From a virus (taxonomy: Duplodnaviria > Heunggongvirae > Uroviricota > Caudoviricetes), in IMG/VR virus record IMGVR_UViG_3300042256_000013, positions 1-64,000 of that record: a stretch of 64,000 nucleotides of DNA; one strand, given 5' to 3'. Both the position numbers and the translations under genes were made by a program. Below, in pieces: positions 1 to 64,000 of the stretch. How positions within the stretch are numbered: position 1 is the stretch's first letter; each line of letters starts with the position of its first letter. The notes under the pieces are model-generated. The model was given only the letters and a program-made list of their open reading frames with translations, did not search any database and was not told the DNA's origin.

Positions 1-78
1 TAAAAGTCAAGTACTTTTATTCTGCATAAAGTATTTTTCGGACTAATCTTAAAGTACTTAAATCCTTCGTGTAACGCT

Positions 79-279
79 CTATGAGCGGCGTACAGTACAG
101 CCTGACCCGCCATACTCTACCTCATAGCTGCCGCCTACCGTGAGCTTGTCAAGGGCGTTACGCATGAGGCGTTGCTTCTTATCGCCTACAGGTATCTGAG
201 ATAGTACTGACTTGATAGCCTCATCAGTACTGTTCACCTCTGCGACTACAGCACCGAGGCAACCAATGATAGTGAACAT
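79..279 (-). CDS. hypothetical protein (66 aa)
   Basis: ORF in minus-strand early-gene block; no recognisable domain. Confidence 0.35.
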   Translation of the reverse strand: MFTIIGCLGAVVAEVNSTDEAIKSVLSQIPVGDKKQRLMRNALDKLTVGGSYEVEYGGSGCTVRRS

Positions 280-349
280 GTTTAGTACTCCTATAAAAGA
301 ATAAGCCCCGCAATGATAGCAGGGCTGTAGAGTACTGTCAAGTACTTTG

Positions 350-661
350 TTAGTAGTTATCGTACACTACTTCATGGCGTATGCTGACCAGGTAATCATT
401 TACATGGAATGGCTTGAGCACATAGGAGCTAGGCACTGAACATGTGGATTGTGCCTCCAGTTCTTTAGTGTATTGTTCTTCAATCCATTCCATCCATTCT
501 ACACCATCAGCATCATCAGATCTAATACCTGCTGTTGCCATGATCATCATTAACGCGATGGCTTTTGGTGCATCAGTATTGACCAGATTGATTCTGGTGT
601 CAAGTACTGAGAAACCATATTGATTAATGGTAACGTGAACGAACGGAGTAGATGTAGCCAT
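350..661 (-). CDS. hypothetical protein (103 aa)
   Basis: Minus-strand ORF with balanced composition; no domain recognised. Confidence 0.45.
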   Translation of the reverse strand: MATSTPFVHVTINQYGFSVLDTRINLVNTDAPKAIALMMIMATAGIRSDDADGVEWMEWIEEQYTKELEAQSTCSVPSSYVLKPFHVNDYLVSIRHEVVYDNY

Positions 662-721
662 GATGAATCTCCTGATTAAGAGAGGGAAGCGGTATTGCTT
701 CCCGATGTGTTTAATATACTA

Positions 722-991
722 CTATTCAGCGGAGGCCGCAAGTACTTTTAACTTATTTTTTAACTCAGGAGTTTTGAACGTATGAACAATGACATTGCCG
801 TTAACATCTTTGATAGTATACAGACCATCAGTACTAAGTTTAACAAAGTAGTCTGGTTCACATGCATCTTCGTCACGCTGGATAGCATAGTACTCCAGTA
901 CTGAATCTTTATCTTCTTCTTGAAGTGTATCCATGTAATCCTGGATAGAGTCCTGGCCGAAGAGTTTTCTAATCATAGTTTGTACTTTCAT
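722..991 (-). CDS. hypothetical protein (89 aa)
   Basis: ORF preceded by GAGGAACGAAAC-ATG and the conserved leader repeat plus promoter at 1040-1165. Confidence 0.5.
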   Translation of the reverse strand: MKVQTMIRKLFGQDSIQDYMDTLQEEDKDSVLEYYAIQRDEDACEPDYFVKLSTDGLYTIKDVNGNVIVHTFKTPELKNKLKVLAASAE

Positions 992-1039
992 GTTTCGTTC
1001 CTCGTGTTGGTTTATGTGTTAAGTATACGTGTACCCGTG

Positions 1040-1127
1040 AGATAACGCAAGTACTATTACGTTTTAATTTATATTATTTTTTGGACGGATCTTGCCACCC
1101 TATAGGGTTAGTGCGTTTCGCCGCATT
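1040..1127. repeat. conserved leader repeat (ggacggatcttgccaccctatagggttag...), copy 1
   Basis: Near-identical copies at 3047-3150, 4505-4650, 11640-11730, 12790-12925, 15230-15330 and 17990-18110; contains 10-bp palindrome CCCTATAGGG. Confidence 0.7.
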
Positions 1128-1165
1128 GATAGTACTATAACAAAAGGGCTAACCGAAGTCAACCC
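1128..1165 (-). promoter_or_regulatory. sigma70-type promoter (TTGACT-N17-TATAGT-like) embedded in hairpin AAAGGGCTAACCGAAGTCAACCCCTTTTT
   Basis: -35 inside GGG...CCC hairpin followed by T-run, giving a composite promoter/terminator; the element recurs at least 12 times. Confidence 0.55.
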
Positions 1166-1174
1166 CTTTTTGAA

Positions 1175-1372
1175 TTAAAAATCGCAATGCACGGCGTCAG
1201 CACCCTGGCCATGCGGGAACAACTGATTTTGTACTTCGTCAAATACATCTTGATAAACGCTGGCGTTTTCTTTAGAGTATTCGCCAATGACGCGAGACAT
1301 AGCCTCATCGATGCCCAGGTGTTTCTTTGCCAGGACGTTGTTCGCGAGTTGCTGGATTCTTTCAGTAGCCAT
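1175..1372 (-). CDS. hypothetical protein (65 aa)
   Basis: GGAGAGTACAACA-ATG; promoter TTGACA-17-TATAAT at about 1400-1432 directly upstream. Confidence 0.5.
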   Translation of the reverse strand: MATERIQQLANNVLAKKHLGIDEAMSRVIGEYSKENASVYQDVFDEVQNQLFPHGQGADAVHCDF

Positions 1373-1399
1373 TGTTGTACTCTCCGTTGTTTCAGTACT

Positions 1400-1432
1400 G
1401 ATATTATATGATAGGGGCTAACTTATGTCAAC
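1400..1432 (-). promoter_or_regulatory. consensus sigma70 promoter TTGACA-N17-TATAAT (minus strand)
   Basis: revcomp reads ggggTTGACAtaagttagcccctatcaTATAATatcagtactg; the -35 lies in a terminator-like hairpin. Confidence 0.6.
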
Positions 1433-1443
1433 CCCTAATTTGA

Positions 1444-1749
1444 TTAAATCAATCCAGCTTCTTGAGCTACCTGGTAAGCAGGGGAACCGTAAGCAGGTTC
1501 GATCTCTTGCCAGTGTTCAGAGTTCAACGTGCCACCAGCGTCAAGATGTTTCTCGATTGCCATGATACGGCGATTCTGTTTCTCGCGAACGGCCTGTTGT
1601 TCATGCAGTTCATGAGTAGTTTCATAGGAAGTATTCAGAGCAATGCGACGGCCTGAATTAATATCCTGAGCAACGATGAAAAAGCTGGAGGCTTCTTGCC
1701 CGTTGTATTCTACTACATCATGACGAATAAAGAGAGTGAATCTGGACAT
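1444..1749 (-). CDS. hypothetical protein (about 101 aa; start moved to MSRFTLF)
   Basis: Track ORF 1444-1812 would overlap promoter 1783-1815; internal ATG has AGGAAACAAATCAA-ATG. Confidence 0.45.
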   Translation of the reverse strand: MSRFTLFIRHDVVEYNGQEASSFFIVAQDINSGRRIALNTSYETTHELHEQQAVREKQNRRIMAIEKHLDAGGTLNSEHWQEIEPAYGSPAYQVAQEAGLI

Positions 1750-1827
1750 TTGATTTGTTTCCTGTTCTTGTTTCAGTACTGATAGAATACTAAAAGGGGC
1801 TAACATTGTCAACCCCTTATTTGAATT

Positions 1828-2670
1828 TTATGCTTTATCTACTAACATAGTTGCCAGGTTCCACAACTTAGAGTTAAAGTCTAAGTTCTTATCAATGTTA
1901 GTTACGCCACGTGTTGTACGGCGGCGGCCTGATTCGCTACGGCCTGTTTGACCGCCTGCCATTACGTTTTGTTGTACAACATTAAACGTGCTGTAAAGGC
2001 TGTTGCTGTTACGGTCAGTACTGTTAATAATGCGAGTACTCAGCAACTGTTGAGGATCATACAGGTAGTTAATCTTTTCGCCGGGTTCTGGATAACCTTC
2101 TTTAGCGATGTAGCCAGCAATGGCAAACGCTTTACGTTGATCATCGGTTAACTGAATCCGGGACATTTCACCTTTGTAACGTTCGATGAGGTCAAAGTCT
2201 TTAACCACTTCGCATACACCTTCGATCACATCATCCATGATGTTATTACCTTTGTGATAGATCTTAGTGTTGCTTTGGGTGTTACCCATTACCAGACCAT
2301 TCGCACAAACGAAACGGAATTGACCGCTGATCAACTGATAGGCACTTGTGCCATCGTTGGCATTAAGAAGGATGATCTCGTTTGCTTCACCTTCTTTCAT
2401 ACCAGGTTGACGGAAACGCAACATATGTTTCGTGAATTCGCGTTTTGATGCATCGCGTACACGTGCCTGAGTGGCGAACATCGGGAAATAGTTTTCCTTC
2501 GCGAGACGATCAATCACGTCGATAGTTGGCACTGGTGCGAAACGGTTAGAACGTGATTCGTGTGCATCGTACTGGAATACGGACGGCACCACTTCCTGGA
2601 GTTCTGTTCTGGTCAGTGGACGGTTTTCTTTGATTGCTTTACCGTTGATACCCTGATACATTTTAATCAT
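1828..2670 (-). CDS. conserved hypothetical phage protein (280 aa)
   Basis: Long ORF with coding-like composition; no catalytic motif recognised. Confidence 0.6.
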   Translation of the reverse strand: MIKMYQGINGKAIKENRPLTRTELQEVVPSVFQYDAHESRSNRFAPVPTIDVIDRLAKENYFPMFATQARVRDASKREFTKHMLRFRQPGMKEGEANEIILLNANDGTSAYQLISGQFRFVCANGLVMGNTQSNTKIYHKGNNIMDDVIEGVCEVVKDFDLIERYKGEMSRIQLTDDQRKAFAIAGYIAKEGYPEPGEKINYLYDPQQLLSTRIINSTDRNSNSLYSTFNVVQQNVMAGGQTGRSESGRRRTTRGVTNIDKNLDFNSKLWNLATMLVDKA

Positions 2671-2746
2671 GATTCGTTCCTCTTGTTGGTGTAAGGTAAT
2701 AGTACTGGATTCTGTTTATGTTGTCCAGTACTATTTTAAAGTTTAA

Positions 2747-3004
2747 TTACTCGATACCGCCATCGACAGGCCAGTGATCACGAATGAATTTAGAACTGGA
2801 TGGAACGGCGGTCAGGTTACAAGTCAAGCGATCCGCATGTAAATGTGCCAGGCGTTCAGTACTGAATTCTACGCCAGGTTGATAGTGCTGGCGGTTGTTG
2901 TCGTGGTCAAGTGCAACCACGTCGAATGGGCGTTCAGCAGTTTTAGACCAGACTCTTACTTTAAATTCAATTCCAGATTTAGCCATCTTTAAACCCTCAA
3001 TCAT
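2747..3004 (-). CDS. hypothetical protein (85 aa)
   Basis: ORF downstream of leader repeat copy at 3047-3150 and promoter at 3150-3190. Confidence 0.5.
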   Translation of the reverse strand: MIEGLKMAKSGIEFKVRVWSKTAERPFDVVALDHDNNRQHYQPGVEFSTERLAHLHADRLTCNLTAVPSSSKFIRDHWPVDGGIE

Positions 3005-3046
3005 GTTTCGATATAAAAGATTATACAGTACTGTATGATTAACGCA

Positions 3047-3150
3047 AGGACTATTTGCATTTTAATTTAAAAATATTACTGTACAGATATACAGTACTAA
3101 ATCCACCAGCTACATTATGCCACCCTATAGGGTTAGTCCATTTCGCTGGA
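3047..3150. repeat. conserved leader repeat copy 2
   Basis: tgccaccctatagggttagtccatttcgctggagtgattaca shared with other copies. Confidence 0.65.
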
Positions 3151-3196
3151 GTGATTACATAATAACAAAAATGGTTGAACGTGTCAACCATTATTT

Positions 3197-3316
3197 TTAA
3201 AATATCCAGGCCAGTACAGCGACAAGAATAATTAATTGAAATACTCTTGTGGTCTTTGCCCCTTCGGTGTATGCTGGATTCACCGTTGTGTATTGGACAA
3301 CATGTTTCTGTTTCAT
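3197..3316 (-). CDS. small tail-anchored membrane peptide (39 aa, MKQKHVVQYTTVNPAYTEGAKTTRVFQLIILVAVLAWIF)
   Basis: CAGGAGAATCAA-ATG Shine-Dalgarno; own promoter at about 3338-3372; below the 60-aa cutoff of the ORF track. Confidence 0.35.
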   Translation of the reverse strand: MKQKHVVQYTTVNPAYTEGAKTTRVFQLIILVAVLAWIF

Positions 3317-3383
3317 TTGATTCTCCTGTTTCAGTACTGATATGATAGCAAAAGGGCTTAACCTTAGTCAAGCCCTATTTTGA

Positions 3384-4055
3384 TTAAAGATAAGTTACTG
3401 ATGGTTCACGAGGATCTTCTTCAAATTCCATCTCATTTGCGATGATAGTTTCTTTAACTTGTGCATCTTCAAGCAGATGATAGTAATGCGTATCCAGGTC
3501 TGAATAGTACGCCTTACCTTGTTCAGTGACAAAATAGTCAATTTCTTTTTCTAATTCTTCATACAAAGATTGTTGCTTTGGTGAAAGGTTAACGTAATAC
3601 TCACCGGACATAACAGCATCAGTTGTATTGTAATGAACATATCGTGAAGAGTTATCACGCTTAACACTACATGTTATTTCTTTTATAAGAATGTATTCAT
3701 GTAATGCACGATAATATGTCCAGCGTTTTTGAGCACGTAAAAACTTCTCAATATCGACGTTACTTGCGGTGAAGCTCGCACCATCACCTTGCGAACAAAA
3801 ACCACAATACTGAGATTCTACACCTTCGAACCCGGTATTTTTCATAATTTCATGGTGGCGGTATTCGATGAAGTCATTCCAGTTTTGATCTTCAACGTTA
3901 ATGTCTCTGTTAAGATCAAGGGCTTTAGCTTGTTGTTGTTCGTTCAGTTCTTCAAATTTCATGGCAGTATCTCGCTTAATTGGATAAGCACCATTGCTTA
4001 CCTCATATAAAAGATTATACAGTACTGAATTGATAATGCAAGTACTATTACACAA
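3384..4055 (-). CDS. hypothetical protein (223 aa)
   Basis: Long minus-strand ORF; no domain recognised. Confidence 0.55.
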   Translation of the reverse strand: MCNSTCIINSVLYNLLYEVSNGAYPIKRDTAMKFEELNEQQQAKALDLNRDINVEDQNWNDFIEYRHHEIMKNTGFEGVESQYCGFCSQGDGASFTASNVDIEKFLRAQKRWTYYRALHEYILIKEITCSVKRDNSSRYVHYNTTDAVMSGEYYVNLSPKQQSLYEELEKEIDYFVTEQGKAYYSDLDTHYYHLLEDAQVKETIIANEMEFEEDPREPSVTYL

Positions 4056-4117
4056 TTAATGTACTAACGTGATATTAATACATTAATTGTGTGGATACCA
4101 GGTATCCACACTTGCTA

Positions 4118-4438
4118 TTATGCTTCTAACGCAGAACCAGTAAGTTTATAATGTTCACGTGCGGCACGAACATCATCAATAGTTTTGAAACGGCTTACAA
4201 AGAAACCTTTACCTAACGTGATAGTCCTGGTACGATTGGCAATAGATTGTTCAGATTCATCCATGTACTTAGGAGTTTTAGGAGACATATCAGCCGGGAA
4301 GTACACGACATATGCCATCTCAGTATAATCAACAATTACGCCGTGAGTAAATTCACCGTAATTATGAACTACTACAGTACCTAAAGCTAAAGGAAGTCTC
4401 TGAGTAGTTGCAACGTTTACAGTAGTGGATTTAGTCAT
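4118..4438 (-). CDS. hypothetical protein (106 aa)
   Basis: ORF preceded by leader repeat copy 3 at 4505-4650. Confidence 0.5.
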   Translation of the reverse strand: MTKSTTVNVATTQRLPLALGTVVVHNYGEFTHGVIVDYTEMAYVVYFPADMSPKTPKYMDESEQSIANRTRTITLGKGFFVSRFKTIDDVRAAREHYKLTGSALEA

Positions 4439-4504
4439 TTGTATGCTCGCTTAATTAATAGTTGTTTCGTTTAAGAGACACTATCTTGTCTCGATGTGTA
4501 TATA

Positions 4505-4650
4505 CTAACATAATCCATTCTCAATGCAAGTACTATTACGTTTTAATTTATAATTATTTTACTGTACAAATATACAGTACTTTTCAGTACTAAAAGCAAT
4601 TGGACGCAACTTGCCACCCTATAGGGTTAGTCCATTTCGCTGGATTGAAT
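4505..4650. repeat. conserved leader repeat copy 3
   Basis: caagtactattacgttttaatttat... ttgccaccctatagggttagtccatttcgctgg. Confidence 0.65.
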
Positions 4651-4694
4651 ACAGTATAGCAAAAAGGGCTAACCGAAGTCAACCCTTTATTTTC

Positions 4695-4916
4695 TTAATG
4701 CATCAGTTTATGGTCATTCAGCACGAATGGTGTAGCGAGTGCGTTTACCTTATCGGCGATGATCTGGCGGTCGAATCCACCCAGGAAGTTATTCAAAAGC
4801 AAACAACCCATCATGTTAAACTGATTGAACTCGCAGATCTGACCGATCACTTCATTCGCTTTCTTATCAGTGTCCGATGGTTCAGCGAACAATTCTCTTA
4901 ACATATCTTCCAGCAT
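4695..4916 (-). CDS. hypothetical protein (73 aa)
   Basis: AATGAGGGTAATATA-ATG; promoter/terminator element at 4935-4985; preferred over overlapping plus ORF 4611-4901. Confidence 0.45.
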   Translation of the reverse strand: MLEDMLRELFAEPSDTDKKANEVIGQICEFNQFNMMGCLLLNNFLGGFDRQIIADKVNALATPFVLNDHKLMH

Positions 4917-4997
4917 TATATTACCCTCATTGGTTTCAGTGTTTCAGTACTGATATTATTGATCAAGGGCTAACATATGTCAACCCCTGGATTTAAA

Positions 4998-5351
4998 TTA
5001 ATTGCAGTGATATACAATCTTTACTGGAATGTATACGCCGCCTTTAGGGATAGCGGTTTTCATGGTAAACATAGTTCCCGCTTGTTCGATAGTACCAGTA
5101 TCATTACGATAAACATTGTAATCTTTCCAGAATTGTGTAACTGGTAAATCAGTGTCGTTAACCTGTACTTCGATCACTGGTTCAGTTACAGTAATCTGAA
5201 TGATATGTGCCTGGTCAGAACTATCATTTACTTTTTGATAGTCACCATTACCAGTACCTTGATACAGTGTATAGCTACTGCAAGTATGGATTGAAGTACT
5301 TGCATTTGCGAATGAAGCCACCAGCAAGCCTAACAAAAGAAACTTTCTCAT
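4998..5351 (-). CDS. secreted protein with signal peptide (MRKFLLLGLLVASFANAST..)
   Basis: Start moved to MRKF with AACGGAGTAAATGAA-ATG; N-terminal hydrophobic signal peptide. Confidence 0.5.
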   Translation of the reverse strand: MRKFLLLGLLVASFANASTSIHTCSSYTLYQGTGNGDYQKVNDSSDQAHIIQITVTEPVIEVQVNDTDLPVTQFWKDYNVYRNDTGTIEQAGTMFTMKTAIPKGGVYIPVKIVYHCN

Positions 5352-5421
5352 TTCATTTACTCCGTTGTGTTCAGTACTGATAGGATAGCAAAAAGGGCTA
5401 ACCGAAGTCAACCCTTTATTG

Positions 5422-6138
5422 TTATTTAATTTGTCGTAATTCTCTTATTGCATCAAAGATGTATTCAATTATAATCGCTGGATTATTTGATTCTTTTTCT
5501 GCGTCAACGGTTACATCATACAAGTGTTGTACAGCTTTACGAAATACTGTAGGATGAAAACGTTGTACGATTCTAACTAATCCATCCACATATTCTGGAT
5601 TAGATTTAAAGATTCTGGACCATATATGCTTTAATGAATCTAGTTGTGATGGTGCTTCTGTTACAGTACTTTCATCTAATGATATAGCATTCATGATAGC
5701 TTCATACTTATCATAAACATCATCAGATTCAGTATTATGTGCAGCGTGAAATACTGCCTTGACAGCGTTTTGATATTGTGCTGGTGGCACTGATTTTAAT
5801 GCGGTTGTAATATCTTTGATGTAAGTTGGTTCACCGTCGAACATCTTACGCAAGACATTAGGCAGATCTTTGATCGATGGTTCAGGAGTTGGTTCACGCC
5901 CTGGCATAAGTCCTAATGATTTAAAGTACTTTAACTTTTCATCTGGATTCATGCGAGAAGTATCAACGCCCTGAGATGGCATTGTGTTTAGCTTGCCTTG
6001 TAAGCCTGTTCCCTGGTTACGTGATCCGCGATCACCTTGTCCAGCGTCATGACTGTTTGATCTACGATTGCTATTACTCCACTTGTCAGCGTGTCCAGCT
6101 ATAGTAGCATCTTTTTTGTTAACGAATTTTCCTGGCAT
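5422..6138 (-). CDS. hypothetical protein (about 238 aa)
   Basis: Start moved to MPGKF (TAGGGGATTTTTTATT-ATG). Confidence 0.5.
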   Translation of the reverse strand: MPGKFVNKKDATIAGHADKWSNSNRRSNSHDAGQGDRGSRNQGTGLQGKLNTMPSQGVDTSRMNPDEKLKYFKSLGLMPGREPTPEPSIKDLPNVLRKMFDGEPTYIKDITTALKSVPPAQYQNAVKAVFHAAHNTESDDVYDKYEAIMNAISLDESTVTEAPSQLDSLKHIWSRIFKSNPEYVDGLVRIVQRFHPTVFRKAVQHLYDVTVDAEKESNNPAIIIEYIFDAIRELRQIK

Positions 6139-6192
6139 AATAAAAAATCCCCTATGACTATAGTTTATTATAATCATATTTAGGGGATTATG

Positions 6193-6435
6193 TCAACGTC
6201 TAGCAATGAAATTGTTATATTGTTCATGAGTCATAAGGTTAAGTTTGCCATTGTCAATAACAATACGTTCTTTGTGCGATACTTCAATAACACTGAACAA
6301 TCCACAATTTAATTTTCTTGATCGCAGTTGTCCACCTTTGTATTCTTTCACAATACGAATAGCTCTGTCAAGTACTTTAGTCTGAGCTTTAAAATGAATT
6401 CGTAATTGTGTATCATCAATCATAATCTTTTTCAT
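6193..6435 (-). CDS. hypothetical protein (80 aa)
   Basis: ORF only. Confidence 0.4.
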   Translation of the reverse strand: MKKIMIDDTQLRIHFKAQTKVLDRAIRIVKEYKGGQLRSRKLNCGLFSVIEVSHKERIVIDNGKLNLMTHEQYNNFIARR

Positions 6436-6484
6436 TGATACACCCCATGAATAAACAGGGGGCTATAACCCCCTGTATCGCATT

Positions 6485-6850
6485 TTAAGAGACTTTCTGT
6501 AAATGCTGAGCCAGTCGTACCGCCGTCATACTGCGACGCCAGGAAACGCGTACAGACTTGTTATTTGGCGTTTTTAGTACTTGCTCGCCGATGATTGTGC
6601 CTGGACGGTTCAACGTTGCTTTCGCTTCTTGTGGCGATACATCGTGATGTAAGTCAGCCAGTGTCTGTTGTGCTTCTGCGATCTGTTCATCGCTGGCATC
6701 AGCAGGAAGTACAATGTACGGTTCAGATACTACCGCCCAACGTTCACCTTTAGGTGCAGTACTGCCAAAGTCTTTTACTTTCGCGTTCAGCGTAGTAGCT
6801 GCTTCACGTGCAAGTGTTCTGGTTGCGAAAAAGATAGTTTCGATAGTCAT
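6485..6850 (-). CDS. hypothetical protein (about 121 aa)
   Basis: Start at MTIETIFF with AGAGGAAAGACACA-ATG; locally GC-richer. Confidence 0.45.
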   Translation of the reverse strand: MTIETIFFATRTLAREAATTLNAKVKDFGSTAPKGERWAVVSEPYIVLPADASDEQIAEAQQTLADLHHDVSPQEAKATLNRPGTIIGEQVLKTPNNKSVRVSWRRSMTAVRLAQHLQKVS

Positions 6851-6913
6851 TGTGTCTTTCCTCTTTGTTGTCGATGAATGTACTATATCAGTACTGAAAT
6901 TACATTGCAAGTA

Positions 6914-7366
6914 CTATTTGCGTTTCAAGAATAAGTCTTTATACTCTTGTAAATCATCTAGTACTTCTTTCTTTGCTTTATCATCTTTTTGCATGTTAGC
7001 AACAATTTCAATTGCTTCCATCGCCATATTATGCCTGGCAATATCTTTACCAACATGACCAGCCAATAAAGATGAAGGGAAATGTGTAGAATCTTCTATT
7101 AATAAGAAGTCTACCATATCCTGTACAGTCATTAAAGCCCGTGGTGTAGTGGCGGCTTTATGTTCTTTCCACTTAGCATGAGCACGTTTCCATAACCGCA
7201 AACGTAAGGGATCTTTTGGCTTTGGCGGTTTAGAACCACTCATAAACGCTTGAAAGTAATCCTCTTCAGTTTTGAACTTGCGTTTAGCACCGAACTGAAC
7301 ATTACGTGCGATCTCGTCAAGGGCAGTCGCTATGCCTTTCGGCAACCCTATTGTATTCTGACCCAT
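6914..7366 (-). CDS. hypothetical protein (150 aa)
   Basis: ORF; basic/charged composition. Confidence 0.5.
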   Translation of the reverse strand: MGQNTIGLPKGIATALDEIARNVQFGAKRKFKTEEDYFQAFMSGSKPPKPKDPLRLRLWKRAHAKWKEHKAATTPRALMTVQDMVDFLLIEDSTHFPSSLLAGHVGKDIARHNMAMEAIEIVANMQKDDKAKKEVLDDLQEYKDLFLKRK

Positions 7367-7367
7367 T

Positions 7368-7697
7368 CTATCTTACCTTACATTGTACCACAAAAGAATC
7401 ATAACTGTTTTGTGCCATAAAGTCAATCTCTTTATCATTAAAAGTTTTCAGTACTTGAGTTACTTTTAAACCTTCAATGAATGTTTCTGTTTGAAGATTG
7501 TCAAGTAACTTTGTTTTTTCTATACTGAACCAACGTTCTTGTTTTAATTGATCCGGCATAAAGTACTGATACTTACAATCAAATGTCGGATCTTTAAATG
7601 GATTCAACTTGTCAATAACTTCTGGCGTAATAGATTTACCAATTACTACACCACATGCTAATGCTGCCAGTACTATCAATGTGGTTGATTTTTTCAT
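7368..7697 (-). CDS. secreted protein (signal peptide MKKSTTLIVLAALACGVVIG)
   Basis: N-terminal signal peptide; start moved to MKKST. Confidence 0.45.
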   Translation of the reverse strand: MKKSTTLIVLAALACGVVIGKSITPEVIDKLNPFKDPTFDCKYQYFMPDQLKQERWFSIEKTKLLDNLQTETFIEGLKVTQVLKTFNDKEIDFMAQNSYDSFVVQCKVR

Positions 7698-7698
7698 T

Positions 7699-8064
7699 TT
7701 ATTTGTACTCACAATTTGCAATAATCAGTCCACCAGAACCCTTTTCATCTGTAAGGAATAATTTTGTATATGTATACATATTCCTTACCTCACGTACTTC
7801 CATATTATTAATGGTATCATACTTTTTAAGAGAAAGCAAAGTACTTTTAGTTGTTTTAAAATCAAAACGATACGGTGATAGATCCTGGTGGTAATCGCGA
7901 ACTTCACAAGTGACTTCTTTATCAGTACTTGCTTCAACCTTTGCACCATTAACATTAACATTAACAACTGGTGCAGCCGATTTGACAGATTCAACATATC
8001 GACCAATATTAAGACCAGCGGCAAATGAGAATAAAGCAATTGAGATAACAGCGATTCTTTTCAT
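7699..8064 (-). CDS. secreted protein (signal peptide MKRIAVISIALFSFAAG)
   Basis: Signal peptide; AGTACT-class promoter at 8086-8127 upstream. Confidence 0.5.
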   Translation of the reverse strand: MKRIAVISIALFSFAAGLNIGRYVESVKSAAPVVNVNVNGAKVEASTDKEVTCEVRDYHQDLSPYRFDFKTTKSTLLSLKKYDTINNMEVREVRNMYTYTKLFLTDEKGSGGLIIANCEYK

Positions 8065-8085
8065 TTCAATTCTCCGTTAAGTTCA

Positions 8086-8127
8086 TGTAATCATTATAAA
8101 GTACTCGCATTCAACTTGCAAGTACTT
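8086..8127 (-). promoter_or_regulatory. AGTACT-flanked promoter: agtacTTGCAA-N17-TATAAT
   Basis: revcomp reads aagtacTTGCAAgttgaatgcgagtactTTATAATga; same architecture at 10730-10775, 11232-11268, 13583-13625 and 14243-14285. Confidence 0.55.
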
Positions 8128-8137
8128 TTGATAATGT

Positions 8138-8263
8138 TTACTCGCAAGTATAACTATTACCAGCTTGCCCCATTATTACGGTGCAGTTATTATTTGAATA
8201 CGTGACGGTGCAACCACGTAAAGCAAAGAATACTACAACGGCGATAAGTACGAACTTAAGCAT
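8138..8263 (-). CDS. small signal-peptide/lipoprotein-like peptide (41 aa, MLKFVLIAVVVFFALRGC...)
   Basis: ATG overlaps upstream stop (ATGCTTAA); hydrophobic N-terminus followed by Cys; not in ORF track. Confidence 0.3.
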   Translation of the reverse strand: MLKFVLIAVVVFFALRGCTVTYSNNNCTVIMGQAGNSYTCE

Positions 8264-8459
8264 TTGCGATCTCCAGATCTTTCTGATATTCAGCTAACCA
8301 CTTTTTTTCATGGCGTTTGAACATTGCAGCGAGGGATAACTCAATCTCACGCAATTCACCATGAGGGAATTTTCTTGCCCAACGCAAGTACTTCGCACGT
8401 GATTCACGGCTATCTCTTGCTACCATAAGTGAAAAAGGAATTGCTGGCCCGATAAACAT
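8256..8459 (-). CDS. hypothetical basic protein (about 67 aa)
   Basis: Start moved to MFIGPA with GAGGGTAAAGAAT-ATG. Confidence 0.35.
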   Translation of the reverse strand: MFIGPAIPFSLMVARDSRESRAKYLRWARKFPHGELREIELSLAAMFKRHEKKWLAEYQKDLEIANA

Positions 8460-8554
8460 ATTCTTTACCCTCTTACGATTCCCCATGAACCGGTTCGATA
8501 TAAAGATAGTACTACACCAAAAACCAAAAAGCAACTAATTTTTTATCTTTACAT

Positions 8555-8588
8555 GTAAAAAAGCCCCGACTAAGCGGGGCTTGATTTT
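8555..8588 (-). terminator. intrinsic terminator (AGCCCCGACTAAGCGGGGCT + T-run)
   Basis: GC hairpin flanked by A-run and T-run; downstream of 8603-9481. Confidence 0.7.
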
Positions 8589-8602
8589 AACAGTACTTTG
8601 TG

Positions 8603-9481
8603 TTACTTCTGGCCTGGCAGTTGCACACCAGTGATTGAACTGTTAGGAAGTACCGTTGTTGCACCGACACCCGTCCAGCGTGACGCATAGGTATATGCTA
8701 CCAGTGTGTCGCCAGCGTCTTTCAATGCCGCACCTTTAGCACGGATAGCCGATGCTTCTGCGTCGCCTTTGGCCTTGATACCTTTCGCTTCTGCGTCCAG
8801 TTTAGCAAAGTTAGAATCTGCGTCTGCTTTCGCATTGGTCAGGTTGATCTGAGAAGTGATTTTTGCTTTTTCCAGATCTTGCTGAGATTTTTCTACGGCG
8901 ACTTGTGCAGTCATGCGATCTTCAACCGCTTTATCGTATGCGGTAGAGAAAGACAACCCCTCGATCTGGATGCTGGTAATAGTTACCGGTTCATCCTTCA
9001 TCGACTCTTTGATCGCCTTGTTAACATCAGCCACCAGCTTCGCACGGTTTTGTACAGCACTGATCGCAGTATATTGCCCGAAAACGTTTTCCAATTCCTG
9101 GGGAACGTTACGATCAATAACACGTGAGATCATCGCGTCGGCAGTACCGTACTTTTTATATAACGCTTCAACCTGGCCAGGATTCACCACGTAAGACAGT
9201 GATACCGCCATATCTGCTGGTTGCTGATCACGACTATACGCCTGGAGCTTATCCCAGCGGCGACTATTTCCAGTTACTGCAATATCTTTAGTACTGGTAA
9301 CGAATGGCATAACCAGATGAAAACCAGGTTCAGCAACTTCAACAAACCGCCCGTTACGAAGTACTACGGTGCGATCTGTTTCCTGCGTGGTGAATGATGA
9401 TGCAATTGCAGCCACCAGCACCACCAAAGCGGCAAACCCCAACAAACCCCACGTTACATATTTCTTATTCGATGCTGACAT
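8603..9481 (-). CDS. SPFH/band-7 (prohibitin/HflC-like) membrane protein
   Basis: N-terminal TM helix then band-7 core and Ala/Lys/Glu-rich coiled-coil tail typical of the SPFH family. Confidence 0.8.
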   Translation of the reverse strand: MSASNKKYVTWGLLGFAALVVLVAAIASSFTTQETDRTVVLRNGRFVEVAEPGFHLVMPFVTSTKDIAVTGNSRRWDKLQAYSRDQQPADMAVSLSYVVNPGQVEALYKKYGTADAMISRVIDRNVPQELENVFGQYTAISAVQNRAKLVADVNKAIKESMKDEPVTITSIQIEGLSFSTAYDKAVEDRMTAQVAVEKSQQDLEKAKITSQINLTNAKADADSNFAKLDAEAKGIKAKGDAEASAIRAKGAALKDAGDTLVAYTYASRWTGVGATTVLPNSSITGVQLPGQK

Positions 9482-9489
9482 AAACTACC

Positions 9490-9726
9490 TCATGTTAATT
9501 TACCGGATGAATTATATAAGAAAGAAGGAATGTCCTTCTTGCCTAGTTCTACTACATATGACGGATCGATCTGCTGAACATGTTCAATAGCCCGATCCAT
9601 AGTCATCTTTGGTGCATCACCCTGGCGACTCGCTTTATCAGCCAGGATAGTACAGCGAACTTCTGTACGATTATACAGATCATTCTCAGCTTGCTTAATA
9701 TGAACTACTGATTCAACTCTTCTCAT
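9490..9726 (-). CDS. hypothetical protein (about 78 aa)
   Basis: Track start is TTG; nearest ATG used; weak RBS. Confidence 0.35.
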   Translation of the reverse strand: MRRVESVVHIKQAENDLYNRTEVRCTILADKASRQGDAPKMTMDRAIEHVQQIDPSYVVELGKKDIPSFLYNSSGKLT

Positions 9727-9935
9727 TTTTGTTTCCAAATAAAAAGATTAAACGCCAGAGAAACAATGATACCAACAAACGTTGCTGAAGTCAACAACTC
9801 AATTCGTTCAAAGTACCGATAAATTGAAATATTATCACTCGGTACAAATCGCACATAATATGCTATAGTATCAAGCATCATTGATACCAGTGCTGAAATG
9901 ATAAACACAATCAATGAACACATAAACCGTTTCAT
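9723..9935 (-). CDS. small membrane protein (70 aa, 2 TM)
   Basis: Two hydrophobic helices. Confidence 0.45.
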   Translation of the reverse strand: MKRFMCSLIVFIISALVSMMLDTIAYYVRFVPSDNISIYRYFERIELLTSATFVGIIVSLAFNLFIWKQK

Positions 9936-10017
9936 TCAAATGTACTCCTGCGTTTCGATACAATCATAGTACTACATTGTTTTTATTGGTGCAAGTACTT
10001 TATTCAAAAACTTTTCC

Positions 10018-10046
10018 TTGACAAGCCATACGAGTTCCCATATAAT
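10018..10046 (+). promoter_or_regulatory. perfect consensus sigma70 promoter TTGACA-N17-TATAAT on plus strand
   Basis: cttttccTTGACAagccatacgagttcccaTATAATtac; transcript would begin ACATAGACGCGAGAAAGCGGGAACCCAAGGGGGTGGCAA, homologous to the 5' end of sRNA-B at 17983. Confidence 0.6.
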
Positions 10047-10154
10047 TACTACATAGACGCGAGAAAGCGGGAACCCAAGGGGGTGGCAAAATGTATTCAT
10101 ATGAAATAGTACTGTACATAAAAACAGTACTGGATATTTCACCAGTACTTTGCT

Positions 10155-10463
10155 TTATAGCCAGATGTATTTCGATGCACTATAATACTCTTTGTCAAGT
10201 ACTACAACGCCGCCACAATCATACATTGTTTCTTTACCCCAACACAATAATGTGTTATTGTCAAACAATGCAAGCCAGCCATATGAATGATCAACATACA
10301 CGGTGTAGTTACCATTCGTTTCAACTTCTATCCAGTTCGCGGGTTTTCCATCGGCAACCCATGCACTGATGTTTTGTTGAGAATCTGAAATGATATGATT
10401 TTCAGCTATACCTTTCAATTTCTGTAATTGTGACAGACGATGATTTAAATCAATTTGTTCCAT
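10155..10463 (-). CDS. hypothetical protein (102 aa)
   Basis: Protein-like composition; preferred over Cys/His-rich antisense plus ORF 10091-10369. Confidence 0.5.
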   Translation of the reverse strand: MEQIDLNHRLSQLQKLKGIAENHIISDSQQNISAWVADGKPANWIEVETNGNYTVYVDHSYGWLALFDNNTLLCWGKETMYDCGGVVVLDKEYYSASKYIWL

Positions 10464-10478
10464 GATTGTATCCTTTAC

Positions 10479-10703
10479 TTAAATTGCTGAGTTACGCCCA
10501 GGGAAAGTAGTACTATTCAATCTTTCCCATATGCCCCGCTCATATGCGATCATTGCGTTTGCTTCACCCATCGCAGTATTATTGTACGTAACAACATTCG
10601 AACCATTACGCACAATATAGTACTCATGAATATTATCAGGCTGTACAGATAAAGTCAAATCAGATTTACCCTGTACCTTTAATTCTGCGATCAACGTTTC
10701 CAT
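10479..10703 (-). CDS. hypothetical protein (74 aa)
   Basis: AGTACT-class promoter at 10730-10775 upstream. Confidence 0.5.
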   Translation of the reverse strand: METLIAELKVQGKSDLTLSVQPDNIHEYYIVRNGSNVVTYNNTAMGEANAMIAYERGIWERLNSTTFPGRNSAI

Positions 10704-10779
10704 TTGAATTACCTTGTCAATAAAGTAACTTCATTATAAAGTACTCGCATTCCGCTTGCAAGTACTTTTGATAATGATT

Positions 10780-10980
10780 TTACGCTGTACGAATTACCAG
10801 GATGTTAGAATTGATTTCCCACGCCTGGCCGACTTCCAGATCAATGATGCTGCACAATTCATCATTAGTAAGATCCGGTACTGTTTCGATCACTTCCAGC
10901 AGTACTACTTTGTGCTTGATCGCGTCAGTGTCTTTGTCGCTTACAGTGTATTCACGATTCGCATGATCTGCTACGCTCAT
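10780..10980 (-). CDS. hypothetical acidic protein (66 aa)
   Basis: GGAGGGTAAACC-ATG strong RBS; preferred over plus ORF 10756-11133. Confidence 0.45.
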   Translation of the reverse strand: MSVADHANREYTVSDKDTDAIKHKVVLLEVIETVPDLTNDELCSIIDLEVGQAWEINSNILVIRTA

Positions 10981-10983
10981 GGT

Positions 10984-11187
10984 TTACCCCTCCACCAGCA
11001 CACGGGAACCACGGACATTAGGAACCTGGCCGGACTTCTTAAAGCGGTTTACTTCTTGCTCCGCTTCATGACGCGATGCGAAGTCATCAACGCGAGTACC
11101 TTCGAAACGCAGAACAAAACGCTTCTTACCTGATACATGACCAGTGAATTCAGCCATGATTGCATAACGACGATCTTTTTGAGCCAT
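10984..11187 (-). CDS. hypothetical protein (67 aa)
   Basis: AAGAGGATTTACAA-ATG; AGTACT-class promoter at 11232-11268. Confidence 0.5.
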   Translation of the reverse strand: MAQKDRRYAIMAEFTGHVSGKKRFVLRFEGTRVDDFASRHEAEQEVNRFKKSGQVPNVRGSRVLVEG

Positions 11188-11274
11188 TTGTAAATCCTCT
11201 TAATTAATGGTTATTGCGTTTCAGTAAGTTCATTATATAGTACTCGCTACCGATTGCAAGTACTATTAATGGAT

Positions 11275-11511
11275 TTACAACAAAATAATTTTGTCAATAC
11301 CAGCAGCATTCAGATCCGACATATACGCCTGATTACTGTTATTGAGCTTTTCAACGGTACATGATACATTGAAAGCATATTCATTGTAAGCCCAACCAAT
11401 GATAACGTTTCTCATAATATGCTCGTTATCATTGTCAGACAGTACTAACAGATTATCAGTACCAGCAGAACCGACTGAAGTACTTGTAACAGTTACTTTA
11501 TATTGTGCCAT
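11275..11511 (-). CDS. hypothetical protein (78 aa)
   Basis: AAGAGGAAATGCAAC-ATG. Confidence 0.5.
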   Translation of the reverse strand: MAQYKVTVTSTSVGSAGTDNLLVLSDNDNEHIMRNVIIGWAYNEYAFNVSCTVEKLNNSNQAYMSDLNAAGIDKIILL

Positions 11512-11639
11512 GTTGCATTTCCTCTTAATGATTAATACCTAAAGCCAGGATAAACAAAACAAATAACAGTACTTGATAACGTAATTTCATTTCTTTACCC
11601 TAAGTTGCCCTTCCATGTAATACATATTATCAGAATCCA

Positions 11640-11730
11640 AAAGAAATGCAAGTACTATTTTCATTTTAATTTATATTATTTTTTGGACGGATCTTGCCAC
11701 CCTATAGGGTTAGTCCATTTCTCTGGAGTG
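11640..11730. repeat. conserved leader repeat copy 4
   Basis: aatgcaagtactattttcattttaatttatattattttttggacggatcttgccaccctatagggttagtccatttctctgg. Confidence 0.65.
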
Positions 11731-11782
11731 ATTACAGTATAGCAAAAAGGGATTGAACAAGTCAACCCCTAATTTTAGTACT

Positions 11783-12088
11783 TTACAAATCGCGTACAGC
11801 CGTTGTATGTGTAATGAACCGGGAAGTTCCACCGATCAATTCAACTTTCGCCATAAGTGAAATATGATCGCCAGCAGTAGGCAAGGCTAATGCTTCCTGT
11901 ACAGTGATTACATTACCATATGAGTACTGGTACTGGCTAAACTTAAGCCATTCACCAAAGATCAATTCAGGCTTTTCCCCATGACCGACAAGGCATACAT
12001 TGTCAATCACAATCGGCTTGCCAGTATGATCTCTGCAAACTACTGTATATGTGAAAGCCTTTGAGAAGTTATCAAGGTTTATTGACAT
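11783..12088 (-). CDS. hypothetical protein (101 aa)
   Basis: ORF only. Confidence 0.5.
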   Translation of the reverse strand: MSINLDNFSKAFTYTVVCRDHTGKPIVIDNVCLVGHGEKPELIFGEWLKFSQYQYSYGNVITVQEALALPTAGDHISLMAKVELIGGTSRFITHTTAVRDL

Positions 12089-12329
12089 TTTCTAATGTTA
12101 CCTTAAGTGAGTTTGACATACGGTGTCGCATTGCTTTTAGTACCATTCGACACGCTACAATTTTTGACTTTTCATCCAACCGCTTAAACCCAGGACGTTT
12201 CATTGAATGAGATTGTAATTGTGTCCAATTATCCACCCGTTGCCCCTTGCGATAGATTATACAACTAATCCTATCAGTACTGCAAGAAAAGAATACAACT
12301 AATCGCCGGGTATTATATAATCTTTGCAT
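12072..12329 (-). CDS. hypothetical basic protein (85 aa)
   Basis: CAGGAGCTT-ATG; hairpin GGGGGCATATTGCCCCC upstream. Confidence 0.4.
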   Translation of the reverse strand: MQRLYNTRRLVVFFSCSTDRISCIIYRKGQRVDNWTQLQSHSMKRPGFKRLDEKSKIVACRMVLKAMRHRMSNSLKVTLENVNKP

Positions 12330-12376
12330 AAGCTCCTGTACAGCGTTTTAACGGGGGCATATTGCCCCCTATAGGA

Positions 12377-12754
12377 TTACAGTTCGAACTTATCGTAAAC
12401 GTTACCTGATGCGATCCAGACGCTGAATTTTGGCATGTTATCCCATTCAGCAGACTTAAGACTTAATGAATGTAAGTATTCAGTACTATCCATTCCTGGT
12501 ACATTGCGAGCCGTACTATACAACTTTCCTTTGTACTGGTACGCTAAACAGGTCTTTTTATTATTCACGTCACAACGCATAGCTGTAATGAGATTGTGGC
12601 AGGCGAACATGTCACGCTTTAATTTCAATTCACTGCCTACGCGTTTACTAACTCTCATCATTTCGCGTGAACAGTATTCGCGATCCTTTCCATGCTCCGC
12701 GATATGATTAAAAGTACCAACAATGTCAGCCATAATGGTAGTTAACTTATTCAT
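12377..12754 (-). CDS. hypothetical protein (125 aa)
   Basis: ORF preceded by leader repeat copy 5. Confidence 0.5.
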   Translation of the reverse strand: MNKLTTIMADIVGTFNHIAEHGKDREYCSREMMRVSKRVGSELKLKRDMFACHNLITAMRCDVNNKKTCLAYQYKGKLYSTARNVPGMDSTEYLHSLSLKSAEWDNMPKFSVWIASGNVYDKFEL

Positions 12755-12789
12755 GCTTTACTCCTTTCGTTTGGTGTATAAACATATTA

Positions 12790-12925
12790 TCAGAATCTAA
12801 GATTAACACAAGTACTTTATACGTTTTAATTTAAAAATAATACTGTACATGTATACAGTACTAAATCCACCAGCTACATTATGCCACCCTATAGGGTTAG
12901 TCCATTTCTCTGGAGTGATTACATA
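12790..12925. repeat. conserved leader repeat copy 5
   Basis: Same block as copy 2, including ...tgccaccctatagggttagtccatttctctggagtgattaca. Confidence 0.65.
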
Positions 12926-12970
12926 GTACTATAAAGGGCTAACCGAAGTCAACCCTTTATTTGTAAAGAT

Positions 12971-13162
12971 TTAAATAGCTTTCCAGCGGCCTTTTACTTT
13001 CCGGTGCGTTTCAATGTACATGTTGTTAATGCCGCTGATATAACCTACACTATCAGATCCCGACATTGTAGCACTTTGTTTCGCTCCACGTTCTGAATAT
13101 CCACATGGAATAGCGTTTCCTCTGGAACTTGCGAACGCATAAACACGATAGATTTTAGACAT
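12971..13162 (-). CDS. hypothetical protein (63 aa)
   Basis: ORF only. Confidence 0.4.
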   Translation of the reverse strand: MSKIYRVYAFASSRGNAIPCGYSERGAKQSATMSGSDSVGYISGINNMYIETHRKVKGRWKAI

Positions 13163-13164
13163 TG

Positions 13165-13560
13165 TTACACCGCCTTATTCAAGTACTGCACAAAGTAATA
13201 CATCGGGGAATGTAACGGCTCTTTAACAGTTACACGGTACTTGCTGATTTTGTAAACCAGTTTAAGGTTTTCAATTTCAGAGTTTTTAAGAGTATAATAC
13301 TCTTTCCCAATAATATCAAGATCAAAATGCTGCAAAAGAATAGTGCGAGCATTTGCGGCATCAACGCCAGTGTGCAAAACTGCCGCTTTCTTTTCGAACC
13401 CTTCCAGGAACTCCGAAGGAACATTTCGACGGTTCAACGCATTGATAGTGTTTTTATGAAAGCGTTTTCCGTTCTGGATCAATGCTTCATGTACTGATAC
13501 GGCTTTGTCGCCATTCATGAAACAGTAACCATCTTTGAAACCTCTAACATGTAAAAACAT
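13165..13560 (-). CDS. hypothetical protein (about 131 aa)
   Basis: AGGAAGTGAAA-ATG; track start is GTG at 13566. Confidence 0.5.
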   Translation of the reverse strand: MFLHVRGFKDGYCFMNGDKAVSVHEALIQNGKRFHKNTINALNRRNVPSEFLEGFEKKAAVLHTGVDAANARTILLQHFDLDIIGKEYYTLKNSEIENLKLVYKISKYRVTVKEPLHSPMYYFVQYLNKAV

Positions 13561-13633
13561 TTTCACTTCCTCGCTTGCTTAAGATAACTCATTGTAAAGT
13601 ACTCGCGAATGCAATGCAAGTACTTTCATTAAA

Positions 13634-13771
13634 TTATTGTTCAAATTCTGGAATAGCTACGTGATCCGCGTCTGCTTCATGATCCGTGTTATCATCTTCA
13701 TCAATATGATGACTAACACCGTTTTCCAGTACCTTACAACGTGTTCCACACTCACGGCAATAATTAATCAT
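13634..13771 (-). CDS. small zinc-ribbon protein (45 aa, MINYCRECGTRC...)
   Basis: ATGA overlap with the stop of 13768-14214; C-x2-C...C motif; acidic C-terminus; not in ORF track. Confidence 0.4.
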   Translation of the reverse strand: MINYCRECGTRCKVLENGVSHHIDEDDNTDHEADADHVAIPEFEQ

Positions 13772-14214
13772 TCTACAACCCCCGCCAGTAATTCACCAAC
13801 CCGCACCAGATGATAACGTTGCTCAAACGTTGCAGCATTGCGGCCTTTCAATTCAGCATAGCGAACGATAAACCACGTATCACCCTCAAACAAATAACGT
13901 ATATTGTTTTTAGTACAAATCAAAAACATTTCAATCGTACTGGTTTGAGGATCAACATTTGATTCACCGCGATCACGCTTATATGCGATAGTATAACCAG
14001 GCTCAGGTGTAGCGAAGGAATGTCCAGGAGGGCAATCGATCGATTCTGCCAGTACTGACAAATCACCCAGGGCAATTAATGCCGTTGCAGCATCAGCGGT
14101 GTTATAGTACTGTACTAGTTTTCTACCAGCTTGATCAATCACGCCGTCACAATTCAACCATGACCATGTAACCGTGTTACCTTCTTTAATTGCGATAACT
14201 GCTGGAGTAGCCAT
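13768..14214 (-). CDS. hypothetical protein (148 aa)
   Basis: AGTACT-class promoter at 14243-14285. Confidence 0.55.
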   Translation of the reverse strand: MATPAVIAIKEGNTVTWSWLNCDGVIDQAGRKLVQYYNTADAATALIALGDLSVLAESIDCPPGHSFATPEPGYTIAYKRDRGESNVDPQTSTIEMFLICTKNNIRYLFEGDTWFIVRYAELKGRNAATFEQRYHLVRVGELLAGVVE

Positions 14215-14291
14215 TTTTAAAACCTCATTCGCTTAAGTGATAACTCATTGTAAAGTACTTGCACGTAATATACAAGTACTTTCGTAATGAA

Positions 14292-14678
14292 TTATAGATC
14301 TTTCTTACGGTTCACATCTGCCAGGTTCTCAGATAATGGAATGTCCATATCTTTACAGAATCGTGACAATGTACCACAATCAGGAATCGGATAAGTGCAA
14401 GCAACCTCAAACAATGACAAAGCTGTTTGATCAAAGCCCCTCTCATACCCATACTGGAAAGTATCTTGTGCCAGGTCGATCCACACTGTACCATCTTCTA
14501 ATGGACGATTATACACGTTAGCCACAATCTCGTTTGCACGTTCTACTGGCACCAGCACACTAACATATACAGAATGATATGTGTTACCATCACCACGATT
14601 GAACCAGCGTTTAGCGGTCATTGTGACAGCGTGAACATCTGCGAGATTAACAGTATTATGAATAGTTCTATGTGTCAT
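14292..14678 (-). CDS. hypothetical protein (128 aa)
   Basis: ORF only. Confidence 0.5.
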   Translation of the reverse strand: MTHRTIHNTVNLADVHAVTMTAKRWFNRGDGNTYHSVYVSVLVPVERANEIVANVYNRPLEDGTVWIDLAQDTFQYGYERGFDQTALSLFEVACTYPIPDCGTLSRFCKDMDIPLSENLADVNRKKDL

Positions 14679-14782
14679 GAATATATCCTCAATTAAAAAT
14701 AGTACTGCGTTTTCAGTACTGCCTATTATACATGTTCACTTGAATGATACAAGTACTATTACGTTTTAATTTACTTTATTTT

Positions 14783-14813
14783 AAAACAAAAAATGCCCCA
14801 GGCTATGGGGCAT
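14783..14813 (-). terminator. intrinsic terminator (ATGCCCCAGGCTATGGGGCAT)
   Basis: GC hairpin with flanking A-run and T-run; ends the transcript covering the ORF-free 14835-15100 region. Confidence 0.6.
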
Positions 14814-15167
14814 TAATTGGTGAATTAGGCTCCTTTCAGAGCGTCAGTGATGGCACAAATGCGATCACTGAACTTCACACTACGCGGCAATTTATATAAG
14901 AAGTTTATCTATTAAATTGAATACCGGATAATCTTTCAGTACTAATCACATGCACCCTATAAGATGTGCTTTCGCTATGTGATTCCTGGTATAGACTTAT
15001 TTGTTCGCTATACGTCTTAGGGTTCTACGTACTGCCACCAGGATATCAGCCTGATGGTTCAAATCTTAACTCCTTCGGCGGCTCGCCATGTCGTTTCGAT
15101 GTAGCTATATTATCATAACTACCGATTCGATCAAGTACTTTTTTCAATTCTTTTTAAAATCTTTTCC

Positions 15168-15196
15168 TTGCAATCCTCATTCAGTACTGATATAAT
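15168..15196 (+). promoter_or_regulatory. consensus sigma70 promoter TTGCAA-N17-TATAAT (plus strand)
   Basis: ccTTGCAAtcctcattcagtactgaTATAATctttt with A/T-rich UP-like region upstream. Confidence 0.65.
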
Positions 15197-15202
15197 CTTT
15201 TA

Positions 15203-15359
15203 CATCGGCAGACAAAGCATGACCCCAGGGGGTGGATAATTGCGTCCAAAATTCATTACGTTTTCTCTGGACGGATCTTGCCACCCTTGTGGGTTAGACC
15301 GTTTCGCCGGATTAATAATATAGTACCAGAAAAGGGATTGAATCGTCAACCCCTTTTTT
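15203..15359 (+). ncRNA. candidate small RNA sRNA-A (about 157 nt)
   Basis: Runs from the promoter to a plus-strand intrinsic terminator (GGGATTGAATCGTCAACCCC + T6); no ORF; contains the leader-repeat sequence in antisense orientation to early mRNA leaders; long-range stem GGGGGTGG/CCACCC. Confidence 0.5.
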
Positions 15360-15366
15360 GTAAAGA

Positions 15367-15582
15367 TTAGCGAACTTTCGGATTCACAATTTCAACTAAT
15401 CGGATCTGAATGTTCCCGCTATTCAGTACTGAATCGCTTAGTTCCTTCGCTGGCTGTACTTCCATCAGCAAATCAGTGTCCAGGTCTTCATGCCAAAACT
15501 TAATATCTGGATCGGCATTACCGGCATCTTTCGCGAGCTTGTTAAGTTTCTTTAGTACTTTACGCAATTCACTTAATCTCAT
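15367..15582 (-). CDS. hypothetical protein (71 aa)
   Basis: GGGGGAGTACAAGAA-ATG. Confidence 0.45.
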   Translation of the reverse strand: MRLSELRKVLKKLNKLAKDAGNADPDIKFWHEDLDTDLLMEVQPAKELSDSVLNSGNIQIRLVEIVNPKVR

Positions 15583-15660
15583 TTCTTGTACTCCCCCTTG
15601 TTGGTGTGCTGATATAGTACTATAAAGGGCTTGAGTATTACAAGCCCTAAATTGTAAAGA

Positions 15661-16050
15661 TTATGCCAACTTCTTACGATAGTACTCAATCAGACGATCC
15701 AGGAGCTTGAGACGATTCGCCCCGTATACACTATCAGGATCATACATGTTACGCTGAGACGTGTAAGCGATCCGTTGATGGTTAGGATCGTCAGTAGTTT
15801 GAGACTCAACAGGATAGTAAGTATCTAACCCCATATCAATAAAAGCAGGAACCATAAACCCCATATCGATCCCTGAGATTTCACTGTTAGGCGTATGAAC
15901 GAACACATGCCAGCAGATACCAAATTGACGGGTAACATTGAACGGCTTACCTAACACGTTTGTGTAAGTCTCGCCACGGTCTAAACAATCTTTCATTTGT
16001 TCCAGTACTTCCAGAACTAATCTGTATTGCTCTAAATTAAAATCTGTCAT
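15661..16050 (-). CDS. hypothetical protein (129 aa)
   Basis: AACGAGGAGAAAGCACC-ATG. Confidence 0.55.
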   Translation of the reverse strand: MTDFNLEQYRLVLEVLEQMKDCLDRGETYTNVLGKPFNVTRQFGICWHVFVHTPNSEISGIDMGFMVPAFIDMGLDTYYPVESQTTDDPNHQRIAYTSQRNMYDPDSVYGANRLKLLDRLIEYYRKKLA

Positions 16051-16189
16051 GGTGCTTTCTCCTCGTTTCGATAAGTCCTATTATCCATATTCGCCAGGAC
16101 AATGCAAGTACTAATTTACTTTTAACGAACAAAAAGAAAAACCCGCTAAAACGCTCTGTAATGCGTTCTAACGGGTTTTATGTGTTAGC

Positions 16190-16459
16190 CTATGCCTTGA
16201 GTGATTCAGCGTTAAAAGCCCCGCTAATAGGCTTACATTGAATATTTACGGCATAGTTTACTTTCTTGTGAATGATATACATACACGAATCAAATTGATG
16301 GTTGTATGACATATCATAGATCCGCCGCTGAATAAGTACGCCATTAACTACAAAGGCAAGATACCCGCTAAACTCCGCTGTATGTCGCCCGGTTTGAGTC
16401 ATGGTTTTGGCGATCCTGGTTCCTGTATCAATCAGGTCTGAAATAGGTTTCAATTCCAT
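16190..16459 (-). CDS. hypothetical protein (89 aa)
   Basis: ORF only. Confidence 0.45.
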   Translation of the reverse strand: MELKPISDLIDTGTRIAKTMTQTGRHTAEFSGYLAFVVNGVLIQRRIYDMSYNHQFDSCMYIIHKKVNYAVNIQCKPISGAFNAESLKA

Positions 16460-16604
16460 AAGCGTTTACTCTCAATTAAAAGGTAGTTTAAAACGCTGTA
16501 GGAACGATTCTAAGCGTTTCTAACAGTACTGTAACCCGATTGCATGACAGTACTGTTAGAACTGCTTAAGGGGGCATTTAGCCCCCTTATTTTACGCCGT
16601 GGGA

Positions 16605-17303
16605 TTATTCGCCAGCGGTTTCAGTTTCTGCGTCGGTTTCCGCTTCCACTTTGTACGCTTTGATGAATTCATCGCGATCCAGCTTGCTTTCGGTCAGGAT
16701 TGCTTTGAGTTCGTTACCCATGTTACCTTTTACCGGCATTTCGTACTTCGTGCCGTTGTATTCGACGGTTACGCGGTCATAGCTTTTGACCGGAGCGGAG
16801 GCCGCTTTGATTTTTGATTTCATGCCAGCTTCCACCATCGCTTTTGCAGTCGCCAGATCCAGATTGTTATCCAGAAGAGTTTGAAGCATGGTCTTTTTCT
16901 CTTCTTCCAGGCTGGCGGCCAGGGCTTTCTGATCCGCTTCACGCTGAGCTTTCGCGGCGGTGCGTGTTGCTTCGCGGTCTGCTTTGCGTTTGGCAATGTT
17001 TTCCGCTTCGCGTTCCAGTACCGCAGGCACCAGGGCAACCGTTGCAGTAAACAGGCGAGTGATGATTTCCACGTTGTCGGATTTTTCGACCAGGTAATCA
17101 GCCAGTGATACCGCCTGAGCGTCGATGAAGGTGGTCAGGTCTGTTTCGTACTTCGCCAGCACTTCAGGTGAATGCTCAGCACCTTCAGCCAGGGTAGGCA
17201 GTACCGGAGCAACCGCCAGAACAATGCTGTTCAGGGTTACTTTAGGAGCTTTAACAGCAGTTTCAACAACGGTAGCAGCGGCGGTTTTGTTAGATTTAGA
17301 CAT
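16605..17303 (-). CDS. Ala/Lys/Glu-rich, GC-rich protein (232 aa); candidate abundant nucleic-acid-associated protein
   Basis: Strong RBS TAAGAAGGTAATACATT-ATG; GC content visibly above neighbouring DNA; about 280-nt 5' UTR from a promoter near 17590-17625. Confidence 0.6.
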   Translation of the reverse strand: MSKSNKTAAATVVETAVKAPKVTLNSIVLAVAPVLPTLAEGAEHSPEVLAKYETDLTTFIDAQAVSLADYLVEKSDNVEIITRLFTATVALVPAVLEREAENIAKRKADREATRTAAKAQREADQKALAASLEEEKKTMLQTLLDNNLDLATAKAMVEAGMKSKIKAASAPVKSYDRVTVEYNGTKYEMPVKGNMGNELKAILTESKLDRDEFIKAYKVEAETDAETETAGE

Positions 17304-17946
17304 AATGTATTACCTTCTTAAAAGTGATTGATTAATTTGTTTGTCTGATTCGCTTAGTGCGTCTCAGTGATTACATCTTACTACGTTTCGTTTCTTTCGG
17401 TCAAGGACTTTTTTCAACTTTCAGAAACTTTTTTTTCGTTTATCTCATGGCGGTAGATAGGACGCTAACAGTTAGTTAGCCTTTATAACGCTACGCTGCC
17501 TTATCGGTCATACGCTGTAACAGTACTATCTATTCTAGCCCCGTTACCGTTTCCTATCATCCGGCGAACCTTACCGCCATTCGATAACCAACATTCTACA
17601 CTTCTTAATCCAGTTTGCAAGTACTTTCGCAAATCTTTTTCGCTGTTAAGCTTAAGTCATTGTTTCAGTACTACAAACCAGGTTTTTAAAGAGCGGTGTT
17701 TCGTGTTGATGGGTGTATCTTATCAGATCGGTTAATCCGTGCAAGTACTTTCTACTCTTTTCGTTAAAATAGTTTCGTTCCTCGTTTCCCTTCCTTATAT
17801 GCATAACAGAATTCATAGGACGCGTTGTAAGCCCCTTAACAGTACTTAGATACACATTCACCAGGTACAAAGATAAACCCGCTCAAACTGCTTTATATTA
17901 CGTATAAGGAGGGGTAAAAAAGTTTCGTACTAATTGCAGAAAGTAC

Positions 17947-17975
17947 TTGCATTCAAAATCCAGTACTGGCATAAT
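17947..17975 (+). promoter_or_regulatory. sigma70-like promoter TTGCAT-N17-CATAAT (plus strand)
   Basis: agtacTTGCATtcaaaatccagtactggCATAATaacc. Confidence 0.5.
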
Positions 17976-17982
17976 AACCACA

Positions 17983-18140
17983 TAGACGCGAGAAAGCGGG
18001 AACCCCAGGGGGTGGCAAGTTGTGTCCAAAATTCATATAAAAAACTATAGACGGATCTTGCCACCCTATAGGGTTAGTCCATTTCGCTGGAGTGATTACA
18101 TAGTACTATAAATCGACCAGGTATGTCAAATTTATTTTTT
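17983..18140 (+). ncRNA. candidate small RNA sRNA-B (homolog of sRNA-A)
   Basis: Close sequence match to sRNA-A across acatagacgcgagaaagcgggaaccccagggggtggcaa...ggacggatcttgccaccctatagggttag; ends at an A/T palindrome plus T-run; 3' end uncertain. Confidence 0.4.
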
Positions 18141-18152
18141 CGAAAAAAAGTC

Positions 18153-18185
18153 CTTGCAAACCTCATCCAGTATGATAATATAGCC
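18153..18185 (+). promoter_or_regulatory. sigma70-like promoter TTGCAA-N16-TAATAT with upstream A-tract
   Basis: cgaaaaaaagtccTTGCAAacctcatccagtatgaTAATATagcc; the downstream 230 nt is ORF-free and iteron-rich. Confidence 0.5.
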
Positions 18186-18279
18186 ATGTCAACACGAAAA
18201 GACAGCAACTGATTCTGCCTGGTACTAACCAGACGCGGAAGGGGAGCTAATGGAAAAATGACAGAAAAAACCATTTAGC

Positions 18280-28045: not shown

Positions 28046-28369
28046 TTACTTGCCTTCGTCTTTGGGCTTAATTTCTTCGAATTCATCATCTTCAGACGAA
28101 GTACGAGTGGCATCTTTACCATCTTGTTCTTCCTGGAGAGTTTCGAATTTGCCCTCGTCCACAATGGACTGGTACTGATAGTACGCAGTGATTCCGAAGT
28201 TCAGAAGAAGAACTCCAAGGACACCGTACACGCCAGCAGAAAACATGCCAAACGCAATGAATACAATGTACATAGGATCGATGTACTTAACATCCTTGAA
28301 GTTTTCGTACATTTCTTTTACAGTACGTTTAGCGACTACTGGAATAATATCTTTGGTATTCTCGTCCAT
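28046..28369 (-). CDS. membrane protein (107 aa) with acidic C-terminal tail
   Basis: Promoter aaaaagtccTTGACG-N17-TATACT upstream at about 28385-28430. Confidence 0.55.
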   Translation of the reverse strand: MDENTKDIIPVVAKRTVKEMYENFKDVKYIDPMYIVFIAFGMFSAGVYGVLGVLLLNFGITAYYQYQSIVDEGKFETLQEEQDGKDATRTSSEDDEFEEIKPKDEGK

Positions 28370-28411
28370 TTTTATTTCCTCTTGTTCAGTTGATATACGT
28401 AGTATACGGGA

Positions 28412-28816
28412 TTATTCAGAGTCCGTCAAGGACTTTTTACGAGCTTTTTCTTCACGGCGAGCGATGCTGGTTTCACGCAGTTTAGTTAACCCGTTGAATA
28501 ATACTGTTGTAATAACAAGAAGGGCAACGTACCCTACGATCATTACACCGAATAAGTCAGCCAGTATTCCGAAAAACCCAGCACTTTCAAAAACAGAAAG
28601 AACTCGCATGATACACCCAAGTACAGTGAATAATGCAATTGGTGCGATAGTTTCAATCAGTGTAACTTTTCCATAAAGGTCTAATGTATTATTAATTACA
28701 TCAGGAACTTTATCGAAACCGAATGACCAATCAATGATCGCCAGTACTATTACACCTACAATGAACCATTGATAATACATGGAGAACGTTGTTGCTAAAT
28801 CCCAAAAACTAATCAT
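28412..28816 (-). CDS. membrane protein (134 aa, 3-4 TM)
   Basis: Hydrophobic helices; basic C-terminus. Confidence 0.5.
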   Translation of the reverse strand: MISFWDLATTFSMYYQWFIVGVIVLAIIDWSFGFDKVPDVINNTLDLYGKVTLIETIAPIALFTVLGCIMRVLSVFESAGFFGILADLFGVMIVGYVALLVITTVLFNGLTKLRETSIARREEKARKKSLTDSE

Positions 28817-29168
28817 GTTTTTTACCTCGTTTAATTAGACAATATTCGCGAACAGAAGACATTATTTGACCAGTAATTAATATTACTGCTAATAACATAC
28901 AGAATGATAACCATGTATTGAATACACAAGCTAACAACCATATGATAAAAACATCTTTAAATACGAGCCAGATTATGGTACTCAATACTGAGCATACTAA
29001 ATGGAAACCGAGAAATGAATTGAATTCTGAATCATCAAACATATCTTCCATATTGTCGTACACATCAGTGCCGAATACCCATGCTAAAAATATTAAAACA
29101 CCTAAACCAACCAAAATAAGTGAAGGTATAAATGAATAGTCATAGATAGTAGTAATAGTACTGATCAT
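28809..29168 (-). CDS. KRGK-tail small membrane protein paralog 1 (119 aa)
   Basis: N-terminus MISTITTIYDYSFIPSLIL..WVFGTDVYD; C-terminus ...CLIKRGKKHD; ATGA-coupled. Confidence 0.6.
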   Translation of the reverse strand: MISTITTIYDYSFIPSLILVGLGVLIFLAWVFGTDVYDNMEDMFDDSEFNSFLGFHLVCSVLSTIIWLVFKDVFIIWLLACVFNTWLSFCMLLAVILITGQIMSSVREYCLIKRGKKHD

Positions 29169-29509
29169 TTTTTACCTCGTTTAGTTAGACAATACTTCCG
29201 TACACAAGACAGTATACGTGCAATATACACTAAGGATGTAACTGCTATTAAGAATGATAACCACGTATTGAAAATACACGCGGCAGGCCACAAGAATTCA
29301 CTATCTTTAAACCATAACCAGATTCCAACACTAATTATAGAACAGATTATATGAATAATAACAAAGAAATTGAAATCATCATCATCAAAGTGTTTTTCAA
29401 TCTTATCGTACATATTTGTACCGAATACCCAAGCAAGTAACACCACAACACCAATTATCATTAAAATTAATGATGGAATAAATGAATAGGGATAGATAGT
29501 ACTGCTCAT
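29165..29509 (-). CDS. KRGK-tail small membrane protein paralog 2 (114 aa)
   Basis: N-terminus MSSTIYPYSFIPSLIL..WVFGTNMYD; C-terminus ...CLTKRGKK. Confidence 0.6.
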   Translation of the reverse strand: MSSTIYPYSFIPSLILMIIGVVVLLAWVFGTNMYDKIEKHFDDDDFNFFVIIHIICSIISVGIWLWFKDSEFLWPAACIFNTWLSFLIAVTSLVYIARILSCVRKYCLTKRGKK

Positions 29510-29850
29510 ATTTTACCTCGTTTGTGTAAGCACCATGCGTTAAATGAGTGCAGTAAATCATAAACTACACGAACACTGTAGACGAACAGTATCAATGAGC
29601 ACCATACGTTCCATACAGCCCAACCATAGATGAAGTACTCAGTGAACATATATCCAATTGCGTTGAATATTAATGTGAACCAGAAATAACCTTTCATGAA
29701 GTCCAAAGAGTTATACCATGCCTTCTTGAAACGATCATACCAGTCCGTACCGAACAACCACATCATGTATACAAACAATGTCAGTGCTACATAGGTAGCT
29801 GATGGCACATAGATGTATTGTTGAATGAATGTCCAGATTGTACTAATCAT
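29506..29850 (-). CDS. KRGK-tail small membrane protein paralog 3 (about 114 aa, start at MISTIW)
   Basis: ATGA overlap with upstream stop; ...WLFGTDWYD; C-terminus ...CLHKRGKI. Confidence 0.55.
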   Translation of the reverse strand: MISTIWTFIQQYIYVPSATYVALTLFVYMMWLFGTDWYDRFKKAWYNSLDFMKGYFWFTLIFNAIGYMFTEYFIYGWAVWNVWCSLILFVYSVRVVYDLLHSFNAWCLHKRGKI

Positions 29851-30188
29851 ATGCGGCGACCCCGTTTGTTTGCAAAGTACTGACGACATTTAGCCAAGTA
29901 CTCAAATATTACTACACATAAAGTACTTAGTATAACAATGATCCACAAAATCATATTGATATACAATGGTGCAATGAATAGATCACCTACAATGAAGTAT
30001 CCTACGACTATCATAATAAGTAATACCACAGACCATATAGTTGTCAAGAATGCAGGCAATCCATCCCCAATCTTAACAATTTTGAAGTAGTAGTCTGCAC
30101 AAGTTAACCAACCTATACTCATAATTACCACTGTTGATAAACCCATTACAAAACAAAGTACTGCTAATACATCAAAGAATACTTGCAT
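29847..30188 (-). CDS. KRGK-tail small membrane protein paralog 4 (113 aa)
   Basis: ...WLTCADYYF...; C-terminus YFANKRGRRI. Confidence 0.55.
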   Translation of the reverse strand: MQVFFDVLAVLCFVMGLSTVVIMSIGWLTCADYYFKIVKIGDGLPAFLTTIWSVVLLIMIVVGYFIVGDLFIAPLYINMILWIIVILSTLCVVIFEYLAKCRQYFANKRGRRI

Positions 30189-30242
30189 GATTGTTTTCTC
30201 TTTTAATAAAGAACTCCCCCTTCGGGGAGTTCTACTTATGTG

Positions 30243-31016
30243 TTATACTTCTTCCATGTACTGGCTACGGTCGTAGATCCAGTCCATATAGGACATAAGG
30301 GAATTACGTTTACGCAGAGTCGGATTAGAACGAATCTCTTGAATAGCTTCATCCCACGTAATAGAAGTACGACCGAGTTCACGAAGAACTTCACGGCAAT
30401 AGTTCTGACCAGAATCACATGCACCTGCACGATTCAGAACGCGTGGATTAATTGTACGGTTCTTGAAGGTACGACCGAGTTTCTGGAATTCTTCGGTAGT
30501 CAGATAACGAAGACTCCGAACAACATCGTGACGTTTTTTCATAATCGCGATACCTTCATCAGTAAAGATGAAGTGCTTGATCGCCGGGTTTGAATTCGTG
30601 CACAAAATATTGTTCAGATCGTGGTAGTTCATAAGACCAAGTGCTTCAACAACTGGAACTGAATCTTGAGTACTGGCAATTGCACGACCGTAATTACGAC
30701 GATTGTATTCATTGTCGAGAATTTCACGAATCACACGGTACGGCATCTGAACTGCTGAGAGTAAATCCCAATCTTCATATTGTGAGATCTGAAGAAGTTC
30801 AAGCCACTGTTCAGTACTGAGATTTGATGGTACAGCACGTTTATTTTTGATCAAAGATTTGATCACGGGTTTCGCCATTTTGAACAGGTAGGTGTTCAGA
30901 ATTTCAGCATCAACACCTTCCAGATCACCAATACGAATTGATTTCCACTGAACGTGTGGGAGTAATGCTTTATCCAGAGTCTGGAGAGTTGCGTCTTCAA
31001 TTTGAAGTTTAATCAT
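30243..31016 (-). CDS. W(D/N)E-module family protein 1 (257 aa)
   Basis: C-terminal module ...CDSGQNYCREVLRELGRTSITWDEAIQEIRSNP...SYMDW shared with 37930-38772, 39379-40170 and 40768-41994. Confidence 0.55.
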   Translation of the reverse strand: MIKLQIEDATLQTLDKALLPHVQWKSIRIGDLEGVDAEILNTYLFKMAKPVIKSLIKNKRAVPSNLSTEQWLELLQISQYEDWDLLSAVQMPYRVIREILDNEYNRRNYGRAIASTQDSVPVVEALGLMNYHDLNNILCTNSNPAIKHFIFTDEGIAIMKKRHDVVRSLRYLTTEEFQKLGRTFKNRTINPRVLNRAGACDSGQNYCREVLRELGRTSITWDEAIQEIRSNPTLRKRNSLMSYMDWIYDRSQYMEEV

Positions 31017-31044
31017 TTTTACAATACCTTTACGAAGTTAAATT

Positions 31045-31383
31045 TTAACGACCACGTTTTTTCCAGAAGTACTTTCTGGATTGTTCGAACCAGTTAATAA
31101 TATTCATTCCGATAAACACAACAATGCAAATCATGTTAACAGTACCCACAATACCAAATGATAAGTTATGAGTAAACTCATCAGTATGTGTTCCAGCTAT
31201 TAATCCTAAAATGTTTATAAAACACCAGAAGAACCATGAAATTGCATTACATATAATGAATATACTAACTAAATCACTATTCAGTTTAAAGTAATAGTTA
31301 GCACCTGTCCAATATCCAACCAGGAAGATAACACAAAAAATCAATACTGAATATGATAATATTTCACATATAGTAAAGAACAT
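31045..31383 (-). CDS. KRGK-tail small membrane protein paralog 5 (112 aa)
   Basis: ...YWTGANYYF...; C-terminus YFWKKRGR; TAATG coupling. Confidence 0.55.
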   Translation of the reverse strand: MFFTICEILSYSVLIFCVIFLVGYWTGANYYFKLNSDLVSIFIICNAISWFFWCFINILGLIAGTHTDEFTHNLSFGIVGTVNMICIVVFIGMNIINWFEQSRKYFWKKRGR

Positions 31384-31730
31384 TATAGTTTACCCCTCTT
31401 TTTGCCGAAGTAATGTTTAAGATCACGGAAACCGTACCAAGTTCCGAATCCTACAATACATGCGTAAACCAGTAATGATAACGCTGTACACCATCCTAAC
31501 CCATAGCGGTATCCTTTGTAAAGGTCTTGCTCAACTAATGTAGCAAGAATTAAATTCACAAGGAAACAACCAGCTTGAGTTCCAAATACAGCATTAAATA
31601 TTTGCTTTATGTATTCTGGTAGATTAGTATAATAATCGGCATATGTCAAGTTCCCGATTAAATAAATTATTGCTGCAACTAACCAGATACTCAAGTTGAT
31701 TGGTGCTAAAAAATTGTACATATCATGCAT
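31383..31730 (-). CDS. KRGK-tail small membrane protein paralog 6 (about 115 aa, start MHDMYNF)
   Basis: AAGGTATAAAACT-ATG; ...LTYADYYT...; C-terminus YFGKKRGKL. Confidence 0.5.
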   Translation of the reverse strand: MHDMYNFLAPINLSIWLVAAIIYLIGNLTYADYYTNLPEYIKQIFNAVFGTQAGCFLVNLILATLVEQDLYKGYRYGLGWCTALSLLVYACIVGFGTWYGFRDLKHYFGKKRGKL

Positions 31731-31734
31731 AGTT

Positions 31735-32058
31735 TTATACCTTATTTCGTTTTCGACCGAAGTACTGGCGAAGTATTGAAGCATTCAGGCAGAACAACAA
31801 TATCATGTTCAATGATAATGTAACCCCGAACATCTTACACAAATTGAGATACATTTCAATATTGAAGCCTTTATCAAAACCAGTTATAACAAAGAGAACC
31901 CCAACTACTCCGAATGCAATAATCGTAAACTCTTTGAAGTCCTTTATGAACTTCTTGTTAAACTTATCATAATAATCGGCATAAGTTAAGTACCCTACAT
32001 AAAGTACTACGCCGAAGACGATCCATAAATGAGTGAGGATAAACCCATAAATTAACAT
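31735..32058 (-). CDS. KRGK-tail small membrane protein paralog 7 (107 aa)
   Basis: ...YLTYADYYD...; C-terminus YFGRKRNKV. Confidence 0.55.
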   Translation of the reverse strand: MLIYGFILTHLWIVFGVVLYVGYLTYADYYDKFNKKFIKDFKEFTIIAFGVVGVLFVITGFDKGFNIEMYLNLCKMFGVTLSLNMILLFCLNASILRQYFGRKRNKV

Positions 32059-32069
32059 TCAAATACTCC

Positions 32070-32858
32070 TTATGATTCTAAGCAGACTTTCTCTGCATGT
32101 TTTTCCCACTTATTGGGGAACTGAGTATACAAGCCAGCTAACTGTACTGGCATACGTAATGATGGCATACGTAACTTATCGCAGTTCTGAAGCATGAAGT
32201 TCAGGATTTCATCAGCACCTTTTTGATTTACGCCAAGATCCTTTACGATGTTAGTAGTACGCATGATGTTTTCAATATGAATCATTACACTTTCATTGTC
32301 ATGGATTTCCAGGTCAATGAACGCACCACGAGTCATAAGAGCACATACATGCGGAGCCAATGCACTACGACCTTTAGAAACCTTTACTAAGTCTTTGTTC
32401 GTAATGAATACTACTTTACCGTTGAACTCGAACTGAGTAGGAATTCCATTATCACGAAGTACCTGAGAAGAACTCATGTACGTAATGATACGTTTATCAT
32501 CGGATTCCAAAGATGCTTTCAGAAGGTTCAACTTATCTTCAGTATCGAATACATCCACATCATCAAGTAACAGTACTGAACCTGTATGACGTGCATTATA
32601 CAACGCCTGGTATAAACCTAAACCAGTACATTTACCATTAAGATAAAAGTAGTTACAGAAACCCGTATCATGTGCTTCTTCTAAACGCTTAATGACATTG
32701 TATGATTTACCAATACCACTTGCACCCGTAACAGTCATTGACTTGATCGGGTTGAACGGATTCAGGACACACTCTAACATGTCCATCATTGCGTCGAAGT
32801 TTTCTGCGATACGTTGTTTCAGTTTTTCACGATGTAAAGACATATTGACCTCTCTCAC
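32070..32858 (-). CDS. P-loop NTPase (AAA-like ATPase)
   Basis: Walker A GASGIGKS and Walker B LLLDDVD. Confidence 0.65.
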   Translation of the reverse strand: MREVNMSLHREKLKQRIAENFDAMMDMLECVLNPFNPIKSMTVTGASGIGKSYNVIKRLEEAHDTGFCNYFYLNGKCTGLGLYQALYNARHTGSVLLLDDVDVFDTEDKLNLLKASLESDDKRIITYMSSSQVLRDNGIPTQFEFNGKVVFITNKDLVKVSKGRSALAPHVCALMTRGAFIDLEIHDNESVMIHIENIMRTTNIVKDLGVNQKGADEILNFMLQNCDKLRMPSLRMPVQLAGLYTQFPNKWEKHAEKVCLES

Positions 32859-32939
32859 TTAACGAAGACAATTGTATCATTTATCTCATGGCACGTCAAG
32901 CCCAAAACGAAAAAAGGGAGCACCCGGCTCCCTTTTCTT

Positions 32940-33950
32940 TTAGGCGATCAATGCTTTGAACGCTTGAACAATTTTCTGCCACCAGGTCAACTCTTCTGGA
33001 ACAATAACAATATGTTGCTCCTGTACCTTCTGCTGTACCTTCTGCTGCATCTCGTCGGATTGTTTTGCAATACTTGCAAGATTCTGCTTACGGATAGCAG
33101 CACGGCGTTCAGTAATTGCAGTCTGTCCTAAGTTATACACTGATGTTTGAATTTTTTGATGAACAATATTCAAGAAATCATCAGCCGTCATTTTCCGCCT
33201 GTTATACATTTTGTACACTGAGAAGTCAATGTTCGGATTTTGAATCCGGTACTTATGTTCACGCTCAATAATCATTACAACCAATGCATTAATAAGTTCA
33301 TCCCATGCATAGTTATTATAACGAGTTAGCAACACATCATTCGTGAAGTTATAACTGTTATTGGGCGAGTTAACGCTACGAACGAACTTGCCATTTTTCA
33401 TATACATCTCAATGAGATGGTTACGAAGGAACGGAGGGAACACTGAGCCTTTAGCTAAGTGCTCAATATCTTTCATCGATCCCAAATTCTTCTGGAAATC
33501 AATATAACAGAAGTTTTGTACCAATGAGGATGCATAATTGTACGGATTACGACCTAATGATACTTGTTCTTTGAACCATTGTTTAAACTCTGAGTACTCG
33601 GCGAATGCATTACCACGAGCAATGTTACAACGTTCGCACAACAAATGTTGGTTATCAATCTGGTTTGTGCCGTCTAATGACTTAAGAATATCATGATCCA
33701 TAGTCATAGATTTCTGGCGTTTTTTGTGTTTATGCGAAGATACCAGTACTAAACCATTTTCCGGGTGAACCATGAAGTACAGAGAATCGTCTCCACAACA
33801 ATCACACTTTAACCCATCACGTTTAGCTAAATTAATAAGCATCAAAGTTCCGCTGGTGATCTTGATGTGTTTGCGAACTTCTTCAGTATTGTCAAGTACA
33901 TACTGAGCTTTTACTTTCAGATTATTCAGTCTCGTTGCTAATATATTCAT
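32940..33950 (-). CDS. HNH endonuclease-domain protein (336 aa)
   Basis: CDCCG...H..DH....L....N...N.HLLCERCN (HNH/zinc finger) plus unknown C-terminal domain. Confidence 0.65.
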   Translation of the reverse strand: MNILATRLNNLKVKAQYVLDNTEEVRKHIKITSGTLMLINLAKRDGLKCDCCGDDSLYFMVHPENGLVLVSSHKHKKRQKSMTMDHDILKSLDGTNQIDNQHLLCERCNIARGNAFAEYSEFKQWFKEQVSLGRNPYNYASSLVQNFCYIDFQKNLGSMKDIEHLAKGSVFPPFLRNHLIEMYMKNGKFVRSVNSPNNSYNFTNDVLLTRYNNYAWDELINALVVMIIEREHKYRIQNPNIDFSVYKMYNRRKMTADDFLNIVHQKIQTSVYNLGQTAITERRAAIRKQNLASIAKQSDEMQQKVQQKVQEQHIVIVPEELTWWQKIVQAFKALIA

Positions 33951-34043
33951 GTAGATTCTCTCTTAAAATTTACAGGGAGGATTTGTTTCAGTACAGAAAT
34001 AATAGCAAAAAGCTCGACTCACGTCAAGCTCTTTTTTTATGTC

Positions 34044-34388
34044 CTACTCAGGTTTTATTGTGTCACGGAATGCAATAAGGGCATTTACAATCTTAATGGC
34101 TACAAATGTAAGAACGAAAACCAATACACTAACCAAGAACATAAAACCGAGTGGAGTTAGTTCATTATGACGGACATTTATTGCTAATTGAAAGACCATT
34201 AACGCTAATGAAGCTAATAACCACATACCTGATAACATATTACTTTCAAAACTTGAAAAGAAGTATTTCTCAATAAGTGTATGACGTTTAAAATAGAAAA
34301 GTATCCATCCAATACAAATGTATATAATGAATACACCTAATCCAAAAGGTGCAACAACGTTAGATATATCAATGATTGTTTGCATCAT
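34044..34388 (-). CDS. membrane protein (114 aa)
   Basis: 3-4 TM helices. Confidence 0.5.
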   Translation of the reverse strand: MMQTIIDISNVVAPFGLGVFIIYICIGWILFYFKRHTLIEKYFFSSFESNMLSGMWLLASLALMVFQLAINVRHNELTPLGFMFLVSVLVFVLTFVAIKIVNALIAFRDTIKPE

Positions 34389-34627
34389 TATGATTCCTCC
34401 CCAAATGGAGAACGAAGTTTCTTGTTACGTTCACAACGCAATTTCATACATGCATGAGCAATATTCATAGCTACATCACTGTAAAGAAGTTCAGCAATTT
34501 CAGCACGAGTATAGCCCTTTGCAATCAACGAATTAAATGTATCTTGAACGACTTTAGAAAAAGCCTTAGCTTCTTCCTCATTGAGTAATGATCCGTTCTG
34601 TAAAAGATCTTTGTTGTGATCTTCCAT
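34388..34627 (-). CDS. hypothetical protein (79 aa)
   Basis: TAATG-type overlap with upstream stop. Confidence 0.45.
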   Translation of the reverse strand: MEDHNKDLLQNGSLLNEEEAKAFSKVVQDTFNSLIAKGYTRAEIAELLYSDVAMNIAHACMKLRCERNKKLRSPFGEES

Positions 34628-34651
34628 AGTACTATCCTCATTTAAATGAAT

Positions 34652-34678
34652 AAGCCCAACAATGTTGGGCTTTTTTTG
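34652..34678. terminator. intrinsic terminator (AAGCCCAACAATGTTGGGCTT + T7)
   Basis: Perfect hairpin with T-run on plus and A-run on the other side. Confidence 0.6.
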
Positions 34679-35065
34679 TTAGATAATCATATCAGGATGG
34701 TGTTTGCGAATGCTCGCAACAACATGATTGATAGGTGCATTAAAGGTTGCATTACCTTTGCGAAGAACCATATTGGTCTGTTTCATACCAATAAGTTCAT
34801 AGTCTTCATTTGCATATTTAATTACTGCACCGCACACTTCGTCTTTCAAATTGTACAGTACTGCATTAGCACGAAGTTTAGCCATCTCTTTAGTGTCGCC
34901 CCCTTCAAAGGTTGCGGAGAGTTTCATTTCGAAACCGTTCTCACTGAAAGTACAACGCCCACGGGCAAGTTTATCTAAACCATGTTTAGTAGCGAGAACA
35001 TTAAGTACTGCATCAAGGTCAATATTGAACGCAGCAATTTTAGCACGGATTTCTGTATCTGACAT
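34679..35065 (-). CDS. hypothetical protein (128 aa)
   Basis: ORF only. Confidence 0.5.
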   Translation of the reverse strand: MSDTEIRAKIAAFNIDLDAVLNVLATKHGLDKLARGRCTFSENGFEMKLSATFEGGDTKEMAKLRANAVLYNLKDEVCGAVIKYANEDYELIGMKQTNMVLRKGNATFNAPINHVVASIRKHHPDMII

Positions 35066-35135
35066 GATTGGTACTCCTTTTTAAAGTACATCCATTATAG
35101 CAAAAAGGGCTGACACCTGTCAACCCTTTTATTTG

Positions 35136-35408
35136 TTATTGTTCACGTTTTACATCATTTAACTTCGGCATCTCTTGCACAACAGTAAATGAATGGAGTG
35201 GTGTTTTTTTGTCTTTTGTGTTATAAACTTTTCCGACATTACGTTCAAAGATTATCATAAGTGTATTATCTTGACTTACGAAAATTCGATGTTCATCAGT
35301 ACTGAAAGCTTTTACAAAATGAAACCCTTGAGATTTTAACAATCCAGCAAGGTCTGACATTTTTACGCTATTCCAATTTTTAATAACATTCATATCTGAA
35401 CGGATCAT
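35136..35408 (-). CDS. hypothetical protein (90 aa)
   Basis: ORF only. Confidence 0.45.
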   Translation of the reverse strand: MIRSDMNVIKNWNSVKMSDLAGLLKSQGFHFVKAFSTDEHRIFVSQDNTLMIIFERNVGKVYNTKDKKTPLHSFTVVQEMPKLNDVKREQ

Positions 35409-35442
35409 AATTAATATCCTTTATTAATTTGTTTTCTGTATG

Positions 35443-35598
35443 TTATTTATTCTCCATACAAATGTTAACGAGTTCAGATACGGGCAATGTTAGATCAAAT
35501 GTGCCGATATTATCTGAACAAAAGCGAATGGCATTACCAATATCAGTACCATTTTGTTGTAATTCTTTAAGACGAGTAATAATTTGTTGGTATATCAT
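35443..35598 (-). CDS. small protein (about 51 aa, MIYQQIITRLKELQQNGTDIGNAIRF...)
   Basis: ATGA overlap with the stop of 35595-35858; not in ORF track. Confidence 0.35.
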   Translation of the reverse strand: MIYQQIITRLKELQQNGTDIGNAIRFCSDNIGTFDLTLPVSELVNICMENK

Positions 35599-35858
35599 TT
35601 AAGCTTCCCAATAATATCATAGTACTCTAAATTAATAAGGTACAATACGTAATCAATGAACTTAATTTCGTCATCATACCTAGAGCGTACTTGAGCTTTC
35701 TCAGTTTCAGATTTAGCATTCCGAAGTTCCTTGTTACGGGTCTTCTGTAGAAGTACTAACTTTTCTTTTAACTGCTGAATAGTACTGTTAACCTCATGGC
35801 GAGTTTTCCATGAAGCCTTATACTTATTCATTGCTGCTGTCACGCTCCGTTTCATCAC
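35595..35858 (-). CDS. hypothetical coiled-coil protein (87 aa)
   Basis: ORF only. Confidence 0.45.
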   Translation of the reverse strand: MMKRSVTAAMNKYKASWKTRHEVNSTIQQLKEKLVLLQKTRNKELRNAKSETEKAQVRSRYDDEIKFIDYVLYLINLEYYDIIGKLK

Positions 35859-36039
35859 ATTTCACCTTAGATACATATTTCATCTTGTAGTACATATTAT
35901 TTAGACGTACTTCATAGATAGCATCAGCTATTAGGTCATCAGCTTCCTGTTCAGTTTGAGCACAAATTTGAATAGGAATCTCTTCATAATCATCTTCGCC
36001 GGGCTTTAATCCTTTTAGAAGTACGCTATATACTAACAT
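35824..36039 (-). CDS. hypothetical acidic protein (71 aa)
   Basis: ORF only. Confidence 0.4.
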   Translation of the reverse strand: MLVYSVLLKGLKPGEDDYEEIPIQICAQTEQEADDLIADAIYEVRLNNMYYKMKYVSKVKCDETERDSSNE

Positions 36040-36055
36040 GAAATGTTATCCTCTG

Positions 36056-36373
36056 TCAAGCAGATTTTACGTCAAAATAGTGTTTAATGAGCATTTCCAT
36101 ATACCACACTGATCCTATCATAATAACGATATTAATGCAAAAATCAGCAGAAGCATTCTTAATGAAAAATTCATTAAAGAAGTTAACAGCACCAATAAAA
36201 AGTAATGTATAGGATGCGTAACTATCCATCTGCCATTTAATTCTGAACTCTTTTTCATTTAAATTCTTATTGAAAAAGGTTTGAACCATTAAACTGAGAT
36301 TAGAATACAAAAATAAAAGTACTCCGAATATTGTTATAGCAAAAATTGTGTTAATAAACATTTTAATTTCCAT
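36056..36373 (-). CDS. membrane protein (105 aa)
   Basis: Hydrophobic helices. Confidence 0.45.
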   Translation of the reverse strand: MEIKMFINTIFAITIFGVLLFLYSNLSLMVQTFFNKNLNEKEFRIKWQMDSYASYTLLFIGAVNFFNEFFIKNASADFCINIVIMIGSVWYMEMLIKHYFDVKSA

Positions 36374-36408
36374 ATAAAAAGGGATACCTAAGTATCCCTA
36401 AATTTTAA

Positions 36409-37611
36409 TTACATAAACCCTGAACTAGTCATACCATCAGTTGCACGTTCATTCATAACTTCAGCAAGTGACTGATGTTCTGCGGTACATACTTGAACAT
36501 CAAGACCAAGGAACTCACGAACATTGAACTGTTGTTGTTCTTCGAGTTTAAGGAACTCCAAAGTTTTGAAGCAACGACCTGGACGAATCAATGCACTATC
36601 AATATCGGATAGATTTTTGATGTTCGTACTGATAATGATCTTAACATCAGGAGAGGCAAGCCCTTCTGCTGCGTTCAACAATCCAGCCATAATATCGTTA
36701 CCTTCTTCACGAGAATACAAGTGACGATCCACATCTTCAAAGATGAAAATATCTTTGTGTTTAGATGTATAGATGTTGTTAACGAGTTCAGGAGAGTTCA
36801 TTACCCCTGGAGTATCGATAACACTAATGGTACGTTCACCGTCGAAACCGATGCCTTGCAACATACGTTTAATGAACGTAGTTTTACCAGTACCTGGATC
36901 ACCGTACAGTACTAATACATTCGGAGAAGCAGCCATGAAGGCACGGGCGAAGTCTTCTGGTGATTCATCGAACCACGGATACATGATATTCGCTGGCATA
37001 TTGATTTTTGGTGCATTGAACAGGATACTATTCTCTACCATGTTTCCACGGTTATCCATACTTAGACGAGTGAGAATTGGAGTTTCGTTGATGTTCTCAC
37101 GATTGTTAATAGCAGCTTTGAACTCATCTGCTAAAGAAATATCCAACATGAATGAAAATCCAAATGTTTTATCTGTACAGTAGCTGAATTCAATACAACC
37201 ATGAACTTCGGTTTCACTATAGATAAGTTCACGTAATCCCATACTAATAACACCCAGGTTATGTTCTTCGCAGAACTTCTGGATTACATCTTTATAGGTT
37301 TTCTTTCCTTCCTTTTCATTTTCACTGACATAATAGATAACCTCGCTATGTGAGTTAATGAAATGAGAAGCCAGTTTATAACGAACTACATCTCGAAAAT
37401 TTAAACTATTTGAATATTCAAGAGATGCTTGAACAATATCTTTTACTTGTTCACGTACAGATTGGGTTAAATTAGGCATAACGGGTAGTTCTATCCTCGG
37501 AACGGGGTTTAAATCTATTTGGGTGCGTTGGTGTTGGGGTGTTGATTCTTTTATGAAAACTACACCTGGACCACTTGATAAAATGGTAGATATTTTTTTA
37601 TAATTACTCAT
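36409..37611 (-). CDS. AAA+ ATPase (400 aa)
   Basis: Walker A LYGDPGTGKTTF, Walker B IFIFEDVD, sensor-2-like RPGRCF. Confidence 0.7.
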   Translation of the reverse strand: MSNYKKISTILSSGPGVVFIKESTPQHQRTQIDLNPVPRIELPVMPNLTQSVREQVKDIVQASLEYSNSLNFRDVVRYKLASHFINSHSEVIYYVSENEKEGKKTYKDVIQKFCEEHNLGVISMGLRELIYSETEVHGCIEFSYCTDKTFGFSFMLDISLADEFKAAINNRENINETPILTRLSMDNRGNMVENSILFNAPKINMPANIMYPWFDESPEDFARAFMAASPNVLVLYGDPGTGKTTFIKRMLQGIGFDGERTISVIDTPGVMNSPELVNNIYTSKHKDIFIFEDVDRHLYSREEGNDIMAGLLNAAEGLASPDVKIIISTNIKNLSDIDSALIRPGRCFKTLEFLKLEEQQQFNVREFLGLDVQVCTAEHQSLAEVMNERATDGMTSSGFM

Positions 37612-37963
37612 TATCTTTCTTTAAGTCTGGTACTTTCCATTTGTAATAAAGGTAAGTACTGATACCGTAAATTGTTATATACCACAACCAGAATAATCCT
37701 GCGGATATTACCTGGAAACGAGTTACGAAGTTACCGAATAGTAGTCCACAGAACCACAAAACGATAAGTGTATAAAATGGGATTACATACAGGTATGGCG
37801 ATAATCCCACGACAACAGTCATTGTGGAACCCCACAATGACTTACGTTGTTGGAATTTGGTTACATACAAATCGAACAGGAATAAACTGTTAATCAATGT
37901 AGTACCAACTACAAAACCAAAGAGTGTCATTAATTTAAGCCTAAGATGGCGTGTGACCACCAC
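37604..37963 (-). CDS. membrane protein (119 aa, 3 TM)
   Basis: Hydrophobic helices. Confidence 0.45.
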   Translation of the reverse strand: MVVTRHLRLKLMTLFGFVVGTTLINSLFLFDLYVTKFQQRKSLWGSTMTVVVGLSPYLYVIPFYTLIVLWFCGLLFGNFVTRFQVISAGLFWLWYITIYGISTYLYYKWKVPDLKKDNE

Positions 37964-38772
37964 CAGGTAAGATGTTCCATGATTTCTGAGTTTTCAAATG
38001 ACTCAGGATTAGCACGAATAAAGTTCACGGCTTCATCCCAAGTGATGAAATCTTTATTACCACCAGTAACTACTTTAATCCATTTCTTGGCAATCCGAGT
38101 ACCTTCTGAACAAGCATCACGACGACGCAGGTATTCAGGAGTCAGATCACAAATAGGTGGATAACCTGCTGCTTCAAGCATTTCGTTATGCACCAGTACT
38201 GGATACTCGTCATATTCGTAAGCATCTTCCAGTACTTCATAGATGAAATGAAGTAACGTTGGGTACATATTATTTTCAATATGGAATGGTGCGTTAAACT
38301 CTTCCAATTTGATACTTGGATCTGCCAGGAAGATATAACCACCTTTCTCGTACTGGAAACGATCACCATATTCAGAGATGTGTGCAGTGATGGTATTGGA
38401 AATAGCACCAATTTCTATTTGATAAGAATACAGGAACGGCTGGAACCAATCAGCATGATTCGACAGCATAGTACCTTTAGTTTCCAGTGTAGCTGAACGC
38501 CACAATGTGTTAGCCAATGAAATATCATTGTGTTCAGCAACGACATTCCAGAACTCTACTGATTTAGTTGTGTAGTCAGTGAGATGGTTGTCGATTTTAC
38601 GACGACCTTCATTAGTCAATTTGCGATAAGTATCAGAATCAACAAACCTGATCTGTTCATCGTATGGAAAAGATGACCAATCAATTGACTGAACCTCTTT
38701 GCGTTTAAGTTCATTGATGTTCTTGTCAGTTTTCGTAAGCAATTTAATCTTAGCCATTAACTTAATCCTCAA
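37930..38772 (-). CDS. W(D/N)E-module family protein 2 (280 aa)
   Basis: ...CSEGTRIAKKWIKVVTGGNKDFITWDEAVNFIRANPESFENSEIMEHLTWW. Confidence 0.55.
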   Translation of the reverse strand: MRIKLMAKIKLLTKTDKNINELKRKEVQSIDWSSFPYDEQIRFVDSDTYRKLTNEGRRKIDNHLTDYTTKSVEFWNVVAEHNDISLANTLWRSATLETKGTMLSNHADWFQPFLYSYQIEIGAISNTITAHISEYGDRFQYEKGGYIFLADPSIKLEEFNAPFHIENNMYPTLLHFIYEVLEDAYEYDEYPVLVHNEMLEAAGYPPICDLTPEYLRRRDACSEGTRIAKKWIKVVTGGNKDFITWDEAVNFIRANPESFENSEIMEHLTWWWSHAILGLN

Positions 38773-39301
38773 TTTTAATTAATGATTTACCGAATAGTGG
38801 GTGTTTGTATTCTTGATACTTAACACCATTCATTTCGATAATACGAGTTGGTACTGATTTGTTTTGATTCGGAAGTACTGTAATGTTATTTTCAGGACGA
38901 ATATCATTTTCAGTGCTGTTGTGTACGAAACCTTTATTAAGGCGAAGGAATGAACCGCTACGTTTAACGGAAGCACCACGCTTAACAAAAACCTCAGCAC
39001 TCTTAGGCTTCTCACGTAAGTAAGAGAAGTTTTTAACTTTAGGCAATGGTTCTTCTGACCAGTACCAATCAATATATTCCTGGAGTCCAGCGAACAAATC
39101 ACCACGAGTTTGATTACAATCGTAACACATTGATACAAGGTTATCAGCAGTGTTTAAACCACCAAGCGAGCGGAGCTTATCATGATCTAAAGTATGGCGA
39201 ACCAATGTACCATCCAATTTCTGAAAGTACTTTGGTGATACTTGCGGAATACCACAACAAGCACAACATGTATTACGATATATAACGGCTTCATTAATCA
39301 T
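38762..39301 (-). CDS. HNH endonuclease (179 aa)
   Basis: CCACCG...HTLDHDKLRSLGGLNTADNLVSMCYDCN HNH motif. Confidence 0.65.
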   Translation of the reverse strand: MINEAVIYRNTCCACCGIPQVSPKYFQKLDGTLVRHTLDHDKLRSLGGLNTADNLVSMCYDCNQTRGDLFAGLQEYIDWYWSEEPLPKVKNFSYLREKPKSAEVFVKRGASVKRSGSFLRLNKGFVHNSTENDIRPENNITVLPNQNKSVPTRIIEMNGVKYQEYKHPLFGKSLIKIED

Positions 39302-39378
39302 TTTTGGACTCCCTTCTCGTAGAATAGGAGTCCATTTTATATGGTGGCTGAGTTTTTGTCAACCACTTTTTAGTCTTA

Positions 39379-40170
39379 TCAGTCGAACAAGTTCATTTCA
39401 TCAGAGACGGATTCAGCCAGCCAAACCAGATCACTCTTAGCGGAGTCAACTGCATCAGTACTGGACATGATATGACGTGCAATAAATTCGTTCCAAGAGT
39501 ACTGTACTTCAGAACGTCCAGCCCACTTCATGGTACGACGCCAACCTTCAGTACATGGTTCATAAGAACGCAGTTCTTCAGAACTCATAACTGGACGAAC
39601 ATTACCAAATAGTTTTCGACTATCGTTGTCGGAAAGAATTAGAGAACCAAAAGGAATAAACAGATGGTACTGGAATTCTTTAATATCTTGGTCTTTAGTT
39701 CCTTCCAATTCATTCCAGGATTTAACTACAAACTTAGCCCACTCTGGATTTCTGGATTCACCAATAGCTGTAGCAAGTTCTTGAATATCAAGATAATCGT
39801 CACTTGTTACAATAGTTTTGAATTGTGCCAAAGATAGTGTTTGATGTGAAATCAGTGCAATATTAGTATAGTCAATATCTGTACTCGTAATGAGTTTCTT
39901 AACCATTGAACTTTTCAGTTTAGTATTATAGATGAAATCATCATACGTAAGACCTGAAGATACTAGTACTTCAACAATTGGATCAGGTACTTCTTCTTGA
40001 ATTTGTTCAAGAACATATTGATGAACCAGTTCTCGGTAATTAGCTGGGTTCATGTTCTCGAAAAGGTTAGTGAATTCCTCTAATGTAATAGGTGATTCGA
40101 AACGGTAATCTTCAATGTTATTAGCTACTTCTTTAACATTGAACTTGCCAGTGATGTGAATATGTGCCAT
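39379..40170 (-). CDS. W(D/N)E-module family protein 3 (263 aa)
   Basis: ...CTEGWRRTMKWAGRSEVQYSWNEFIARHIMSS. Confidence 0.55.
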   Translation of the reverse strand: MAHIHITGKFNVKEVANNIEDYRFESPITLEEFTNLFENMNPANYRELVHQYVLEQIQEEVPDPIVEVLVSSGLTYDDFIYNTKLKSSMVKKLITSTDIDYTNIALISHQTLSLAQFKTIVTSDDYLDIQELATAIGESRNPEWAKFVVKSWNELEGTKDQDIKEFQYHLFIPFGSLILSDNDSRKLFGNVRPVMSSEELRSYEPCTEGWRRTMKWAGRSEVQYSWNEFIARHIMSSTDAVDSAKSDLVWLAESVSDEMNLFD

Positions 40171-40186
40171 TATGTACTACTTTCCT

Positions 40187-40711
40187 TTATGCTAAGATAT
40201 TTTCTACTACAGTACGAACTTCTGGTTTTTCTGATAGACGAAGAAGACTACGCATATCTAAATGTTCGTGGTACTTCTGAACAAATTCAACGTCGATGCT
40301 TTTAACACGCTCAACGTGATACAATGAAATCAGTTCTTCTTCTGCAAGGGTATTCAATTGTTCAATACTTACTTGAACAGAAGGAATTTCAATGTACAGA
40401 TGTTTGTCAATAGCAGTTTTTGTAAGTTCTTCTACTAATTGTGCTGAAGGAATACCAATTTTTCCAGCAAATTCATCAATAAAATCCTCACTACGGAACA
40501 CACTCGAAAGCATTGCTTGAAGTGTTTCTTTATTAGCTTTACTGAAAAGTTCAGTATAATCTTCTACAGAAAAACCATTACGTAATGAATCATCTATAAT
40601 ATCAGAGAACCAATTACATGTTACGTTATCATAACCAAAGTTACGACCAGCGGCTACAATCTCAGTGATTGAGGTTACGCCAACTGTTTTAATTGCGGTG
40701 ATTGTTGCCAT
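40187..40711 (-). CDS. hypothetical protein (174 aa)
   Basis: ORF only. Confidence 0.5.
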   Translation of the reverse strand: MATITAIKTVGVTSITEIVAAGRNFGYDNVTCNWFSDIIDDSLRNGFSVEDYTELFSKANKETLQAMLSSVFRSEDFIDEFAGKIGIPSAQLVEELTKTAIDKHLYIEIPSVQVSIEQLNTLAEEELISLYHVERVKSIDVEFVQKYHEHLDMRSLLRLSEKPEVRTVVENILA

Positions 40712-40735
40712 GTTGCTTCCTTTGTTTACTCAATT

Positions 40736-40759
40736 AAAAAGCCCAACTATGTTGGGCTT
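40736..40759 (-). terminator. intrinsic terminator (AAGCCCAACATAGTTGGGCTT + U-run)
   Basis: Hairpin plus TTTTTAATT on the minus strand. Confidence 0.65.
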
Positions 40760-40767
40760 GGTAGTAC

Positions 40768-41994
40768 TTAACTTTCTGATTCTGAACCTTCATCAGTACC
40801 TAGATCATCAGGTTCTGTTCCGGTATCACCATCGAAATTGACGCTTACATTCATGAAACGTGGCATAAACCGATTCATTGGCTGCATTGGTTGTACTCGT
40901 TGAGAAACTTCAATTCCGTCTACCTGTACTGCCCTTGTCCAAGGAAATAGATTAGGTGCTGCATCTTCAACACGATCAGTACTGTCATCGACTTCAGTAC
41001 CTTCTTCATCATCTGATTCAGGTGTTGCATCAATGCCAGTACTTCCAGTTGGATCAAGTACATCAGCGAATTCAATCTGAAAATCTGCTTCACCTTGAGC
41101 TTCGTTTACACCAGTAATGTGTGTATACGATTCACGTTCTACACGATTAGGGCGATAGCTCAGACGTTCAGGGTATTGAGCTACAGTTTCTGGTGAATTT
41201 TCCAGACAACGACCCATGATCCAATCAACATATCCGTTGTGGTTCAAACGTGGATGCGATTTCATCAATGTCAGCATTTCATTCCACGTTGGATAGTCGT
41301 TCGGGCGACCAGTAACGCGACGGAACTTACGCAACCAGATAGTGAATGAACGTTGACCATCATCACATGGTTGACCTGACATGATACGTTGTTCATCAAT
41401 CACGGTATCGTAATATTCAGGTACTGGCTGGTTCATACTCTCAAGACCAGCACGTGTTAGATAACGCATACCTTTTGATTGCATAATCCAACGACGGAAC
41501 ATACCATCTTTATACACGAGGAAATCATGTAATAAAGCTTCATCACCATCACGGTACTGAAGAAAGCGATCAAAGAAGTGATTATAACTAATTTGATCAC
41601 GGAACTCGTCAAGGAATTCAGGAGTAATGCAACGCTGGTATACCGCACCATTTAAATACAGATAACGTGCGTTCCTTTTCAGGAAATCCGCACTGAACTG
41701 AACCTGAGAACTCCACATATCGCTATCCAGTTGGAAGCGACGTTGACGTGCACGTTGCTTTTTAGAACTAATAACGAATTCCAACGCAGCTTCATGCATT
41801 ACTGAAAGAATGCCACCCCAATCGACCCAATTGGCAACTACTCCTGGATCTGCGTAGTTAACACGTGCGAGGAAGGTAAGATCATTAAAGTCCTCCACAA
41901 ATTCAGATGGATCGATATTACGCCAAGATACTCGACGGATCTCAGCAATTGTTAAATCACGCAAACTTGTCTTTTCAGACTTTTCTGTCAGCAT
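40768..41994 (-). CDS. W(D/N)E-module family protein 4 with acidic C-terminal tail (408 aa)
   Basis: ...CDDGQRSFTIWLRKFRRVTGRPNDYPTWNEMLTLMKSHP...VDWI; C-terminus Asp/Glu-rich. Confidence 0.55.
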   Translation of the reverse strand: MLTEKSEKTSLRDLTIAEIRRVSWRNIDPSEFVEDFNDLTFLARVNYADPGVVANWVDWGGILSVMHEAALEFVISSKKQRARQRRFQLDSDMWSSQVQFSADFLKRNARYLYLNGAVYQRCITPEFLDEFRDQISYNHFFDRFLQYRDGDEALLHDFLVYKDGMFRRWIMQSKGMRYLTRAGLESMNQPVPEYYDTVIDEQRIMSGQPCDDGQRSFTIWLRKFRRVTGRPNDYPTWNEMLTLMKSHPRLNHNGYVDWIMGRCLENSPETVAQYPERLSYRPNRVERESYTHITGVNEAQGEADFQIEFADVLDPTGSTGIDATPESDDEEGTEVDDSTDRVEDAAPNLFPWTRAVQVDGIEVSQRVQPMQPMNRFMPRFMNVSVNFDGDTGTEPDDLGTDEGSESES

Positions 41995-42014
41995 TTTAAT
42001 TGTCCTGTTAGTTA

Positions 42015-42818
42015 TTAGTCATCGTAACCGAGAATTTCCATGAGAATTCCACGGAAGAATGATTTATACCATGTGTTAGCTAAACCATCATTACCAGTAC
42101 GTTCACACTCTTCTGCATAATCAGCCCAATTATCATAATTGGTTTTACGAGAATGTTCACGCCAGAAATTAGTAACAACACCGTTGGTATATTCAGCACG
42201 ACGCTGGTCACTGTAATCCAAAACCAGTTTTTCGATATTAACTGGTGTAGTATACCACTGGTTTACCAATGAATGTATGCGTTCAATTTGTTCAGGTGAA
42301 GCACCACAATTTTCTACGGCTTCAAATACGGCTTCTTTTGGAGATTTCCAAGTAAGATAGCGATTCAAATAACGAGCACACATTTCTGGCGTTACTAAAA
42401 AGTCTTTAATATCACCATACTTATTACGAGCATCGATTAGACGAGAAAGATTTAAATGGTCTTCATGAATACGAACAAATTCAGGTGTGATATTACGTTG
42501 TTCTTCAACAAAAAGACGTGATAACTTTTCACCTTGTTCCATGAGGAATTCAGCACTGAATTGATTATAGCGAGGAATGTCTGACCAAATATCAGTACTG
42601 TTACGAATAATCTGCTCACATTCTTCAATAGTTAGTTCAGACACGCCATGCATGTAGTACTGAATATACGTAGTAGTTGGGATTTGCAGAAGAAGACTGC
42701 GTTTACCTGCTTTAATCAGATCTTCTACTTCCTCGCGACCCAAATCTGAAAGATTGTATTGACCAATATTATCAATAGTAATATCAGTTAGATCCGCCTT
42801 CAAATAGATAGTACCCAT
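42015..42818 (-). CDS. hypothetical protein (267 aa), possible divergent member of the W(D/N)E family
   Basis: C-terminal ECERTGNDGLANTWYKSFF resembles the module weakly. Confidence 0.5.
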   Translation of the reverse strand: MGTIYLKADLTDITIDNIGQYNLSDLGREEVEDLIKAGKRSLLLQIPTTTYIQYYMHGVSELTIEECEQIIRNSTDIWSDIPRYNQFSAEFLMEQGEKLSRLFVEEQRNITPEFVRIHEDHLNLSRLIDARNKYGDIKDFLVTPEMCARYLNRYLTWKSPKEAVFEAVENCGASPEQIERIHSLVNQWYTTPVNIEKLVLDYSDQRRAEYTNGVVTNFWREHSRKTNYDNWADYAEECERTGNDGLANTWYKSFFRGILMEILGYDD

Positions 42819-42854
42819 TATTGTTGTACCTCGTTCCTATTAATGAATAAGTTG

Positions 42855-42890
42855 AATTTTGTTTATGGAATCATATTCTACTCGCCTCGC
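42855..42890 (-). promoter_or_regulatory. sigma70 promoter TTGACT-N17-TAGAAT with A-tract UP element
   Basis: revcomp reads aaaatccTTGACtcgcatgagcgaggcgagTAGAATatg; spacer forms a hairpin. Confidence 0.55.
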
Positions 42891-43500
42891 TCATGCGAGT
42901 CAAGGATTTTCTTTCGCTTCGCAGCAAGAAAATCTAAATTAAAAAAGTACTTTACCTCTTGCATATCTGACGAGATTTGTTGAGGCATTTTCATCCCCCC
43001 GCTGGGGGCTTGAAAGCTGACGATGATAGTCGTCGGCATTATTGTATTGAGAATTACTTATAGTGCAGAAGCGGGTTGTTCGGTATTCTTCTTATCTCAG
43101 TTCTAACAACGGTCGAGGTCTTAGCTCGCATAGTACTAAATCTATACAATCAAATGTAGTACTTGAAATCAACGAAATTTGGACGGATCTATATTGTACA
43201 AATATCGGTGCTTTCTCCCTTATCGATTATTGGTAAGGTGCATCCTTATATGTCTATCAAGGAAGTACGTTACGATTGTAGTACTTCTTTATAGAGCCGC
43301 ATTGCCGTGGACGGTACAAACTATGCCGATTCCTAACGGGTTTCTTTTGCTCTTTGAACTGCTTGAACTTCTCAACTATCCAATTACATTTTCATCGGAA
43401 TAGGGTTACAACATTAGGGGCGAGCCGCCCCTATCAAACAGAATTGTATTGGTACATTATAGCACAGAAACGCTCATCGTTTCATGTTTTTATAATATTT

Positions 43501-43956
43501 TTAATCAGGAGATACTTCTTGAAGTACATCCAGTACTTCACCAGCGAATTTCGCAAGTGTTGGAAAACGTTCAGTATGATGTGAATTAGAGAGTAAACCA
43601 TAATTGAATTTAATCATACTTTTAATGATATTACCACATTCAGATCCGAAATTATATCCACATTTGATAGCGTCAACAATTGATTCATCAGAATAAGGTG
43701 GGTGATATAAACCACGTAATGTTACATAATCAGCGAACAGTACTGGTGCATATTCATCACGAAGTTCCAAATACTTTTTCATGTATTCGGTATCATCTTC
43801 AGAAGCACCGATTGTCCATCCACGTTCAATTGCACCTTCGATGGAATTCATATTCTTTACCAAGTACTTAGCCAATTCCATATGATGTGGATTGGTTTTA
43901 GCACTTTCTAAAAGTTCTTTCGCCTGGGTAAGTGCGATAACTTGAGTATCACGCAT
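43501..43956 (-). CDS. hypothetical protein (151 aa)
   Basis: ORF only. Confidence 0.5.
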   Translation of the reverse strand: MRDTQVIALTQAKELLESAKTNPHHMELAKYLVKNMNSIEGAIERGWTIGASEDDTEYMKKYLELRDEYAPVLFADYVTLRGLYHPPYSDESIVDAIKCGYNFGSECGNIIKSMIKFNYGLLSNSHHTERFPTLAKFAGEVLDVLQEVSPD

Positions 43957-44114
43957 TAGTAGTTACCTCTGCCTTAATAGCATTATATGTAGCTTCTGAA
44001 ATTTCTTGCCAAGAATGACCATCCCAATCTTCAACAGACCAGAAGAATTTTCCATCTTCTTCTTTAATATGAAGACCTCCATAGGTATTTCCTAACTCGC
44101 AGTTAGTAATCATA
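43950..44114 (-). CDS. small protein (54 aa, MITNCELGNTYGGLHIKEEDGKFFWSVEDWDGHSWQEI...)
   Basis: GAGGTAATT-ATG; stop overlaps the next start; not in ORF track. Confidence 0.4.
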
Positions 44115-44115
44115 A

Positions 44116-44376
44116 TTACCTCAATTGGGAATCTTTTGAGCCACGACGATTGTACGTTTCTTTAAAAGTACTTTCATGTGTACTCTGACACTTAATACAG
44201 TACTTAACACCTTTTAATGCTAAGCGACGTTTTTCGGGAATTTCATTCCCACAATCCAGACAATACATTTCTGATTCACCTTGAGGTAATTGGGAACGAG
44301 CAAAGTCGATCCCATTATCTAATGTAGCCTGAATTGTTTCCTGGAAGTTATCAACTGAACCGAAACCACTTGCCAT
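44116..44376 (-). CDS. TraR/DksA-family C4 zinc-finger protein
   Basis: CLDCGNEIPEKRR...CIKCQ four-Cys finger at C-terminus as in TraR/DksA. Confidence 0.7.
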   Translation of the reverse strand: MASGFGSVDNFQETIQATLDNGIDFARSQLPQGESEMYCLDCGNEIPEKRRLALKGVKYCIKCQSTHESTFKETYNRRGSKDSQLR

Positions 44377-44654
44377 TAGTTAAACCATTCCAGTTTCAGA
44401 TCGATTTTTTCAACACCCGGCTGAACCAGGTACAGAGGGTCTTTTACTTCGTTCCAGAACTTCACTGCTTTAGACAGAAAAGCTTTACCCTGAACTTCAG
44501 TACCATCAGGTAGAGTTAGTGTGTAGCTGATGTTTTGCATCTTGTGCGGAGAACCAGGACGAACAAACTTACCAACAACCTGGTGGGTATCATTGTCAAC
44601 GACAGCATACATATGAATGATAGTCATGTTAGACTCCCTTAAAAGTACGAGCAT
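44376..44654 (-). CDS. hypothetical protein (92 aa)
   Basis: ORF only. Confidence 0.45.
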   Translation of the reverse strand: MLVLLRESNMTIIHMYAVVDNDTHQVVGKFVRPGSPHKMQNISYTLTLPDGTEVQGKAFLSKAVKFWNEVKDPLYLVQPGVEKIDLKLEWFN

Positions 44655-44997
44655 GGCGAAGTAATGGTCCGTATACTAATACAAATGGACGGAACATTGG
44701 AAATTCACGATATGTGATATTAACATCATTGGCAGTAATACCACGAATAAACATAAATGCAACTTCTGGTTGTTCTTTATTGAATTGAATCAGTAATGTT
44801 TCAACCATAGCCCGCCAGAACTCACGTTCTTTCCAACCGTTCATTCGGTTATGGTATGCGTCAGTAATAATTTGTACGGCATCATTCAATTCACGTTCAA
44901 TACGTTCATCATGATAACTGAGTTTTCCAGTTGATAACGCAATAAATGTTTCTTGAAGGTTACGCTCACTTAAAATAACAGGGTTGAAAATATTCAT
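44629..44997 (-). CDS. hypothetical protein (122 aa)
   Basis: ORF only. Confidence 0.45.
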   Translation of the reverse strand: MNIFNPVILSERNLQETFIALSTGKLSYHDERIERELNDAVQIITDAYHNRMNGWKEREFWRAMVETLLIQFNKEQPEVAFMFIRGITANDVNITYREFPMFRPFVLVYGPLLRHARTFKGV

Positions 44998-45073
44998 GAT
45001 AATGTCCTCGCCTTAGTTAGTGAGTCTATCTTATCATTATTGTTCATCCCCGTCAAGAACTTTTGTAAAAATT

Positions 45074-45448
45074 TTAAATCAGTACTGAATCATCGAAAAC
45101 ACAAACACCATTTTCAAATACTTCAGTACCATCATTAACAGTGTACGTAGATGTGTTTTGTACAGTATCAATGGTAAGAATAATAGTATTCTTAGTATAT
45201 TGTGATTTGTATGTAATTACAATGTCAGTACCTTTTGCTTGTTCACCAGCATTGTAATATTTTTCTGCACCAAATATAAATGCACCACTGTTAGTATCAG
45301 CTTGTACATGAGTGATTGATGGTGTTTTACTTTCTTTAACACAACTCAGGTTATATACACCAGGAGATGGGTTATTTGATGCAGTACTGAAGAATGAAGC
45401 ACTCAGTAATGCAATACCTAATAATAGTTTTCTCATAATAGTTTCCAA
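45074..45448 (-). CDS. secreted protein (signal peptide MRKLLLGIALLSASFFSTA)
   Basis: Signal peptide; beta-rich. Confidence 0.5.
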   Translation of the reverse strand: METIMRKLLLGIALLSASFFSTASNNPSPGVYNLSCVKESKTPSITHVQADTNSGAFIFGAEKYYNAGEQAKGTDIVITYKSQYTKNTIILTIDTVQNTSTYTVNDGTEVFENGVCVFDDSVLI

Positions 45449-45476
45449 AAGAAGGTGGGGCTATGCCCCACAATTA

Positions 45477-46193
45477 TTAACATGAACAAGTAAAGAATGA
45501 ACCGCGATTACTATCATTAGTTGAACGGTCACGCACAATATCATAGTTATCCCAGAACTCATCTGATACGTATTCACCTTCCAGCAGTCCACCATAGCAT
45601 AGGAAGTCATGATAACCTAATACCCAACGGTCTGCATAGTCCATCAGTACATCATAATCAATACCGAGATTATCAGCATAGTTTTTAATCCATTGAATAG
45701 ATTCTTCAACAGTCTCTTCTTCACCATCATCACCAACTGGTATTGCTGGTACTTCCGAGACAGAACTTACAATGTTGTTCTGACTCAGGCGTTTCTGAAT
45801 TTCTGCCATGAGTTCTTCACTACTCATATCTGACAGCTTTTGTTCAGGAATTTCAGTACTTGGGAAATCATTGTGTTCCCAAACGTGACGAAGTGAAGTA
45901 ATCTGACGAGGATATACTACAAGCCAGAACTTCTCACCAGGATTAATTGAACCCGTAATAAATGGATCTGCAATACCTACTGCCTTGATATTTGAATATA
46001 CACATGAATCTACTGAACAATATGCTTTTCCATCTGGACCAATACCAATGTGTTCACCCGGATTTATATGTTCACCTGCTTCTACGGGTTCAACGCCTAA
46101 ATGAATAGCATCACGATGTTCTTCACGAACGTGAATCATACCAAGTGATTCAAGTGCATCAGTAGCTACTGAGCGTTTATCTTTATGAGACAT
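45477..46193 (-). CDS. hypothetical protein (238 aa)
   Basis: ORF only. Confidence 0.5.
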   Translation of the reverse strand: MSHKDKRSVATDALESLGMIHVREEHRDAIHLGVEPVEAGEHINPGEHIGIGPDGKAYCSVDSCVYSNIKAVGIADPFITGSINPGEKFWLVVYPRQITSLRHVWEHNDFPSTEIPEQKLSDMSSEELMAEIQKRLSQNNIVSSVSEVPAIPVGDDGEEETVEESIQWIKNYADNLGIDYDVLMDYADRWVLGYHDFLCYGGLLEGEYVSDEFWDNYDIVRDRSTNDSNRGSFFTCSC

Positions 46194-46691
46194 TTATTGT
46201 TCCTCACTTAGTTTAGTTACATGTTTAATAAGTACTGGACTTGATGGATTAGTTTTAATGTAATACGCAATCATAGCCATACGTAAACGTTTTTTGTATT
46301 CAGCAGATAAATTGCTATTCGTTTGAGAAAGATATGAGCTTACTTTTGCCCGAATAGTTGAATCTGATTCAATAACAGAAAGAATTTCTTCCATACTTTT
46401 ATATCGTAAAGTATTAGGATTATTTTGCTTCCATCGTTCAATACGAATTTGTTTTTCGGCTTCATAACGTTCGGCAGTTTGAATTTTAGCTTTTTTACGT
46501 AAAAGTCCACGAACTACCTTGAAAGTTTCAAAGGCTTTAGTTGCATGTTCACGAGTTGTCTCGTTCATGTTATGATTATTACTGTAAAGCTTTATTTTGC
46601 TCAACATTTGTGGGCTTTTCAGCATTTCAGAAACCAGTTCTTCAATAGTAAAATTGTTAATAGTTGAAACTGAACCACGACGACCAGCCAT
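46194..46691 (-). CDS. hypothetical basic protein (165 aa) immediately downstream of the sigma gene
   Basis: Near-overlapping stop and start with the sigma gene suggests co-translation. Confidence 0.5.
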   Translation of the reverse strand: MAGRRGSVSTINNFTIEELVSEMLKSPQMLSKIKLYSNNHNMNETTREHATKAFETFKVVRGLLRKKAKIQTAERYEAEKQIRIERWKQNNPNTLRYKSMEEILSVIESDSTIRAKVSSYLSQTNSNLSAEYKKRLRMAMIAYYIKTNPSSPVLIKHVTKLSEEQ

Positions 46692-46703
46692 ATTTGTTTA
46701 CCT

Positions 46704-47699
46704 TTAATCAAAGTTGATATTGTTACGTTCTACGATGCGACGTACTTTATCCATCATATCATTGTAACGACGAGAAAGAGTTGCCTTAGATGTTACCCAT
46801 TTACCTTTACCATCGATATAACCACTTTCAATGATTTCATCAAAGGTATGCATTTTATAACCATCAAGACCATGACATAAACCAAGTAATACGCGTTCGT
46901 GTTCTTCCAATTGATCCATGATTTCATCCATCACGGTAAGGAAGTCTTTGTTCATGACACGTTCATCAACAACATAATCAGCACTATCAGAAGTAATAAT
47001 ATCTTTCAGAGTTTGTTCTGAACCTTCTTCACCACGATTCATAGGTGTGTCAATGCTGAAAGTATTGGCATTGTAGTTCATTATACGCTTCACTGCACGA
47101 ATATCAATGCCAGAACCAGCAGAAATTTGCTCATTCGTTGGATAGCCAGTATTTTCTGTCATATAGCGTTCAATGAATGCCTGAATACGAATGTTATCAC
47201 GTGACAGATGTTCTGGTAACGCCACCATACGAACTTCGTTATTACCATTACGATACATATGTTGACGAATTGTAGTAGTGGCATAAGTACTGAATAGCGT
47301 TCTGAATTGACCGTTATATCCATAGATAGCTTTCATCAGACCTTCGAACCCGTATTGTACTTTATCCTGGAACGGAATATTACAAGTACAGTTCTTTGCT
47401 TCATTGTAAACTAAGCCAGAATTGAACAAAATAATTTTGTTCTTTGCTTCTTCTGCGTTTACACCTTCTTGTACTTGTTTAACAAGTTCTTCGTTACTAA
47501 TGTATTGCCCCGTTTTAACTGACGCTTTGATTTTATCCAGAGTTAAACCACCTTCAGGGATTGAATCATCTGCTACTTCATCATCGTCATCTTCTGACAA
47601 TTCTAAAGGAACATTGTTTTCATCTTCGAAGCACTCATTCAGTACTTCATCTTGGATTTCATCTAAGTTTAGTTGTTTCGGACCCACATCAATCTCCAT
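46704..47699 (-). CDS. sigma-70 family RNA polymerase sigma factor (331 aa)
   Basis: Region 2.3/2.4 signature LFSTYATTTIRQHMYRN (compare FSTYATWWIRQ); acidic N-terminal stretch; C-terminal HTH-like segment. Confidence 0.75.
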   Translation of the reverse strand: MEIDVGPKQLNLDEIQDEVLNECFEDENNVPLELSEDDDDEVADDSIPEGGLTLDKIKASVKTGQYISNEELVKQVQEGVNAEEAKNKIILFNSGLVYNEAKNCTCNIPFQDKVQYGFEGLMKAIYGYNGQFRTLFSTYATTTIRQHMYRNGNNEVRMVALPEHLSRDNIRIQAFIERYMTENTGYPTNEQISAGSGIDIRAVKRIMNYNANTFSIDTPMNRGEEGSEQTLKDIITSDSADYVVDERVMNKDFLTVMDEIMDQLEEHERVLLGLCHGLDGYKMHTFDEIIESGYIDGKGKWVTSKATLSRRYNDMMDKVRRIVERNNINFD

Positions 47700-47737
47700 G
47701 TATATATTCTGTACGACATTTTATTTCCAATAAAAAA

Positions 47738-47765
47738 AGGCCATCAGATGATGGCCTTTTTCTTT
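47738..47765. terminator. bidirectional intrinsic terminator (AAAGGCCATCAGATGATGGCCTTT)
   Basis: Perfect hairpin with an A-run on one side and a T-run on the other. Confidence 0.8.
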
Positions 47766-47776
47766 CTTAAAAGTTA

Positions 47777-47926
47777 TTATGCTTCGCGAGTACTACGAAT
47801 AATAATATCGTTACCTTTCTCGCGTTTAGCAGCGGTTCGTGCTTCTTCTGGTGAACGTGCACCTTGGCGAGTACTTAACGGTACTGAGCCGCCTTTCTGG
47901 AAGTATTCAACGATGTATTCTTTCAT
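47777..47926 (-). CDS. small basic protein (49 aa, MKEYIVEYFQKGGSVPLSTRQGARSPEEARTAAKREKGNDIIIRSTREA)
   Basis: ATGA overlap with the stop of the HTH gene; GGAGGAAGTACT-ATG; not in ORF track. Confidence 0.45.
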   Translation of the reverse strand: MKEYIVEYFQKGGSVPLSTRQGARSPEEARTAAKREKGNDIIIRSTREA

Positions 47927-57537: not shown

Positions 57538-58671
57538 ATGGCTCACCCAATAGCAGATGTTAATGAATATAGATATGGTGAATGTGGTTATATAGTTGAT
57601 GGTGCATTACTTAAAAATAATGTTAAACTAAAAAATGTTCGCATTTACAAACAACGTTCAGTAAACATCTTTGATCTAATGGACTATGATACAAATGTTC
57701 TTTATCAATATGTACGTATTACCGGTTATGATACAAATACTGATGTTCTTGATTATTCAAAAACTGATGATGAACTTTTAAATGAAATTCCAGTTAATAC
57801 ATTTTTTGTTCGTGGATATAATAATGACATGTCAATGACTGGTTTTGTTATTAGATTTCAAAACAATAAAGTATGTCTTGCAGATGGTAGATACATGTTT
57901 GATATGTATGTTCCTGAATGTAGTATTGGACCAATTGAAATTGGTGAAGTAACTGTTAGTACTATTGCAATAGGTACAACAACTGTAACTGGTACTATTA
58001 GTGCTACTAGTGGTTCTCTTGATACTACTGGAATGGTTGTAACTATGGTTATCGAAGGAGTTACATACACTGCAACTCTTGATGGTCGTAACTTTACATT
58101 TACTGATGTTGTAGTAACTCAAACAGGTAATGCAGTCATTACCATTACCTCACCAAAATATACAACTAAAGAAATAGATGTTCCTGTAGTTAGTGAAGCT
58201 GACTCTGATTATGTTACAATGTATGCTGTATCAGGTTCACAAATGACTGACAACGGTGATGGTACATATTCTTTCACACTATCCAGTACATTGCATGATC
58301 GTGGTTCGAATGTTGTAGTTCAGATTCAAAATATAATTGGTACTATCTATGATCCAGATGTTAATGTGGATAATGCGGGTAACATAACGGTAACTCAAAC
58401 TGATAATACAGATTATGATATTATAATTGTTGGACCAACTAATGTTAGAACTGTTTACAGTACTGCACTAGCATGGACAGTAACTGGTAGTACTTTTACA
58501 ATGTCTATACCTTATAGTACACACTTGAAACACAGCCCATCATTATCTGTTTATGATGCTTCTGGTCAATTAGTTCAAGTACTTGTCGGTATTGATAATG
58601 TAGATAACATTACTCTTAATAGTTCAGAGAACTTTACAGGTAAAGTTGTTATAACTGGCGTAACTGCATAA
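57538..58671 (+). CDS. Thr/Val-rich beta-strand protein (377 aa), Ig-like or adhesin-like candidate; lone plus-strand gene
   Basis: Very strong RBS CGGAGGATACCAAT-ATG; own terminator; repetitive T/V/G beta-rich composition. Confidence 0.6.
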   Translation: MAHPIADVNEYRYGECGYIVDGALLKNNVKLKNVRIYKQRSVNIFDLMDYDTNVLYQYVRITGYDTNTDVLDYSKTDDELLNEIPVNTFFVRGYNNDMSMTGFVIRFQNNKVCLADGRYMFDMYVPECSIGPIEIGEVTVSTIAIGTTTVTGTISATSGSLDTTGMVVTMVIEGVTYTATLDGRNFTFTDVVVTQTGNAVITITSPKYTTKEIDVPVVSEADSDYVTMYAVSGSQMTDNGDGTYSFTLSSTLHDRGSNVVVQIQNIIGTIYDPDVNVDNAGNITVTQTDNTDYDIIIVGPTNVRTVYSTALAWTVTGSTFTMSIPYSTHLKHSPSLSVYDASGQLVQVLVGIDNVDNITLNSSENFTGKVVITGVTA

Positions 58672-58675
58672 CGCA

Positions 58676-58706
58676 AAAAGGCACTCCTATGAGTGCCTTT
58701 CTTTTT
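58676..58706. terminator. bidirectional intrinsic terminator (AAAAAGGCACTCCTATGAGTGCCTTTCTTTTT)
   Basis: Hairpin flanked by A-run and T-run. Confidence 0.75.
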
Positions 58707-59226
58707 GGTATACTATTGCTCTTGATTTTTGAAACTTACATTGATGTACTTCTTTCCATATTGAAGGATCTATAACATGTGAATTAGGTCGTATCAATAT
58801 TAGAGTGTCAGTGTATGTGCTCAGTGCATATAATAGTTTCTGTCTGTATGATTCAGGTACTAAATCGAATGCATAACTACAAATAATTACATCATACTGT
58901 TTTTCAAATATACAATTAAAATCAGCTATATCTTCAAATGAATATGGATAGCATACAAATCCAGTTTCTTCTGTATATCTATCGTGCATGTACTTATCAG
59001 CACCTTCAATATCGGATACACCGCAATGCTTAAGTATGTTGCTGACAATACCATTGCCGCAAGCTAAATCCAGTACTGACGCATTCTCAGTGAAGTACTG
59101 ATAGAATGAATTCATCAAGCAATCATTTACATAATCCTGGTGTGGATTCTCATATGTAGCTTGTGTATTAGGATCTTGATAGTACTCTTGAACGCCAAGC
59201 GTTCGGTACTGTTCAGTTATTTTCAT
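58687..59226 (-). CDS. SAM-dependent methyltransferase (class I)
   Basis: Motif I LDLACGNG; acidic post-I residue. Confidence 0.6.
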   Translation of the reverse strand: MKITEQYRTLGVQEYYQDPNTQATYENPHQDYVNDCLMNSFYQYFTENASVLDLACGNGIVSNILKHCGVSDIEGADKYMHDRYTEETGFVCYPYSFEDIADFNCIFEKQYDVIICSYAFDLVPESYRQKLLYALSTYTDTLILIRPNSHVIDPSIWKEVHQCKFQKSRAIVYQKERHS

Positions 59227-59241
59227 ATAACCTCAAACGTA

Positions 59242-59265
59242 AAAAGGGAGCCATTGGCTCCCTTT
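59242..59265 (-). terminator. intrinsic terminator (AAAGGGAGCCATTGGCTCCCTTT)
   Basis: Hairpin plus U-run downstream of 59281-59949. Confidence 0.7.
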
Positions 59266-59280
59266 GTCTTTGATTGCGAA

Positions 59281-59949
59281 TTAACGCAGGATTTGTGCAA
59301 CAATCTGGTTCAGTGTCAGATTGCCGTTCTGACGAGCGTACTGGAACACCTGCTCTTTACGATGTTCGATCAGTTCGTTGACCTGAGCATCAGTGTGGAA
59401 ACGACGCAGTTGAGCAACCATGTTGCTTACGCGAGCATCGTTTTCAACCAGGTACGCAGCTTTGTCTTCAATCGCGGTACGCAGTGCGGCGTCGGACAGG
59501 TCAGATACTACAGCATCAGCAGCATCGCCACGAGCGGTGCGAGAAGTACCGAACACATCATTGGATTCAGCCGCAGTAGAACGACCAGGCTGGCGTGGAG
59601 CCTGAGTGCGAGCACCAAGTGCTTGTTCCAGGATTTCGGTCAGAGTGGTTGCTACATCTTCAGCAGATTTCGCAGTACTGGTTTTAACCACTTTTGCTTT
59701 TGCAGCACCGAACAGGCCAGAAAGAAGACCAGTCACGGCAGCAGCCGCTTCAGTGATGACGCCAGATACAGAACCAACTGAATCCAGTAATTCGCCGAGT
59801 TCAGCCTGAGCTACCAGAGCTTCAGCTTCGGAATCGAAGTCCAGATCGATTTCTGCGTTTTCCAGAACGATGGTCAGACGGGAACCGGTAACTACTGCGA
59901 AAGCGAAAAGAGCGGAATCGAAAAGAGCGTTATTGAATTGAATTTGCAT
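59281..59949 (-). CDS. Ala-rich, GC-rich protein (222 aa)
   Basis: Second GC-rich island gene (compare 16605-17303); Ala/Glu/Asp-rich. Confidence 0.55.
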   Translation of the reverse strand: MQIQFNNALFDSALFAFAVVTGSRLTIVLENAEIDLDFDSEAEALVAQAELGELLDSVGSVSGVITEAAAAVTGLLSGLFGAAKAKVVKTSTAKSAEDVATTLTEILEQALGARTQAPRQPGRSTAAESNDVFGTSRTARGDAADAVVSDLSDAALRTAIEDKAAYLVENDARVSNMVAQLRRFHTDAQVNELIEHRKEQVFQYARQNGNLTLNQIVAQILR

Positions 59950-60134
59950 GGTATTTTACCTTTATGGTTTATTGAGTTTCTTTGTTACATCATTGTACTA
60001 CAATTTTATGGCATACGCAACAGGATTTTCACCTGTATCCCCAGAACCTCTCTGAGCGAACCAGTATCCTATCTAATCTATTATATCCCTTCTTTGGACA
60101 ATACGCAAGATTAAACATTAGACGATACGTATAG

Positions 60135-60207
60135 TGGAGCTATGCGGATTTGAACCGCAGACCTACTACGTGCAAGGCAGTTGCTCTACCAACTGAGCTA
60201 TAGCCCC
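60135..60207 (-). tRNA. tRNA-Ala (anticodon UGC)
   Basis: GGGGCTATAGCTCAGTTGGTAGAGC...CTTGCAC...GGTTCAAATCC cloverleaf; close to enterobacterial tRNA-Ala; CCA not encoded. Confidence 0.8.
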
Positions 60208-60289
60208 TTATCACGTCCTTACTTATACCGAGTCGGCTATCGGGCAGACGTGATACACCCCGAAGCACATTGGCTTTGTATAAGTTTGA

Positions 60290-60362
60290 TGCGGAGGGTG
60301 GATTTGAACCACCGACCTCCAGGTTATGAGCCTGGCAAGCTGACCATGCTGCTCTACTCCGC
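60290..60362 (-). tRNA. tRNA with CAU anticodon (Met or Ile-lysidine)
   Basis: GCGGAGTAGAGCAGCATGGTCAGC...CTCATAA...GGTTCAAATCCACC; CCA not encoded. Confidence 0.7.
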
Positions 60363-60495
60363 ATTTCCTATGTGATTATTATACCACAATTTTTTGAGCC
60401 GTTCCAAATTTTTTCAATCTTTTTTTTTCAATTTCAGTACTGAGCGGCTATCTCTCAGTTCATGACAACATTATACCAGAAAATTTCTGGTCGTT

Positions 60496-60840
60496 TCAAC
60501 TTTTTTCGAAGATTTTTTTCTTACAATCTTCTAACGCGTCAATCGCTTCTTCGATTGTACTCAGTAATCCATAATGGTTTTCACGAAAGAAACGTGAATT
60601 ATTCTTTGTTAAGGCATACCCTAACAATTTACCATGATTGATAACACGAGTAATTGATAATGAATATGATGCTAACGAAATTAAGTACTGGTCATATTCA
60701 GATTTTGTTACAACTTCATCAATATCAAAATCGTCATCGATTTTGTATCCATGAAGTCTATTATTTTCGTCAATACCATAAACAGCAAAACTAACATCCC
60801 AATTGATTTTCATCAACATATCAAATATTTTTTGTTTCAT
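60496..60840 (-). CDS. hypothetical protein (about 114 aa, start MKQKIF)
   Basis: Track ORF N-terminus overlaps the tRNA at 60858-60933, so an internal start was chosen. Confidence 0.45.
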   Translation of the reverse strand: MKQKIFDMLMKINWDVSFAVYGIDENNRLHGYKIDDDFDIDEVVTKSEYDQYLISLASYSLSITRVINHGKLLGYALTKNNSRFFRENHYGLLSTIEEAIDALEDCKKKIFEKS

Positions 60841-60857
60841 ATTTATAGTACCATCAA

Positions 60858-60933
60858 TGGTGGTCAATACTGGGTTCGAACCAGTGACGCCGACATTATG
60901 AGTATCGTGCTCTACCAACTGAGCTAATTGACC
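60858..60933 (-). tRNA. second tRNA with CAU anticodon (Met/Ile2), CCA encoded
   Basis: GGTCAATTAGCTCAGTTGGTAGAGC...CTCATAA...GGTTCGAACCC...ATTGACCACCA. Confidence 0.7.
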
Positions 60934-61127
60934 TTTGGATAATTCTGCACATTATGTGCAAGTGCATTGATCGATGTACGAGCGTTACGAATTGCAGTTT
61001 CAGCATTAGACTGATAATGATTAGTAACTTGCTGTACTGAGCTATCAACAATTATATACTGCTGTAGCTCGTGTTGTAAAGCCATTAATTCACTTTCAAT
61101 CTGGACTAACCGTTCAGCACTGATCAT
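60924..61127 (-). CDS. small coiled-coil protein (about 67 aa, start MISAERL)
   Basis: AGGGGAAAATC-ATG. Confidence 0.4.
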   Translation of the reverse strand: MISAERLVQIESELMALQHELQQYIIVDSSVQQVTNHYQSNAETAIRNARTSINALAHNVQNYPKVN

Positions 61128-61318
61128 GATTTTCCCCTGTTTTGATGATATTTCACAAAAGATAACCAGCATTTTGACCAGTACTCAGATTCTTTGAGAT
61201 TTTCAATTAAATCACGATGAATAGCACAATCTGGTACATTTTCAATGGTGGCATTTTCAACTTCAGACACCAGTGATTGTAACAATTCGGTAATTTCAAC
61301 CAAACGTTCTTTATTCAT
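61124..61318 (-). CDS. small protein (about 64 aa, start MNKERLVEITELL)
   Basis: GTTAGAGGTTCACATA-ATG. Confidence 0.4.
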   Translation of the reverse strand: MNKERLVEITELLQSLVSEVENATIENVPDCAIHRDLIENLKESEYWSKCWLSFVKYHQNRGKS

Positions 61319-61395
61319 TATGTGAACCTCTAACTTAAAACGTGCAATCATTATTACACGTAGCCTTGAGCGTGTCAAGGACTTTTTGGGTAAGA

Positions 61396-61472
61396 TGGTG
61401 GGCTTTCAGGGATTCGAACCCTGGACAAACCGATTAAGAGTCGGCTACTCTAACCAACTGAGTTAAAAGCCC
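61396..61472 (-). tRNA. tRNA-Lys (anticodon CUU), CCA encoded
   Basis: GGGCTTTTAACTCAGTTGGTTAGAGT...CTCTTAA...GGTTCGAATCCCTGAAAGCCCACCA. Confidence 0.7.
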
Positions 61473-61825
61473 ATATCCTTAACTGCTCTCGTCAAAATGT
61501 AATTGAAGCGACAGCAATCATAAAATGTTAAATCGAACCGTTGTTCTTTCACTATATCACGATATTCTACAATACTTAGTTTTTCTTCTCCTGAATCATC
61601 TAAGTTCAGTAGTAAACCAAAGTCAATGACACATACTAAAATATGAAGACCACCTTCATCATCAAAGTATCCAAGTCTTAGTAATGGTACTGGAGAATCT
61701 TCTGCGAAGTACATAATGTAAGTTGTACCATTATAATCTATAGTACAATCTTCATAACGTAAGAAATGATGATAGTTCATATCAAAGAACTTCGCTATAT
61801 CCTTAAGTGAGTTTAGTTCATTCAT
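61463..61825 (-). CDS. hypothetical protein (about 120 aa, start MNELNSL)
   Basis: AAGGAAATATAT-ATG; the upstream part of the track ORF is tRNA-Cys antisense. Confidence 0.45.
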   Translation of the reverse strand: MNELNSLKDIAKFFDMNYHHFLRYEDCTIDYNGTTYIMYFAEDSPVPLLRLGYFDDEGGLHILVCVIDFGLLLNLDDSGEEKLSIVEYRDIVKEQRFDLTFYDCCRFNYILTRAVKDMGF

Positions 61826-61857
61826 ATATATTTCCTTATATATACAGTTCATTTTTG

Positions 61858-61934
61858 AGCGTGGAGAGGGATTTGAACCCCCGACTTTACGGATTTGCAA
61901 TCCGTTCCAATTGGCCTGACTCTGGCATCCACGC
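61858..61934 (-). tRNA. tRNA-Cys (anticodon GCA), long D-loop
   Basis: GCGTGGA acceptor, ACGGATTGCAAATCCGT anticodon arm, GGTTCAAATCC T-arm. Confidence 0.6.
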
Positions 61935-61941
61935 TGAATTC

Positions 61942-62589
61942 TTAAAAATACAAATGTGCTTGAATATCGGGTGTAGCTTGCACTAATGAACCTAATTGCA
62001 TAATCTTATTAACAATTTCGTACACCATCATACATTCATCCAATTCAAGTACTAAACCATCAGTTGTTATTCTTTGAAAATGAGATTCTTCTGAATCTGG
62101 AAGTACTTTGTATGTTGTATTTAATTTTGTTATTATACCCTTTTCATGACCTACTATAGTTCCATAGGTATCACGTACCGGAACATATGTTGATTCTACC
62201 CATTCATTATTTGAACCCGCATTTATAACACTAAATGCACCATTAGAAAATTTCATAACATCAACAACTGAAGTGTAATTTACAGGGATTTTGTTATTGC
62301 GGAATCCTACTGGAGATGCATCAAACGGCAGATCTTCCAAAACAGTAAACTTCATAAGCATACTAAATGTAAATTCATTTGTTTCATTATTCTTTTTTAT
62401 TTTTAAATTAGAATCTTCGCAAATATATACCATCTCAGAGGTAGTACTGCTTTTAGAATCTATTGAAAATTTATCCAAATTATCAGCAAATGTTCTAACT
62501 ATATTATTTCTATGTATTAATCCATCATCCATTTCTTTTTCAAATCCTTTAAAACTGCTTCTTTTATTCTTTGAATATTGGTTAAACAT
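61942..62589 (-). CDS. hypothetical protein (215 aa)
   Basis: ORF only. Confidence 0.5.
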   Translation of the reverse strand: MFNQYSKNKRSSFKGFEKEMDDGLIHRNNIVRTFADNLDKFSIDSKSSTTSEMVYICEDSNLKIKKNNETNEFTFSMLMKFTVLEDLPFDASPVGFRNNKIPVNYTSVVDVMKFSNGAFSVINAGSNNEWVESTYVPVRDTYGTIVGHEKGIITKLNTTYKVLPDSEESHFQRITTDGLVLELDECMMVYEIVNKIMQLGSLVQATPDIQAHLYF

Positions 62590-63080
62590 TCAAAAGGTAA
62601 CACATCTTCAAGTACTGTCATTTGTTGGAACCACTGTTCTTCAGTACTGAAATAATGAAAAGTTTTGTACGTGATGTGTTTTTCTGGTACACCAACTAAA
62701 GAGTTATATTGGTTTGACATAAAAGTTGACATAAGTGGATCATTAAATGTATCCCCAAGCTCTTTTATAATTTGGTTGAATGTAGAATATTCACCAATTC
62801 GTGCTTCATATGCTACTTCTGCTAATGTATCAAGGTAAGCATCTTGAATAACATCACGAACTTCAATTGTATTATTCGTAATACCCAAAACATATCCACC
62901 TTCTGAACTAAGTTTAATAGTTCCATCAGATTCAATTTTATATGAATATAATTCAAATGACTCATTTAAAATTCTGGATAATTGATCAAGTATTTCTATT
63001 GTTAATTCTTCAGCGTTCGTAACTACTTTCATATTCTTCTCTACTTGCAAAACCGCCACAAAAAAATGAAATGTCTTCAA
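62517..63080 (-). CDS. hypothetical protein (187 aa; true start may be MKVVTNAEEL at about 63032), paralog of 63010-63570
   Basis: Shared C-terminal motif EEQWFQQMTVLEDVLPFE versus AEWFQKMTVHDNILPYE. Confidence 0.5.
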   Translation of the reverse strand: MKTFHFFVAVLQVEKNMKVVTNAEELTIEILDQLSRILNESFELYSYKIESDGTIKLSSEGGYVLGITNNTIEVRDVIQDAYLDTLAEVAYEARIGEYSTFNQIIKELGDTFNDPLMSTFMSNQYNSLVGVPEKHITYKTFHYFSTEEQWFQQMTVLEDVLPFECLTNIQRIKEAVLKDLKKKWMMD

Positions 63081-63570
63081 TTATCTTGTTGCGAATAGTA
63101 TTAATATTCCAGGTTGATTCATATGGTAAAATATTATCGTGTACAGTCATTTTTTGAAACCACTCAGCTTCCGAATAGAAGTACTGATAGATTAAAGGAG
63201 ATGCACGTCTCGGTGGTTCACTAAACAAAAACATAGGTGGTGGATATTGTACATCCTTATACTTTTCATTATGTTCTCTAGCTAATTCTTGATACTTATC
63301 TTCCAATAGTACAGTAGCATACAAATCAGCTATTTCTATAGAATTTTTTAGTTCTTCAAGTTTATAACTACATGTTGAATTAAAAATTTCTAACAGTTTA
63401 TGAGAAGAATAATGTCCAGAATATATACATATAGATTCTCTTCCTGCACTATATGTATATTTTGTTCTATCAAGAACATTTTCAGCAATATCAGATAATA
63501 AAGCAGCAGATGTGTCTAATGAGTTATCTTTAATAATTGTCATATAAAAATAGGGAGCATAGCTCCCCAA
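63010..63570 (-). CDS. hypothetical protein (186 aa), paralog of 62517-63080
   Basis: Terminator-like hairpin GGGAGCTATGCTCCC immediately upstream of the ATG. Confidence 0.5.
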   Translation of the reverse strand: MGSYAPYFYMTIIKDNSLDTSAALLSDIAENVLDRTKYTYSAGRESICIYSGHYSSHKLLEIFNSTCSYKLEELKNSIEIADLYATVLLEDKYQELAREHNEKYKDVQYPPPMFLFSEPPRRASPLIYQYFYSEAEWFQKMTVHDNILPYESTWNINTIRNKIIEDISFFCGGFASREEYESSYER

Positions 63571-63579
63571 TTATTCCAT

Positions 63580-63756
63580 CAGTTTGAATGAGTGTTATCA
63601 GTTTCTGGTTCAACTGGCGTTTCATCAGTACTTGCATCATCTGCACCATTTGGATCAGCAGGTATACCAACATCAAGTACTGAATTCTCAGGCTCTTTGT
63701 TGAGTGCGGCAAATATTGTTTTGATCCATGACCAAATTTTACTTAATATATTCATG
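63580..63756 (-). CDS. small protein (about 58 aa, MNILSKIWSWIKTIFAALNKEPENS..., acidic C-terminus)
   Basis: TTTAGGAGTACTTAC-ATG strong RBS; different frame from, and preferred over, track ORF 63530-63712. Confidence 0.4.
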
Positions 63757-63837
63757 TAAGTACTCCTAAAATGAAGCAGAATTTTCTCTGCTAATTATTT
63801 AACTTTAGTGTACCTACAATGAATGTAAATTTTATTT

Positions 63838-64000
63838 TCCAGATGTAACTGGAGTATTCGCAGCAGGAACACAACTAACAGAAGTATCCCATGTTACACT
63901 ATTAGACACAACATAACAGTTAGCGTCCGGTTGTGTAACCTTTTTCATGTAGTATACTTCTTTACCAGCAGATCCAATGATCTGAAGTTTACCAGCATTC
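63838..64000 (-). CDS. 3' end of a minus-strand gene running off the window (...NAGKLQIIGSAGKEVYYMKKVTQPDANCYVV...)
   Basis: Open frame entering from beyond 64000 with a stop near 63840. Confidence 0.4.

Follow-up and report, generated by a model that had tools for sequence, protein, structure and literature searches.

AGTACT, a hyper-abundant palindrome and possible DNA self tag of Rak2-like phages

The hexamer AGTACT in Rak2-like phages looks like a selected DNA 'self' tag, and quite possibly the word is one of the highly iterated palindromes, specific to this lineage and recognised on duplex DNA by a phage enzyme, likely an orphan methyltransferase. The DNA analysed is positions 1 to 64,000 of the virus record IMGVR_UViG_3300042256_000013 (Caudoviricetes), and the whole of this 64 kb is called the window. 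It covers the left end of the genome of a jumbo phage resembling Mimasvirus, whose nearest relatives are Erwinia phage Kaldavass and phage XbC2; Rak2-like phages of enteric bacteria have genomes of about 360 kb. Relatives were sampled as 20-50 kb stretches only, and the E. coli host sample was 100 kb. No prior description of the AGTACT excess in Rak2-like phages was found in the searchable literature.

Abundance and specificity of the word

The window holds 279 AGTACT against 18.4 +/- 4.2 (maximum 29) in dinucleotide-preserving shuffles, an excess of about 15-fold, and so the sequence-only reading, which had put the word far above chance, is borne out more strongly than it was stated. AGTACT ranks first among all hexamers of the window, and in the count against other palindromes the runner-up has 59 copies. 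Density is 4.4/kb overall, 3.3/kb in ORFs and 7.4-8.4/kb in intergenic DNA (7.4/kb without a tandem array described below).

Specificity for the exact word is high, with one-mismatch variants enriched on average 1.6x vs 13x for AGTACT itself; their small excess is concentrated at the outer positions, and the transition neighbours AGTATT (1.0x) and AATACT (1.45x) are not depleted. Around the sites of the window the 8-mers CAGTACTG (n=56) and AAGTACTT (n=33) are preferred and GAGTACTC is avoided (n=2), and the extended preference is mirror-symmetric: T at -4/-3, C at -1, AGTACT, G at +1 and A at +3/+4. Over 1,663 sites the mirror symmetry of the flanks reaches r = 0.92, vs -0.73 for the control, and on average the flanks are nearly without promoter-like information. 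This symmetry is seen despite the genes running mostly in one direction. No helical phasing or clustering is seen in the spacing of sites in the window, promoter and hairpin pairs excepted.

Of the 64 hexamer palindromes 24 are absent from the genome, as is all GCGC, which implies exposure to restriction; that exposure, taken with some 1,000 copies of a restriction-type palindrome, suggests protection by modification. GATC occurs in the window about as often as expected (209 vs 220).

Distribution across phages and hosts

AGTACT is the top or second hexamer, at 2.4-5.6/kb, in all Rak2-like relatives sampled (Kaldavass, XbC2, CBB, GAP32, BF, Hallingskeid, Munch, 121Q and RaK2), and its enrichment is not seen in a Vibrio outgroup phage. 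In Kaldavass the core replication and structural genes carry 8-15 copies per 5 kb, evenly spread. E. coli and T4 have fewer copies than expected (6 vs 23 per 100 kb and 7 vs 17, respectively), and the word is about 70-73x denser in the phage than in the E. coli sample. The retention of orthologous sites is 1.4-2.3x that of control hexamers (48% vs 27% in the comparison with Kaldavass); more than half of the sites turn over while density is kept.

Sites within genes

Most AGTACT lie wholly within ORFs (169/279, 61%), where all three frames are used and no bias in position along the genes was seen among the window ORFs. Synonymous-codon shuffles give 43 +/- 6 such sites, making the ORF-internal excess 4-fold. 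About half of all synonymous opportunities for the word are taken: AGT-ACT encodes 83 of the 135 Ser-Thr dipeptides (61% vs 14% expected), and the word takes up 52% of the opportunities at x-Val-Leu and 45% of those at [KQE]-Tyr-x. Both Ser-Thr and Val-Leu are 1.6x over-represented as dipeptides, whereas the reversed Thr-Ser and Leu-Val are not. The earlier description of an enrichment at promoter cores therefore does not hold, with 61% of copies in ORFs and about 25-30 of 279 in promoter register, although its view that such density implies function is judged right.

Sites in fixed promoter positions

A minority of sites does occupy promoters. Among 77 intergenic sigma70-like hits, where 1.1 are expected at each pair of positions, the A of AGTACT falls at -40/-39 in ten (P = 4e-7), at -20/-19 in seven (P = 2e-4) and at -3/-2 in six (P = 1e-3), and overall about 25-30 of the 279 copies hold the fixed positions -40, -19 and -3. 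The two arrangements that the sequence-only reading had distinguished, one after the -10 and one flanking the -35 and -10, both exist. In the dual-site class (about 15-17 promoters) AGTAC adjoins the -35 hexamer and a second AGTACT lies 1-2 nt upstream of the -10. The start-site class, TATAAT-atc-AGTACT, has 3-5 copies in the window.

8093..8126, minus strand: dual-site early promoter, type example, AGTAC-TTGCAA-gttgaatgcgAGTACTt-TATAAT
10733..10766, minus strand: dual-site early promoter, AGTAC-TTGCAA-...cgAGTACTt-TATAAT
11232..11264, minus strand: dual-site early promoter, 16-nt spacer
13590..13624, minus strand: dual-site early promoter, AGTAC-TTGCAT-...cgAGTACTt-TACAAT
4014..4046, minus strand: dual-site early promoter, AGTAC-TTGCAT-tatcaattcAGTACTg-TATAAT
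1394..1408, minus strand: start-site class promoter, TATAAT-atc-AGTACT-gaaac, with AGTACT at about -3..+3
1775-1780, 3333-3338, 4946-4951 and 14715-14720: AGTACT of similar start-site copies

The type example lies about 60 nt upstream of a small gene and has AGTACT at -40..-35 and at -19..-14, the T of the first being the first T of the -35 hexamer. The two AGTACT of dual-site promoters are 21 bp apart and on the same helical face. Kaldavass shares this early-promoter layout, and its conservation extends even to the distant phage 121Q.

AGTACT had been reported from nearly every intergenic region, yet it is found in 34 of the 57 regions of >= 40 nt, 24 of 27 within 1-19.4 kb and 10 of 30 beyond. 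An operator role fits the subset at -40, -19 and -3 of early promoters and leaves the bulk of copies unexplained; for a sigma determinant there is no evidence tying AGTACT to a phage sigma factor, and the bulk of the signal is again unaccounted for. No promoter, operator or sigma role can explain that bulk, because most copies are intragenic, in all frames and at about half of the synonymous opportunities, and because in a relative they occur at even density across replication and structural genes alike.

Tandem array, terminal-repeat boundary and paired sites

19058..19174, plus strand: perfect tandem array, 11.7 copies of AGTACTGGAT, with 12 AGTACT sites
19033..19064, unstranded: conserved block GATATAGCGGAAGGGG-N4-CAGTACT, adjoining the array
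10108..10131, unstranded: AGTACT pair with 18 nt spacing, TACTGTACATAAAAACAGTA, LexA-box-like CTGT-N8-ACAG

The array is specific to the window, Kaldavass having a single AGTACTG at the syntenic place. The annotated terminal-repeat boundary of phage CBB falls within the conserved block, and since the block is syntenic the boundary in the window would lie at about 19042/19043, which would make 1-19042 a copy of a long terminal repeat. The pair at 10108..10131 is one of a small sub-class, and such pairs can also form hairpins.

Candidate readers

An AGTACT reader protein was looked for and none was identified, and the proteins of the 64-kb window included no DNA-binding protein common to the clade. 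Every enterobacterial Rak2-like sub-clade has a PF05869 Dam-family N6-adenine methyltransferase, which is not encoded in the 64-kb window; many methyltransferases of this family are GATC-specific. The window does encode one core gene of the AGTACT-carrying clade whose product is the most conserved protein of its region.

56781..57359, minus strand: PD-(D/E)XK nuclease, 192 aa, with invariant E59, D93, E102 and K104

By its co-distribution with the word this nuclease is a candidate reader, held at low confidence. Other candidates were set aside: an Xre-type HTH near the sigma-factor gene occurs in Mimasvirus only and therefore does not co-vary with AGTACT, Eneladusvirus and the Yersinia phages have AGTACT but lack the m5C methyltransferase, and GAP32_519 is unique to one phage.

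A possible role as a self mark

Of the functions offered by the sequence-only reading a DNA-modification target is the one favoured, as judged from the sequence. Selection would keep AGTACT at near-saturating density all along the chromosome, with one copy per 230-400 bp and roughly 1,000 per genome. The word would be recognised on duplex DNA, with restriction-modification-grade specificity, by a protein of two-fold symmetry that the phage encodes, and the likeliest such reader may be an orphan DNA methyltransferase. The self-mark idea comes from the density contrast, as a mark some 70x denser on phage than on host DNA could label the phage as self, and it could also report whether DNA has just been replicated. 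At the sigma70-type promoters of the early terminal-repeat region, occupancy or methylation state of the sites at -40, -19 and -3 might then act as a switch. Methylation alone gives no account of why a high AGTACT density is advantageous.

Alternative explanations

Instead of an enzyme the reader could be an abundant, dimeric, architectural ('histone-like') phage DNA-binding protein that coats or organises phage DNA through the dense sites and, as a repressor, shuts early sigma70 promoters via -40, -19 and -3. This is rather unlikely, although the flanks mirror-symmetric out to +/-4, the roughly 73x contrast with the host sample, and promoter sites that would occlude RNA polymerase, paired on one face in a conserved register, all fit it. 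The near absence of enrichment among one-mismatch variants is a sharpness atypical of architectural proteins and repressors, phasing and clustering are missing outside promoter and hairpin pairs, and the sole HTH near the sigma-factor gene is Mimasvirus-confined, with no clade-wide DNA-binding protein in the window. Neutral drive is unlikely too: here methyltransferase-linked very-short-patch-type repair would convert near-cognates to AGTACT in the course of a T4-like replication cycle with its heavy recombination, leaving the hexamer a functionless by-product. HIP1 of cyanobacteria, the closest analogue, is explained in this way in Elhai's model, and its one-nucleotide deviants are biased to outer positions like those of AGTACT (PMC4390886); further, the core genes of the clade include one for an orphan methyltransferase and one for a PD-(D/E)XK nuclease, whose fold is also that of Vsr, MutH and DpnI. 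However, the transition neighbours that such repair should drain are undepleted, and AGTACT distorts dipeptide composition and keeps a conserved promoter register, which indicates a selectable effect. Site conservation of the kind seen here was taken for HIP1 as evidence for selection over replenishment (PMC5861425), but a drive that restores mutated sites also raises apparent conservation and so this point is not decisive. Biased repair could mimic the conservation of AGTACT sites.

It is improbable that AGTACT is the target of a DNA-processing enzyme of the phage that needs close sites for initiating replication or recombination, for decatenation or for packaging a 360-kb genome, whether a nickase or nuclease (the PD-(D/E)XK protein at 56781-57359, for example), a recombinase or a type II topoisomerase. 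The sole link is co-distribution, from a candidate screen that covered 64 kb of about 360 kb; strong AGTACT enrichment is lacking in a Vibrio phage and in one metagenomic contig that have divergent homologues of the nuclease, its fold is common in uncharacterised phage proteins and it may simply be a junction resolvase, and cutting some 1,000 palindromes would fragment the genome unless nicking were tightly controlled. Slightly more improbable again is binding or titration of a host Enterobacterales protein, be it SlmA, LexA (with CAGTACTG read as a pair of half-sites facing outward) or an unknown factor. Only Enterobacterales phages show strong enrichment, which is absent from the Vibrio relative, and the SlmA consensus GTGAGTACTCAC has an AGTACT core and requires G1, T2 and a purine at position 3 (PMC3020112). 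Phage sites, though, avoid G at that purine position (6-8%) and have no G-T further out, and the window has no full SlmA site and 30 matches with <=3 mismatches vs 24.7 expected. For LexA, the 18-nt pairs form CTG-N10-CAG boxes and CTGT-N8-ACAG occurs 5 times in the window vs 1.2 expected, whereas relative loci have 0-2 LexA-type boxes each. Vibrio species also have SlmA and LexA, and therefore host range alone singles out neither. That AGTACT is a core-promoter or operator element made abundant by many promoters, the sequence-only reading as a whole, is very improbable and as a complete explanation is already contradicted: the peaks at -40, -19 and -3, the 24 of 27 regions within 1-19.4 kb and the 'UP-like element' above RpoD-like promoters of CBB (PMC5259590), which corresponds to AAAAAGTAC, speak for it, and against it are the 61% of intragenic copies without position bias, the mere 25-30 or so in register, the 10 of 30 regions beyond 19.4 kb and the equal richness of Kaldavass core late and replication genes. 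Least probable of all is a signal in AGUACU transcripts or in a Ser-Thr or Val-Leu peptide motif; the 83 Ser-Thr-encoding copies and the over-representation of Ser-Thr would suit it, yet the copies fall in every frame and more densely between genes than within them, reversed dipeptides show no enrichment, and mirror-symmetric flanks in gene-oriented loci are unexpected for a transcript signal.

Comparison with known systems

Chi, KOPS and DNA uptake sequences are asymmetric, strand-skewed words of 8-12 nt. Like AGTACT they are dispersed, selected for density, found within coding sequence and subject to turnover of copies, but they are 10-20 times sparser, and AGTACT, being palindromic, carries no orientation. 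SPO1 TF1 and phi29 p6 prefer phage DNA, bind the whole genome and shut off early promoters; TF1 recognises hydroxymethyluracil DNA and p6 DNA shape, whereas AGTACT is a sharply defined hexamer. Dam/GATC of gamma-proteobacteria and some phages is read genome-wide for strand or replication state (SeqA, MutH), and GATC within -35/-10 elements switches methylation-sensitive promoters (IS10 pIN, P1 cre). As a palindromic methylation target at about one per 250 bp, with a few copies in -35/-10, it has the same density and dual distribution as AGTACT, although GATC is at about chance frequency and AGTACT has been raised about 15-fold to reach equal density.

SlmA sites, of which an E. coli chromosome has about 50 against about 1,000 AGTACT per phage genome, share with the phage sites palindromy, an identical central AGTACT and hosts that encode SlmA, and differ in the required flanks, which in the phage are absent or avoided. 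RpoD-like early promoters with an 'UP-like element' were described for CBB and GAP32 (PMC5259590) and are of the same class as those of the window, the CBB element reading AAAAAGTAC upstream of TTGACA; neither AGTACT nor its second position at -19 nor its excess across the genome is mentioned there.

HIP1 (GCGATCGC) reaches 15-300x over expectation, and alternate Highly Iterated Palindromes also occur in cyanobacteria (PMC4390886, PMC5861425). It differs from AGTACT in being a GC-rich octamer of cellular genomes for which no expression role was found, whereas AGTACT, a hexamer with moderate GC content, belongs to a lineage of lytic phages, with a host depleted for the word and a sub-population in fixed promoter register. 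Both are short palindromes, hyper-abundant genome-wide (AGTACT about 15x) within and between ORFs, with sites conserved between genomes above control words and accompanied by orphan methyltransferases.

AGTACT abundance and palindrome purging

The palindrome AGTACT occurs 279 times in the window against 18.4 +/- 4.2 in dinucleotide-preserving shuffles, and so the sequence-only reading of an enrichment far above chance is borne out. It ranks first of the 4,096 hexamers, the second-ranked palindrome having 59 copies. The exact word is 13-fold over base composition and its 18 one-mismatch neighbours average 1.6-fold; the xGTACT and AGTACx variants lie at 1.6-3.4 times expectation and the inner-position variants at 0.65-1.8 times, the pattern of deviants known for HIP1, the Highly Iterated Palindrome of cyanobacteria. 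The favoured 8-mer CAGTACTG is present 56 times and GAGTACTC twice. A by-product of codon usage or of dinucleotide composition as the source of the excess is ruled out by both shuffle types.

In contrast to the AGTACT excess, the window lacks 24 of the 64 hexamer palindromes altogether, GCGC is absent against about 80 expected, and CTAG is found 36 times against 220, with GATC at expectation (209 against 220). Similarly 28-30 hexamer palindromes are missing in 36-41 kb samples of Mimasvirus and Eneladusvirus and 24-27 in more distant clades, and only 4 in the Vibrio outgroup.

Identity and layout of the window

At the DNA level no match to the window was found in phage records. The sigma70-like factor encoded at 46704-47699 (minus strand) is 93% identical to that of Erwinia phage Kaldavass, 74% to those of Cronobacter phage GAP32 and Pectobacterium phage CBB, 70% to that of Serratia phage BF, and 31-42% to those of Hallingskeid/XaC1, Salmonella phage Munch, E. 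coli phage 121Q and Klebsiella phage RaK2. The window shares a collinear gene order with Kaldavass and XbC2, the Kaldavass record coordinates trailing its own by about 750 nt. Judging from these protein identities and the collinear gene order, the window comes from a jumbo phage of about 360 kb that is Mimasvirus-like and Rak2-like. Its main features run as follows.

1-19042, minus strand: by synteny, a probable copy of the long terminal repeat with small early genes
next: a non-coding region of 2.1 kb
19446-26647, plus strand, downstream of the non-coding region: RCC1/LamG virion protein block
after the RCC1/LamG block, minus strand: early and middle genes, among them the sigma-factor gene and five tRNA genes

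The 22-kb annotated terminal repeat of CBB starts inside a block conserved at window 19033-19064, and the window boundary, transferred by synteny from a CBB boundary itself inferred from read depth, would lie at about 19042/19043, 16 nt from a 12-copy AGTACTGGAT array. The block reads CAGTACTG-N4-CCCCTTCCGCTATATC, recurs at CBB 38075-38110 and Kaldavass ~18275-18300, coincides with the annotated terminal-repeat boundary of CBB, and may be an end-recognition site. As for the array, the relatives have a single site there, and a conserved centromere- or iteron-like element was rejected. A 32-nt repeat of about 2.7 copies with the consensus TCTAAACGTCTATCCATCCAGAAAGATAGCAG is found in the large non-coding region just inside the inferred terminal repeat and is kept in three phages (window 18282-18366, Kaldavass 17511-17601, CBB 38817-38907); a relation to iterons, an origin or packaging is possible.

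The plus-strand block at 19446-26647 holds eight paralogous virion-type genes in tandem, RCC1-repeat beta-propellers alternating with LamG/concanavalin-like proteins, and at 6.0 AGTACT per kb it has the highest coding density within the window. The tRNA cluster at 60134-61934 (minus strand; Ala, Met, Met, Lys, Cys) lies amid small ORFs whose ends reach into the tRNA genes, its order being the same in Kaldavass, XbC2, CBB, GAP32 and BF. At 48641-49923 (minus strand) 1.3 kb of DNA lacks an ORF, has a GC content of 44% against a window mean of 38%, sits downstream of two strong sigma70-type promoters and is unannotated in all relatives. Its identity is 84% to Kaldavass and XbC2 and 82% to GAP32, the neighbouring coding genes being lower (74% and 60%). 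The stretch is a candidate for a large, structured non-coding RNA; against Rfam no family reached threshold, the sole match being sroH at a sub-threshold 26 bits against 80.

Location of the sites and their effect on proteins

With gene calls from a rough heuristic of our own (113 ORFs), 169 AGTACT lie wholly within ORFs (3.3/kb) and 108 between ORFs (8.4/kb, or 7.4/kb minus the tandem array). By frame the coding sites divide into 83 AGT-ACT, 59 xxA-GTA-CTx and 27 xAG-TAC-Txx. They are four-fold above synonymous-codon shuffles (169 against 43 +/- 6, maximum 59), a control that already carries the codon bias made by AGTACT itself. Ser-Thr dipeptides are encoded AGT-ACT in 61% of cases against 14% expected, and the word is carried by 52% of x-Val-Leu and 45% of [K/Q/E]-Tyr-x opportunities. 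The dipeptides themselves are in excess in the window proteins, Ser-Thr at 135 against 84 expected and Val-Leu at 149 against 95, and the reversed dipeptides are at expectation (Thr-Ser 82 against 84, Leu-Val 98 against 95). AGTACT iteration is strong enough to bias the dipeptide usage of proteins.

Along the genes of the window no positional bias of AGTACT was seen, and gaps between sites are near-exponential (CV 0.86-0.95, longest 1.6 kb). The distances between pairs, taken over 1,542 sites, form a flat distribution with excesses at 18 nt, made by hairpin or LexA-like pairs, and at 20 and 21 nt, made by promoter pairs; in the same set there is no 10-11 nt helical phasing and no clustering beyond these pairs. 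At 10108-10149, 14701-14720 and 18768-18791, AGTACT pairs spaced 14-18 nt form a hairpin followed by a T-run and are scored terminator-like by the scanner, the pair at 18768 being kept in Kaldavass and CBB. Some hairpin pairs read as LexA-type boxes, for example TACTGTACATAAAAACAGTA.

A promoter-registered subset

Some 15-17 promoters read AGTAC/TTGcwt/N16-17/TAtAAT, in which AGTACT and the −35 hexamer share one T, the last of the former and the first of the latter. These promoters stand about 60 nt upstream of minus-strand genes, nearly all within 1-17.7 kb, and in several of them a second AGTACT ends 1-2 nt ahead of the −10 hexamer. A smaller class, TATAAT-atc-AGTACT-gaaac, has AGTACT at the start site. 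Across 77 intergenic sigma70-like matches the A of AGTACT falls at −40/−39 in 10, at −20/−19 in 7 and at −3/−2 in 6, with 1.1 expected for each. The register is kept in Kaldavass, with 13 such promoters within its first 22 kb, and in 121Q, which despite a sigma factor 31% identical has AGTAC/TTGACT/aaatagttcAGTACTga/TATAAT. In CBB an 'UP-like element' was described upstream of RpoD-like promoters (PMC5259590), and at the CBB locus it reads AAAAAGTAC.

The two promoter arrangements noticed in the sequence-only reading therefore both exist, although as a minority, the fixed position holding for about 25-30 of the 279 sites; since only these are promoter-registered, the description of AGTACT as a word of promoter cores does not apply to the rest. 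Flanks of the whole set of sites are near-informationless except at −1/+1, and 61% of AGTACT are intragenic rather than confined to regulatory regions. Presence in nearly every intergenic region, also proposed, is true of 1-19.4 kb (24 of 27 regions) but not of the DNA beyond, where 10 of 30 carry the word. Two minus-strand promoters at 43440-43484 and 60455-60498 belong to the TGAAACG-N16-TATAAT class and are without AGTACT; this is the second promoter type in the CBB and GAP32 papers.

Conservation, turnover and symmetry

In codon-aligned orthologues AGTACT is kept at the same position more often than hexamers in general, with 48% against 27% for all hexamers in Kaldavass, 46% against 24.5% in XbC2, 25% against 11% in CBB and 17% against 9% in BF, the excess being weaker in GAP32 (14% against 10%). 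Yet each relative holds as many AGTACT as the window, or more, in the same alignment columns. Retention above controls together with these undiminished counts suggests that single sites are under some constraint, that over half are replaced in time, and that density is the quantity maintained.

For the flanks, 1,663 pooled sites were analysed with loci oriented by gene direction. Between left-flank enrichments and the complemented mirror of those on the right the correlation is r = 0.92, and −0.73 for the uncomplemented control. C at −1 and G at +1 have frequencies of about 0.42, G at −1 and C at +1 are avoided (about 0.07), and T at −3/−4 and A at +3/+4 are at about 0.4. Such mirror symmetry excludes a cause at the level of transcript or codon, and fits a two-fold symmetric reader of duplex DNA; a strand-specific reader using both strands equally would also fit.

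A trait of the lineage, not of the host

In stretches of 36-50 kb sampled from nine Rak2-like relatives AGTACT was the top or second hexamer in every phage (see the table); over the whole analysis the pieces sampled from relatives measured 20-50 kb.

Table. AGTACT per kb in sampled stretches of Rak2-like relatives.
Kaldavass: 3.3 and 5.6
XbC2: 3.2
CBB: 3.5
GAP32: 2.5
BF: 3.8
Hallingskeid: 3.7
Munch: 2.6
121Q: 2.9
RaK2: 2.8

The Kaldavass core at 180-230 kb, with DNA polymerase, terminase, capsid and baseplate genes, contains 122 AGTACT against 16.6 expected, at 8-15 per each 5 kb, and this density extrapolates to about 1,000 per genome. In 100 kb of E. coli K-12, a control other than the natural host of the window phage, the word is depleted (6 against 23 expected), the window being about 73-fold denser than this sample. 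T4 is likewise depleted over 50 kb (7 against 17 expected), so the trait is not shared by the T4 superfamily or by enteric phages at large. Vibrio phage 2.275.O, the most distant relative found, has 6 against 13 expected with little palindrome avoidance, and a search of it for another iterated palindrome gave none; a metagenomic outgroup has 15 against 6.9 expected. Because enrichment is clade-wide and weak or missing in the outgroups, strong AGTACT iteration is, on these sequences, a derived trait of Rak2-like phages infecting Enterobacterales.

Candidate readers

A Dam-family N6-adenine methyltransferase (PF05869; RaK2 gp447, 121Q gp417), a candidate cognate enzyme, is present in all enterobacterial Rak2-like sub-clades. 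Its locus is at 2481-3532 in RaK2, with equivalents in 121Q, Hallingskeid and Munch, and a cytidylyltransferase/nucleotidyltransferase gene follows it, in a conserved pairing, in most of the listed records that carry annotation (RaK2, K64-1, 121Q, PBECO4, Hallingskeid, Munch and others). Other methyltransferases were set aside as the cognate enzyme: the m5C methyltransferase of the RaK2 gp194 family is missing from Eneladusvirus and Yersinia phages, GAP32_519 occurs in GAP32 only, and the generic SAM methyltransferase at 58687-59226 is outside the DNA-methyltransferase families and is not conserved in distant clades. An Xre-type HTH protein (47923-48153) was discarded as reader, being found in Mimasvirus only.

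The screen for candidate readers covered the 64-kb window, and there the 192-aa protein at 56781-57359 (minus strand; phrog_16175; gp156 in 121Q) has a restriction-endonuclease-like fold with the conserved acidic/lysine catalytic motif of PD-(D/E)XK enzymes. No gene of the region is more conserved (60-93% identity across the clade), and the protein has further invariant residues (H50, H52, C92, C117) that might make up a metal site. The gene heads a conserved run of small genes without known families, these operon partners giving no family matches, and a viral structure library search with the protein returned uncharacterised phage proteins only. Co-distribution with the motif is what makes it a candidate for acting on AGTACT. 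Outgroups with 32-35% identical homologues have no strong AGTACT enrichment, and a co-variation test, looking in outgroups with a divergent nuclease for a different iterated palindrome, found none.

Two known host sites were compared and rejected. SlmA needs G1, T2, A4, G5 and a purine at position 3 of GTGAGTACTCAC (PMC3020112). No full match is present in the window, matches with up to three mismatches number 30 against 24.7 expected, the 12-mer is not enriched, G at position 3 accompanies just 6-8% of AGTACT, and the required flanks are absent or avoided. The LexA (SOS) box, CTGT-N8-ACAG with an A/T-rich centre, accounts for a handful of 18-nt-spaced pairs, five in the window and 0-2 per relative locus, and not for the bulk of AGTACT.

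A proposed mechanism and its alternatives

The favoured reading is of AGTACT as a duplex-DNA signal read by a phage enzyme, probably an orphan methyltransferase, and a methylation-coupled signal is put forward tentatively, with less than even confidence. An enzyme of the restriction-modification type is favoured over a tolerant binding protein by three observations: specificity for the hexamer is all-or-none, near-misses are biased to the outer positions, and one palindrome abounds, paradoxically, among purged ones. That a palindrome of restriction type is kept some 1,000 times where most others have been purged from the genome suggests that the sites are protected, that is, modified. AGTACT would then work much as GATC does with Dam, raised about 15-fold to reach a spacing of about 250 bp and near-absent from host DNA, with the early promoters switched by methylation or by occupancy. 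What the methyltransferase targets, how a high density is of benefit and what the sites do at promoters are each what we infer from these patterns.

A non-enzymatic architectural or repressor protein might hold many sites on duplex DNA, but near-miss variants are barely enriched, which points away from tolerant binding and leaves this explanation unlikely. Neutral repair drive, as proposed for HIP1, seems rather more doubtful, and the depletion of transition neighbours of a very-short-patch type is not seen. A processing enzyme such as the PD-(D/E)XK nuclease, which shares the distribution of the motif, is improbable as the cause, and a host factor reading the word quite improbable. The promoter-only view can draw on the registered subset, but it has very little chance with most sites intragenic and two thirds of intergenic regions beyond 19.4 kb lacking the word. 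An RNA or peptide signal, for which the coding sites and biased dipeptides might speak, is contradicted by the mirror-symmetric flanks and is scarcely credible.

Beyond the methylation-coupled signal lies a broader and distinctly speculative proposal, that a jumbo phage with unmodified DNA tells its own chromosome from that of the host by motif density, through a phage reader system acting on AGTACT. That system would consist of the clade-wide orphan methyltransferase, alone or together with the clade-specific PD-(D/E)XK nuclease or a binding protein, and would act on a word about 70-fold denser on phage DNA than on host DNA, so that phage DNA would be spared, repaired, organised or transcribed and host DNA not, and the mark may also time the shut-off of early promoters.

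Significance and comparison with known systems

AGTACT is relevant to the way in which giant phages with ordinary bases tell self from host DNA, and to the timing of early genes in the long terminal repeat. For practical purposes, about 1,000 ScaI/RsaI-type sites per genome and the palindrome purging matter for restriction mapping, cloning and the prediction of host range against restriction systems, and AGTACT density could flag Rak2-like contigs in metagenomes. In the literature searched AGTACT is not mentioned for jumbo or Rak2-like phages and no ScaI digest or methylome data were found; the genome papers of CBB and RaK2 cover promoters and methyltransferases without naming AGTACT. Within these limits the iteration is apparently new for jumbo phages.

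What highly iterated palindromes do in cyanobacteria has been a puzzle for some thirty years, without an agreed answer. HIP1, the closest known comparison, is 15-300-fold over-represented and is found both inside ORFs and between them; its sites are retained more often than control words, its deviants lean to the outer positions, and orphan methyltransferases occur alongside. Its function is disputed between selection, with a role in nucleoid structure, and repair drive (PMC5861425, PMC4390886). A lytic phage lineage, in which the element is as strong as in cyanobacteria and is conserved from RaK2 of Klebsiella to the Erwinia and Serratia phages, offers a far more tractable system: E. coli K-12, itself short of the word, supports the growth of several members, there are few candidate readers, and recoding of the sites is feasible. 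If true, density-based self recognition would be the first function assigned to any highly iterated palindrome, and one that could be manipulated in E. coli. AGTACT resembles HIP1 in four features, namely abundance, occurrence in and between ORFs, conservation and outer-position deviants. For the cognate orphan methyltransferase of the HIP type the clade-wide PF05869 enzyme is a candidate counterpart, and for its periodicity at the 10-90 kb scale the stretches of 20-64 kb analysed here show near-exponential local gaps. Unlike HIP1 it belongs to a lytic phage, in whose host AGTACT is depleted, and it is an AT-leaning hexamer with a conserved, promoter-registered sub-population.

Follow-up and report, generated by a model that had tools for sequence, protein, structure and literature searches.

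Predicted PeSL-type promoter-terminator cassettes in the early region of a Rak2-like jumbo phage

The window analysed here, a 64-kb stretch of DNA, belongs to a Rak2-like (Mimasvirus-related) jumbo phage, i.e. a giant enterobacterial phage, and carries about 16 cassettes in which the -35 box of a strong, sigma70-like host-type promoter lies inside the hairpin of a predicted intrinsic terminator. These cassettes are very probably composite early-promoter/intrinsic-terminator units of the PeSL (promoter-early stem-loop) type, all acting on the minus strand, which holds the genes, the promoters, and the functional hairpins alike. [quoted passage not shown] All cassettes are intergenic: the upstream stop codon precedes the hairpin by 10-25 nt, and the next ATG follows after 25-50 nt in short-leader and 140-225 nt in long-leader cassettes. 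The composite design is real and clearly selected. The sequence analysis shows how the cassettes are built, that they are strand-specific, covarying, conserved, and non-random, and in which genomic context they lie. A description of such cassettes in this phage clade was not found in the literature; the design itself has precedents in T4-like phages and, since very recently, in bacteria.

A sequence-only reading of this DNA had listed a motif and its variants at 13 sites, all of which are present. The exact 23-mer AAAGGGCTAACCGAAGTCAACCC occurs four times in the window (1143, 4663, 5392, and 12933; expected 0), and variants of it are found at every one of the 13 sites. With each cassette numbered by the T of its minus-strand TTGAC, these sites are 1162, 1431, 1812, 3187, 3371, 4682, 4983, 5411, 11765, 12952, 15349, 15643, and 35123; three extra cassettes lie at 9794 (weak), 34027, and 39362 (lacking a T-tract). 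Read along the minus strand, the elements follow the order A-tract, GGGG-TTGAC, loop (often UUCG), GTYAG-CCCC, T-tract (+TG), and TATAAT. Stems comprise 9-12 bp and loops 3-7 nt, the stem position is fixed at -39 to -18, and the -35 box is always located in the 5' arm. Each site combines TTGAC(N) with a TAnnnT box (at 15643, the -35 is TTGTAA), and nine or ten of the 16 cassettes have an extended -10 (TG). The minus-strand TTGAC and its TATAAT-like partner were correctly recognized in the earlier reading; the spacer is 17 bp in eight cassettes and 18 bp in the other eight.

This arrangement is far from random. The minus strand holds 38 matches to the pattern TTGACN-N16-18-TAnnnT, the plus strand two. 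A slightly looser scan gave 42 sigma70-like minus-strand sites, 16 of which have a hairpin over the -35 box (dG <= -9 kcal/mol), compared to 0.29 expected from composition-preserving shuffles (n=200, mean 0.29, max 2), which bears out the earlier placement of the -35 box inside a hairpin. Approximately 26 promoters in the window are equally good yet have no hairpin, indicating that the hairpin is dispensable for promoter activity and that termination is not required at every gene.

The individual cassettes, all on the minus strand, share this plan and differ in detail. The first (1134..1169) contains a hairpin at 1142-1169 (GGGGTTGAC-TTCG-GTTAGCCC), the -35 at 1157-1162, a T-tract with TG, and the -10 TATAGT at 1134-1139, followed by a long leader; its hairpin has a dG of -15.6 on the minus strand vs -5.7 on the plus strand. 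The element at 1403..1437 (-35 TTGACA 1426-1431, -10 TATAAT 1403-1408, dG -17.1) has a weak T-tract and a short leader, ATCAGTACTGAAACA, with the ATG start codon at 1372, and the element at 1784..1818 (-35 1807-1812, -10 TATTCT, short leader, dG -15.1) is also a match in the terminator scan. At 3159..3199 (-35 3182-3187, -10 TATTAT, long leader), the stem is a variant, ATGGTTGA/TCAACCAT, and the counterpart stems are compensated in the related phages XbC2 (GGGC/GCCC) and Kaldavass (AGGG/CCCT). Further elements are located at 3342..3382 (GGGCTTGAC-TAAG-GTTAAGCCC, -35 3366-3371, -10 TATCAT, short leader, dG -16.6), 4653..4688 (-35 4677-4682, -10 TATACT, long leader), 4955..4989 (-35 TTGACA 4978-4983, -10 AATAAT, weak T-tract, short leader), and 5382..5421 (-35 5406-5411, -10 TATCCT, short leader). 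A weak variant is found at 9766..9808 (GTTGTTGAC-TTCA-GCAAC, -35 9789-9794, -10 TATCAT, dG -7.7 to -10.9), and typical elements at 11736..11774 (GGGGTTGA-CTTGT-TCAATCCC, -35 11760-11765, -10 TATACT, long leader) and 12923..12965 (-35 12947-12952, -10 TACTAT, long leader). The element at 15320..15360 (-35 15344-15349, -10 TACTAT) faces a plus-strand promoter at 15168-15196, and its hairpin, flanked by a T-tract at each end, is about as stable on one strand as on the other (-16.1 and -15.3); it may therefore terminate both ways. The series continues with a variant at 15614..15656 (GGGCTTG-TAATACT-CAAGCCC, -35 TTGTAA 15638-15643, -10 TACTAT, short leader) and elements at 33999..34034 (GAGCTTGAC-GTGA-GTCGAGCT, -35 34022-34027, -10 TATTAT, dG -15.9) and 35094..35130 (GGGTTGAC-AGGT-GTCAGCCC, -35 35118-35123, -10 TATAAT, dG -17.1). 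The last, at 39334..39366, is a promoter with a hairpin over its -35 box (GTGGTTGA-CAAAAAC-TCAGCCAC) and no T-tract, and its function as a terminator is doubtful.

The hairpins are strand-specific. Pairing of TTGAC with GTTAG uses two G.U wobbles, so that the RNA hairpin is stable in the gene sense only, and the plus-strand version of the stem contains two A.C mismatches; the terminator, originally written on the plus strand, must consequently be assigned to the minus strand. Across 38 elements from three phages, the mean RNA dG is -15.0 kcal/mol for the gene strand and -9.85 kcal/mol for the opposite strand, and the gene-strand hairpin is the stabler one in 35 of the 38. This specificity argues for an RNA hairpin of the sense transcript and against a DNA palindrome, and the G.U pairs make most copies clearly one-directional. 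TTGAC shows no variation at T, T, and G and at least 90% conservation at A and C, while the bases on its 5' side change in concert with those they pair with: position -1 forms GC (22), CG (6), GU (5), and AU (1) pairs, and in all 34 elements the partner of T is only G or A and that of G only U or C, counts that come from minimum-free-energy structures and are hence biased towards pairing. Formal pair counting on the MAFFT alignment A1 was not possible due to the unequal loop lengths between elements. Stems at matching positions differ with compensation (ATGG/CCAT, GGGC/GCCC, AGGG/CCCT), and those of Serratia phage BF read GTAC/GTAC, AGAC/GTCT, and AGGC/GCCT. Covarying stems around a fixed TTGAC indicate that promoter and hairpin are both under selection. 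An inverted repeat spanning the -35 box, the classic location of an operator, could alternatively serve as the site at which a dimeric phage or host repressor silences the early promoters. We consider this highly improbable, given that the DNA repeat is, in most copies, imperfect in a manner that only RNA tolerates (TTGAC/GTTAG equals two DNA mismatches) and that the outer stem varies freely with compensation (GGGG, GGGC, GAGC, GTGG, ATGG, GTAC, AGAC), which is a signature of structure rather than of sequence-specific protein recognition.

The sequence following the stem resembles that of intrinsic terminators. At least five T are present among the 8 nt past the G/C core in 13 of the 16 elements, T-richness ahead of the -10 box is a specific trait of promoters with a hairpin (3.56 T vs 2.35 T, p=0.019), and the terminator scan flagged several elements independently. 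Three elements (1431, 4983, and 39362) have a poor U-tract, and termination at them may be weak or absent. These three, together with the G.U pairs that point to action at the RNA level, would also suit a hairpin that mainly stabilizes or processes RNA, shielding the upstream mRNA at its 3' end or designating a cleavage site, with polymerase mostly reading through and the promoter overlap being incidental packing. Control of mRNA decay is heavily used by T4-type phages; stems of 9-12 bp, however, are too short for RNase III. The T-tract enrichment is specific to hairpin-bearing promoters, the fixed position of the stem amounts to more than mere proximity, and one PeSL stem-loop equalled rrnB T1 in termination (PMC2839356), all of which makes a primary role in RNA stabilization or processing very unlikely.

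On the basis of homologous or analogous systems, we infer termination, initiation, and their interplay at the cassettes as follows. The incoming transcript of the upstream small gene would fold a G/C-clamped hairpin of 9-12 bp with a U-tract of 4-6 nt and be released ~7-9 nt past the stem, that is, within the -10 region of the next promoter. The same DNA would recruit host sigma70 RNA polymerase, with the 5' stem arm providing the -35 TTGAC, the A-tract ahead of the stem occupying the position of an UP-element, and the T-tract plus TG serving as spacer and extended -10 for TAnnnT at 17-18 bp. Initiation of a new transcript would follow ~10 nt past the predicted 3' end, and the promoter-bound polymerase probably reinforces termination and is also shielded from occlusion by upstream transcription. 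Every small early gene would thereby become an insulated, strongly expressed unit using ~40 bp of intergenic DNA. The proposal that one compact element both terminates the incoming transcript and initiates the following one agrees with every sequence-level test run, including the strand-specific hairpin shortly past the stop codon, the covarying stems with their invariant -35, the T-tract enrichment confined to hairpin promoters, and conservation at matching positions, as well as with the precedents of PeSLs (PMC2839356) and bacterial promoter-coupled terminators (bioRxiv 10.64898/2026.08.19.745784). The expectation that 3' ends coincide with start sites requires revision, as the predicted 3' end precedes the predicted start site by ~10 nt.

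Ten promoters are directly followed by a covarying leader RNA element of ~45 nt (58-76 bits). The first copy, at 1072..1133 on the minus strand, is promoter-proximal and lies outside the cassette proper; other minus-strand copies are found at 3097-3158, 4591-4652, 11674-11735, 12861-12922, 15258-15319, and 18038-18099. On the plus strand, one copy (10048..10109) follows the promoter TTGACA-17-TATAAT at 10018-10046, and two more (15197-15258 and 17977-18038), each with its own promoter, face a minus-strand copy. Transcripts from seven of the hairpin promoters would carry the conserved leader at their very 5' terminus. Rfam gave nothing at gathering score across the whole window and nothing at E<=5 for two leader-bearing stretches. 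Two other features of the window are a 15-fold excess of AGTACT and a perfect 10-bp tandem array at 19058-19174.

The leader bears on the suggestion of the sequence-only reading that attenuation or antitermination modulates the hairpin. In such a scheme, read-through of the terminators would switch the phage from early to later expression. Densely spaced early-region terminators would make such control effective, a conserved covarying leader stands at the start of several of the transcripts concerned, and lambda nut and HK022 put sites are similarly placed relative to early promoters. Nevertheless, we consider regulation of this kind unlikely. Tuning of output by the hairpin left no sign in the sequence, with no alternative or anti-terminator pairing partner found for either arm, and a leader peptide is absent. 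Antitermination is pure conjecture, for which the leader is the only possible hook; no N-, Q-, or put-like homology and no Rfam match at the thresholds given above was found, and some leader copies belong to plus-strand promoters with no terminator series ahead of them.

Cassettes are retained at matching positions in XbC2 and Kaldavass, and matching-position elements are also found in BF, Yen9-04, and 7t3. The 40-nt consensus occurs at 479 places in 160 phage records; a near-identical 40-mer is present in unrelated phage lineages, including a Schizotequatrovirus genome, and independent annotators labelled the same sequence 'terminator' in phages Munch, G17, and UE-S1. This wide distribution could also reflect a primarily recombinational role, in which the cassettes are conserved homology patches (PeSL-style 'mobile regulatory cassettes') for the swap, insertion, and deletion of small genes, with the transcription signals travelling along. 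Such a role is compatible with the promoter-terminator explanation; as the primary one, we regard it as possible but less than probable. Synteny blocks vs XbC2 and Kaldavass stop at elements 3187/3205, 5424, 15368, and 15664-15681, and nucleotide identity of the cassettes is 85-100%, compared to 35-37% amino acid identity of the ORFs they flank. The identical 23-mer occurs in four window copies, and its XbC2 counterparts differ among themselves. Moreover, both relatives lack a 488-bp cassette (promoter, ORF 4118-4438, and hairpin) that has a 17-bp direct repeat on its two sides (at 4035-4051 and 4523-4539). However, it is the second (P2) promoter repeat, and not the hairpin element, that bounds the clearest indel, ORFs lying between elements are homologues that have diverged rather than unrelated replacements, and BLAST blocks ending at conserved islands beside fast-evolving ORFs are expected without recombination. 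Only 4 of ~22 block ends are located <=40 bp from an element, and recombination alone does not account for the strand-specific G.U pairing or the T-tract.

The promoter-terminator explanation also places the cassettes among known systems. Lambdoid 'morons' likewise consist of one small gene with a promoter and a terminator to itself, but they lack a conserved flanking repeat and frequently run in the opposite orientation (PMC2839356), whereas here the signals are fused in one conserved cassette co-oriented with the genes. The leader resembles lambda nut and HK022 put, by analogy only, in its small hairpins and conserved purine-rich loop immediately past early promoters of a terminator-rich genome; it differs in having no sequence or Rfam similarity to them and in also occurring as convergent inverted pairs. 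Canonical intrinsic (Rho-independent) terminators share the G/C-rich 9-12 bp stem, the 3-7 nt loop (often UUCG), and the U-tract, and the flanking A-tract adds the partial two-way symmetry of bidirectional terminators, with 15349 equally stable on both strands; unlike these, most copies are one-directional and their tail runs into the -10 hexamer.

The closest viral relatives are the PeSLs of the T4-type phages RB49/phi1, PST/T4, and nt-1/KVP40 (Arbiol et al. 2010, PMC2839356; Comeau et al. 2014, PMC4122927), for which lacZ fusions demonstrated both promoter and terminator activity and which include a subclass whose stem-loop overlaps the -35 box (PMC2839356). Both are repeated intergenic cassettes of an ORFan-rich, plastic region, close to indels between near relatives, and combine an AT-rich tract and a near-consensus sigma70 promoter (TTGACA-N17-TATAAT) with a G/C-clamped stem-loop containing G.T pairs that terminates, here by prediction, the upstream gene. 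In contrast to PeSLs, the predicted cassettes described here reside in a Mimasvirus-related phage outside Straboviridae, about half have an extra conserved leader and second promoter, and their geometry is uniform, as opposed to five placements in RB49, where the stem most often occupies the -35/-10 interval or covers the -10 box itself. Promoter-coupled terminators of A. baumannii, E. coli, and B. subtilis (Fletcher, ..., Grainger 2026, bioRxiv 10.64898/2026.08.19.745784), reported in a preprint that mentions neither phages nor PeSLs, have the -35 in the stem, the T-tract beside the -10, and 3' ends ~10 bp before start sites. The geometry is identical, and both are located between tandem genes with an A-tract upstream. 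In bacteria, interference was measured and the coupled promoter increases termination efficiency, effects that would be expected of the phage cassettes by analogy. The bacterial examples are chromosomal with diverse stems, whereas here one sequence family is repeated in a virus.

The window carries 16 elements, each named here by the T of TTGAC on the minus strand, in which a promoter and a hairpin share the same bases. All 13 places at which the sequence-only reading had reported the motif contain variants of it, and further elements lie at 34027, at 39362 (without a T-tract) and, in a weak form, at 9794. A typical copy reads AAAAA-GGGG-TTGAC-TTCG-GTTAG-CCC-TTTTG-T-TATAGT on the minus strand: the -35 TTGAC makes up the loop-proximal half of the hairpin’s 5’ arm, the loop spans 3-7 nt (commonly UUCG), and the T-tract following the 3’ arm doubles as the promoter spacer, with the TG of an extended -10 at its end in 9-10 of the 16 elements. 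TTGAC(N)-17/18-TAnnnT is found in 16/16 elements, in agreement with the sigma70-like early promoter of PeSLs, the promoter-early stem-loop cassettes of T4-type phages. The earlier claim that TTGAC(A/T) is placed 17 bp from a TATAAT-like box on the minus strand holds for eight elements, the spacing being 18 bp in the other eight. Hairpin energies range from -9.7 to -17.5 kcal/mol, and the stem covers the -35 box, as in PeSL stem-loops, with G.U pairs opposite TTGAC. The stem occupies approximately -39 to -18, the T-tract approximately -17 to -13, and the -10 hexamer -12 to -7, which is the geometry of bacterial promoter-coupled terminators. With this geometry, the transcript would be expected to be released ~7-9 nt past the stem, with the start site lying roughly 10 nt further downstream.

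This arrangement is not a product of base composition. The exact 23-mer AAAGGGCTAACCGAAGTCAACCC is present in four copies in the window (1143, 4663, 5392, and 12933) and absent from 100 shuffles, and the minus strand has 38 matches to TTGACN-N16-18-TAnnnT vs two on the plus strand. When a slightly looser -10 rule was applied, yielding 42 minus-strand sites, a hairpin passing a cut-off of at least -9 kcal/mol paired the -35 box at 16 of them; shuffling each site within its flank and spacer gave a mean of 0.29 and a maximum of 2 (200 trials). About 26 equally good promoters, many containing AAAAAGTCCTTGAC, lack the hairpin, and the hairpin is therefore an added feature rather than a by-product of the promoter. 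Strong sigma70-like promoters of this hairpin-less kind are found on the minus strand at, for example, 17404, 18736, 28429, 45056, 49820, 49935, 57415, and 61378, and many have AAAAAGT(C/A)CTTGAC, i.e. a conserved GTNC directly before the -35 box.

Several features point to transcription termination. As in intrinsic terminators, 13/16 elements have at least five T residues among the eight bases that follow the G/C core; the U-tract is weak or absent at 1431, 4983, and 39362. The eight bases before the -10 contain 3.56 T residues in hairpin promoters vs 2.35 in hairpin-less promoters (p=0.019), and the upstream A-tract, which corresponds to the AT-rich component of PeSLs, has a mean of 4.8 A in 6 nt at -45 to -40 vs 3.5 (p=0.011). 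A general terminator scan independently picks up several elements and misses others because their stem is extended with A:T pairs, which consumes the T-tract. The stop codon of the upstream gene is located 10-25 nt before the stem, and the next ATG follows 25-225 nt downstream.

The credible ORFs between 1 and 16 kb all lie on the minus strand, and those flanking the elements are likewise all minus and in tandem, as is the case for promoter-coupled terminators, so the element must be read on the minus strand. Pairing of TTGAC with GTTAG uses two G.U wobbles, in place of which the plus strand has A.C mismatches. Folding of both strands for 38 elements from the window and from the phages XbC2 and Kaldavass gave a mean of -15.0 kcal/mol on the gene strand vs -9.85 kcal/mol on the other, and the gene-strand hairpin was the more stable one in 35 of the 38. 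The terminator, which had initially been assigned to the plus strand, is thus reassigned to the minus strand. The same folding predictions argue against a reading in which the inverted repeat would be a DNA palindrome recognized by a dimeric protein.

Variation among the elements suggests that both functions are maintained. Across 33 aligned elements, the first three bases of TTGAC (T, T, and G) never vary, and its A and C are at least 90% conserved. Base pairs were counted in 34 distinct elements from TTGAC-anchored minimum-free-energy structures, which biases the counts towards pairing: the base opposite the first T is G in 19 and A in 15, the base opposite the G is U in 18 and C in 16, the position before TTGAC is GC in 22, CG in 6, GU in 5, and AU in 1, and positions -3 and -4 show GC, AU, and UA alternatives. 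The MAFFT alignment of the 33 elements (A1) was set aside for this formal counting; its 3’ arms are out of register because no gaps were placed in the loops. At one matching site, the stems differ in a compensated manner: the window has ATGG/CCAT, XbC2 GGGC/GCCC, and Kaldavass AGGG/CCCT. More distant phages have GTAC/GTAC, AGAC/GTCT, and AGGC/GCCT. Selection for the hairpin only would let TTGAC drift, and selection for the promoter only would leave the 3’ arm free of any need to track its partner; the sequences fit selection on both.

We consider it highly probable that the element is a fused intrinsic terminator and sigma70 promoter, predicted to act on the gene strand. The sequence-only reading is upheld in its core, namely a terminator joined to the promoter of the next transcript, and is unsupported in its extension towards attenuation or antitermination control. 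A secondary role as recombination homology is possible. With respect to genomic context, 13 of the 16 elements are located within 1-16 kb and are flanked by genes for small proteins, of which 9 of 10 tested match only PHROGs of unknown function, or none. We infer that the host sigma70 polymerase transcribes this part of the genome as the immediate-early, host-takeover region.

BLAST matches the window best to Xanthomonas phage XbC2 (Mimasvirus) and to Erwinia phage Kaldavass, each aligning with part of the query at ~83%, followed by Serratia phage BF, the Erwinia pEa_SNUABM phages, Yersinia phages fHe-Yen9-03/04, and Pectobacterium phage CBB, all of which are Rak2-like jumbo phages. An RB49-like identity of the window was ruled out by this search. 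The closest relatives (XbC2, Kaldavass, BF, and the Eneladusvirus Yen9-04) are not of the T4 type in which PeSLs were first described, which is a matter of taxonomic scope and not of mechanism. In the XbC2 and Kaldavass records, the first 18-25 kb correspond to this region, whose counterpart in CBB and fENko-Kae01 is part of a long terminal repeat. The homologous stretch contains 12 elements in XbC2 and 11 in Kaldavass, mostly at matching positions; 14, 8, and 8 were found in the stretches examined of BF, Yen9-04, and Salmonella phage 7t3, respectively. A 40-nt consensus matches 479 places in 160 phage records, covering all Rak2-like groups, Schizotequatrovirus Vibrio phages, the Aeromonas phage 65 group, and CR3/CB7-like phages; the Vibrio phage copy TAAAAGGGTTGACTTCGGTCAGCCCTTTTGCTTATAAT sits between two genes. 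The same composite sequence is annotated solely as "terminator" in Salmonella phage Munch (record L004, 611-634), G17, and UE-S1, and the hairpin promoter of fHe-Yen9-03 (record L003, ~1505-1545) carries no annotation; these are annotation gaps. Rfam, searched over the whole window at gathering score, returned only five tRNAs and no known RNA family over the element or the leader RNA described below. The tRNAs form a minus-strand cluster at 60134-61934 (Ala-TGC, Met-CAT x2, Lys-CTT, and Cys-GCA).

When the three genomes were compared, synteny blocks with XbC2 and Kaldavass stopped at the elements 3187, 5411, 15349, and 15643. The ORFs between conserved cassettes, including the two candidates for unrelated replacement genes, proved to be divergent homologues with 35-37% amino-acid identity, not foreign genes. 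Comparison of window positions 15367-15582 and 3215-3334 with 21111-21452 and 11149-11274 of record L001 showed 85-100% nucleotide identity for the intergenic cassettes vs the 35-37% of the small ORFs that they flank. This contrast suggests either very fast evolution of early proteins or exchange of alleles between conserved cassettes. The clearest indel is a 488-bp unit within 4035-4539 that consists of a promoter of a second type, an ORF (4118-4438; 106 aa), and a hairpin (4089-4111). The 17-bp direct repeat AATGCAAGTACTATTAC flanks the unit on both sides (4035-4051 and 4523-4539), and XbC2 and Kaldavass lack it altogether. From its sequence, the unit looks like the outcome of recombination between promoter repeats, and it involves the second promoter type, not the hairpin element.

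The elements fall into two classes according to what follows the -10. In the short class, the -10 is directly followed by ATCAGTACTGAAACA, a Shine-Dalgarno sequence, and the ATG. The long class comprises 1162, 3187, 4682, 11765, 12952, and 15349, together with the hairpin-poor promoter 18129, and continues with a conserved leader RNA of ~45-60 nt, an AT-rich tract, a second promoter (AATAGTACTTGCRTT-N17-TATAAT-like), and the gene. This second promoter family, AATAGTACTTGC(G/A)TT with a 17-bp spacing to a TATAAT-like box and the AT-rich tract AAATTAAAA before it, occurs at 1000-1060, 3010-3060, 4020-4050, 4500-4545, 11560-11660, and 12790-12830. It is placed 90-130 nt downstream of leader-bearing hairpin promoters, so that those genes have tandem promoters.

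The leader has three components. H1 has a 4-bp stem and the loop G(C/A)GAAA, H2 (CUAACCC-NNNN-GGGUG) is nearly invariant, and in H3 the GGGUG of H2 pairs alternatively with a variable downstream YRYCY. Among 47 distinct copies from six jumbo phages, all four pairs of H1 show changes on both sides; the inner five pairs of H3 are 94-100% paired in these copies, and the six-pair helix, as counted, reaches 89%. H3 alternates between GU and GC and between UG and UA, and partners slid by 1-3 columns give at most 46% pairing. A closing helix proposed by RNAfold (UGGAC/GUCCA) was rejected because copies whose H1 differs do not preserve it. The spacing from a sigma70-like promoter is the same for every copy, whatever the promoter type and on either strand, with 24 nt from the -10 to AACCC. 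A resemblance of CTAACCCTATAGGG to T3/T7-type promoters was also dismissed: the length is wrong, the Rak2-like clade is not known to have a single-subunit RNA polymerase, and transcription of the match starts in every case from a sigma70 promoter.

A covariance model identifies ten leader copies, none of them beyond 18.1 kb of the window: seven lie on the minus strand (1072-1133, 3097-3158, 4591-4652, 11674-11735, 12861-12922, 15258-15319, and 18038-18099) and three on the plus strand (10048-10109, 15197-15258, and 17977-18038). The plus-strand copy at 15197-15258 was recovered despite being outside the training set. The leader is common to Mimasvirus-like phages, Eneladusvirus phages, and Salmonella phage 7t3, and a search of two leader regions against Rfam at E<=5 gave chance-level matches only. 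In two regions (15168-15360 and 17940-18135), promoters converge: a plus-strand promoter at 15168-15196 faces 15349, and one at ~17945-17975 faces 18129. The plus-strand members read TTGCAA/TTGCAT-17-TATAAT/CATAAT. A copy of the leader comes after each convergent promoter, and the two copies thereby make up a long inverted repeat. The RNA fold of the inverted pair at 17975-18099 has an energy of -48.7 kcal/mol (z -5.9), and single leader copies have no unusual folding stability (z -0.3 to -1.4). The convergent pairs imply short antisense RNAs or transcriptional interference.

Candidate functions of the leader are a 5’ stabilizer hairpin, a put/nut-like antitermination signal, a protein-binding site, and sense/antisense control. 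A two-tier early programme, in which leaderless hairpin promoters would make insulated single-gene transcripts and leader-bearing transcripts or their polymerases would behave differently at downstream terminators, seems to us quite improbable. Such a difference could arise from put/nut-like processive antitermination, or from control by the antisense partner of a convergent promoter. If the two-tier programme were true, the leader would constitute a novel class of cis-acting regulatory RNA in phages.

A further recurrent sequence is the palindrome AGTACT, present 279 times in the window vs 18.4 +/- 4.2 expected, a 15-fold excess that extends over coding and intergenic sequence. It overlaps the predicted start of short-leader promoters (ATCAGTACTG) and also precedes the -35 box of second promoters and of many hairpin-less promoters (AAAGTACTTGAC). 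At 19058-19174, AGTACTGGAT forms a perfect tandem array (11.7 copies, 10-bp period, 100% identity), with additional AGTACT sites after it at 19221-19271. Because the array sits where the GenBank record of XbC2 starts (window ~19040 equals XbC2 coordinate 1), it may mark the end of the genome, the boundary of a terminal repeat, an origin, or an array of protein-binding sites. Directly upstream of promoter 18129, at 18282-18366, a 32-bp unit is imperfectly repeated in tandem (2.7 copies, 71% matches).

Composite promoter-terminators have been reported in two settings. In the phages RB49 and phi1, PeSLs recur as cassettes that combine a strong sigma70-like promoter with an AT-rich tract and a stem-loop, which can take five positions, including one that overlaps the -35 box; promoter and terminator activity were shown with lacZ fusions, and a role in modular shuffling was proposed (Arbiol et al., 2010; PMC2839356). 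[quoted passage not shown] The promoter-coupled terminators of A. baumannii, E. coli, and B. subtilis carry the -35 in the stem-loop DNA and the T-tract beside the -10, with 3’ ends ~10 bp before start sites (within 35 bp by definition), and the coupled promoter increases termination efficiency through proximity; that study names neither phages nor PeSLs (Fletcher et al., 2026; bioRxiv 10.64898/2026.08.19.745784). For CBB (PMC5259590) and PA5oct (PMC7318152), promoters and terminators are listed separately. We found no specific account of PeSLs or overlapping promoter-terminators in the literature on Rak2-like phages, and the sole mention of PeSLs that we came across there was one reference-list citation in a jumbo-phage review.

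Our results extend PeSL-type composite promoter-terminators from T4-type to Rak2-like jumbo phages, where they have seemingly gone unrecognized, and such sites deserve to be annotated with both promoter and terminator features. Since the -35 is fixed while the stem around it varies naturally in dozens of forms, the family provides a ready test set for the interplay of promoter occupancy and termination, and the cassette itself offers a compact insulator part of ~40 bp for synthetic biology. [quoted passage not shown] With promoter-coupled terminators, they share the same geometry and the position between tandem genes, while the ~10-nt distance from 3’ end to start site is a prediction here. 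The window cassettes are ordinary in kind, yet a clean, highly regular, and apparently undescribed jumbo-phage instance. The phage cassettes have the exact geometry of the bacterial promoter-coupled terminators, and one design principle is therefore being described by two bodies of literature without cross-citation.

Follow-up and report, generated by a model that had tools for sequence, protein, structure and literature searches.

The Locus and Its Neighbors

The window, a 64,000-nt stretch of DNA from a Caudoviricetes virus, is the early region of a Rak2-like jumbo phage. Near 10 kb, two promoters lie back-to-back. One drives a minus-strand operon, and the other points along the plus strand through a putative RNA gene toward a convergent protein-coding gene. 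The features of the locus, together with the closest relative of the RNA elsewhere in the window, are as follows.

9481-8603, 9738-9490 and 9935-9723, minus strand: operon behind the divergent promoter, with a Band_7/SPFH gene (9481-8603) and two further ORFs
9966-9994, minus strand: divergent promoter of this operon as read from the sequence, -35 TTGCAC (9994-9989), 17-bp spacer, -10 TACTAT (9971-9966)
9995-10017, no strand assigned: A/T-rich segment GTACTTTATTCAAAAACTTTTCC, 23 bp, between the two -35 hexamers
10018-10046, plus strand: sigma70 promoter TTGACA-N17-TATAAT, with TTGACA at 10018-10023 and TATAAT at 10041-10046
10053 (plausible range 10051-10054), plus strand: predicted transcription start, an A 7 nt past the -10 hexamer, placed from promoter geometry
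10057-10103, plus strand: complete RNA module of 48 positions, matched by a covariance model (30.9 bits, E = 7e-6, model positions 1-48 of 48)
10058-10060 with 10067-10069, plus strand: H1 of this module (CGC/GCG, loop GAGAAA), present in the minimum free energy (MFE) fold
10073-10076 with 10081-10084, plus strand: H2 (ACCC/GGGU, loop AAGG), present in the MFE fold
10081-10086 with 10093-10098, plus strand: H3 (GGGUGG with GUAUUC), a doubtful candidate for an alternative hairpin
10108-10131, no strand assigned: inverted repeat hpA, AGTACTGT-ACATAAAA-ACAGTACT, -8.7 kcal/mol, overlapping hpB
10126-10149 (whole element 10124-10158), flagged on both strands: inverted repeat hpB, AGTACTGG-ATATTTCA-CCAGTACT, -11 kcal/mol
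10155-10463, minus strand: convergent protein-coding ORF of 102 aa, its stop codon (10155-10157) just past hpB
17985-18032, plus strand: closest paralog of the module, of the same "B" subtype, 37/38 identical to 10053-10090

The divergent promoter is followed by an AGGAG ribosome-binding site and an ATG at 9935, and CBB has a counterpart of it (TTGCAT-N17-TATAAT). The A/T-rich segment between the -35 hexamers is near-identical in Kaldavass and XbC2 and may serve as an UP-element-like sequence for both promoters. On the other side of the locus, the product of ORF 10155-10463 is 30% identical to the syntenic Kaldavass protein (E = 1e-15), and no similarity to the CBB neighbor is detectable. A plus-strand ORF at 10091-10369 (92 aa), with its ATG within the module, was rejected as a gene: it runs antisense to a real gene, is Cys/His-rich, and has no ATG in Kaldavass and XbC2.

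A Conserved Promoter and a Full-Length RNA Module

The perfect plus-strand promoter described in the initial annotation is present, with 12 of 12 consensus positions and a 17-bp spacer. Three such 12/12 matches occur in the window, against 0.03 expected from shuffled sequences, and matches with at most one mismatch number 11 against 1.25 expected; the 10018 site is the only one of these 11 on the plus strand. Near-consensus promoters are dense in the window. Seven phages of four genera share this plus-strand promoter in the corresponding syntenic position, the orthologs belonging to Mimasvirus, Eneladusvirus, Alcyoneusvirus and unclassified relatives. Because TTGACA and TAT(A/T)AT are invariant in these seven orthologs while the spacer is invariant at only 1 of 17 positions, the promoter is judged, from its sequence, to be real and almost certainly functional. 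This copy has no stem-loop either at its -35 hexamer or ahead of it.

The predicted transcript opens with the 5' sequence of a small-RNA family, as had been noticed at first inspection, and the match at 10057-10103 to a covariance model built from the copies of other phages confirms this. A first model, R1 (12 seeds, one geometry), missed the copy, and a second, built from 53 hits, found it. The match extends over the whole 48-nt model, and the 3' half that had been thought to be lacking is thus in place. This 3' part (GGGTGG-CAAAAT-GTATTC) fits the family-wide consensus GGGTGC-N6-GTATCT and departs only from the subtype local to the window (...GATCCGTCC). The copy reads CGC-GAGAAA-GCG, a GGAA spacer, and then ACCC-AAGG-GGGT; it begins 10 nt after the -10 hexamer, within the family range of 6-11 nt, and the whole predicted RNA folds better than shuffled versions (z = -3.5). 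Its paralog at 17985-18032 is one half of a face-to-face pair, the other half being a minus-strand copy at 18044-18092.

A Predicted 3' End at the Neighbor's Stop Codon

A terminator had also been described as lacking, but 10124-10158 holds an inverted repeat of 8-9 bp and, after it, a U-rich tail, and the syntenic copy of RaK2 has a textbook, canonical terminator at the same place. The stem of hpB contains four G-C pairs and closes an 8-nt loop. It is flanked by an A-tract (10119-10124) and by TTGCTTTAT (10150-10158), which on the plus strand forms the tail UUGCUUUAU (6/9 U, interrupted), and the element passes a terminator scan. The sequence of hpB occurs only once in the window. Five phages have it unchanged, and 18 phage records carry it with 95-100% identity, each at a single syntenic position. 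Its loop ATATTTCA is invariant, the tail at this position in Kaldavass and XbC2 is UUAUGUUUU, and a hairpin with a T-run stands ahead of the neighboring ORF in all seven orthologs. The element is predicted to be a bidirectional terminator-like structure that forms the 3' end of the plus-strand RNA and also terminates the minus-strand ORF convergent to it. Since the plus-strand U-tract is mediocre and the stem has only four G-C pairs, some read-through antisense to ORF 10155-10463 is likely. Conservation of hpB could chiefly reflect the convergent gene, because the U-run is better on the minus strand, or else an AGTACT DNA site, AGTACT being 13-fold over-represented genome-wide.

Conservation of this locus extends over the RNA unit as a whole. 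At the DNA level it is 86% identical to Kaldavass over 142 nt and 100% identical to CBB over 47 nt, whereas the flanking proteins show at most 30% amino-acid identity or are unalignable. Judged by sequence, the unit is the best conserved non-coding locus in its neighborhood. The suggestion that it is a decayed small-RNA copy does not survive this contrast, the full-length model match, and the conservation of the ortholog in at least 18 phage records.

A Family of Early RNA Modules

The covariance model finds 82 copies of the module in nine phage sequences (the window and eight phage loci), 10 of them in the window, and more occur in metagenomic jumbo-phage contigs. The copies are placed immediately downstream of promoters of the sigma70 type. 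The common layout is a 5'-terminal hairpin, H1, followed by H2 (ACCC-N3-4-GGGU) and by GGGUG(G/C)-N6 and a pyrimidine-rich stretch. The family can be recognized by an H1 that has a purine-rich loop of 6-7 nt and stands 4 nt ahead of (A/G)CCC-N3-4-GGGT. In 77% of the copies the promoter scores 10/12 or better, compared with 1.7% of controls, and over the 82 copies the distance from the end of the -10 hexamer to model position 1 has a mode of 7 nt (range 6-11 nt). In the seven A-type copies of the window, a terminator stem-loop contains the -35 hexamer (GGGTTGAC-TTCG-GTTAGCCC plus a T-run, e.g., 11736-11774 and 4653-4691). Subtypes are common to, and exchanged among, loci and genera.

Across the 82 copies, the H1 stem covaries freely and its loop remains conserved and purine-rich. 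The three inner pairs each show 25-33 double (compensatory) changes with 94% of cells paired, a level reached by 0 of 500 shuffles and compared with 12-53% in slid controls, although the independent compensatory events must be fewer than these cell counts suggest, because many H1 variants are common to several genera. The covariation can be seen at the syntenic locus itself, where the stem is CGC/GCG in the window, GACA/TGTC in Yen9-03, GCA/TGC in CBB and GAP32, and AGC/GCT in RaK2. H3, which is mutually exclusive with H2, is 90% paired versus 31-64% for slid controls and is register-specific, but it is almost devoid of covariation and its pairing is accounted for by G/U composition (88.6% in shuffles). 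A switch between an H3 terminator and an H2 anti-terminator is unsupported on this ground and on the lack of a U-tract after H3 in A-type copies.

Other candidate features of the module were discarded. A three-codon mini-ORF in the consensus (ATG TAT CTA TAG/TAA) loses its ATG to ATC or TTG in many copies, including all A-type copies of the window. A long-range closing stem (TGGAC...GTCCA or ATAGA...TCTAT) is broken when H1 covaries (Kaldavass CAG/CTG, window GCG/CGC) and is missing from RNAs that begin 2-3 nt ahead of H1. Mimicry of a host RNA or a CRISPR repeat was considered for the motif CCCAYAGGGTGC-N6-GTATCT, which has 19 hits in unrelated taxa among 185,579 genomes; this number is at or below a rough chance estimate of about 35, none of the hits is in Enterobacterales, and they score at most 27 bits with the covariance model.

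With Rfam 15, only tRNAs reach the gathering score in the window, and permissive searches, covering 9900-10300 and a 13-kb relative locus that has seven copies, return only noise. No description of the module was found in the literature, including the RaK2, CBB, phAPEC6, and PA5oct papers. The family thus appears to consist of structured RNAs at the starts of early transcripts in Rak2-like phages that have not been described before.

Orientation of the Copies

About one third of the family copies are directed against genes, and what follows a copy depends on its orientation. Copies facing a gene cluster are stopped by a terminator or face a partner copy, and sense copies continue into genes: a terminator follows 10 of 14 unpaired antisense-oriented copies and 2 of 36 unpaired sense-oriented ones (Fisher p = 5e-6). 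In face-to-face pairs, which in the window lie at 15.2 and 18.0 kb, the promoters are about 107 bp apart from start to start, with exactly 11 nt or, in some phages, a Fur-box-like palindrome between the modules. Fur boxes stand directly after modules in RaK2, Munch, and Yen9-03; none was found in the window. In several phages, orphan copies lie at the 3' ends of upstream cassettes.

Transcription antisense into ORF 10155-10463, as first proposed for the 10018 promoter, would require read-through, since the RNA is predicted to end at 10150-10158, no further than the stop codon of that gene. Within the window, the plus-strand RNA is complementary (37/38) to a minus-strand RNA crossing the paralog at 17982-18019, and its other complementary matches are AGTACT repeats.

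Comparison With Known Systems

Short, constitutive phage transcripts that end at a terminator include the "6S" RNA of lambda (PR'-tR'), StxS, and lambda OOP. The predicted RNA resembles these in its strong host-polymerase promoter, its putative intrinsic terminator, a length in the class of ~80-200 nt, and the absence of an ORF, and OOP is likewise convergent to a gene. It has no sequence or Rfam relationship to them and is one of about 10 family copies; moreover, OOP extends into the coding 3' end of cII, while the RNA predicted here goes no further than its neighbor's stop codon. Promoter-proximal RNA elements are also known from the nut sites of lambda, whose boxB is a short stem with a purine-rich, GNRA-like loop, and from the put sites of HK022. 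The module shares with these the presence of small hairpins in the first ~50-70 nt of early transcripts, and H1, like boxB, is a short stem with a purine-rich loop. The likeness is one of position and hairpin shape only: no boxA-like conserved sequence was found in the module, and the orphan copies have nothing to antiterminate. In convergent-promoter or antisense switches such as pR-pL of coliphage 186 and prgQ-prgX of pCF10, the parallel is with the paired copies, where two strong promoters about 107 bp apart predict transcriptional interference and complementary RNAs. This applies to the pairs at 15.2 and 18.0 kb, whereas the 10.05-kb copy faces a gene end and a terminator. Compared with an Hfq-type trans-acting sRNA, which combines its own promoter and terminator with a seed complementary to target mRNAs, the unit has its own promoter and a terminator-like end, and its extended complementarity, searched for in the window, is to the 18.0-kb paralog.

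A parallel in layout is offered by T4-type phages, whose PeSLs (promoter-early stem-loops) are composite terminator/promoter cassettes (Arbiol et al., 2010, PMC2839356; Comeau et al., 2014, PMC4122927). Both systems place repeated, near-consensus sigma70 early promoters among small ORFan genes in a hyperplastic region of a T4-related myovirus, and the A-type copies of the window have a terminator stem-loop of the A3G3...C3T3-4 type that overlaps the -35 hexamer. Unlike in PeSLs, every promoter here is followed by a transcribed 48-nt module with a covarying hairpin, about one third of the copies oppose genes and are terminated or face-to-face, and the 10018 copy has no stem-loop fused to or overlapping its promoter. 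Highly expressed non-coding transcripts of 236-451 nt, ncRNA001 and ncRNA002, have been reported from the terminal repeat of PA5oct, with no sequence similarity except to MIJ3 (PMC7318152). They come from the terminal-repeat or early end of a jumbo phage distantly related to Rak2 and dependent on host RNA polymerase, and they are longer than the ~100 nt predicted here; the comparison is one of description.

Weighing the Explanations

The reading we favor, with a probability of roughly 0.65, is, as judged from sequence conservation, that the 10018 promoter drives a discrete early non-coding RNA gene of about 100 nt with conserved orthologs; that a discrete, conserved sRNA unit is present is quite probable. 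The initial annotation had offered a cis-antisense regulator or a decayed copy with a live promoter. The promoter stands, the decayed copy does not, and antisense action on the ORF is unlikely as the primary role. Such a regulator would read through the hairpins and pair with, or transcriptionally interfere with, ORF 10155-10463, much as lambda OOP acts on cII. The promoter does point at this ORF, the plus-strand U-tract is imperfect, the convergent RNAs would be complementary anyway over the ~40 nt of the shared terminator (10118-10157), and the face-to-face pairs show that the family uses convergent transcription. Nevertheless, we regard this as distinctly unlikely: the hairpin and T-run precede the ORF in every ortholog, with a canonical terminator in RaK2, and the enrichment of terminators after antisense-oriented copies argues for selection against read-through. 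Moreover, the RNA unit is conserved between genera and the neighboring ORF is not, its CBB counterpart showing no similarity, whereas a dedicated regulator would be expected to track its target. An alternative possibility, still unlikely, is that the promoter itself matters and the RNA is a by-product, the strong promoter, which meets incoming minus-strand transcription head-on, acting as an insulator or backstop by collision; it might, in addition, share the UP element, couple both promoters by supercoiling, or capture RNA polymerase at an early stage of infection. This would suit the arrangement of the -35 hexamers, 23 bp apart around a conserved A/T-rich segment and back-to-back with the 9994-9966 promoter, as well as the high density of near-consensus promoters and the orphan copies that end upstream cassettes in several phages, yet it gives no account of the compensatory H1 changes at this locus or of the invariant loop of the 3' hairpin.

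It is improbable that the module is a DNA-level repeat, that is, a mobile, PeSL-like regulatory cassette kept as a recombination substrate for gene shuffling and having no RNA function. About 10 copies per genome in a hyperplastic, ORFan-rich early region and the exchange of subtypes between loci and genera would be in keeping with it, as would the PeSL-like layout of the A-type copies, in which the terminator stem-loop contains the -35 hexamer (PMC2839356, PMC4122927). However, a pure recombination substrate predicts neither compensatory stem changes around a conserved loop nor constant placement at the 5' end of the transcript, and the 10018 copy lacks a stem-loop at the -35 hexamer. A cis-acting antitermination or attenuation element of the put/nut kind, in which modified RNA polymerase or an H2/H3 switch would let downstream terminators be read through, is more improbable still. 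The promoter-proximal module has two hairpins, one of them resembling boxB, H2 and H3 are mutually exclusive with H3 paired far above its slid controls, and the early region is rich in stem-loops; against this, orphan copies lack same-strand genes that antitermination could reach, H3 shows hardly any covariation and, in the A-type copies of the window, has no U-tract after it, and there is no Rfam hit of any kind. There is very little left for a decayed paralog with an intact promoter or a chance promoter match. The 3' part is indeed unlike that of the window's seven A-type copies, but the full-length model match and orthologous conservation in at least 18 phage records effectively refute this reading, and 0.03 such promoters are expected by chance.

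A Possible Early RNA Control Layer

On the favored reading of a discrete RNA gene, host E-sigma70 would initiate at about A10053, and the first ~50 nt would fold into the module common to some 10 early transcription units per genome. Transcription would then reach the AGTACT inverted repeat and U-rich tail at 10126-10158, where it may terminate with some efficiency and which would also end the transcript of convergent ORF 10155-10463. The outcome would be a ~100-nt RNA that overlaps the neighbor's mRNA only in the shared terminator. As a guess at function, the module, as leader of early mRNAs, may be an RNA handle for a phage or host factor that serves in recognition and protects the 5' end. 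A terminated orphan copy might be a source of the module in trans, where it could compete or serve as a decoy, or could pair as an antisense RNA with minus-strand transcripts over the paired B-type copy at 18.0 kb; such a trans-acting role is a doubtful suggestion. The strong convergent promoter at 10018 may also shield the operon promoter behind it from read-through.

More broadly, and only tentatively, the module may be a structured RNA of an undescribed class which, throughout the Rak2-like jumbo phages, marks early transcripts of the host polymerase at their 5' ends and forms an RNA-based layer of early control. It would be wired in three ways: as a sense mRNA leader lacking a terminator, as a terminated orphan of ~100 nt as at the 10018 locus, and in face-to-face pairs. 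The module would be a factor-binding handle, the orphans trans competitors or antisense RNAs, and the pairs interference switches.

RaK2, 121Q/PBECO4, GAP32, CBB, BF, and other Rak2-like phages are under development for therapy and biocontrol, while about 80% of their genes, including the whole early region, have no assigned function, and no transcriptome of these phages was found in the literature. For annotation, wrong-way "orphan" consensus promoters in these genomes are predicted small-RNA genes and not noise, and a covariance model is now available to find them. The module sits at about 10 strong early promoters per genome and is kept across at least four genera while the neighboring proteins are not. 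It thus offers a testable handle on the first minutes of infection, where it may bear on transcript stability, the insulation of cassettes, control by antisense or interference and, possibly in some phages, gating by Fur (iron).

The Promoter and Its Genomic Setting

Matches to a 3-kb query around the 10018 site were confined to Rak2-like giant myoviruses, with Xanthomonas phage XbC2 and Erwinia phage Kaldavass nearest (~80% identity over half of the query). A piece of ~110 nt (10041-10150) is the sole part also present in Serratia BF, Erwinia pEa_SNUABM phages and Yersinia fHe-Yen9-03, as well as in CBB, GAP32, RaK2/K64-1 and ~40 Asteriusvirus genomes. The first ~19 kb of the window carry small minus-strand genes, mostly of unknown function, and are the early, terminal-repeat-proximal region known from CBB and GAP32 (PMC5259590).

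Elements at the 10018 locus
9994-9966, minus strand: the operon's own promoter, TTGCAC-N17-TACTAT, back-to-back with the 10018 promoter
10018-10046, plus strand: sigma70 promoter, TTGACA (10018-10023), 17 bp, TATAAT (10041-10046)
10057-10103, plus strand: RNA module
10108-10131: hpA, AGTACT inverted repeat
10126-10149: hpB, overlapping AGTACT inverted repeat of 8-9 bp, -11 kcal/mol, preceded by AAAAAC and followed by TTGCTTTAT
10155-10463, minus strand: convergent ORF, stop codon at 10155-10157

The plus-strand sigma70 promoter reported in the initial annotation is borne out. Perfect TTGACA-N17-TATAAT sites occur three times in the window against 0.03 expected, and sites with at most one mismatch 11 times against 1.25, the 10018 site being the sole plus-strand member of the 11. 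The syntenic intergenic region, which separates the Band_7/SPFH operon from the small ORF preceding it, was aligned for seven phages (the window, Kaldavass, XbC2, CBB, GAP32, Yen9-03, and RaK2). The -35 hexamer and the CATA around the predicted start are invariant and the -10 reads TATAAT or TATTAT, while just one position of the 17-bp spacer is fixed; constant hexamers around a free spacer are characteristic of selection for promoter function. A conserved A/T-rich segment of 23 bp separates the -35 elements of the two back-to-back promoters.

Elsewhere, the window carries a minus-strand cluster of five tRNA genes (60134-61934; Ala-TGC, two Met-CAT, Lys-CTT, and Cys-GCA) and ~8 plus-strand paralogous genes in series (19429-26052), each beginning ATGTTACCATTTCC and matching paralogs that the Kaldavass and 121Q annotations label as RCC1-like "regulator of chromosome condensation / DNA condensation". 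Six 6-bp palindromes are wholly missing (CCTAGG, CCGCGG, CCCGGG, CCATGG, CAGCTG, and AGCGCT; 3-8 expected of each), a pattern consistent with restriction-site avoidance. Some 2 kb (17300-19400) have no convincing ORF and contain, besides a tandem repeat, one module pair and numerous AGTACT sites; this gene desert may correspond to a terminal-repeat boundary or resemble an origin, and a comparable 2-kb desert surrounds a B-type module copy in 121Q (locus L006, 11647-13614).

A Structured RNA Module at the Transcript 5' End

The first ~50 nt transcribed from the 10018 promoter are part of a repeated element, with seven copies on the minus and three on the plus strand of the window. Copies gathered from RaK2, 121Q, Munch, GAP32, CBB, Kaldavass, XbC2, and Yen9-03 have a common anatomy. 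Hairpin H1 begins 1-6 nt past the predicted start; its stem of 3-5 bp varies almost freely in sequence, and its loop of 6-7 nt is purine-rich (GCGAAA, GAGAAA, AGAACAA, AGATAA). H1 is followed by a 4-nt spacer, hairpin H2, (A/G)CCC-N3-4-GGGT, and G(C/G)-N6-(G/C)TATCT or CCGTCC. A covariance model built from 12 seed copies and rebuilt from 53 matches found 82 copies in 242 kb, its E-values being rough (shortened calibration), and further copies occur in metagenomic jumbo-phage contigs. All 82 are directly preceded by a sigma70-like match, which scores 8/12 or better throughout and 10/12 or better for 77% of copies vs 1.7% of random positions, with a modal distance of 7 nt from the end of the -10 to model position 1. 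Judged by this placement, the module forms the 5' end of transcripts.

In the 82-copy alignment the inner three H1 pairs each show 25-33 double substitutions and at most three unpaired cells, and pairing holds in 94% of H1 cells overall (values reached by 0 of 500 shuffles), the number of independent events being smaller than these cell counts because the alignment is model-fitted, its sequences are related and H1 variants are common to several genera. Sliding the H1 partner by 1-3 columns lowers pairing to 12-53%, and more than 20 different stems retain pairing. The CCC/GGG of H2 is nearly invariant, with four compensatory cells. A candidate H3, joining GGGUGN to the pyrimidine-rich segment, is register-specific with one covarying pair, its pairing being accounted for by G/U composition. 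No Rfam family matched the module at gathering or permissive thresholds, and no description of the family was found in the literature.

The 10057-10103 copy matches model positions 1-48 at 30.9 bits, which upholds its membership in the repeat family; it scores below most copies because it is of the B subtype (CGC-GAGAAA-GCG, GGGTGG). Its 3' half, held to be missing in the initial annotation, is present: the segment CAAAAT-GTATTC fits the family-wide consensus N6-GTATCT, as do the syntenic CBB and Yen9-03 copies, and it is only the A subtype local to the window (...GATCCGTCC) that it departs from, so the apparent loss is a subtype difference. H1 at this locus covaries among phages (CGC/GCG, GACA/TGTC, GCA/TGC, AGC/GCT), indicating that the RNA fold is selected here too, beyond the gene-leader copies. 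That the copy is decayed, or its promoter a chance match, is hardly credible.

A Predicted Terminator Downstream of the Module

The transcript had also been described as lacking a terminator, yet a scan with a simple-rule detector flagged hpB as terminator-like on both strands. Given the convergent stop codon, hpB would be a shared bidirectional terminator, and the plus-strand RNA is predicted to span ~100 nt, from 10053 to ~10155. For the entire predicted RNA the folding energy is -28.5 kcal/mol (z = -3.5), and the MFE structure contains H1 and H2. A 26-nt core, ACAGTACTGGATATTTCACCAGTACT, occurs just once in the window and is carried unchanged by Kaldavass, XbC2, CBB, and Yen9-03, and the 3' domain of 47-57 nt is 95-100% identical in 18 Mimasvirus/Eneladusvirus records, at one syntenic place per record. 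RaK2 has a textbook terminator at the equivalent position, AAAAAGGGAGAC-TCATT-GTCTCCCCTTTTTCTTT. The neighbouring ORF 10155-10463, by contrast, shares 30% identity with its counterpart in Kaldavass and does not align with that of CBB.

AGTACT itself occurs 279 times in window 1-64000 vs ~21 expected (13-fold), in coding and non-coding sequence and most densely at 16001-20000; no other 6-bp palindrome in the window exceeds 1.8-fold. It takes fixed places around the RNA units (in the promoter spacer just 5' of the -10, just 5' of the -35, and at about +50 and +70), and its density is equal in all related phage loci (~6 per kb). Where the minus-strand early cluster gives way to the plus-strand paralogous genes, ~12-13 perfect copies of a 10-bp unit, AGTACTGGAT, stand in tandem, spaced by one helical turn (19058-19177), and this 10-mer also makes up the 5' arm of the conserved hairpin (10126-10135).

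Orientation of Module Copies

The 82 copies were sorted according to whether they point with or against the local gene cluster, whose orientation was taken from relatives' annotations. Among 52 sense-oriented copies, 34 have neither terminator nor partner within 110 nt and continue into a second promoter and gene, 16 face a partner and two have a terminator. Sixteen of the 30 antisense-oriented copies face a sense-oriented partner; the other 14 comprise 10 with a hairpin and T-run beginning 18-23 nt past the module and four with neither. Terminators therefore follow 10/14 antisense vs 2/36 sense unpaired copies (Fisher p = 5e-6), and read-through from antisense copies seems to be selected against. 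In 12 of the 16 pairs, across eight phages, exactly 11 nt lie between the modules, with starts ~107 bp apart.

Elements accompanying other module copies
Window 15207-15312 and 17985-18092: face-to-face module pairs, a promoter per copy, exactly 11 nt between modules; together the copies make a long inverted repeat (GGGTGGCAAG / CTTGCCACCC)
Window 1043-1080, 4522-4559, 11644-11681, 14745-14782: P2 promoter downstream of sense-oriented modules, with a conserved A/T-rich UP-like element (AAATTAAAAYGWAAT) and AGTACTTGC at -35
RaK2 (L005) 21885, 22725, 22951, 23237: Fur-box-like palindromes
Munch (L007) 5678, 12071, 12330: Fur-box-like palindromes
Yen9-03 (L011) 344: Fur-box-like palindrome

With P2 lying 3' of the sense module, each gene cassette carries two promoters in tandem, one on either side of the module. 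The Fur-box-like palindromes (14-16/19 matches to GATAATGATAATCATTATC) stand right after modules or exactly between paired modules and suggest iron/Fur gating in RaK2, Munch, and Yen9-03; the window has none.

Relation to Known Systems

The nearest described counterpart of the 10018 unit is the PeSL, a composite terminator-promoter cassette of T4-type phages (PMC2839356, PMC4122927). A-type copies in the window are organised upstream in exactly this way: the next promoter's -35 lies within a GGGTTGAC-TTCG-GTTAGCCC stem-loop, which a T-run follows (examples at 1133-1171, 4653-4691, 5382-5420, 11736-11774, and 12923-12961). The 10018 copy, however, is without a stem-loop, and neither a transcribed structured module nor orphan (terminated, gene-opposing) and paired arrangements have been described for PeSLs; a PeSL-like cassette for DNA-level recombination is a poor candidate here. 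As short terminated phage transcripts, lambda 6S/StxS and OOP resemble the unit functionally, and convergent-promoter switches resemble the module pairs. None of these systems is a sequence or structure relative. We file the unit with phage early small RNAs or leaders, of an apparently undescribed RNA family.

Possible Functions

We favor a discrete conserved small-RNA unit, with a probability of roughly 0.7; a specific trans-acting role for the orphan is much less certain. A promoter-only role, as insulator or in supercoiling, would leave the H1 covariation at this locus unexplained, and we regard it as unlikely. Somewhat less likely again is cis-antisense action by read-through: some leakage into ORF 10155-10463 is possible because the plus-strand U-tract is interrupted, but the orientation rule argues against an RNA meant to run into that ORF, as had been proposed. 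Antitermination of the put/nut type, against which the orphan copies speak, is more doubtful than any of these, the recombination cassette included.

For the small-RNA unit, host E-sigma70 would make the ~100-nt RNA immediately upon DNA entry. The conserved loop, invariant CCC...GGGUG and free stem suggest recognition of the module by a protein or polymerase, plus 5'-end protection. Sense copies would carry the module as an mRNA leader, and the orphan would provide it in trans, competing or acting as a decoy. The orphan may also be an antisense RNA to minus-strand RNA crossing the 18.0-kb pair, since 10053-10090 is identical at 37/38 positions to the paired B copy 17982-18019 and its RNA is thus complementary to such a transcript. 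A head-on, back-to-back promoter would also shield the operon promoter against read-through, and the competitor or decoy, antisense and shielding roles are compatible with one another.

Follow-up and report, generated by a model that had tools for sequence, protein, structure and literature searches.

The window, the 64,000-nt stretch of DNA analyzed here at its full length, came from a Rak2-like jumbo phage, and its positions 1-19040 matched the annotated long terminal repeat of relatives, a region that we infer to carry the minus-strand early genes. The minus strand was assigned as the coding strand of this early region because the genes on it matched PHROG families; PHROG and Pfam searches with eight early proteins returned families of unknown function, DUF932, and Band 7 only, and annotations in relatives were nearly always 'hypothetical protein'. 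The early region contained 84 predicted promoters vs 57 expected (promoter scan) and 33 predicted terminators vs 13 expected (terminator scan; about 2.5-fold). A repeat search combined with the ORF map placed many copies of repeat families D2, D4, and D5 among small ORFs, and a 148-nt duplicate (family D8; 3034-3181 and 12798-12945) shared 87% identity. A literature search found no transcriptome for the Rak2-like genera, and the CBB paper gave RpoD-like promoters only.

Two loci of this region had been described in the earlier note as ORF-free promoter-to-terminator units for plus-strand small RNAs, antisense to a leader repeated in early mRNAs. The repeated sequence was real: the quoted 42-mer had three matches at ≤3 mismatches (4602, 11685, and 18049; chance expectation, none), and a wider 94-nt family (D2) had plus-strand copies at 1081, 3106, 4600, 11683, 12870, 15267, and 18047. 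Copies outside the two loci thus existed, but the positions first assigned to them (1040, 3047, 4505, 11640, and 12790) were 40 to 95 nt too low, and those at 3106 and 12870 carried just the first ~33 nt of the motif. The predicted transcript of a third promoter did start likewise, the 5' half ACCCCAGGGGGTGG... being present at 10073, 15222, and 18002 (family D20), and both the long-range stem (GGGGGTGGCAAG at 18008-18019 pairing with CTTGCCACCC at 18058-18067) and the palindrome CCCTATAGGG were found in the sequence. Small mechanical ORFs overlapped both loci, but none was gene-like. A bidirectional hairpin (15332..15359; -8.0 kcal/mol), preceded by an A-run and followed by a T-run (T6; tail TTTTTTG), probably ends the upstream minus-strand gene and could also end a plus-strand RNA of ~155 nt starting near 15203, but the terminator proposed near 18140 was not convincing, being an A/T-rich palindrome whose best hairpin reached -1.2 kcal/mol. 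The copies lay upstream of minus-strand genes as claimed, but at the extreme 5' end of the predicted transcripts and not anywhere in the 5' UTR, each leader copy of the minus-strand set directly following its own minus-strand promoter.

The repeated element is best read as an early-promoter cassette with its own structured 5' leader, namely a two-hairpin motif of ~45-50 nt found at the start of about ten predicted early transcripts, in either orientation, in this phage and its relatives. The upstream part of the cassette was composed of an A-run, a G+C hairpin, and a T-run terminator, often with a UUCG loop; the stem contained the -35 TTGAC, the stem-loop around it having the form AAAGGG..CCCTTT. 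The -35 was followed by the -10 hexamer, 7-10 nt, hairpin 1, 3-4 nt, and hairpin 2. Hairpin 1 had 4 bp of variable sequence closing a purine-rich hexaloop GNGAAA, and hairpin 2 had the form ACCC-N3-4-GGGU followed by G and a Y/R-patterned tail. A covariance model (CM) search recognized ten such units in the window, all within 1-18100, seven of which pointed with the genes and three against them; a suspected diverged copy near 49627 on the minus strand gave no CM match and was rejected.

The seven gene-direction units, all on the minus strand, were as follows: (i) M18047 (18036..18094; CM R1, 70.4 bits; hairpin 1 UCCA-GCGAAA-UGGA and hairpin 2 ACCC-UAUA-GGGU, then GGCAAGAUCCGUCU), the first unit met on moving in from the probable genome end, whose sigma-70-like promoter TTGACA-18-TACTAT (18100..18129, minus strand; 10/12) was conserved in all relatives, the equivalent site being annotated as -35/-10 in fHe-Yen9-03; (ii) M15267 (15256..15314; 50.0 bits; CCG-GCGAAA-CGG and ACCC-ACAA-GGGU), with the promoter TTGACG-18-TACTAT (15320..15349, minus strand; 9/12, TG), the -35 of which lay inside the terminator hairpin; (iii) M12870 (12859..12917; 54.0 bits; promoter 12952-12923), with the tail variant GGCAUAAUGUAGCUGG; (iv) M11683 (11672..11730; 71.6 bits; promoter 11765-11736, terminator 11770-11748); (v) M4600 (4589..4647; 61.6 bits; promoter 4682-4653); (vi) M3106 (3095..3153; 54.6 bits; promoter 3187-3159, terminator 3192-3170), which had the same tail variant as M12870 and belonged to the 148-nt duplicate; and (vii) M1081 (1070..1128; 71.4 bits; UGCG-GCGAAA-CGCA; promoter 1162-1134).

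The three plus-strand units each followed one of the plus-strand promoter-like sites reported earlier, all of which were present and conserved in relatives: (i) P17948 (17983..18040; 58.7 bits; CGC-GAGAAA-GCG and ACCC-CAGG-GGGU, then GGCAAGUUGUGUCCAAAAUUCA), which was the most conserved non-coding piece (82-87% identity in E. coli Asteriusvirus phages) and had the extended -10 promoter TTGCAT-17-(TGg)CATAAT with CCAGTACTGG in the spacer (17948..17976), conserved in Kaldavass, XbC2, CBB, and GAP32; (ii) P15168 (15200..15259; 27.9 bits over 15213-15259, nhmmer match 15200-15251), a degenerate unit with hairpin 1 weakened to GC-AGACAAA-GC, behind the promoter TTGCAA-17-(TGa)TATAAT (15168..15196; 10/12, TG); and (iii) P10018 (10054..10111; 49.9 bits), behind the perfect consensus promoter TTGACA-17-TATAAT (10018..10046; 12/12), a solo unit antisense to the gene array and without a facing unit, downstream of which lay a CTGT-N8-ACAG palindrome and a weak hairpin (10126-10149).

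For comparison, 66 units were collected from eight genomes (relatives had ~10-14 units per genome), and the 65 distinct sequences among them were used for pairing tests. All 66 had a sigma-70-like promoter in their own orientation (8-12 of 12 matches), and hairpin 1 lay 7-10 nt after the -10 in every one, at exactly 8 nt in 51 of them. With the start site placed from this spacing, 0-3 free nucleotides would precede hairpin 1; host RNA polymerase with sigma-70 would probably start 0-2 nt before it, making the motif the physical 5' end of the RNA. In the window, 134-788 nt separated hairpin 1 of the seven gene-direction cassettes from the start codons of minus-strand early genes, and a second promoter-like site was seen by eye between unit and gene in five of the seven leaders. 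The three anti-gene cassettes occupied positions conserved across genera.

The three inner pairs of hairpin 1 were paired in 65/65 distinct sequences, with changes on both sides in 21-27 of them and three to four pair types per position; the covariation score was reached by none of 500 shuffles, and pairing fell from 92% to 10-44% when the partners were slid. Pairing of hairpin 2 was kept through CUC/GAG and CCU/AGG variants. The strand was indicated by the loop, which read GCGAAA, GAGAAA, or AGAUAA in 61/65 sequences and was 88% purine on the promoter strand, and by the ratio of G-U to A-C pairs in the two hairpins (12 to 1 on the promoter strand). Since the folds of single units did not improve on those of shuffled sequence (z from -0.5 to -0.9), support for the structure came only from covariation, and duplication or gene conversion may account for some of the conservation, as in the 148-nt pair, because copies within one genome resemble each other. 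A possible third helix, GGGUGN with NRYCY (89.5% paired, mostly G-U), would compete with hairpin 2. Several other readings of the motif were dropped: a Shine-Dalgarno-like role for GGGUG, its GGG being paired in hairpin 2; a mini-ORF (TTG-x-Pro-Lys-Phe-Ile-stop) after plus-type units, its start codon being lost in vB_Ec-M-J and one CBB copy; and mimicry of a CRISPR repeat or of tRNA, neither showing resemblance by eye.

The motif was confined to Rak2-like jumbo phages: a fixed-pattern scan of IMG/VR gave mostly chance matches that the CM filtered out, the 52 other pattern matches being CM-negative. PA5oct, for which two ncRNAs in the DTR have been reported, lacked the motif, and no unit was found in its DTR. 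Rfam 15 (including c4, sar, RNAI, CopA, and Sok) gave no family at gathering score, the whole window yielding five tRNAs only, and at E up to 5 positions 14900-19500 gave only sub-threshold microRNA-hairpin look-alikes. No description of the motif was found in a literature search.

The closest known counterparts were the PeSL (promoter-early stem-loop) cassettes of T4-like phages (Arbiol et al. 2010, PMC2839356; Comeau et al. 2014, PMC4122927). Both systems join an A-run, a G-rich stem-loop, and a T-run terminator to an early promoter of sigma-70 type, with the stem-loop upstream of or overlapping that promoter, and both recur in many copies among small ORFs without assigned function in the variable region of a T4-related phage. 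For a further PeSL trait, the association with insertions, deletions, or replacements between close relatives, the comparison here showed blocks of similarity only. They differ in three respects: (i) a Shine-Dalgarno sequence and start codon directly follow PeSL, whereas here a conserved ~45-nt two-hairpin leader is predicted to be transcribed and the start codon comes 134-788 nt after hairpin 1, as given above; (ii) the -35 here lies inside the stem-loop; and (iii) some cassettes here are inverted and paired.

With a probability of roughly 0.5, the unit is a cis-acting 5'-terminal leader that serves transcript protection or factor recognition. Such a leader would act on its own transcript: the hairpin, flush with the triphosphate end, would block 5'-end-dependent decay by RppH and RNase E, and the invariant loop together with the hairpin 2-GGGUG surface would be read by a putative phage or host factor. 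Stem-loops at the 5' terminus with no more than about 2 free nucleotides stabilize E. coli mRNAs, as in the ompA and T7 phi10 leaders, and the units here would likewise place a hairpin within ~2 nt of the predicted transcript start. The ompA and phi10 leaders differ in needing no particular loop, whereas the loop, the second hairpin, and GGGUG are nearly invariant here and 10-14 promoters carry the motif. Further points count against the cis-acting leader: a plain stabilizer needs neither the invariant loop nor GGGUG, a purely cis-acting role fails to explain three anti-gene copies at fixed positions in all genera, and the second promoter-like site in five of seven leaders makes the part played by the upstream transcript ambiguous.

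The two proposed small-RNA loci are best read as promoter-plus-leader cassettes placed face to face, and not as parts of a dedicated antisense regulon. The minus-strand leaders do have conserved plus-strand promoters opposite them, at 17948/18129 (site 1) and 15168/15349 (site 2), two of the three anti-gene cassettes sitting tail to tail with a gene-direction cassette; this arrangement alone gives the loci their small-RNA look and the long stem. The GGGTGGCAAG/CTTGCCACCC stem is automatic, since two inverted copies of any one unit pair, and its covariation across genomes was for the same reason rejected as a sign of a selected long stem, inverted lineage-specific copies producing it without selection. 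Partners in the stem differed at 0-3 of 10 positions, and facing units were no more alike than unpaired ones.

These pairs may nevertheless act locally, which we regard as possible but doubtful: plus-strand RNAs from 15168 and 17948 would overlap the minus-strand leaders from 15349 and 18129 over their first ~110 nt, and the first early transcription units would be tuned by duplexes, by RNase III cleavage, or by colliding polymerases. Such an effect is compatible with the cis-acting leader as an added layer, the overlapping RNAs or the long hairpin of each possibly being cut by RNase III as a secondary effect. The face-to-face geometry was fixed (matches to the 58-nt model overlapped by 4-6 nt), with the site 1 pair present in most genomes examined (the facing copy of vB_Ec-M-J was marginal, 13.8 bits), the site 2 pair in most genomes, and a further pair site in CBB and GAP32; predicted cis duplexes were strong (-125 and -134 kcal/mol), each strand by itself gave a long hairpin (z of -4.7 and -1.9 for the minus strand and of -3.0 and -2.7 for the plus strand), and a hairpin with a U-tail came next on the plus strand of site 2 in 6/7 genomes. 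Against this, the overlaps stop 633 and 788 nt short of the following start codons and therefore cover no ribosome-binding site, nor was a processing site covered; the site-1 antisense RNA lacked a terminator in every genome examined; the site-2 terminator is not antisense-specific, because the same symmetric cassette occurs at all units; and the window has a degenerate plus-strand unit at 15200. The solo unit at 10054 would also be left unexplained. Face-to-face pairs of a promoter and an antisense promoter are known from P22 Pant/Psar (sar RNA), ColE1 RNAII/RNAI, and lambda oop; the loci here resemble them in having convergent promoters 110-170 bp apart and predicted transcripts that could pair along the main transcript's 5' leader, and differ in that the two facing RNAs would share their opening motif, neither a ribosome-binding site nor a primer-maturation site is covered, and a terminator is lacking for one of the two antisense RNAs. 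Antisense families in Rfam gave no match.

A role in processive antitermination, as for HK022 put or lambda nut, is unlikely; in that reading the nascent two-hairpin RNA, with or without a phage protein, would modify the polymerase to read through intergenic terminators. Like nut and put, the units are promoter-proximal RNA hairpins in phage early operons with terminators, which are commoner than expected in this region, and they occur on only a subset of promoters; their purine-rich loop recalls that of lambda boxB, which is also purine-rich. Nevertheless, the 200 nt that follow each of the ten units contained no boxA-like [CT]GCTCTT[TA] or GCTCTT, no convincing arginine-rich N-like protein was found among 40 early ORFs, the hairpins were much smaller than put hairpins, Rfam gave no match, and 10-14 copies per genome, three of them antisense, differ from nut and put in size and number.

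The trans-acting regulon of the earlier note, in which the plus-strand small RNAs would pair with the repeated leader of at least six early mRNAs and shut them off or process them, is quite improbable. Its pairing claim held in part: an RNA from 17983 reading through to 18098 would contain a segment (anti-M18047) with 27-36 nt of perfect complementarity to five other leaders in the window, the predicted trans duplexes reached -73 to -90 kcal/mol vs about -23 to -33 for shuffles, and complementary hexaloops could in principle begin loop-loop pairing. This multi-leader complementarity, of the kind that P1 c4 or P4 CI-type RNAs would keep in relatives, was not kept in the nearest ones: the longest perfect runs were 8-19 nt in Kaldavass and XbC2 (genomes ~82% identical), 5-10 nt in CBB and GAP32, and 6-18 nt in Serratia BF, only the Yersinia phage fHe-Yen9-03 having longer runs (14-33 nt). 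Compensatory changes in hairpin 1 keep the intramolecular stem and erode trans pairing. Within the window, the runs of P15168 reached only 9-20 nt, the RNA of the third promoter (10018) had no antisense part, and the site-1 RNA would have no terminator. The small RNAs would themselves begin with the target motif in sense orientation, and 66/66 units lay 7-10 nt after a -10 of their own orientation.

Least probable is a DNA-level recombination cassette like PeSL, its leader conserved by whole-cassette copying and without RNA function: the terminator-promoter part fits the published PeSL layout, in which A3-4G3-loop-C3T3-4 precedes a sigma-70 promoter (PMC4122927), there is a 148-nt duplicate, and copies are alike within each genome and lie between small ORFs of unknown function, but the hairpin 1 stem changes freely with its pairing intact in 65/65 sequences and the loop is fixed and strand-specific across four genera, neither of which copying alone predicts.

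Inverted copies of a leader motif can thus mimic an antisense regulon, and a tempting over-reading is corrected here. What stands in its place is a compact RNA motif well backed by covariation, with a covariance model and ~70 examples, tied to one promoter class in a terminal repeat that would carry the early genes; it offers definite predicted start sites, mutations, and small-RNA candidates for experimental work. Jumbo phages of the Rak2-like group (345-380 kb; hosts E. coli, Klebsiella, Erwinia, Yersinia, and other enterobacteria) are now being isolated for therapy and biocontrol. More speculatively, and with a rather small chance of being right, the leader may be a new RNA tag that marks one class of early transcripts, a phage or host factor bound to it giving protection, processive antitermination, or 5'-end modification, and the antisense RNAs of the three conserved anti-gene copies erasing the tag at selected leaders through duplex formation and RNase III. 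If this were true, tag and antisense together would form a sense/antisense leader code that times the early program of Rak2-like jumbo phages.

Seven gene-direction copies of the cassette (terminator hairpin, sigma-70-like promoter, and leader unit), read on the minus strand, displayed the same order of parts from 5' to 3': an A-run, a G+C hairpin with TTGAC within its stem, and a T-run, constituting a terminator whose hairpin frequently had a UUCG loop and G-U closing pairs; then 17-18 nt, a -10 element (e.g., TATACT, TACTAT, or TATAGT), 8 nt, and the leader, a two-hairpin motif such as UCCA-GCGAAA-UGGA CUA ACCC-UAUA-GGGU GGCAAGAUCCGUCC. The leader motif also followed the plus-strand promoters 10018, 15168, and 17948 in plus orientation, e.g., CGC-GAGAAA-GCG GGA ACCC-CAGG-GGGU GGCAAGUUGUGUCC. 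Each of the two long elements (site 1 near 17948-18129 and site 2 near 15168-15349) was thus a pair of units arranged tail to tail, downstream of convergent promoters, and the covariance-model matches of the pair overlapped by 4-5 nt. TTTGTAAAGATT (AATCTTTACAAA on the gene strand) adjoined the terminator hairpin at 12960-12971 and 15357-15368, and it was also found next to the terminator hairpins of several cassettes in relatives from several genera.

The plus-strand units had been noted earlier as small RNA loci, and this observation was confirmed in part: the quoted 42-mer did repeat (three matches at ≤3 mismatches; zero expected by chance), the 5' half of the long elements recurred at 10073 (behind the third promoter, 10018), 15222, and 18002, and the palindrome CCCTATAGGG was found, as was the GGGGGTGGCAAG/CTTGCCACCC stem. 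Seven copies of the full family, in plus-strand coordinates, were located at 1081, 3106, 4600, 11683, 12870, 15267, and 18047, the five outside the two loci having been placed 40-95 nt too low; of the terminators ascribed to these loci, that at 15332-15359 was real, but nothing comparable was present near 18140.

The pairing statistics for hairpin 1 covered 65 distinct sequences: the inner three pairs were paired in all 65, and both-sided changes were found in 21-27, with stem variants including UCCA, UGCG, UCAG, GGAA, GACG, GACA, UGAA, CAAA, GCCA, and UGGC. The observed covariation score was reached by 0 of 500 shuffles, and the slid-partner controls collapsed. The loop was GCGAAA (35), GAGAAA (20), AGAUAA (6), or a close variant, being 88% purine and on the promoter strand every time. 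Across hairpins 1 and 2, G-U and A-C pairs stood at 12 to 1, and hairpin 2 pairing was kept in CUC/GAG and CCU/AGG variants. A third candidate helix, GGGUGN/NRYCY, was 89.5% paired, nearly all via G-U and one-sided changes; it competed with hairpin 2, and one variant had its compensating change in hairpin 2, with none in this helix. Single units displayed no unusual folding stability (z -0.5 to -0.9). Downstream of the site 1 plus-type units (window 18019-18039; L002, L006, L007, and L008 equivalents), there was a candidate mini-ORF, TTG-(Cys/Arg/Tyr)-Pro-Lys-Phe-(Ile/Lys)-stop, starting 5-6 nt past the G-rich segment; it was probably not coding, because its start codon was lost in vB_Ec-M-J.

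Units were collected via profile search, structural scan, and covariance model. The window contained 10, all inside 1-18100 and none in the remaining 46 kb, and each relative contained about 10-14, grouped in one region of at most 27 kb. In the IMG/VR pattern scan, covariance-model-positive loci came solely from giant Rak2-like contigs, the 52 other pattern matches all being negative with this model, and the distant relative PA5oct had no unit in its direct terminal repeat (DTR). A same-orientation promoter (8-12 matches out of 12) accompanied all 66 collected units; the distance from the -10 end to hairpin 1 was 7-10 nt in every one and exactly 8 nt in 51. Transcription would start 0-2 nt before hairpin 1, so that the motif would form the 5' end of the RNA.

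Two phages, Erwinia Kaldavass and Xanthomonas XbC2, were 82% identical to positions 15000-18300 of the window; matches to Yersinia fHe-Yen9-03/04, Serratia BF, Erwinia pEa_SNUABM phages, Pectobacterium CBB, Cronobacter GAP32, and E. coli Asteriusvirus phages were weaker. The relatives were Rak2-like jumbo phages of 345-380 kb, and in those with defined ends, the homologous DNA lay about 1 kb inside a 21-22.5-kb DTR; for fEgEco12 the repeat has been confirmed with PhageTerm together with restriction digests (PMC13070987). The first position of the XbC2 record aligned with window 19040, the probable terminal repeat boundary; directly past this record start, about 13 tandem copies of AGTACTGGAT occupied 19038-19197, and Kaldavass had one copy at the equivalent place. 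From window 1 to about 19000 ran an array of small genes on the minus strand, with products that matched PHROG families of unknown function, and this stretch had 84 sigma-70-like promoters (57 expected) and 33 intrinsic terminators (13 expected). About 790 nt at 17304-18093 (minus), from the first early promoter to the first gene (16605-17303, PHROG 20181), had no credible ORF and could be a long non-coding leader; this stretch contained several additional promoter-like sites with AGTACT just before them, and gaps of comparable size were found in CBB, fHe-Yen9-03, XbC2, and Serratia BF. Two highly expressed ncRNAs have been described in the PA5oct DTR (PMC7318152). At least eight paralogous genes, diverging from the terminal repeat, were arrayed in 19446-26000 (plus) and had in common the ribosome-binding site and the N-terminal sequence ATGTTACCATTTCCAA (MLPFP...), their Kaldavass homologues being annotated as RCC1-like; five tRNA genes (Ala-TGC, two Met-CAT, Lys-CTT, and Cys-GCA) were clustered at 60134-61934 (minus).

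The AGTACT palindrome had 279 sites in the whole window versus 18-21 expected (13-15 times over-represented), about every 230 bp, genes included, and most densely in 1-20000; it was found within many promoters, as AAGTACTTGCAA, in spacers as CAGTACTG, and as the -10 TAGTACTAT. Across the first 24-35 kb of Kaldavass, XbC2, CBB, GAP32, vB_Ec-M-J, fHe-Yen9-03, and Serratia BF, it was enriched about 15-20 fold, at or above the level in the window, but PA5oct had no such enrichment. No other palindromic hexamer in the window exceeded 1.8-fold, and at least six (CCTAGG, CCGCGG, CCCGGG, CCATGG, CAGCTG, and AGCGCT; about 3-8 sites each expected) had zero sites, which suggests restriction-site avoidance. 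Five CTGT-N8-ACAG palindromes (TACTGTACA..ATACAGTA; 0.9 expected by chance), similar in sequence to LexA SOS boxes, were located at 3079-3094, 4562-4577, 9663-9678, 10112-10127, and 12843-12858; four lay 10-30 nt downstream of leader units, and the palindrome that follows the solo unit on the plus strand (10054-10111) was conserved in Kaldavass, with partial conservation in fHe-Yen9-03 and Serratia BF.

For a leader with the observed cassette anatomy, promoter link, structure, and strandedness, action in cis at the transcript 5' terminus is proposed, with a probability of roughly 0.5. In E. coli, a 5'-terminal hairpin shields mRNA against RppH- and RNase E-dependent decay, and thus the terminal hairpin would protect the transcript from such decay; a role for some recognition factor is suggested by the invariant loop and by the hairpin 2-GGGUG segment. 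The three anti-gene units (plus strand, opposite to the early genes) were conserved in position, at distances from the end of about 1 kb (site 1), about 4 kb (site 2), and about 9 kb (the solo unit), and CBB and GAP32 had one additional unit at about 21-23 kb. At site 2, the anti-gene strand continued into a hairpin and U-tail in six of seven genomes, but this symmetric hairpin/U-tail design was common to all cassettes. Where the units converge, a local layer of cis-antisense or RNase III action is plausible, though at lower probability than the action in cis, with which it is compatible.

The earlier note had proposed that the plus-strand RNAs pair over about 40 nt with each leader as a trans-acting antisense regulon. 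This reading was supported in part. The 17983 RNA, if read through 18098, did give perfect runs of 27-36 nt with five other leaders in the window, but the RNA from 15203 gave only 9-20 nt and that from 10053 no runs, and the long complementarity was not kept in most relatives examined: the longest perfect runs between sRNA equivalents and other leaders were 8-19 nt in Kaldavass and XbC2, 5-10 nt in CBB and GAP32, 6-18 nt in Serratia BF, and 14-33 nt in fHe-Yen9-03. A perfect stem over the shared GGGUGGCAAG is bound to arise whenever one unit is present in two inverted copies; the GGGUGCGGAG that replaces it in CBB, GAP32, and Asteriusvirus reflects lineage-specific unit sequence, and facing partner units had 0-3 differences per 10 positions. 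Compensatory evolution of hairpin 1 keeps the intramolecular stem at the expense of trans pairing, and therefore a trans-acting regulon is quite unlikely. Antitermination by the leader unit, as with put or nut, is a less likely rival: there was no boxA within 200 nt of the units, no convincing N-like protein among the 40 early ORFs searched, and no Rfam match.

No description of the motif was found in Rfam or the literature searched. The terminator-promoter part matched the PeSL cassettes known from T4-like phages (PMC4122927), and the new features here are the added conserved leader, the long leaders, and the inverted paired copies; the motif is classed as an early promoter cassette of PeSL type, extended by a structured leader. 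As an RNA motif it is new and clean, with testable predictions, but it is not the striking regulon that had been proposed.

Follow-up and report, generated by a model that had tools for sequence, protein, structure and literature searches.

Class I holins such as lambda S105 have three transmembrane (TM) helices, an N-out/C-in orientation, and a basic cytoplasmic C-terminus. Superinfection exclusion is mediated by another set of small envelope proteins, which virulent phages make early in infection, among them Imm and Sp of T4 and the lipoprotein Llp of T5; Imm works as a single gene, and its product has two TM helices. The proteins described below have direct homologs and positional orthologs in PHROGs 13405, 16874, and 19792, which carry the label 'membrane protein' and include GAP32_522-527, CBB_539-545, g519/g521-524 of fHe-Yen9-04, and gp384-389 of Serratia phage BF. 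The GAP32 record annotates its members as membrane proteins with three TM segments by both TMHMM and Phobius, those of CBB are annotated likewise, and the supplement of the CBB paper lists CBB_539, 540, 541, and 543 as paralogs.

The window analyzed here, a stretch of 64,000 nt, comes from a CBB/GAP32-like jumbo phage of the Mimasvirus/Eneladusvirus lineage. Its minus strand carries eight paralogous genes of 107-134 aa each in two blocks, g1-g3 and g4-g8 (Table 1), and a family HMM run against all six-frame ORFs of the window returned exactly eight matches, at a single locus and on a single strand. The first-pass annotation had described seven paralogs of 107-133 aa in one tandem run. All seven ORFs are present on the minus strand between 28809 and 32058 and the related genes are clustered, but an eighth, g8, sits just beyond that interval, and an unrelated 257-aa gene and a hairpin break the array into 3 + 5. 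Two of the sizes also had to be corrected, the 133-aa and 127-aa ORFs being over-extended into the preceding genes. The phrog_13405 alignment of g2 starts at residue 19 of the 133-aa ORF, and its orthologs are annotated as 112 aa; the phrog_16874 alignment of g5 starts at residue 22 of the 127-aa ORF, and its orthologs are annotated as 114 aa. Starts were therefore assigned at 31730 for g2 and 29850 for g5. An AAGGAG ribosome-binding site lies upstream of g1, and the true start of the P-loop NTPase gene is probably the ATG at 32843.

Table 1. Features of the array and its surroundings, in order of transcription (positions in the 64,000-nt window).
Feature	Position	Strand	Basis or remarks
Sigma-70-like promoter ahead of the operon	32871..32899	-	TTGACG-17-TACAAT with upstream TG; consensus scan
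P-loop NTPase, first gene of the operon	32070..32858	-	Walker A GASGIGKS; phrog_1250 E 2.8e-103
g1, type A, 107 aa	31735..32058	-	GYLTYADYYDK ... RQYFGRKRNKV; phrog_13405 E 2e-14
g2, type A, 115 aa from corrected start	31383..31730	-	phrog_13405 E 9e-23
g3, type A, 112 aa, TAATG overlap with g2	31045..31383	-	phrog_13405 E 4e-18; junction read directly
257-aa soluble all-alpha protein inside the array, unrelated to the family	30243..31016	-	phrog_27654
Intrinsic-terminator-like hairpin between the 257-aa gene and g4	30210..30233	-	AGAACUCCCC-GAAG-GGGGAGUUCU, then a U-rich stretch
g4, type B, 113 aa	29847..30188	-	GWLTCADYYFK ... RQYFANKRGRRI; phrog_13405 E 1e-18; clustering
g5, type D, 114 aa from corrected start, ATGA overlap with g4	29506..29850	-	phrog_16874 E 2e-13
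g6, type D, 114 aa, ATGA overlap with g5	29165..29509	-	phrog_16874 E 5e-16
g7, type D, 119 aa, ATGA overlap with g6	28809..29168	-	phrog_16874 E 4.5e-13
g8, diverged type E, 134 aa, ATGATTAG overlap with g7	28412..28816	-	DWSFGFDK ... LRETSIARR...; phrog_19792 E 4.6e-7
Sigma-70-like promoter for the gene after g8	28401..28429	-	TTGACG-17-TATACT
107-aa single-TM protein, C-terminal half very acidic, downstream neighbor	28046..28369	-	One hydrophobic segment
DUF1190 lipoprotein, downstream neighbor	27183..27839	-	PF06693 E 7e-34; lipobox LTGC, Asp at +2

All eight proteins match family profiles (E 4.6e-7 to 8.7e-23). The independent profiles of phrog_13405 and phrog_16874 match g1-g4 (E 2e-14 to 9e-23) and g5-g7 (E 4.5e-13 to 5e-16), respectively, with cross-matches connecting the two groups, and the g8 subfamily (type E) aligned with the rest of the family in hhalign at a probability of 97.4% (E 9.7e-12). 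By these profile comparisons, homology among the array members is well beyond chance, and the family is one already catalogued, to whose PHROGs the window adds members. The earlier statement that no known family matches has to be qualified in this respect, but it does hold for Pfam, NCBIfam, PADLOC, PDB, and fold comparisons, where the family proteins had no match; in Pfam (E<=1), none of the families scored above its gathering cut-off with any array member. Sequence similarity to T4 Imm, T4 Sp, or T5 Llp was likewise not found for array members (Pfam, E<=1, gathering cut-offs). The family is small and lineage-specific, with 87 representatives (clusters at 50% identity; lengths 78-133 aa) among 1.84 billion proteins, and its members stand alone at about 105-135 aa, with three TM helices and no fused domain. 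Size, three-TM prediction, motifs, operon position, and neighbors are alike in the window and in the PHROG members of GAP32, CBB, fHe-Yen9-04, and BF. Nothing essential differs, the 3 + 5 copies being one more than in the phages Kaldavass and XbC2. The products of g6 and g7 are 54% identical and both genes map to a single gene in these phages (Kald_70/XbC2_575); from this comparison, g7 looks like a lineage-specific duplicate of g6, which would account for the extra copy.

The proteins had been described as small and multi-pass, and three hydrophobic helices were found in each. For all eight, the predicted topology is three-pass with a periplasmic N-terminus and a cytoplasmic C-terminus. An AlphaFold2 model of g1 (pLDDT 73.8) contains three TM helices and a C-terminal helix, with helices at residues 2-24, 35-60, 67-91, and 93-103. 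Lys and Arg residues average 7.7 in loop 1 plus the C-terminal tail versus 0.83 in the N-terminal tail plus loop 2, and the excess is on the inside in 105 out of 105 sequences. The motifs noticed in the first pass extend across the family, where they take the forms [AT][DN]xY[DTF]K and, at the C-terminus, RxY[FC]x[KR]KR[GN]K (105 sequences). Just two blocks of sequence are conserved, both of them on the predicted cytoplasmic face: a net-acidic, aromatic G(W/Y)(L/W)TxADYYxK turn following TM1, and the strongly basic RxYFxKKRGK tail at the C-terminus. In the TM2-loop-TM3 hairpin, hydrophobicity alone is retained. The parts predicted to be exposed to the periplasm are tiny, at about 7 aa for the N-terminal tail and about 9 aa for loop 2.

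Relatives of the array were found in 12 genomes with 5-9 copies each, and in every one of them the five paralog types follow the order A/B/C-D/E, with type B (g4 in the window) coming first after the 257-aa gene in 12/12. Synteny is broader than the array itself: from the NTPase through a first set of copies, the 257-aa gene, and a second set of copies to the bitopic protein and the DUF1190 lipoprotein, one gene order recurs in 7 cultured phages as well as in 5 metagenomic contigs. Positional orthologs were compared pairwise among the window, Kaldavass, and XbC2, and every pair had a dN/dS between 0.08 and 0.42. This purifying selection indicates that the ORFs are real genes. The ratio is 0.06-0.09 in conserved block A and 0.12-0.15 in block B, and it reaches 0.2-0.3 in the variable TM2-TM3 region, where amino acid identity is 39-41% as opposed to 71-94% for neighbor genes. 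The five types are ancient. Ancient types held in a fixed order argue against a fast-turnover arms-race array, and the dN/dS values likewise speak against the arms-race diversification originally suggested for the locus.

Stop/start overlaps reported for the array were verified by reading the sequence: ATGA joins g4/g5, g5/g6, and g6/g7, and TAATG joins g2/g3. The g7/g8 junction was also read from the sequence, and the gap between g1 and g2 is 4 nt. Of the coupled genes, 22/24 spell the Arg-Gly pair of the C-terminal motif with CGA, CGG, AGA, or AGG followed by GGN, a GAGG-like Shine-Dalgarno sequence, whereas uncoupled genes use CGT in 5/6 cases (Fisher p = 8e-4); the Arg-Gly motif of the protein is kept in coupled and uncoupled genes alike. 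Judging from this codon choice, the Shine-Dalgarno sequence of the next gene is encoded by the K-R-G codons of the preceding one. The last codons of g8 in turn include the -35 box of the promoter that follows. The locus is a clean example of dual coding, with a protein motif that carries the next ribosome-binding site and a protein tail that overlaps a promoter.

Promoter matches and a published prediction point to early expression of the array. Sigma-70-like promoters in the window number 20 on the minus strand versus 1 on the plus; the expectation for both strands together is 4.3 +/- 1.9. An equivalent of the promoter at the front of the operon, TTGAC(G/A/T)-17-TA(C/T)A(A/C/T)T, precedes the orthologous gene in 7/7 phages compared, and the sigma-70-like promoter after the last family member is conserved in 7/7 phages as well. 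The late-promoter motif TATAAATA occurs once in the window versus 9.1 times expected, and this sole copy, at 60840, is about 29 kb from the array. The orthologs CBB_539-545 fall within a region that the authors of the CBB study proposed to contain early host-takeover genes (PMC5259590). The hairpin ahead of g4 has a folding energy of -18.8 kcal/mol (z -5.5); its motif occurs once in the window, and its stem, AACTCCC/GGGAGTT, is invariant in 7 phages.

Among the neighboring genes, the P-loop NTPase resembles T4 nrdC.10 (GAP32_521 is annotated 'similar to nrdC.10'), gives weak matches to AAA_16 and AAA_22, and is 94% identical to its Kaldavass counterpart with a dN/dS of 0.06. Within the phage collection, the 257-aa protein and the membrane family share their carriers: the former has matches in 18 phage records, whose breakdown by organism is identical to that of the records matched by family member P0057, and all 5/5 metagenomic loci retrieved with the 257-aa protein carry the array. 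The 107-aa single-TM neighbor is fast-evolving (dN/dS 0.42-0.52), and a gene like it is found at the same position in all relatives, where the DUF1190 lipoprotein is also syntenic.

We tentatively propose that the array is an ancient, ordered, eight-paralog set of three-pass inner-membrane proteins within a conserved, envelope-directed early module, and that these proteins form an early, co-expressed assembly altering the envelope of the infected cell, for example in superinfection exclusion. As soon as infection begins, host RNA polymerase would transcribe the operon, starting at the sigma-70-type promoter at 32899, with g4-g8 reached solely through read-through of the conserved hairpin, and translational coupling would deliver the paralogs together. 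The proteins would enter the host inner membrane and there associate with each other, and possibly with the 257-aa protein, via their charge-complementary cytoplasmic motifs; hetero-oligomerization is a step that we infer from coupling, fixed order, and charge complementarity. Together with the bitopic acidic protein and the DUF1190 lipoprotein, such an assembly would change the envelope, the most plausible effect being that DNA entry by other phages is closed off or that membrane integrity is protected during the long jumbo-phage cycle. An exclusion or immunity-type envelope role, one of the functions first suggested for the locus, is plausible because the genes lie in a predicted early region rich in sigma-70 promoters beside other envelope proteins. 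The predicted inner-membrane proteins are clustered with a lipoprotein, in likeness to the Imm, Sp, and Llp type of protein. Counting against exclusion, the tiny periplasmic parts offer little surface for contact with an incoming phage, and known exclusion proteins such as T4 Imm are single genes rather than conserved sets of 5-9; the array proteins also differ from Imm in having three TM helices and a conserved surface predicted to be cytoplasmic. The strictly conserved cytoplasmic face would suit a partner in the cytoplasm no less than it would exclusion. A doubtful alternative is that of membrane anchors or adaptors whose conserved DYY turn and basic tail dock the 257-aa protein, and perhaps the P-loop NTPase, at the inner membrane for an intracellular task other than exclusion, such as organizing replication or transcription, or transport. 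Doubtful, too, is an extension of the assembly idea in which each of the five types supplies a non-redundant subunit of a single hetero-oligomeric complex in the inner membrane, joined through its acidic DYY turns and basic KKRGK tails, with the 257-aa protein bound on its cytoplasmic face; the complex would be an undescribed early membrane machine specific to this jumbo-phage lineage, for example a gate for DNA entry or ion flow.

An unlikely alternative role is that of membrane inhibitors for anti-defense or host takeover, the variable TM2-TM3 hairpin of each paralog binding and neutralizing its own inner-membrane target in the host (candidates being membrane-acting abortive-infection effectors, proteases, transporters, and division proteins). 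Location in the predicted host-takeover region, the much faster divergence of TM2-TM3 than of neighbor genes, and a varying copy number with lineage-specific duplications such as g6/g7 would all be in keeping with such inhibitors. However, the dN/dS of TM2-TM3 gives no signal of positive selection at this resolution, five ancient types in fixed order suit fixed roles better than target-chasing, and neither PADLOC nor any other search produced a match. Cell lysis is an unlikely role as well, and holin/antiholin-type control of lysis timing, also among the original suggestions, is very improbable even though proteins of 105-120 aa with the predicted topology and basic tail resemble class I holins (lambda S105, P22 gp13) in broad outline. 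Also in favor of a holin, the XbC2 report gives none and lists a lysozyme (ORF184) and an o-spanin alone (PMC11273794). The sigma-70-like promoters are conserved and no late-promoter motif or endolysin lies nearby, which argues for early expression and not for a holin. Neither an endolysin nor a spanin is annotated within about 30 kb of the array in Kaldavass, or next to it in any relative; in XbC2, the array occupies ORF569-576 and the lysozyme is ORF184. The array genes also lack a dual start of the Met-Lys-Met type, and searches of Pfam and NCBIfam (E<=1) brought up no holin family. Class I holins are encoded by one gene, and no holin system is known to us in which five to nine paralogs are conserved. 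Least probable of all is a viroporin, a hetero-oligomeric pore for ions or solutes that would adjust, at an early stage of infection, the membrane potential or the ion content; small, multi-pass, co-translated proteins would plausibly form an oligomer, and some types have polar residues within TM helices, as in type D, which has a His in TM2 and an Asn where TM3 begins. The first-pass interpretation is partly supported, as regards multi-pass membrane proteins with a plausible envelope role; the arms race is not supported, and the holin is unlikely.

Jumbo phages of the CBB/GAP32 group have hundreds of early genes without an assigned task, and the module is one of few whose anatomy is clear, with a fixed order of 5-9 co-translated inner-membrane paralogs, a strictly co-occurring soluble partner, and envelope neighbors. 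Since cultured carriers exist (CBB, GAP32, BF, fHe-Yen9-04, XbC2, and Kaldavass), the hypotheses are directly testable. If the proposed exclusion or membrane-protection device is real, it would account for the way in which a large phage with a slow cycle protects its host cell from competitors.

Two conclusions are solid: the eight genes of the array (g1–g8) are real, conserved and co-translated and encode predicted three-pass inner-membrane proteins with a conserved cytoplasmic face, and they belong to a conserved module of envelope-protein genes predicted to be early. All seven ORFs claimed by the first-pass annotation are present, on the minus strand, but those of 133 and 127 aa were over-called from in-frame ATGs lying inside the preceding genes. 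Because their PHROG alignments begin at residues 19 and 22 and the orthologous genes of Erwinia phage Kaldavass and Xanthomonas phage XbC2 carry annotated lengths of 112 and 114 aa, the predicted products were corrected to 115 and 114 aa. An eighth, diverged member, g8 (134 aa), matches phrog_19792, which g6 and g7 also match weakly; profile-profile comparison of the g8 subfamily with the rest of the family gave a probability of 97.4% (E 9.7e-12, 105 columns). The family HMM, searched against all six-frame ORFs of the window, found these eight and no others, and each has a ribosome-binding site. The overlapping stop and start codons described earlier can be read from the sequence (ATGA at g4/g5, g5/g6 and g6/g7, TAATG at g2/g3), and g7 overlaps the g8 ORF by ATGATTAG. 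The description of one tandem run fails, however: g1–g3 are split from g4–g8 by an unrelated gene for a 257-aa protein and by a hairpin.

Features of the array, its module and the rest of the window
Feature	Positions (strand)	Remarks
tRNA genes (five)	60134-61934 (-)	Ala-TGC, Met-CAT x2, Lys-CTT, Cys-GCA, among small ORFs; arranged as in Kaldavass
T4-type late motif	60840-60847	TATAAATA
Sigma-70-like promoters, examples	57415, 55748, 53887, 48216, 35123, 32899, 28429, 11765, 6196, 4682 (-)	
Five sigma-70-like promoters with a common spacer end	35123, 11765, 5411, 4682, 3371	GCCCTTTTTGCTAT or near variant
P-loop gene, probable ATG start	32843	site 32843-32858; GAGAGAGG before the ATG of the orthologs
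Corrected 115-aa product	31730-31383 (-)	
257-aa gene	31016-30243 (-)	
Hairpin	30210-30233	stem AACTCCC/GGGAGTT
Corrected 114-aa product	29850-29506 (-)	
g8	28816-28412 (-)	
Codons of the g8 C-terminus	28412-28440	...KKSLTDSE, invariant in g8-type proteins
Promoter of the gene after g8	28401-28429	-35 box TTGACG, overlapped by the g8 C-terminal codons
Bitopic protein gene	28046-28369 (-)	own promoter and terminator
52-aa basic ORF	27836-27994 (-)	...RPKKKKKFGKKKK
DUF1190 lipoprotein gene	27183-27839 (-)	lipobox LTGC, then Asp at +2; Ser-rich C-terminus
Bidirectional terminator	26649-26675	
RCC1-repeat (WD40_RLD) paralog run	19446-26647 (+)	

As the earlier claim of membrane proteins with several helices implied, three hydrophobic helices are found in each member. 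An AlphaFold2 model of g1 (23-sequence alignment, pLDDT 73.8) places them at residues 2-24, 35-60 and 67-91, followed by a short C-terminal helix at 93-103. For a family alignment of 105 sequences, comprising the window's eight and matches from two large protein searches, the mean number of Lys and Arg residues is 7.7 in loop 1 plus the C-terminal tail and 0.83 in the N-terminal tail plus loop 2, with the excess on the inside in 105 of 105 sequences. By the positive-inside rule, this bias predicts a periplasmic N-terminus and a cytoplasmic C-terminus. Sequence information is confined to two blocks: block A, [VI]G[WY][LW][TF]x[AT][DN]YY[DT]K, where TM1 reaches the cytoplasm, and block B, the C-terminal RxY[FC]x[KR]KR[GN]K. 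Loop 1 is acidic (net charge -1.7) and the tail strongly basic (+5.2), while TM2, loop 2 and TM3 retain hydrophobicity alone.

The basic tails are also used at the nucleotide level. In 22 of 24 genes with an overlapping family successor, the tail Arg-Gly is encoded by CGA, CGG, AGA or AGG followed by GGN, which makes a GAGG-like Shine-Dalgarno sequence 5-8 nt ahead of the next ATG, whereas the Arg codon is CGT in 5 of the 6 genes that have no coupled successor (Fisher p = 8e-4). The protein motif is retained in coupled and uncoupled genes alike, which argues for selection at the protein level, with the ribosome-binding site fitted by synonymous codons. That KRGK is kept solely as a Shine-Dalgarno source was rejected, since uncoupled genes keep it with other codons. 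The perfect conservation of the g8-type C-terminus probably reflects its overlap with the following promoter.

Every member is under purifying constraint by the Nei-Gojobori method: for positional orthologs compared between the window, Kaldavass and XbC2, dN/dS is 0.08-0.42 and in no case approaches 1, with block A at 0.06-0.09, block B at 0.12-0.15 and the remaining regions at 0.12-0.39. Together with the ribosome-binding sites and the conservation of the family across 12 genomes, these ratios rule out spurious ORFs. Family members change faster than neighbouring genes: amino acid identity between the window and Kaldavass is 32-74% within the family, whereas the 257-aa protein, the lipoprotein and the P-loop protein stand at 71%, 84% and 94%.

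Among 5.8 billion proteins, a word-indexed search picked out 20 family clusters; HMMER, run exhaustively against 1.84 billion representatives, gave 87 family matches, each of them 78-133 aa long and free of any fused domain. Matches in the phage collection came solely from records of Mimasvirus, Eneladusvirus and Kaldavass, including when the most divergent queries were used, and tblastn with the most divergent representatives showed no family copy in RaK2, 121Q or PBECO4 at the sensitivity of that search. The 257-aa protein, found in 18 phage-collection records whose distribution over organisms is that of the records matched by the family member P0057, served as the anchor for gathering related loci. 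Across 12 genomes (seven cultured, five metagenomic) the copy number is 5-9, and clustering resolves five ancient types in fixed order: type A (YADYY ... KRNK), in 1-4 copies, ahead of the 257-aa gene; type B (GWLT[CH]A[DN]YY ... KRGR; exactly one) first after it; types C (GWFFSTDYYD) and D ([MT]W[LV]F[AG]TDxYD), jointly 1-3 copies; and type E (DWxFGxDK; exactly one) last. This is not the rapid turnover expected of the arms-race diversification proposed at first pass; the pattern is one of old, specialised paralogs that have occasionally expanded. Since g6 and g7 (54% identical) have a single counterpart in Kaldavass and in XbC2, they look like a lineage-specific duplicate. In Pectobacterium phage CBB a type-A copy occurs as two ORFs matching the N- and C-terminal halves of the profile (CBB_540/CBB_541, 3791-4143 of locus L003), either a pseudogene or a sequencing frameshift.

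At the DNA level, positions 28400-32900 are 77-78% identical to Kaldavass and XbC2 (genus Mimasvirus), with weaker matches to CBB and Yersinia phage fHe-Yen9-04, and on these matches the window is assigned to a CBB/GAP32-like jumbo myovirus. A 371-kb JGI metagenomic contig carries the same family proteins; its product names for them ('HD phosphohydrolase', 'YybS', 'NhaC') were disregarded, as no domain match backs them. The earlier statement that no known family matches holds for function, none being reported, but the proteins already belong to PHROGs 13405, 16874 and 19792 ('membrane protein'). They are annotated with 3 TM domains in GAP32, and CBB_539/540/541/543, a partial listing of the family, are given as a paralog group in the CBB paper's supplement (PMC5259590). 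Pfam, NCBIfam and PADLOC scans of the eight proteins and two soluble neighbours gave sub-threshold matches alone, as TM composition predicts, and a PDB sequence search with the family profile gave no match below E 0.1. Literature searches turned up no functional study of family genes, nor any transcriptome or toxicity screen that covers them.

Sigma-70-like promoters flank the array in 7 of 7 phages compared, one with an extended -10 ahead of the 262-aa P-loop NTPase gene that heads the operon and a second after the last family member. For the P-loop gene the listed GTG is probably not the true start, since the orthologs begin at an ATG that falls on Met6 of the ORF as listed. The hairpin (-18.8 kcal/mol, z -5.5) separates the 257-aa gene from g4 and leads into a U-rich stretch. 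Its stem is invariant in 7 phages with variable flanks, and the motif is unique within the window; this conservation at the sequence level hints at a role beyond simple termination. In BF and fHe-Yen9-04 (L004, L005) a near-identical hairpin (GACTCCCTTCGGGGAGTC) lies within the spacer of the promoter ahead of the P-loop gene. There is no space for a promoter between hairpin and g4, so g4–g8 must be reached by read-through, and we infer that the hairpin would lower or delay their expression. Expression of T4 delayed-early genes is delayed or lowered in such a manner.

Window-wide, sigma-70-like promoters (TTGACN-16..18-TAnnnT) number 20 on the minus strand versus 1 on the plus (expected 4.3 +/- 1.9, both strands together). 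The T4-type late motif occurs once in 64 kb versus 9.1 +/- 2.9 expected and appears to be avoided in the predicted early region. The promoters thus consistently predict early expression of the array. CBB_390-546, which includes the orthologs CBB_539-545, was proposed by the CBB authors as an early host-takeover region, a proposal that likewise leaned on promoter prediction (PMC5259590).

Upstream of the array are an HNH endonuclease and the P-loop NTPase (phrog_1250; similar to T4 nrdC.10 in the GAP32 annotation); downstream follow a bitopic acidic-tail protein, a 52-aa basic ORF, a DUF1190 lipoprotein and a 167-aa protein, after which the bidirectional terminator faces the RCC1-repeat structural genes. 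That paralog run converges on the module, and its CBB orthologs are annotated as virion structural proteins. The bitopic protein, with a single TM and an extremely acidic C-terminal half, is the module's fastest-evolving gene product (dN/dS 0.42-0.52, 30-35% identity to Kaldavass/XbC2) and has no match in PHROG or Pfam. The very basic ORF precedes the lipoprotein gene with an ATGA overlap, and relatives have small ORFs of 46-56 aa at the same position. In E. coli lipoproteins, Asp at +2 is the rule for inner-membrane retention.

Translational coupling, fixed order and charge-complementary cytoplasmic motifs suggest that the paralogs may assemble together, perhaps also with the 257-aa protein. 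As to what such proteins do, we tentatively favour, with low confidence, early envelope remodelling of the infected cell, e.g. superinfection exclusion or membrane protection; the likeness to T4 Imm is limited to being a small, apparently early, inner-membrane protein. Anchoring a cytoplasmic machine to the membrane is rather unlikely, and inhibition of host or defence proteins within the membrane a little more so. The holin/antiholin reading draws on a predicted topology like that of class I holins, but the context differs: a lysis cassette, a dual start and a match to any holin family are all absent and the promoters are of the early type, which makes this reading improbable; in Kaldavass the homologous 30 kb has no gene annotated as endolysin, holin or spanin, and none is annotated next to the array in the other relatives. 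A channel is marginally less probable still. The array is a new instance of an already catalogued, uncharacterised family, and cultured relatives would allow it to be tested.
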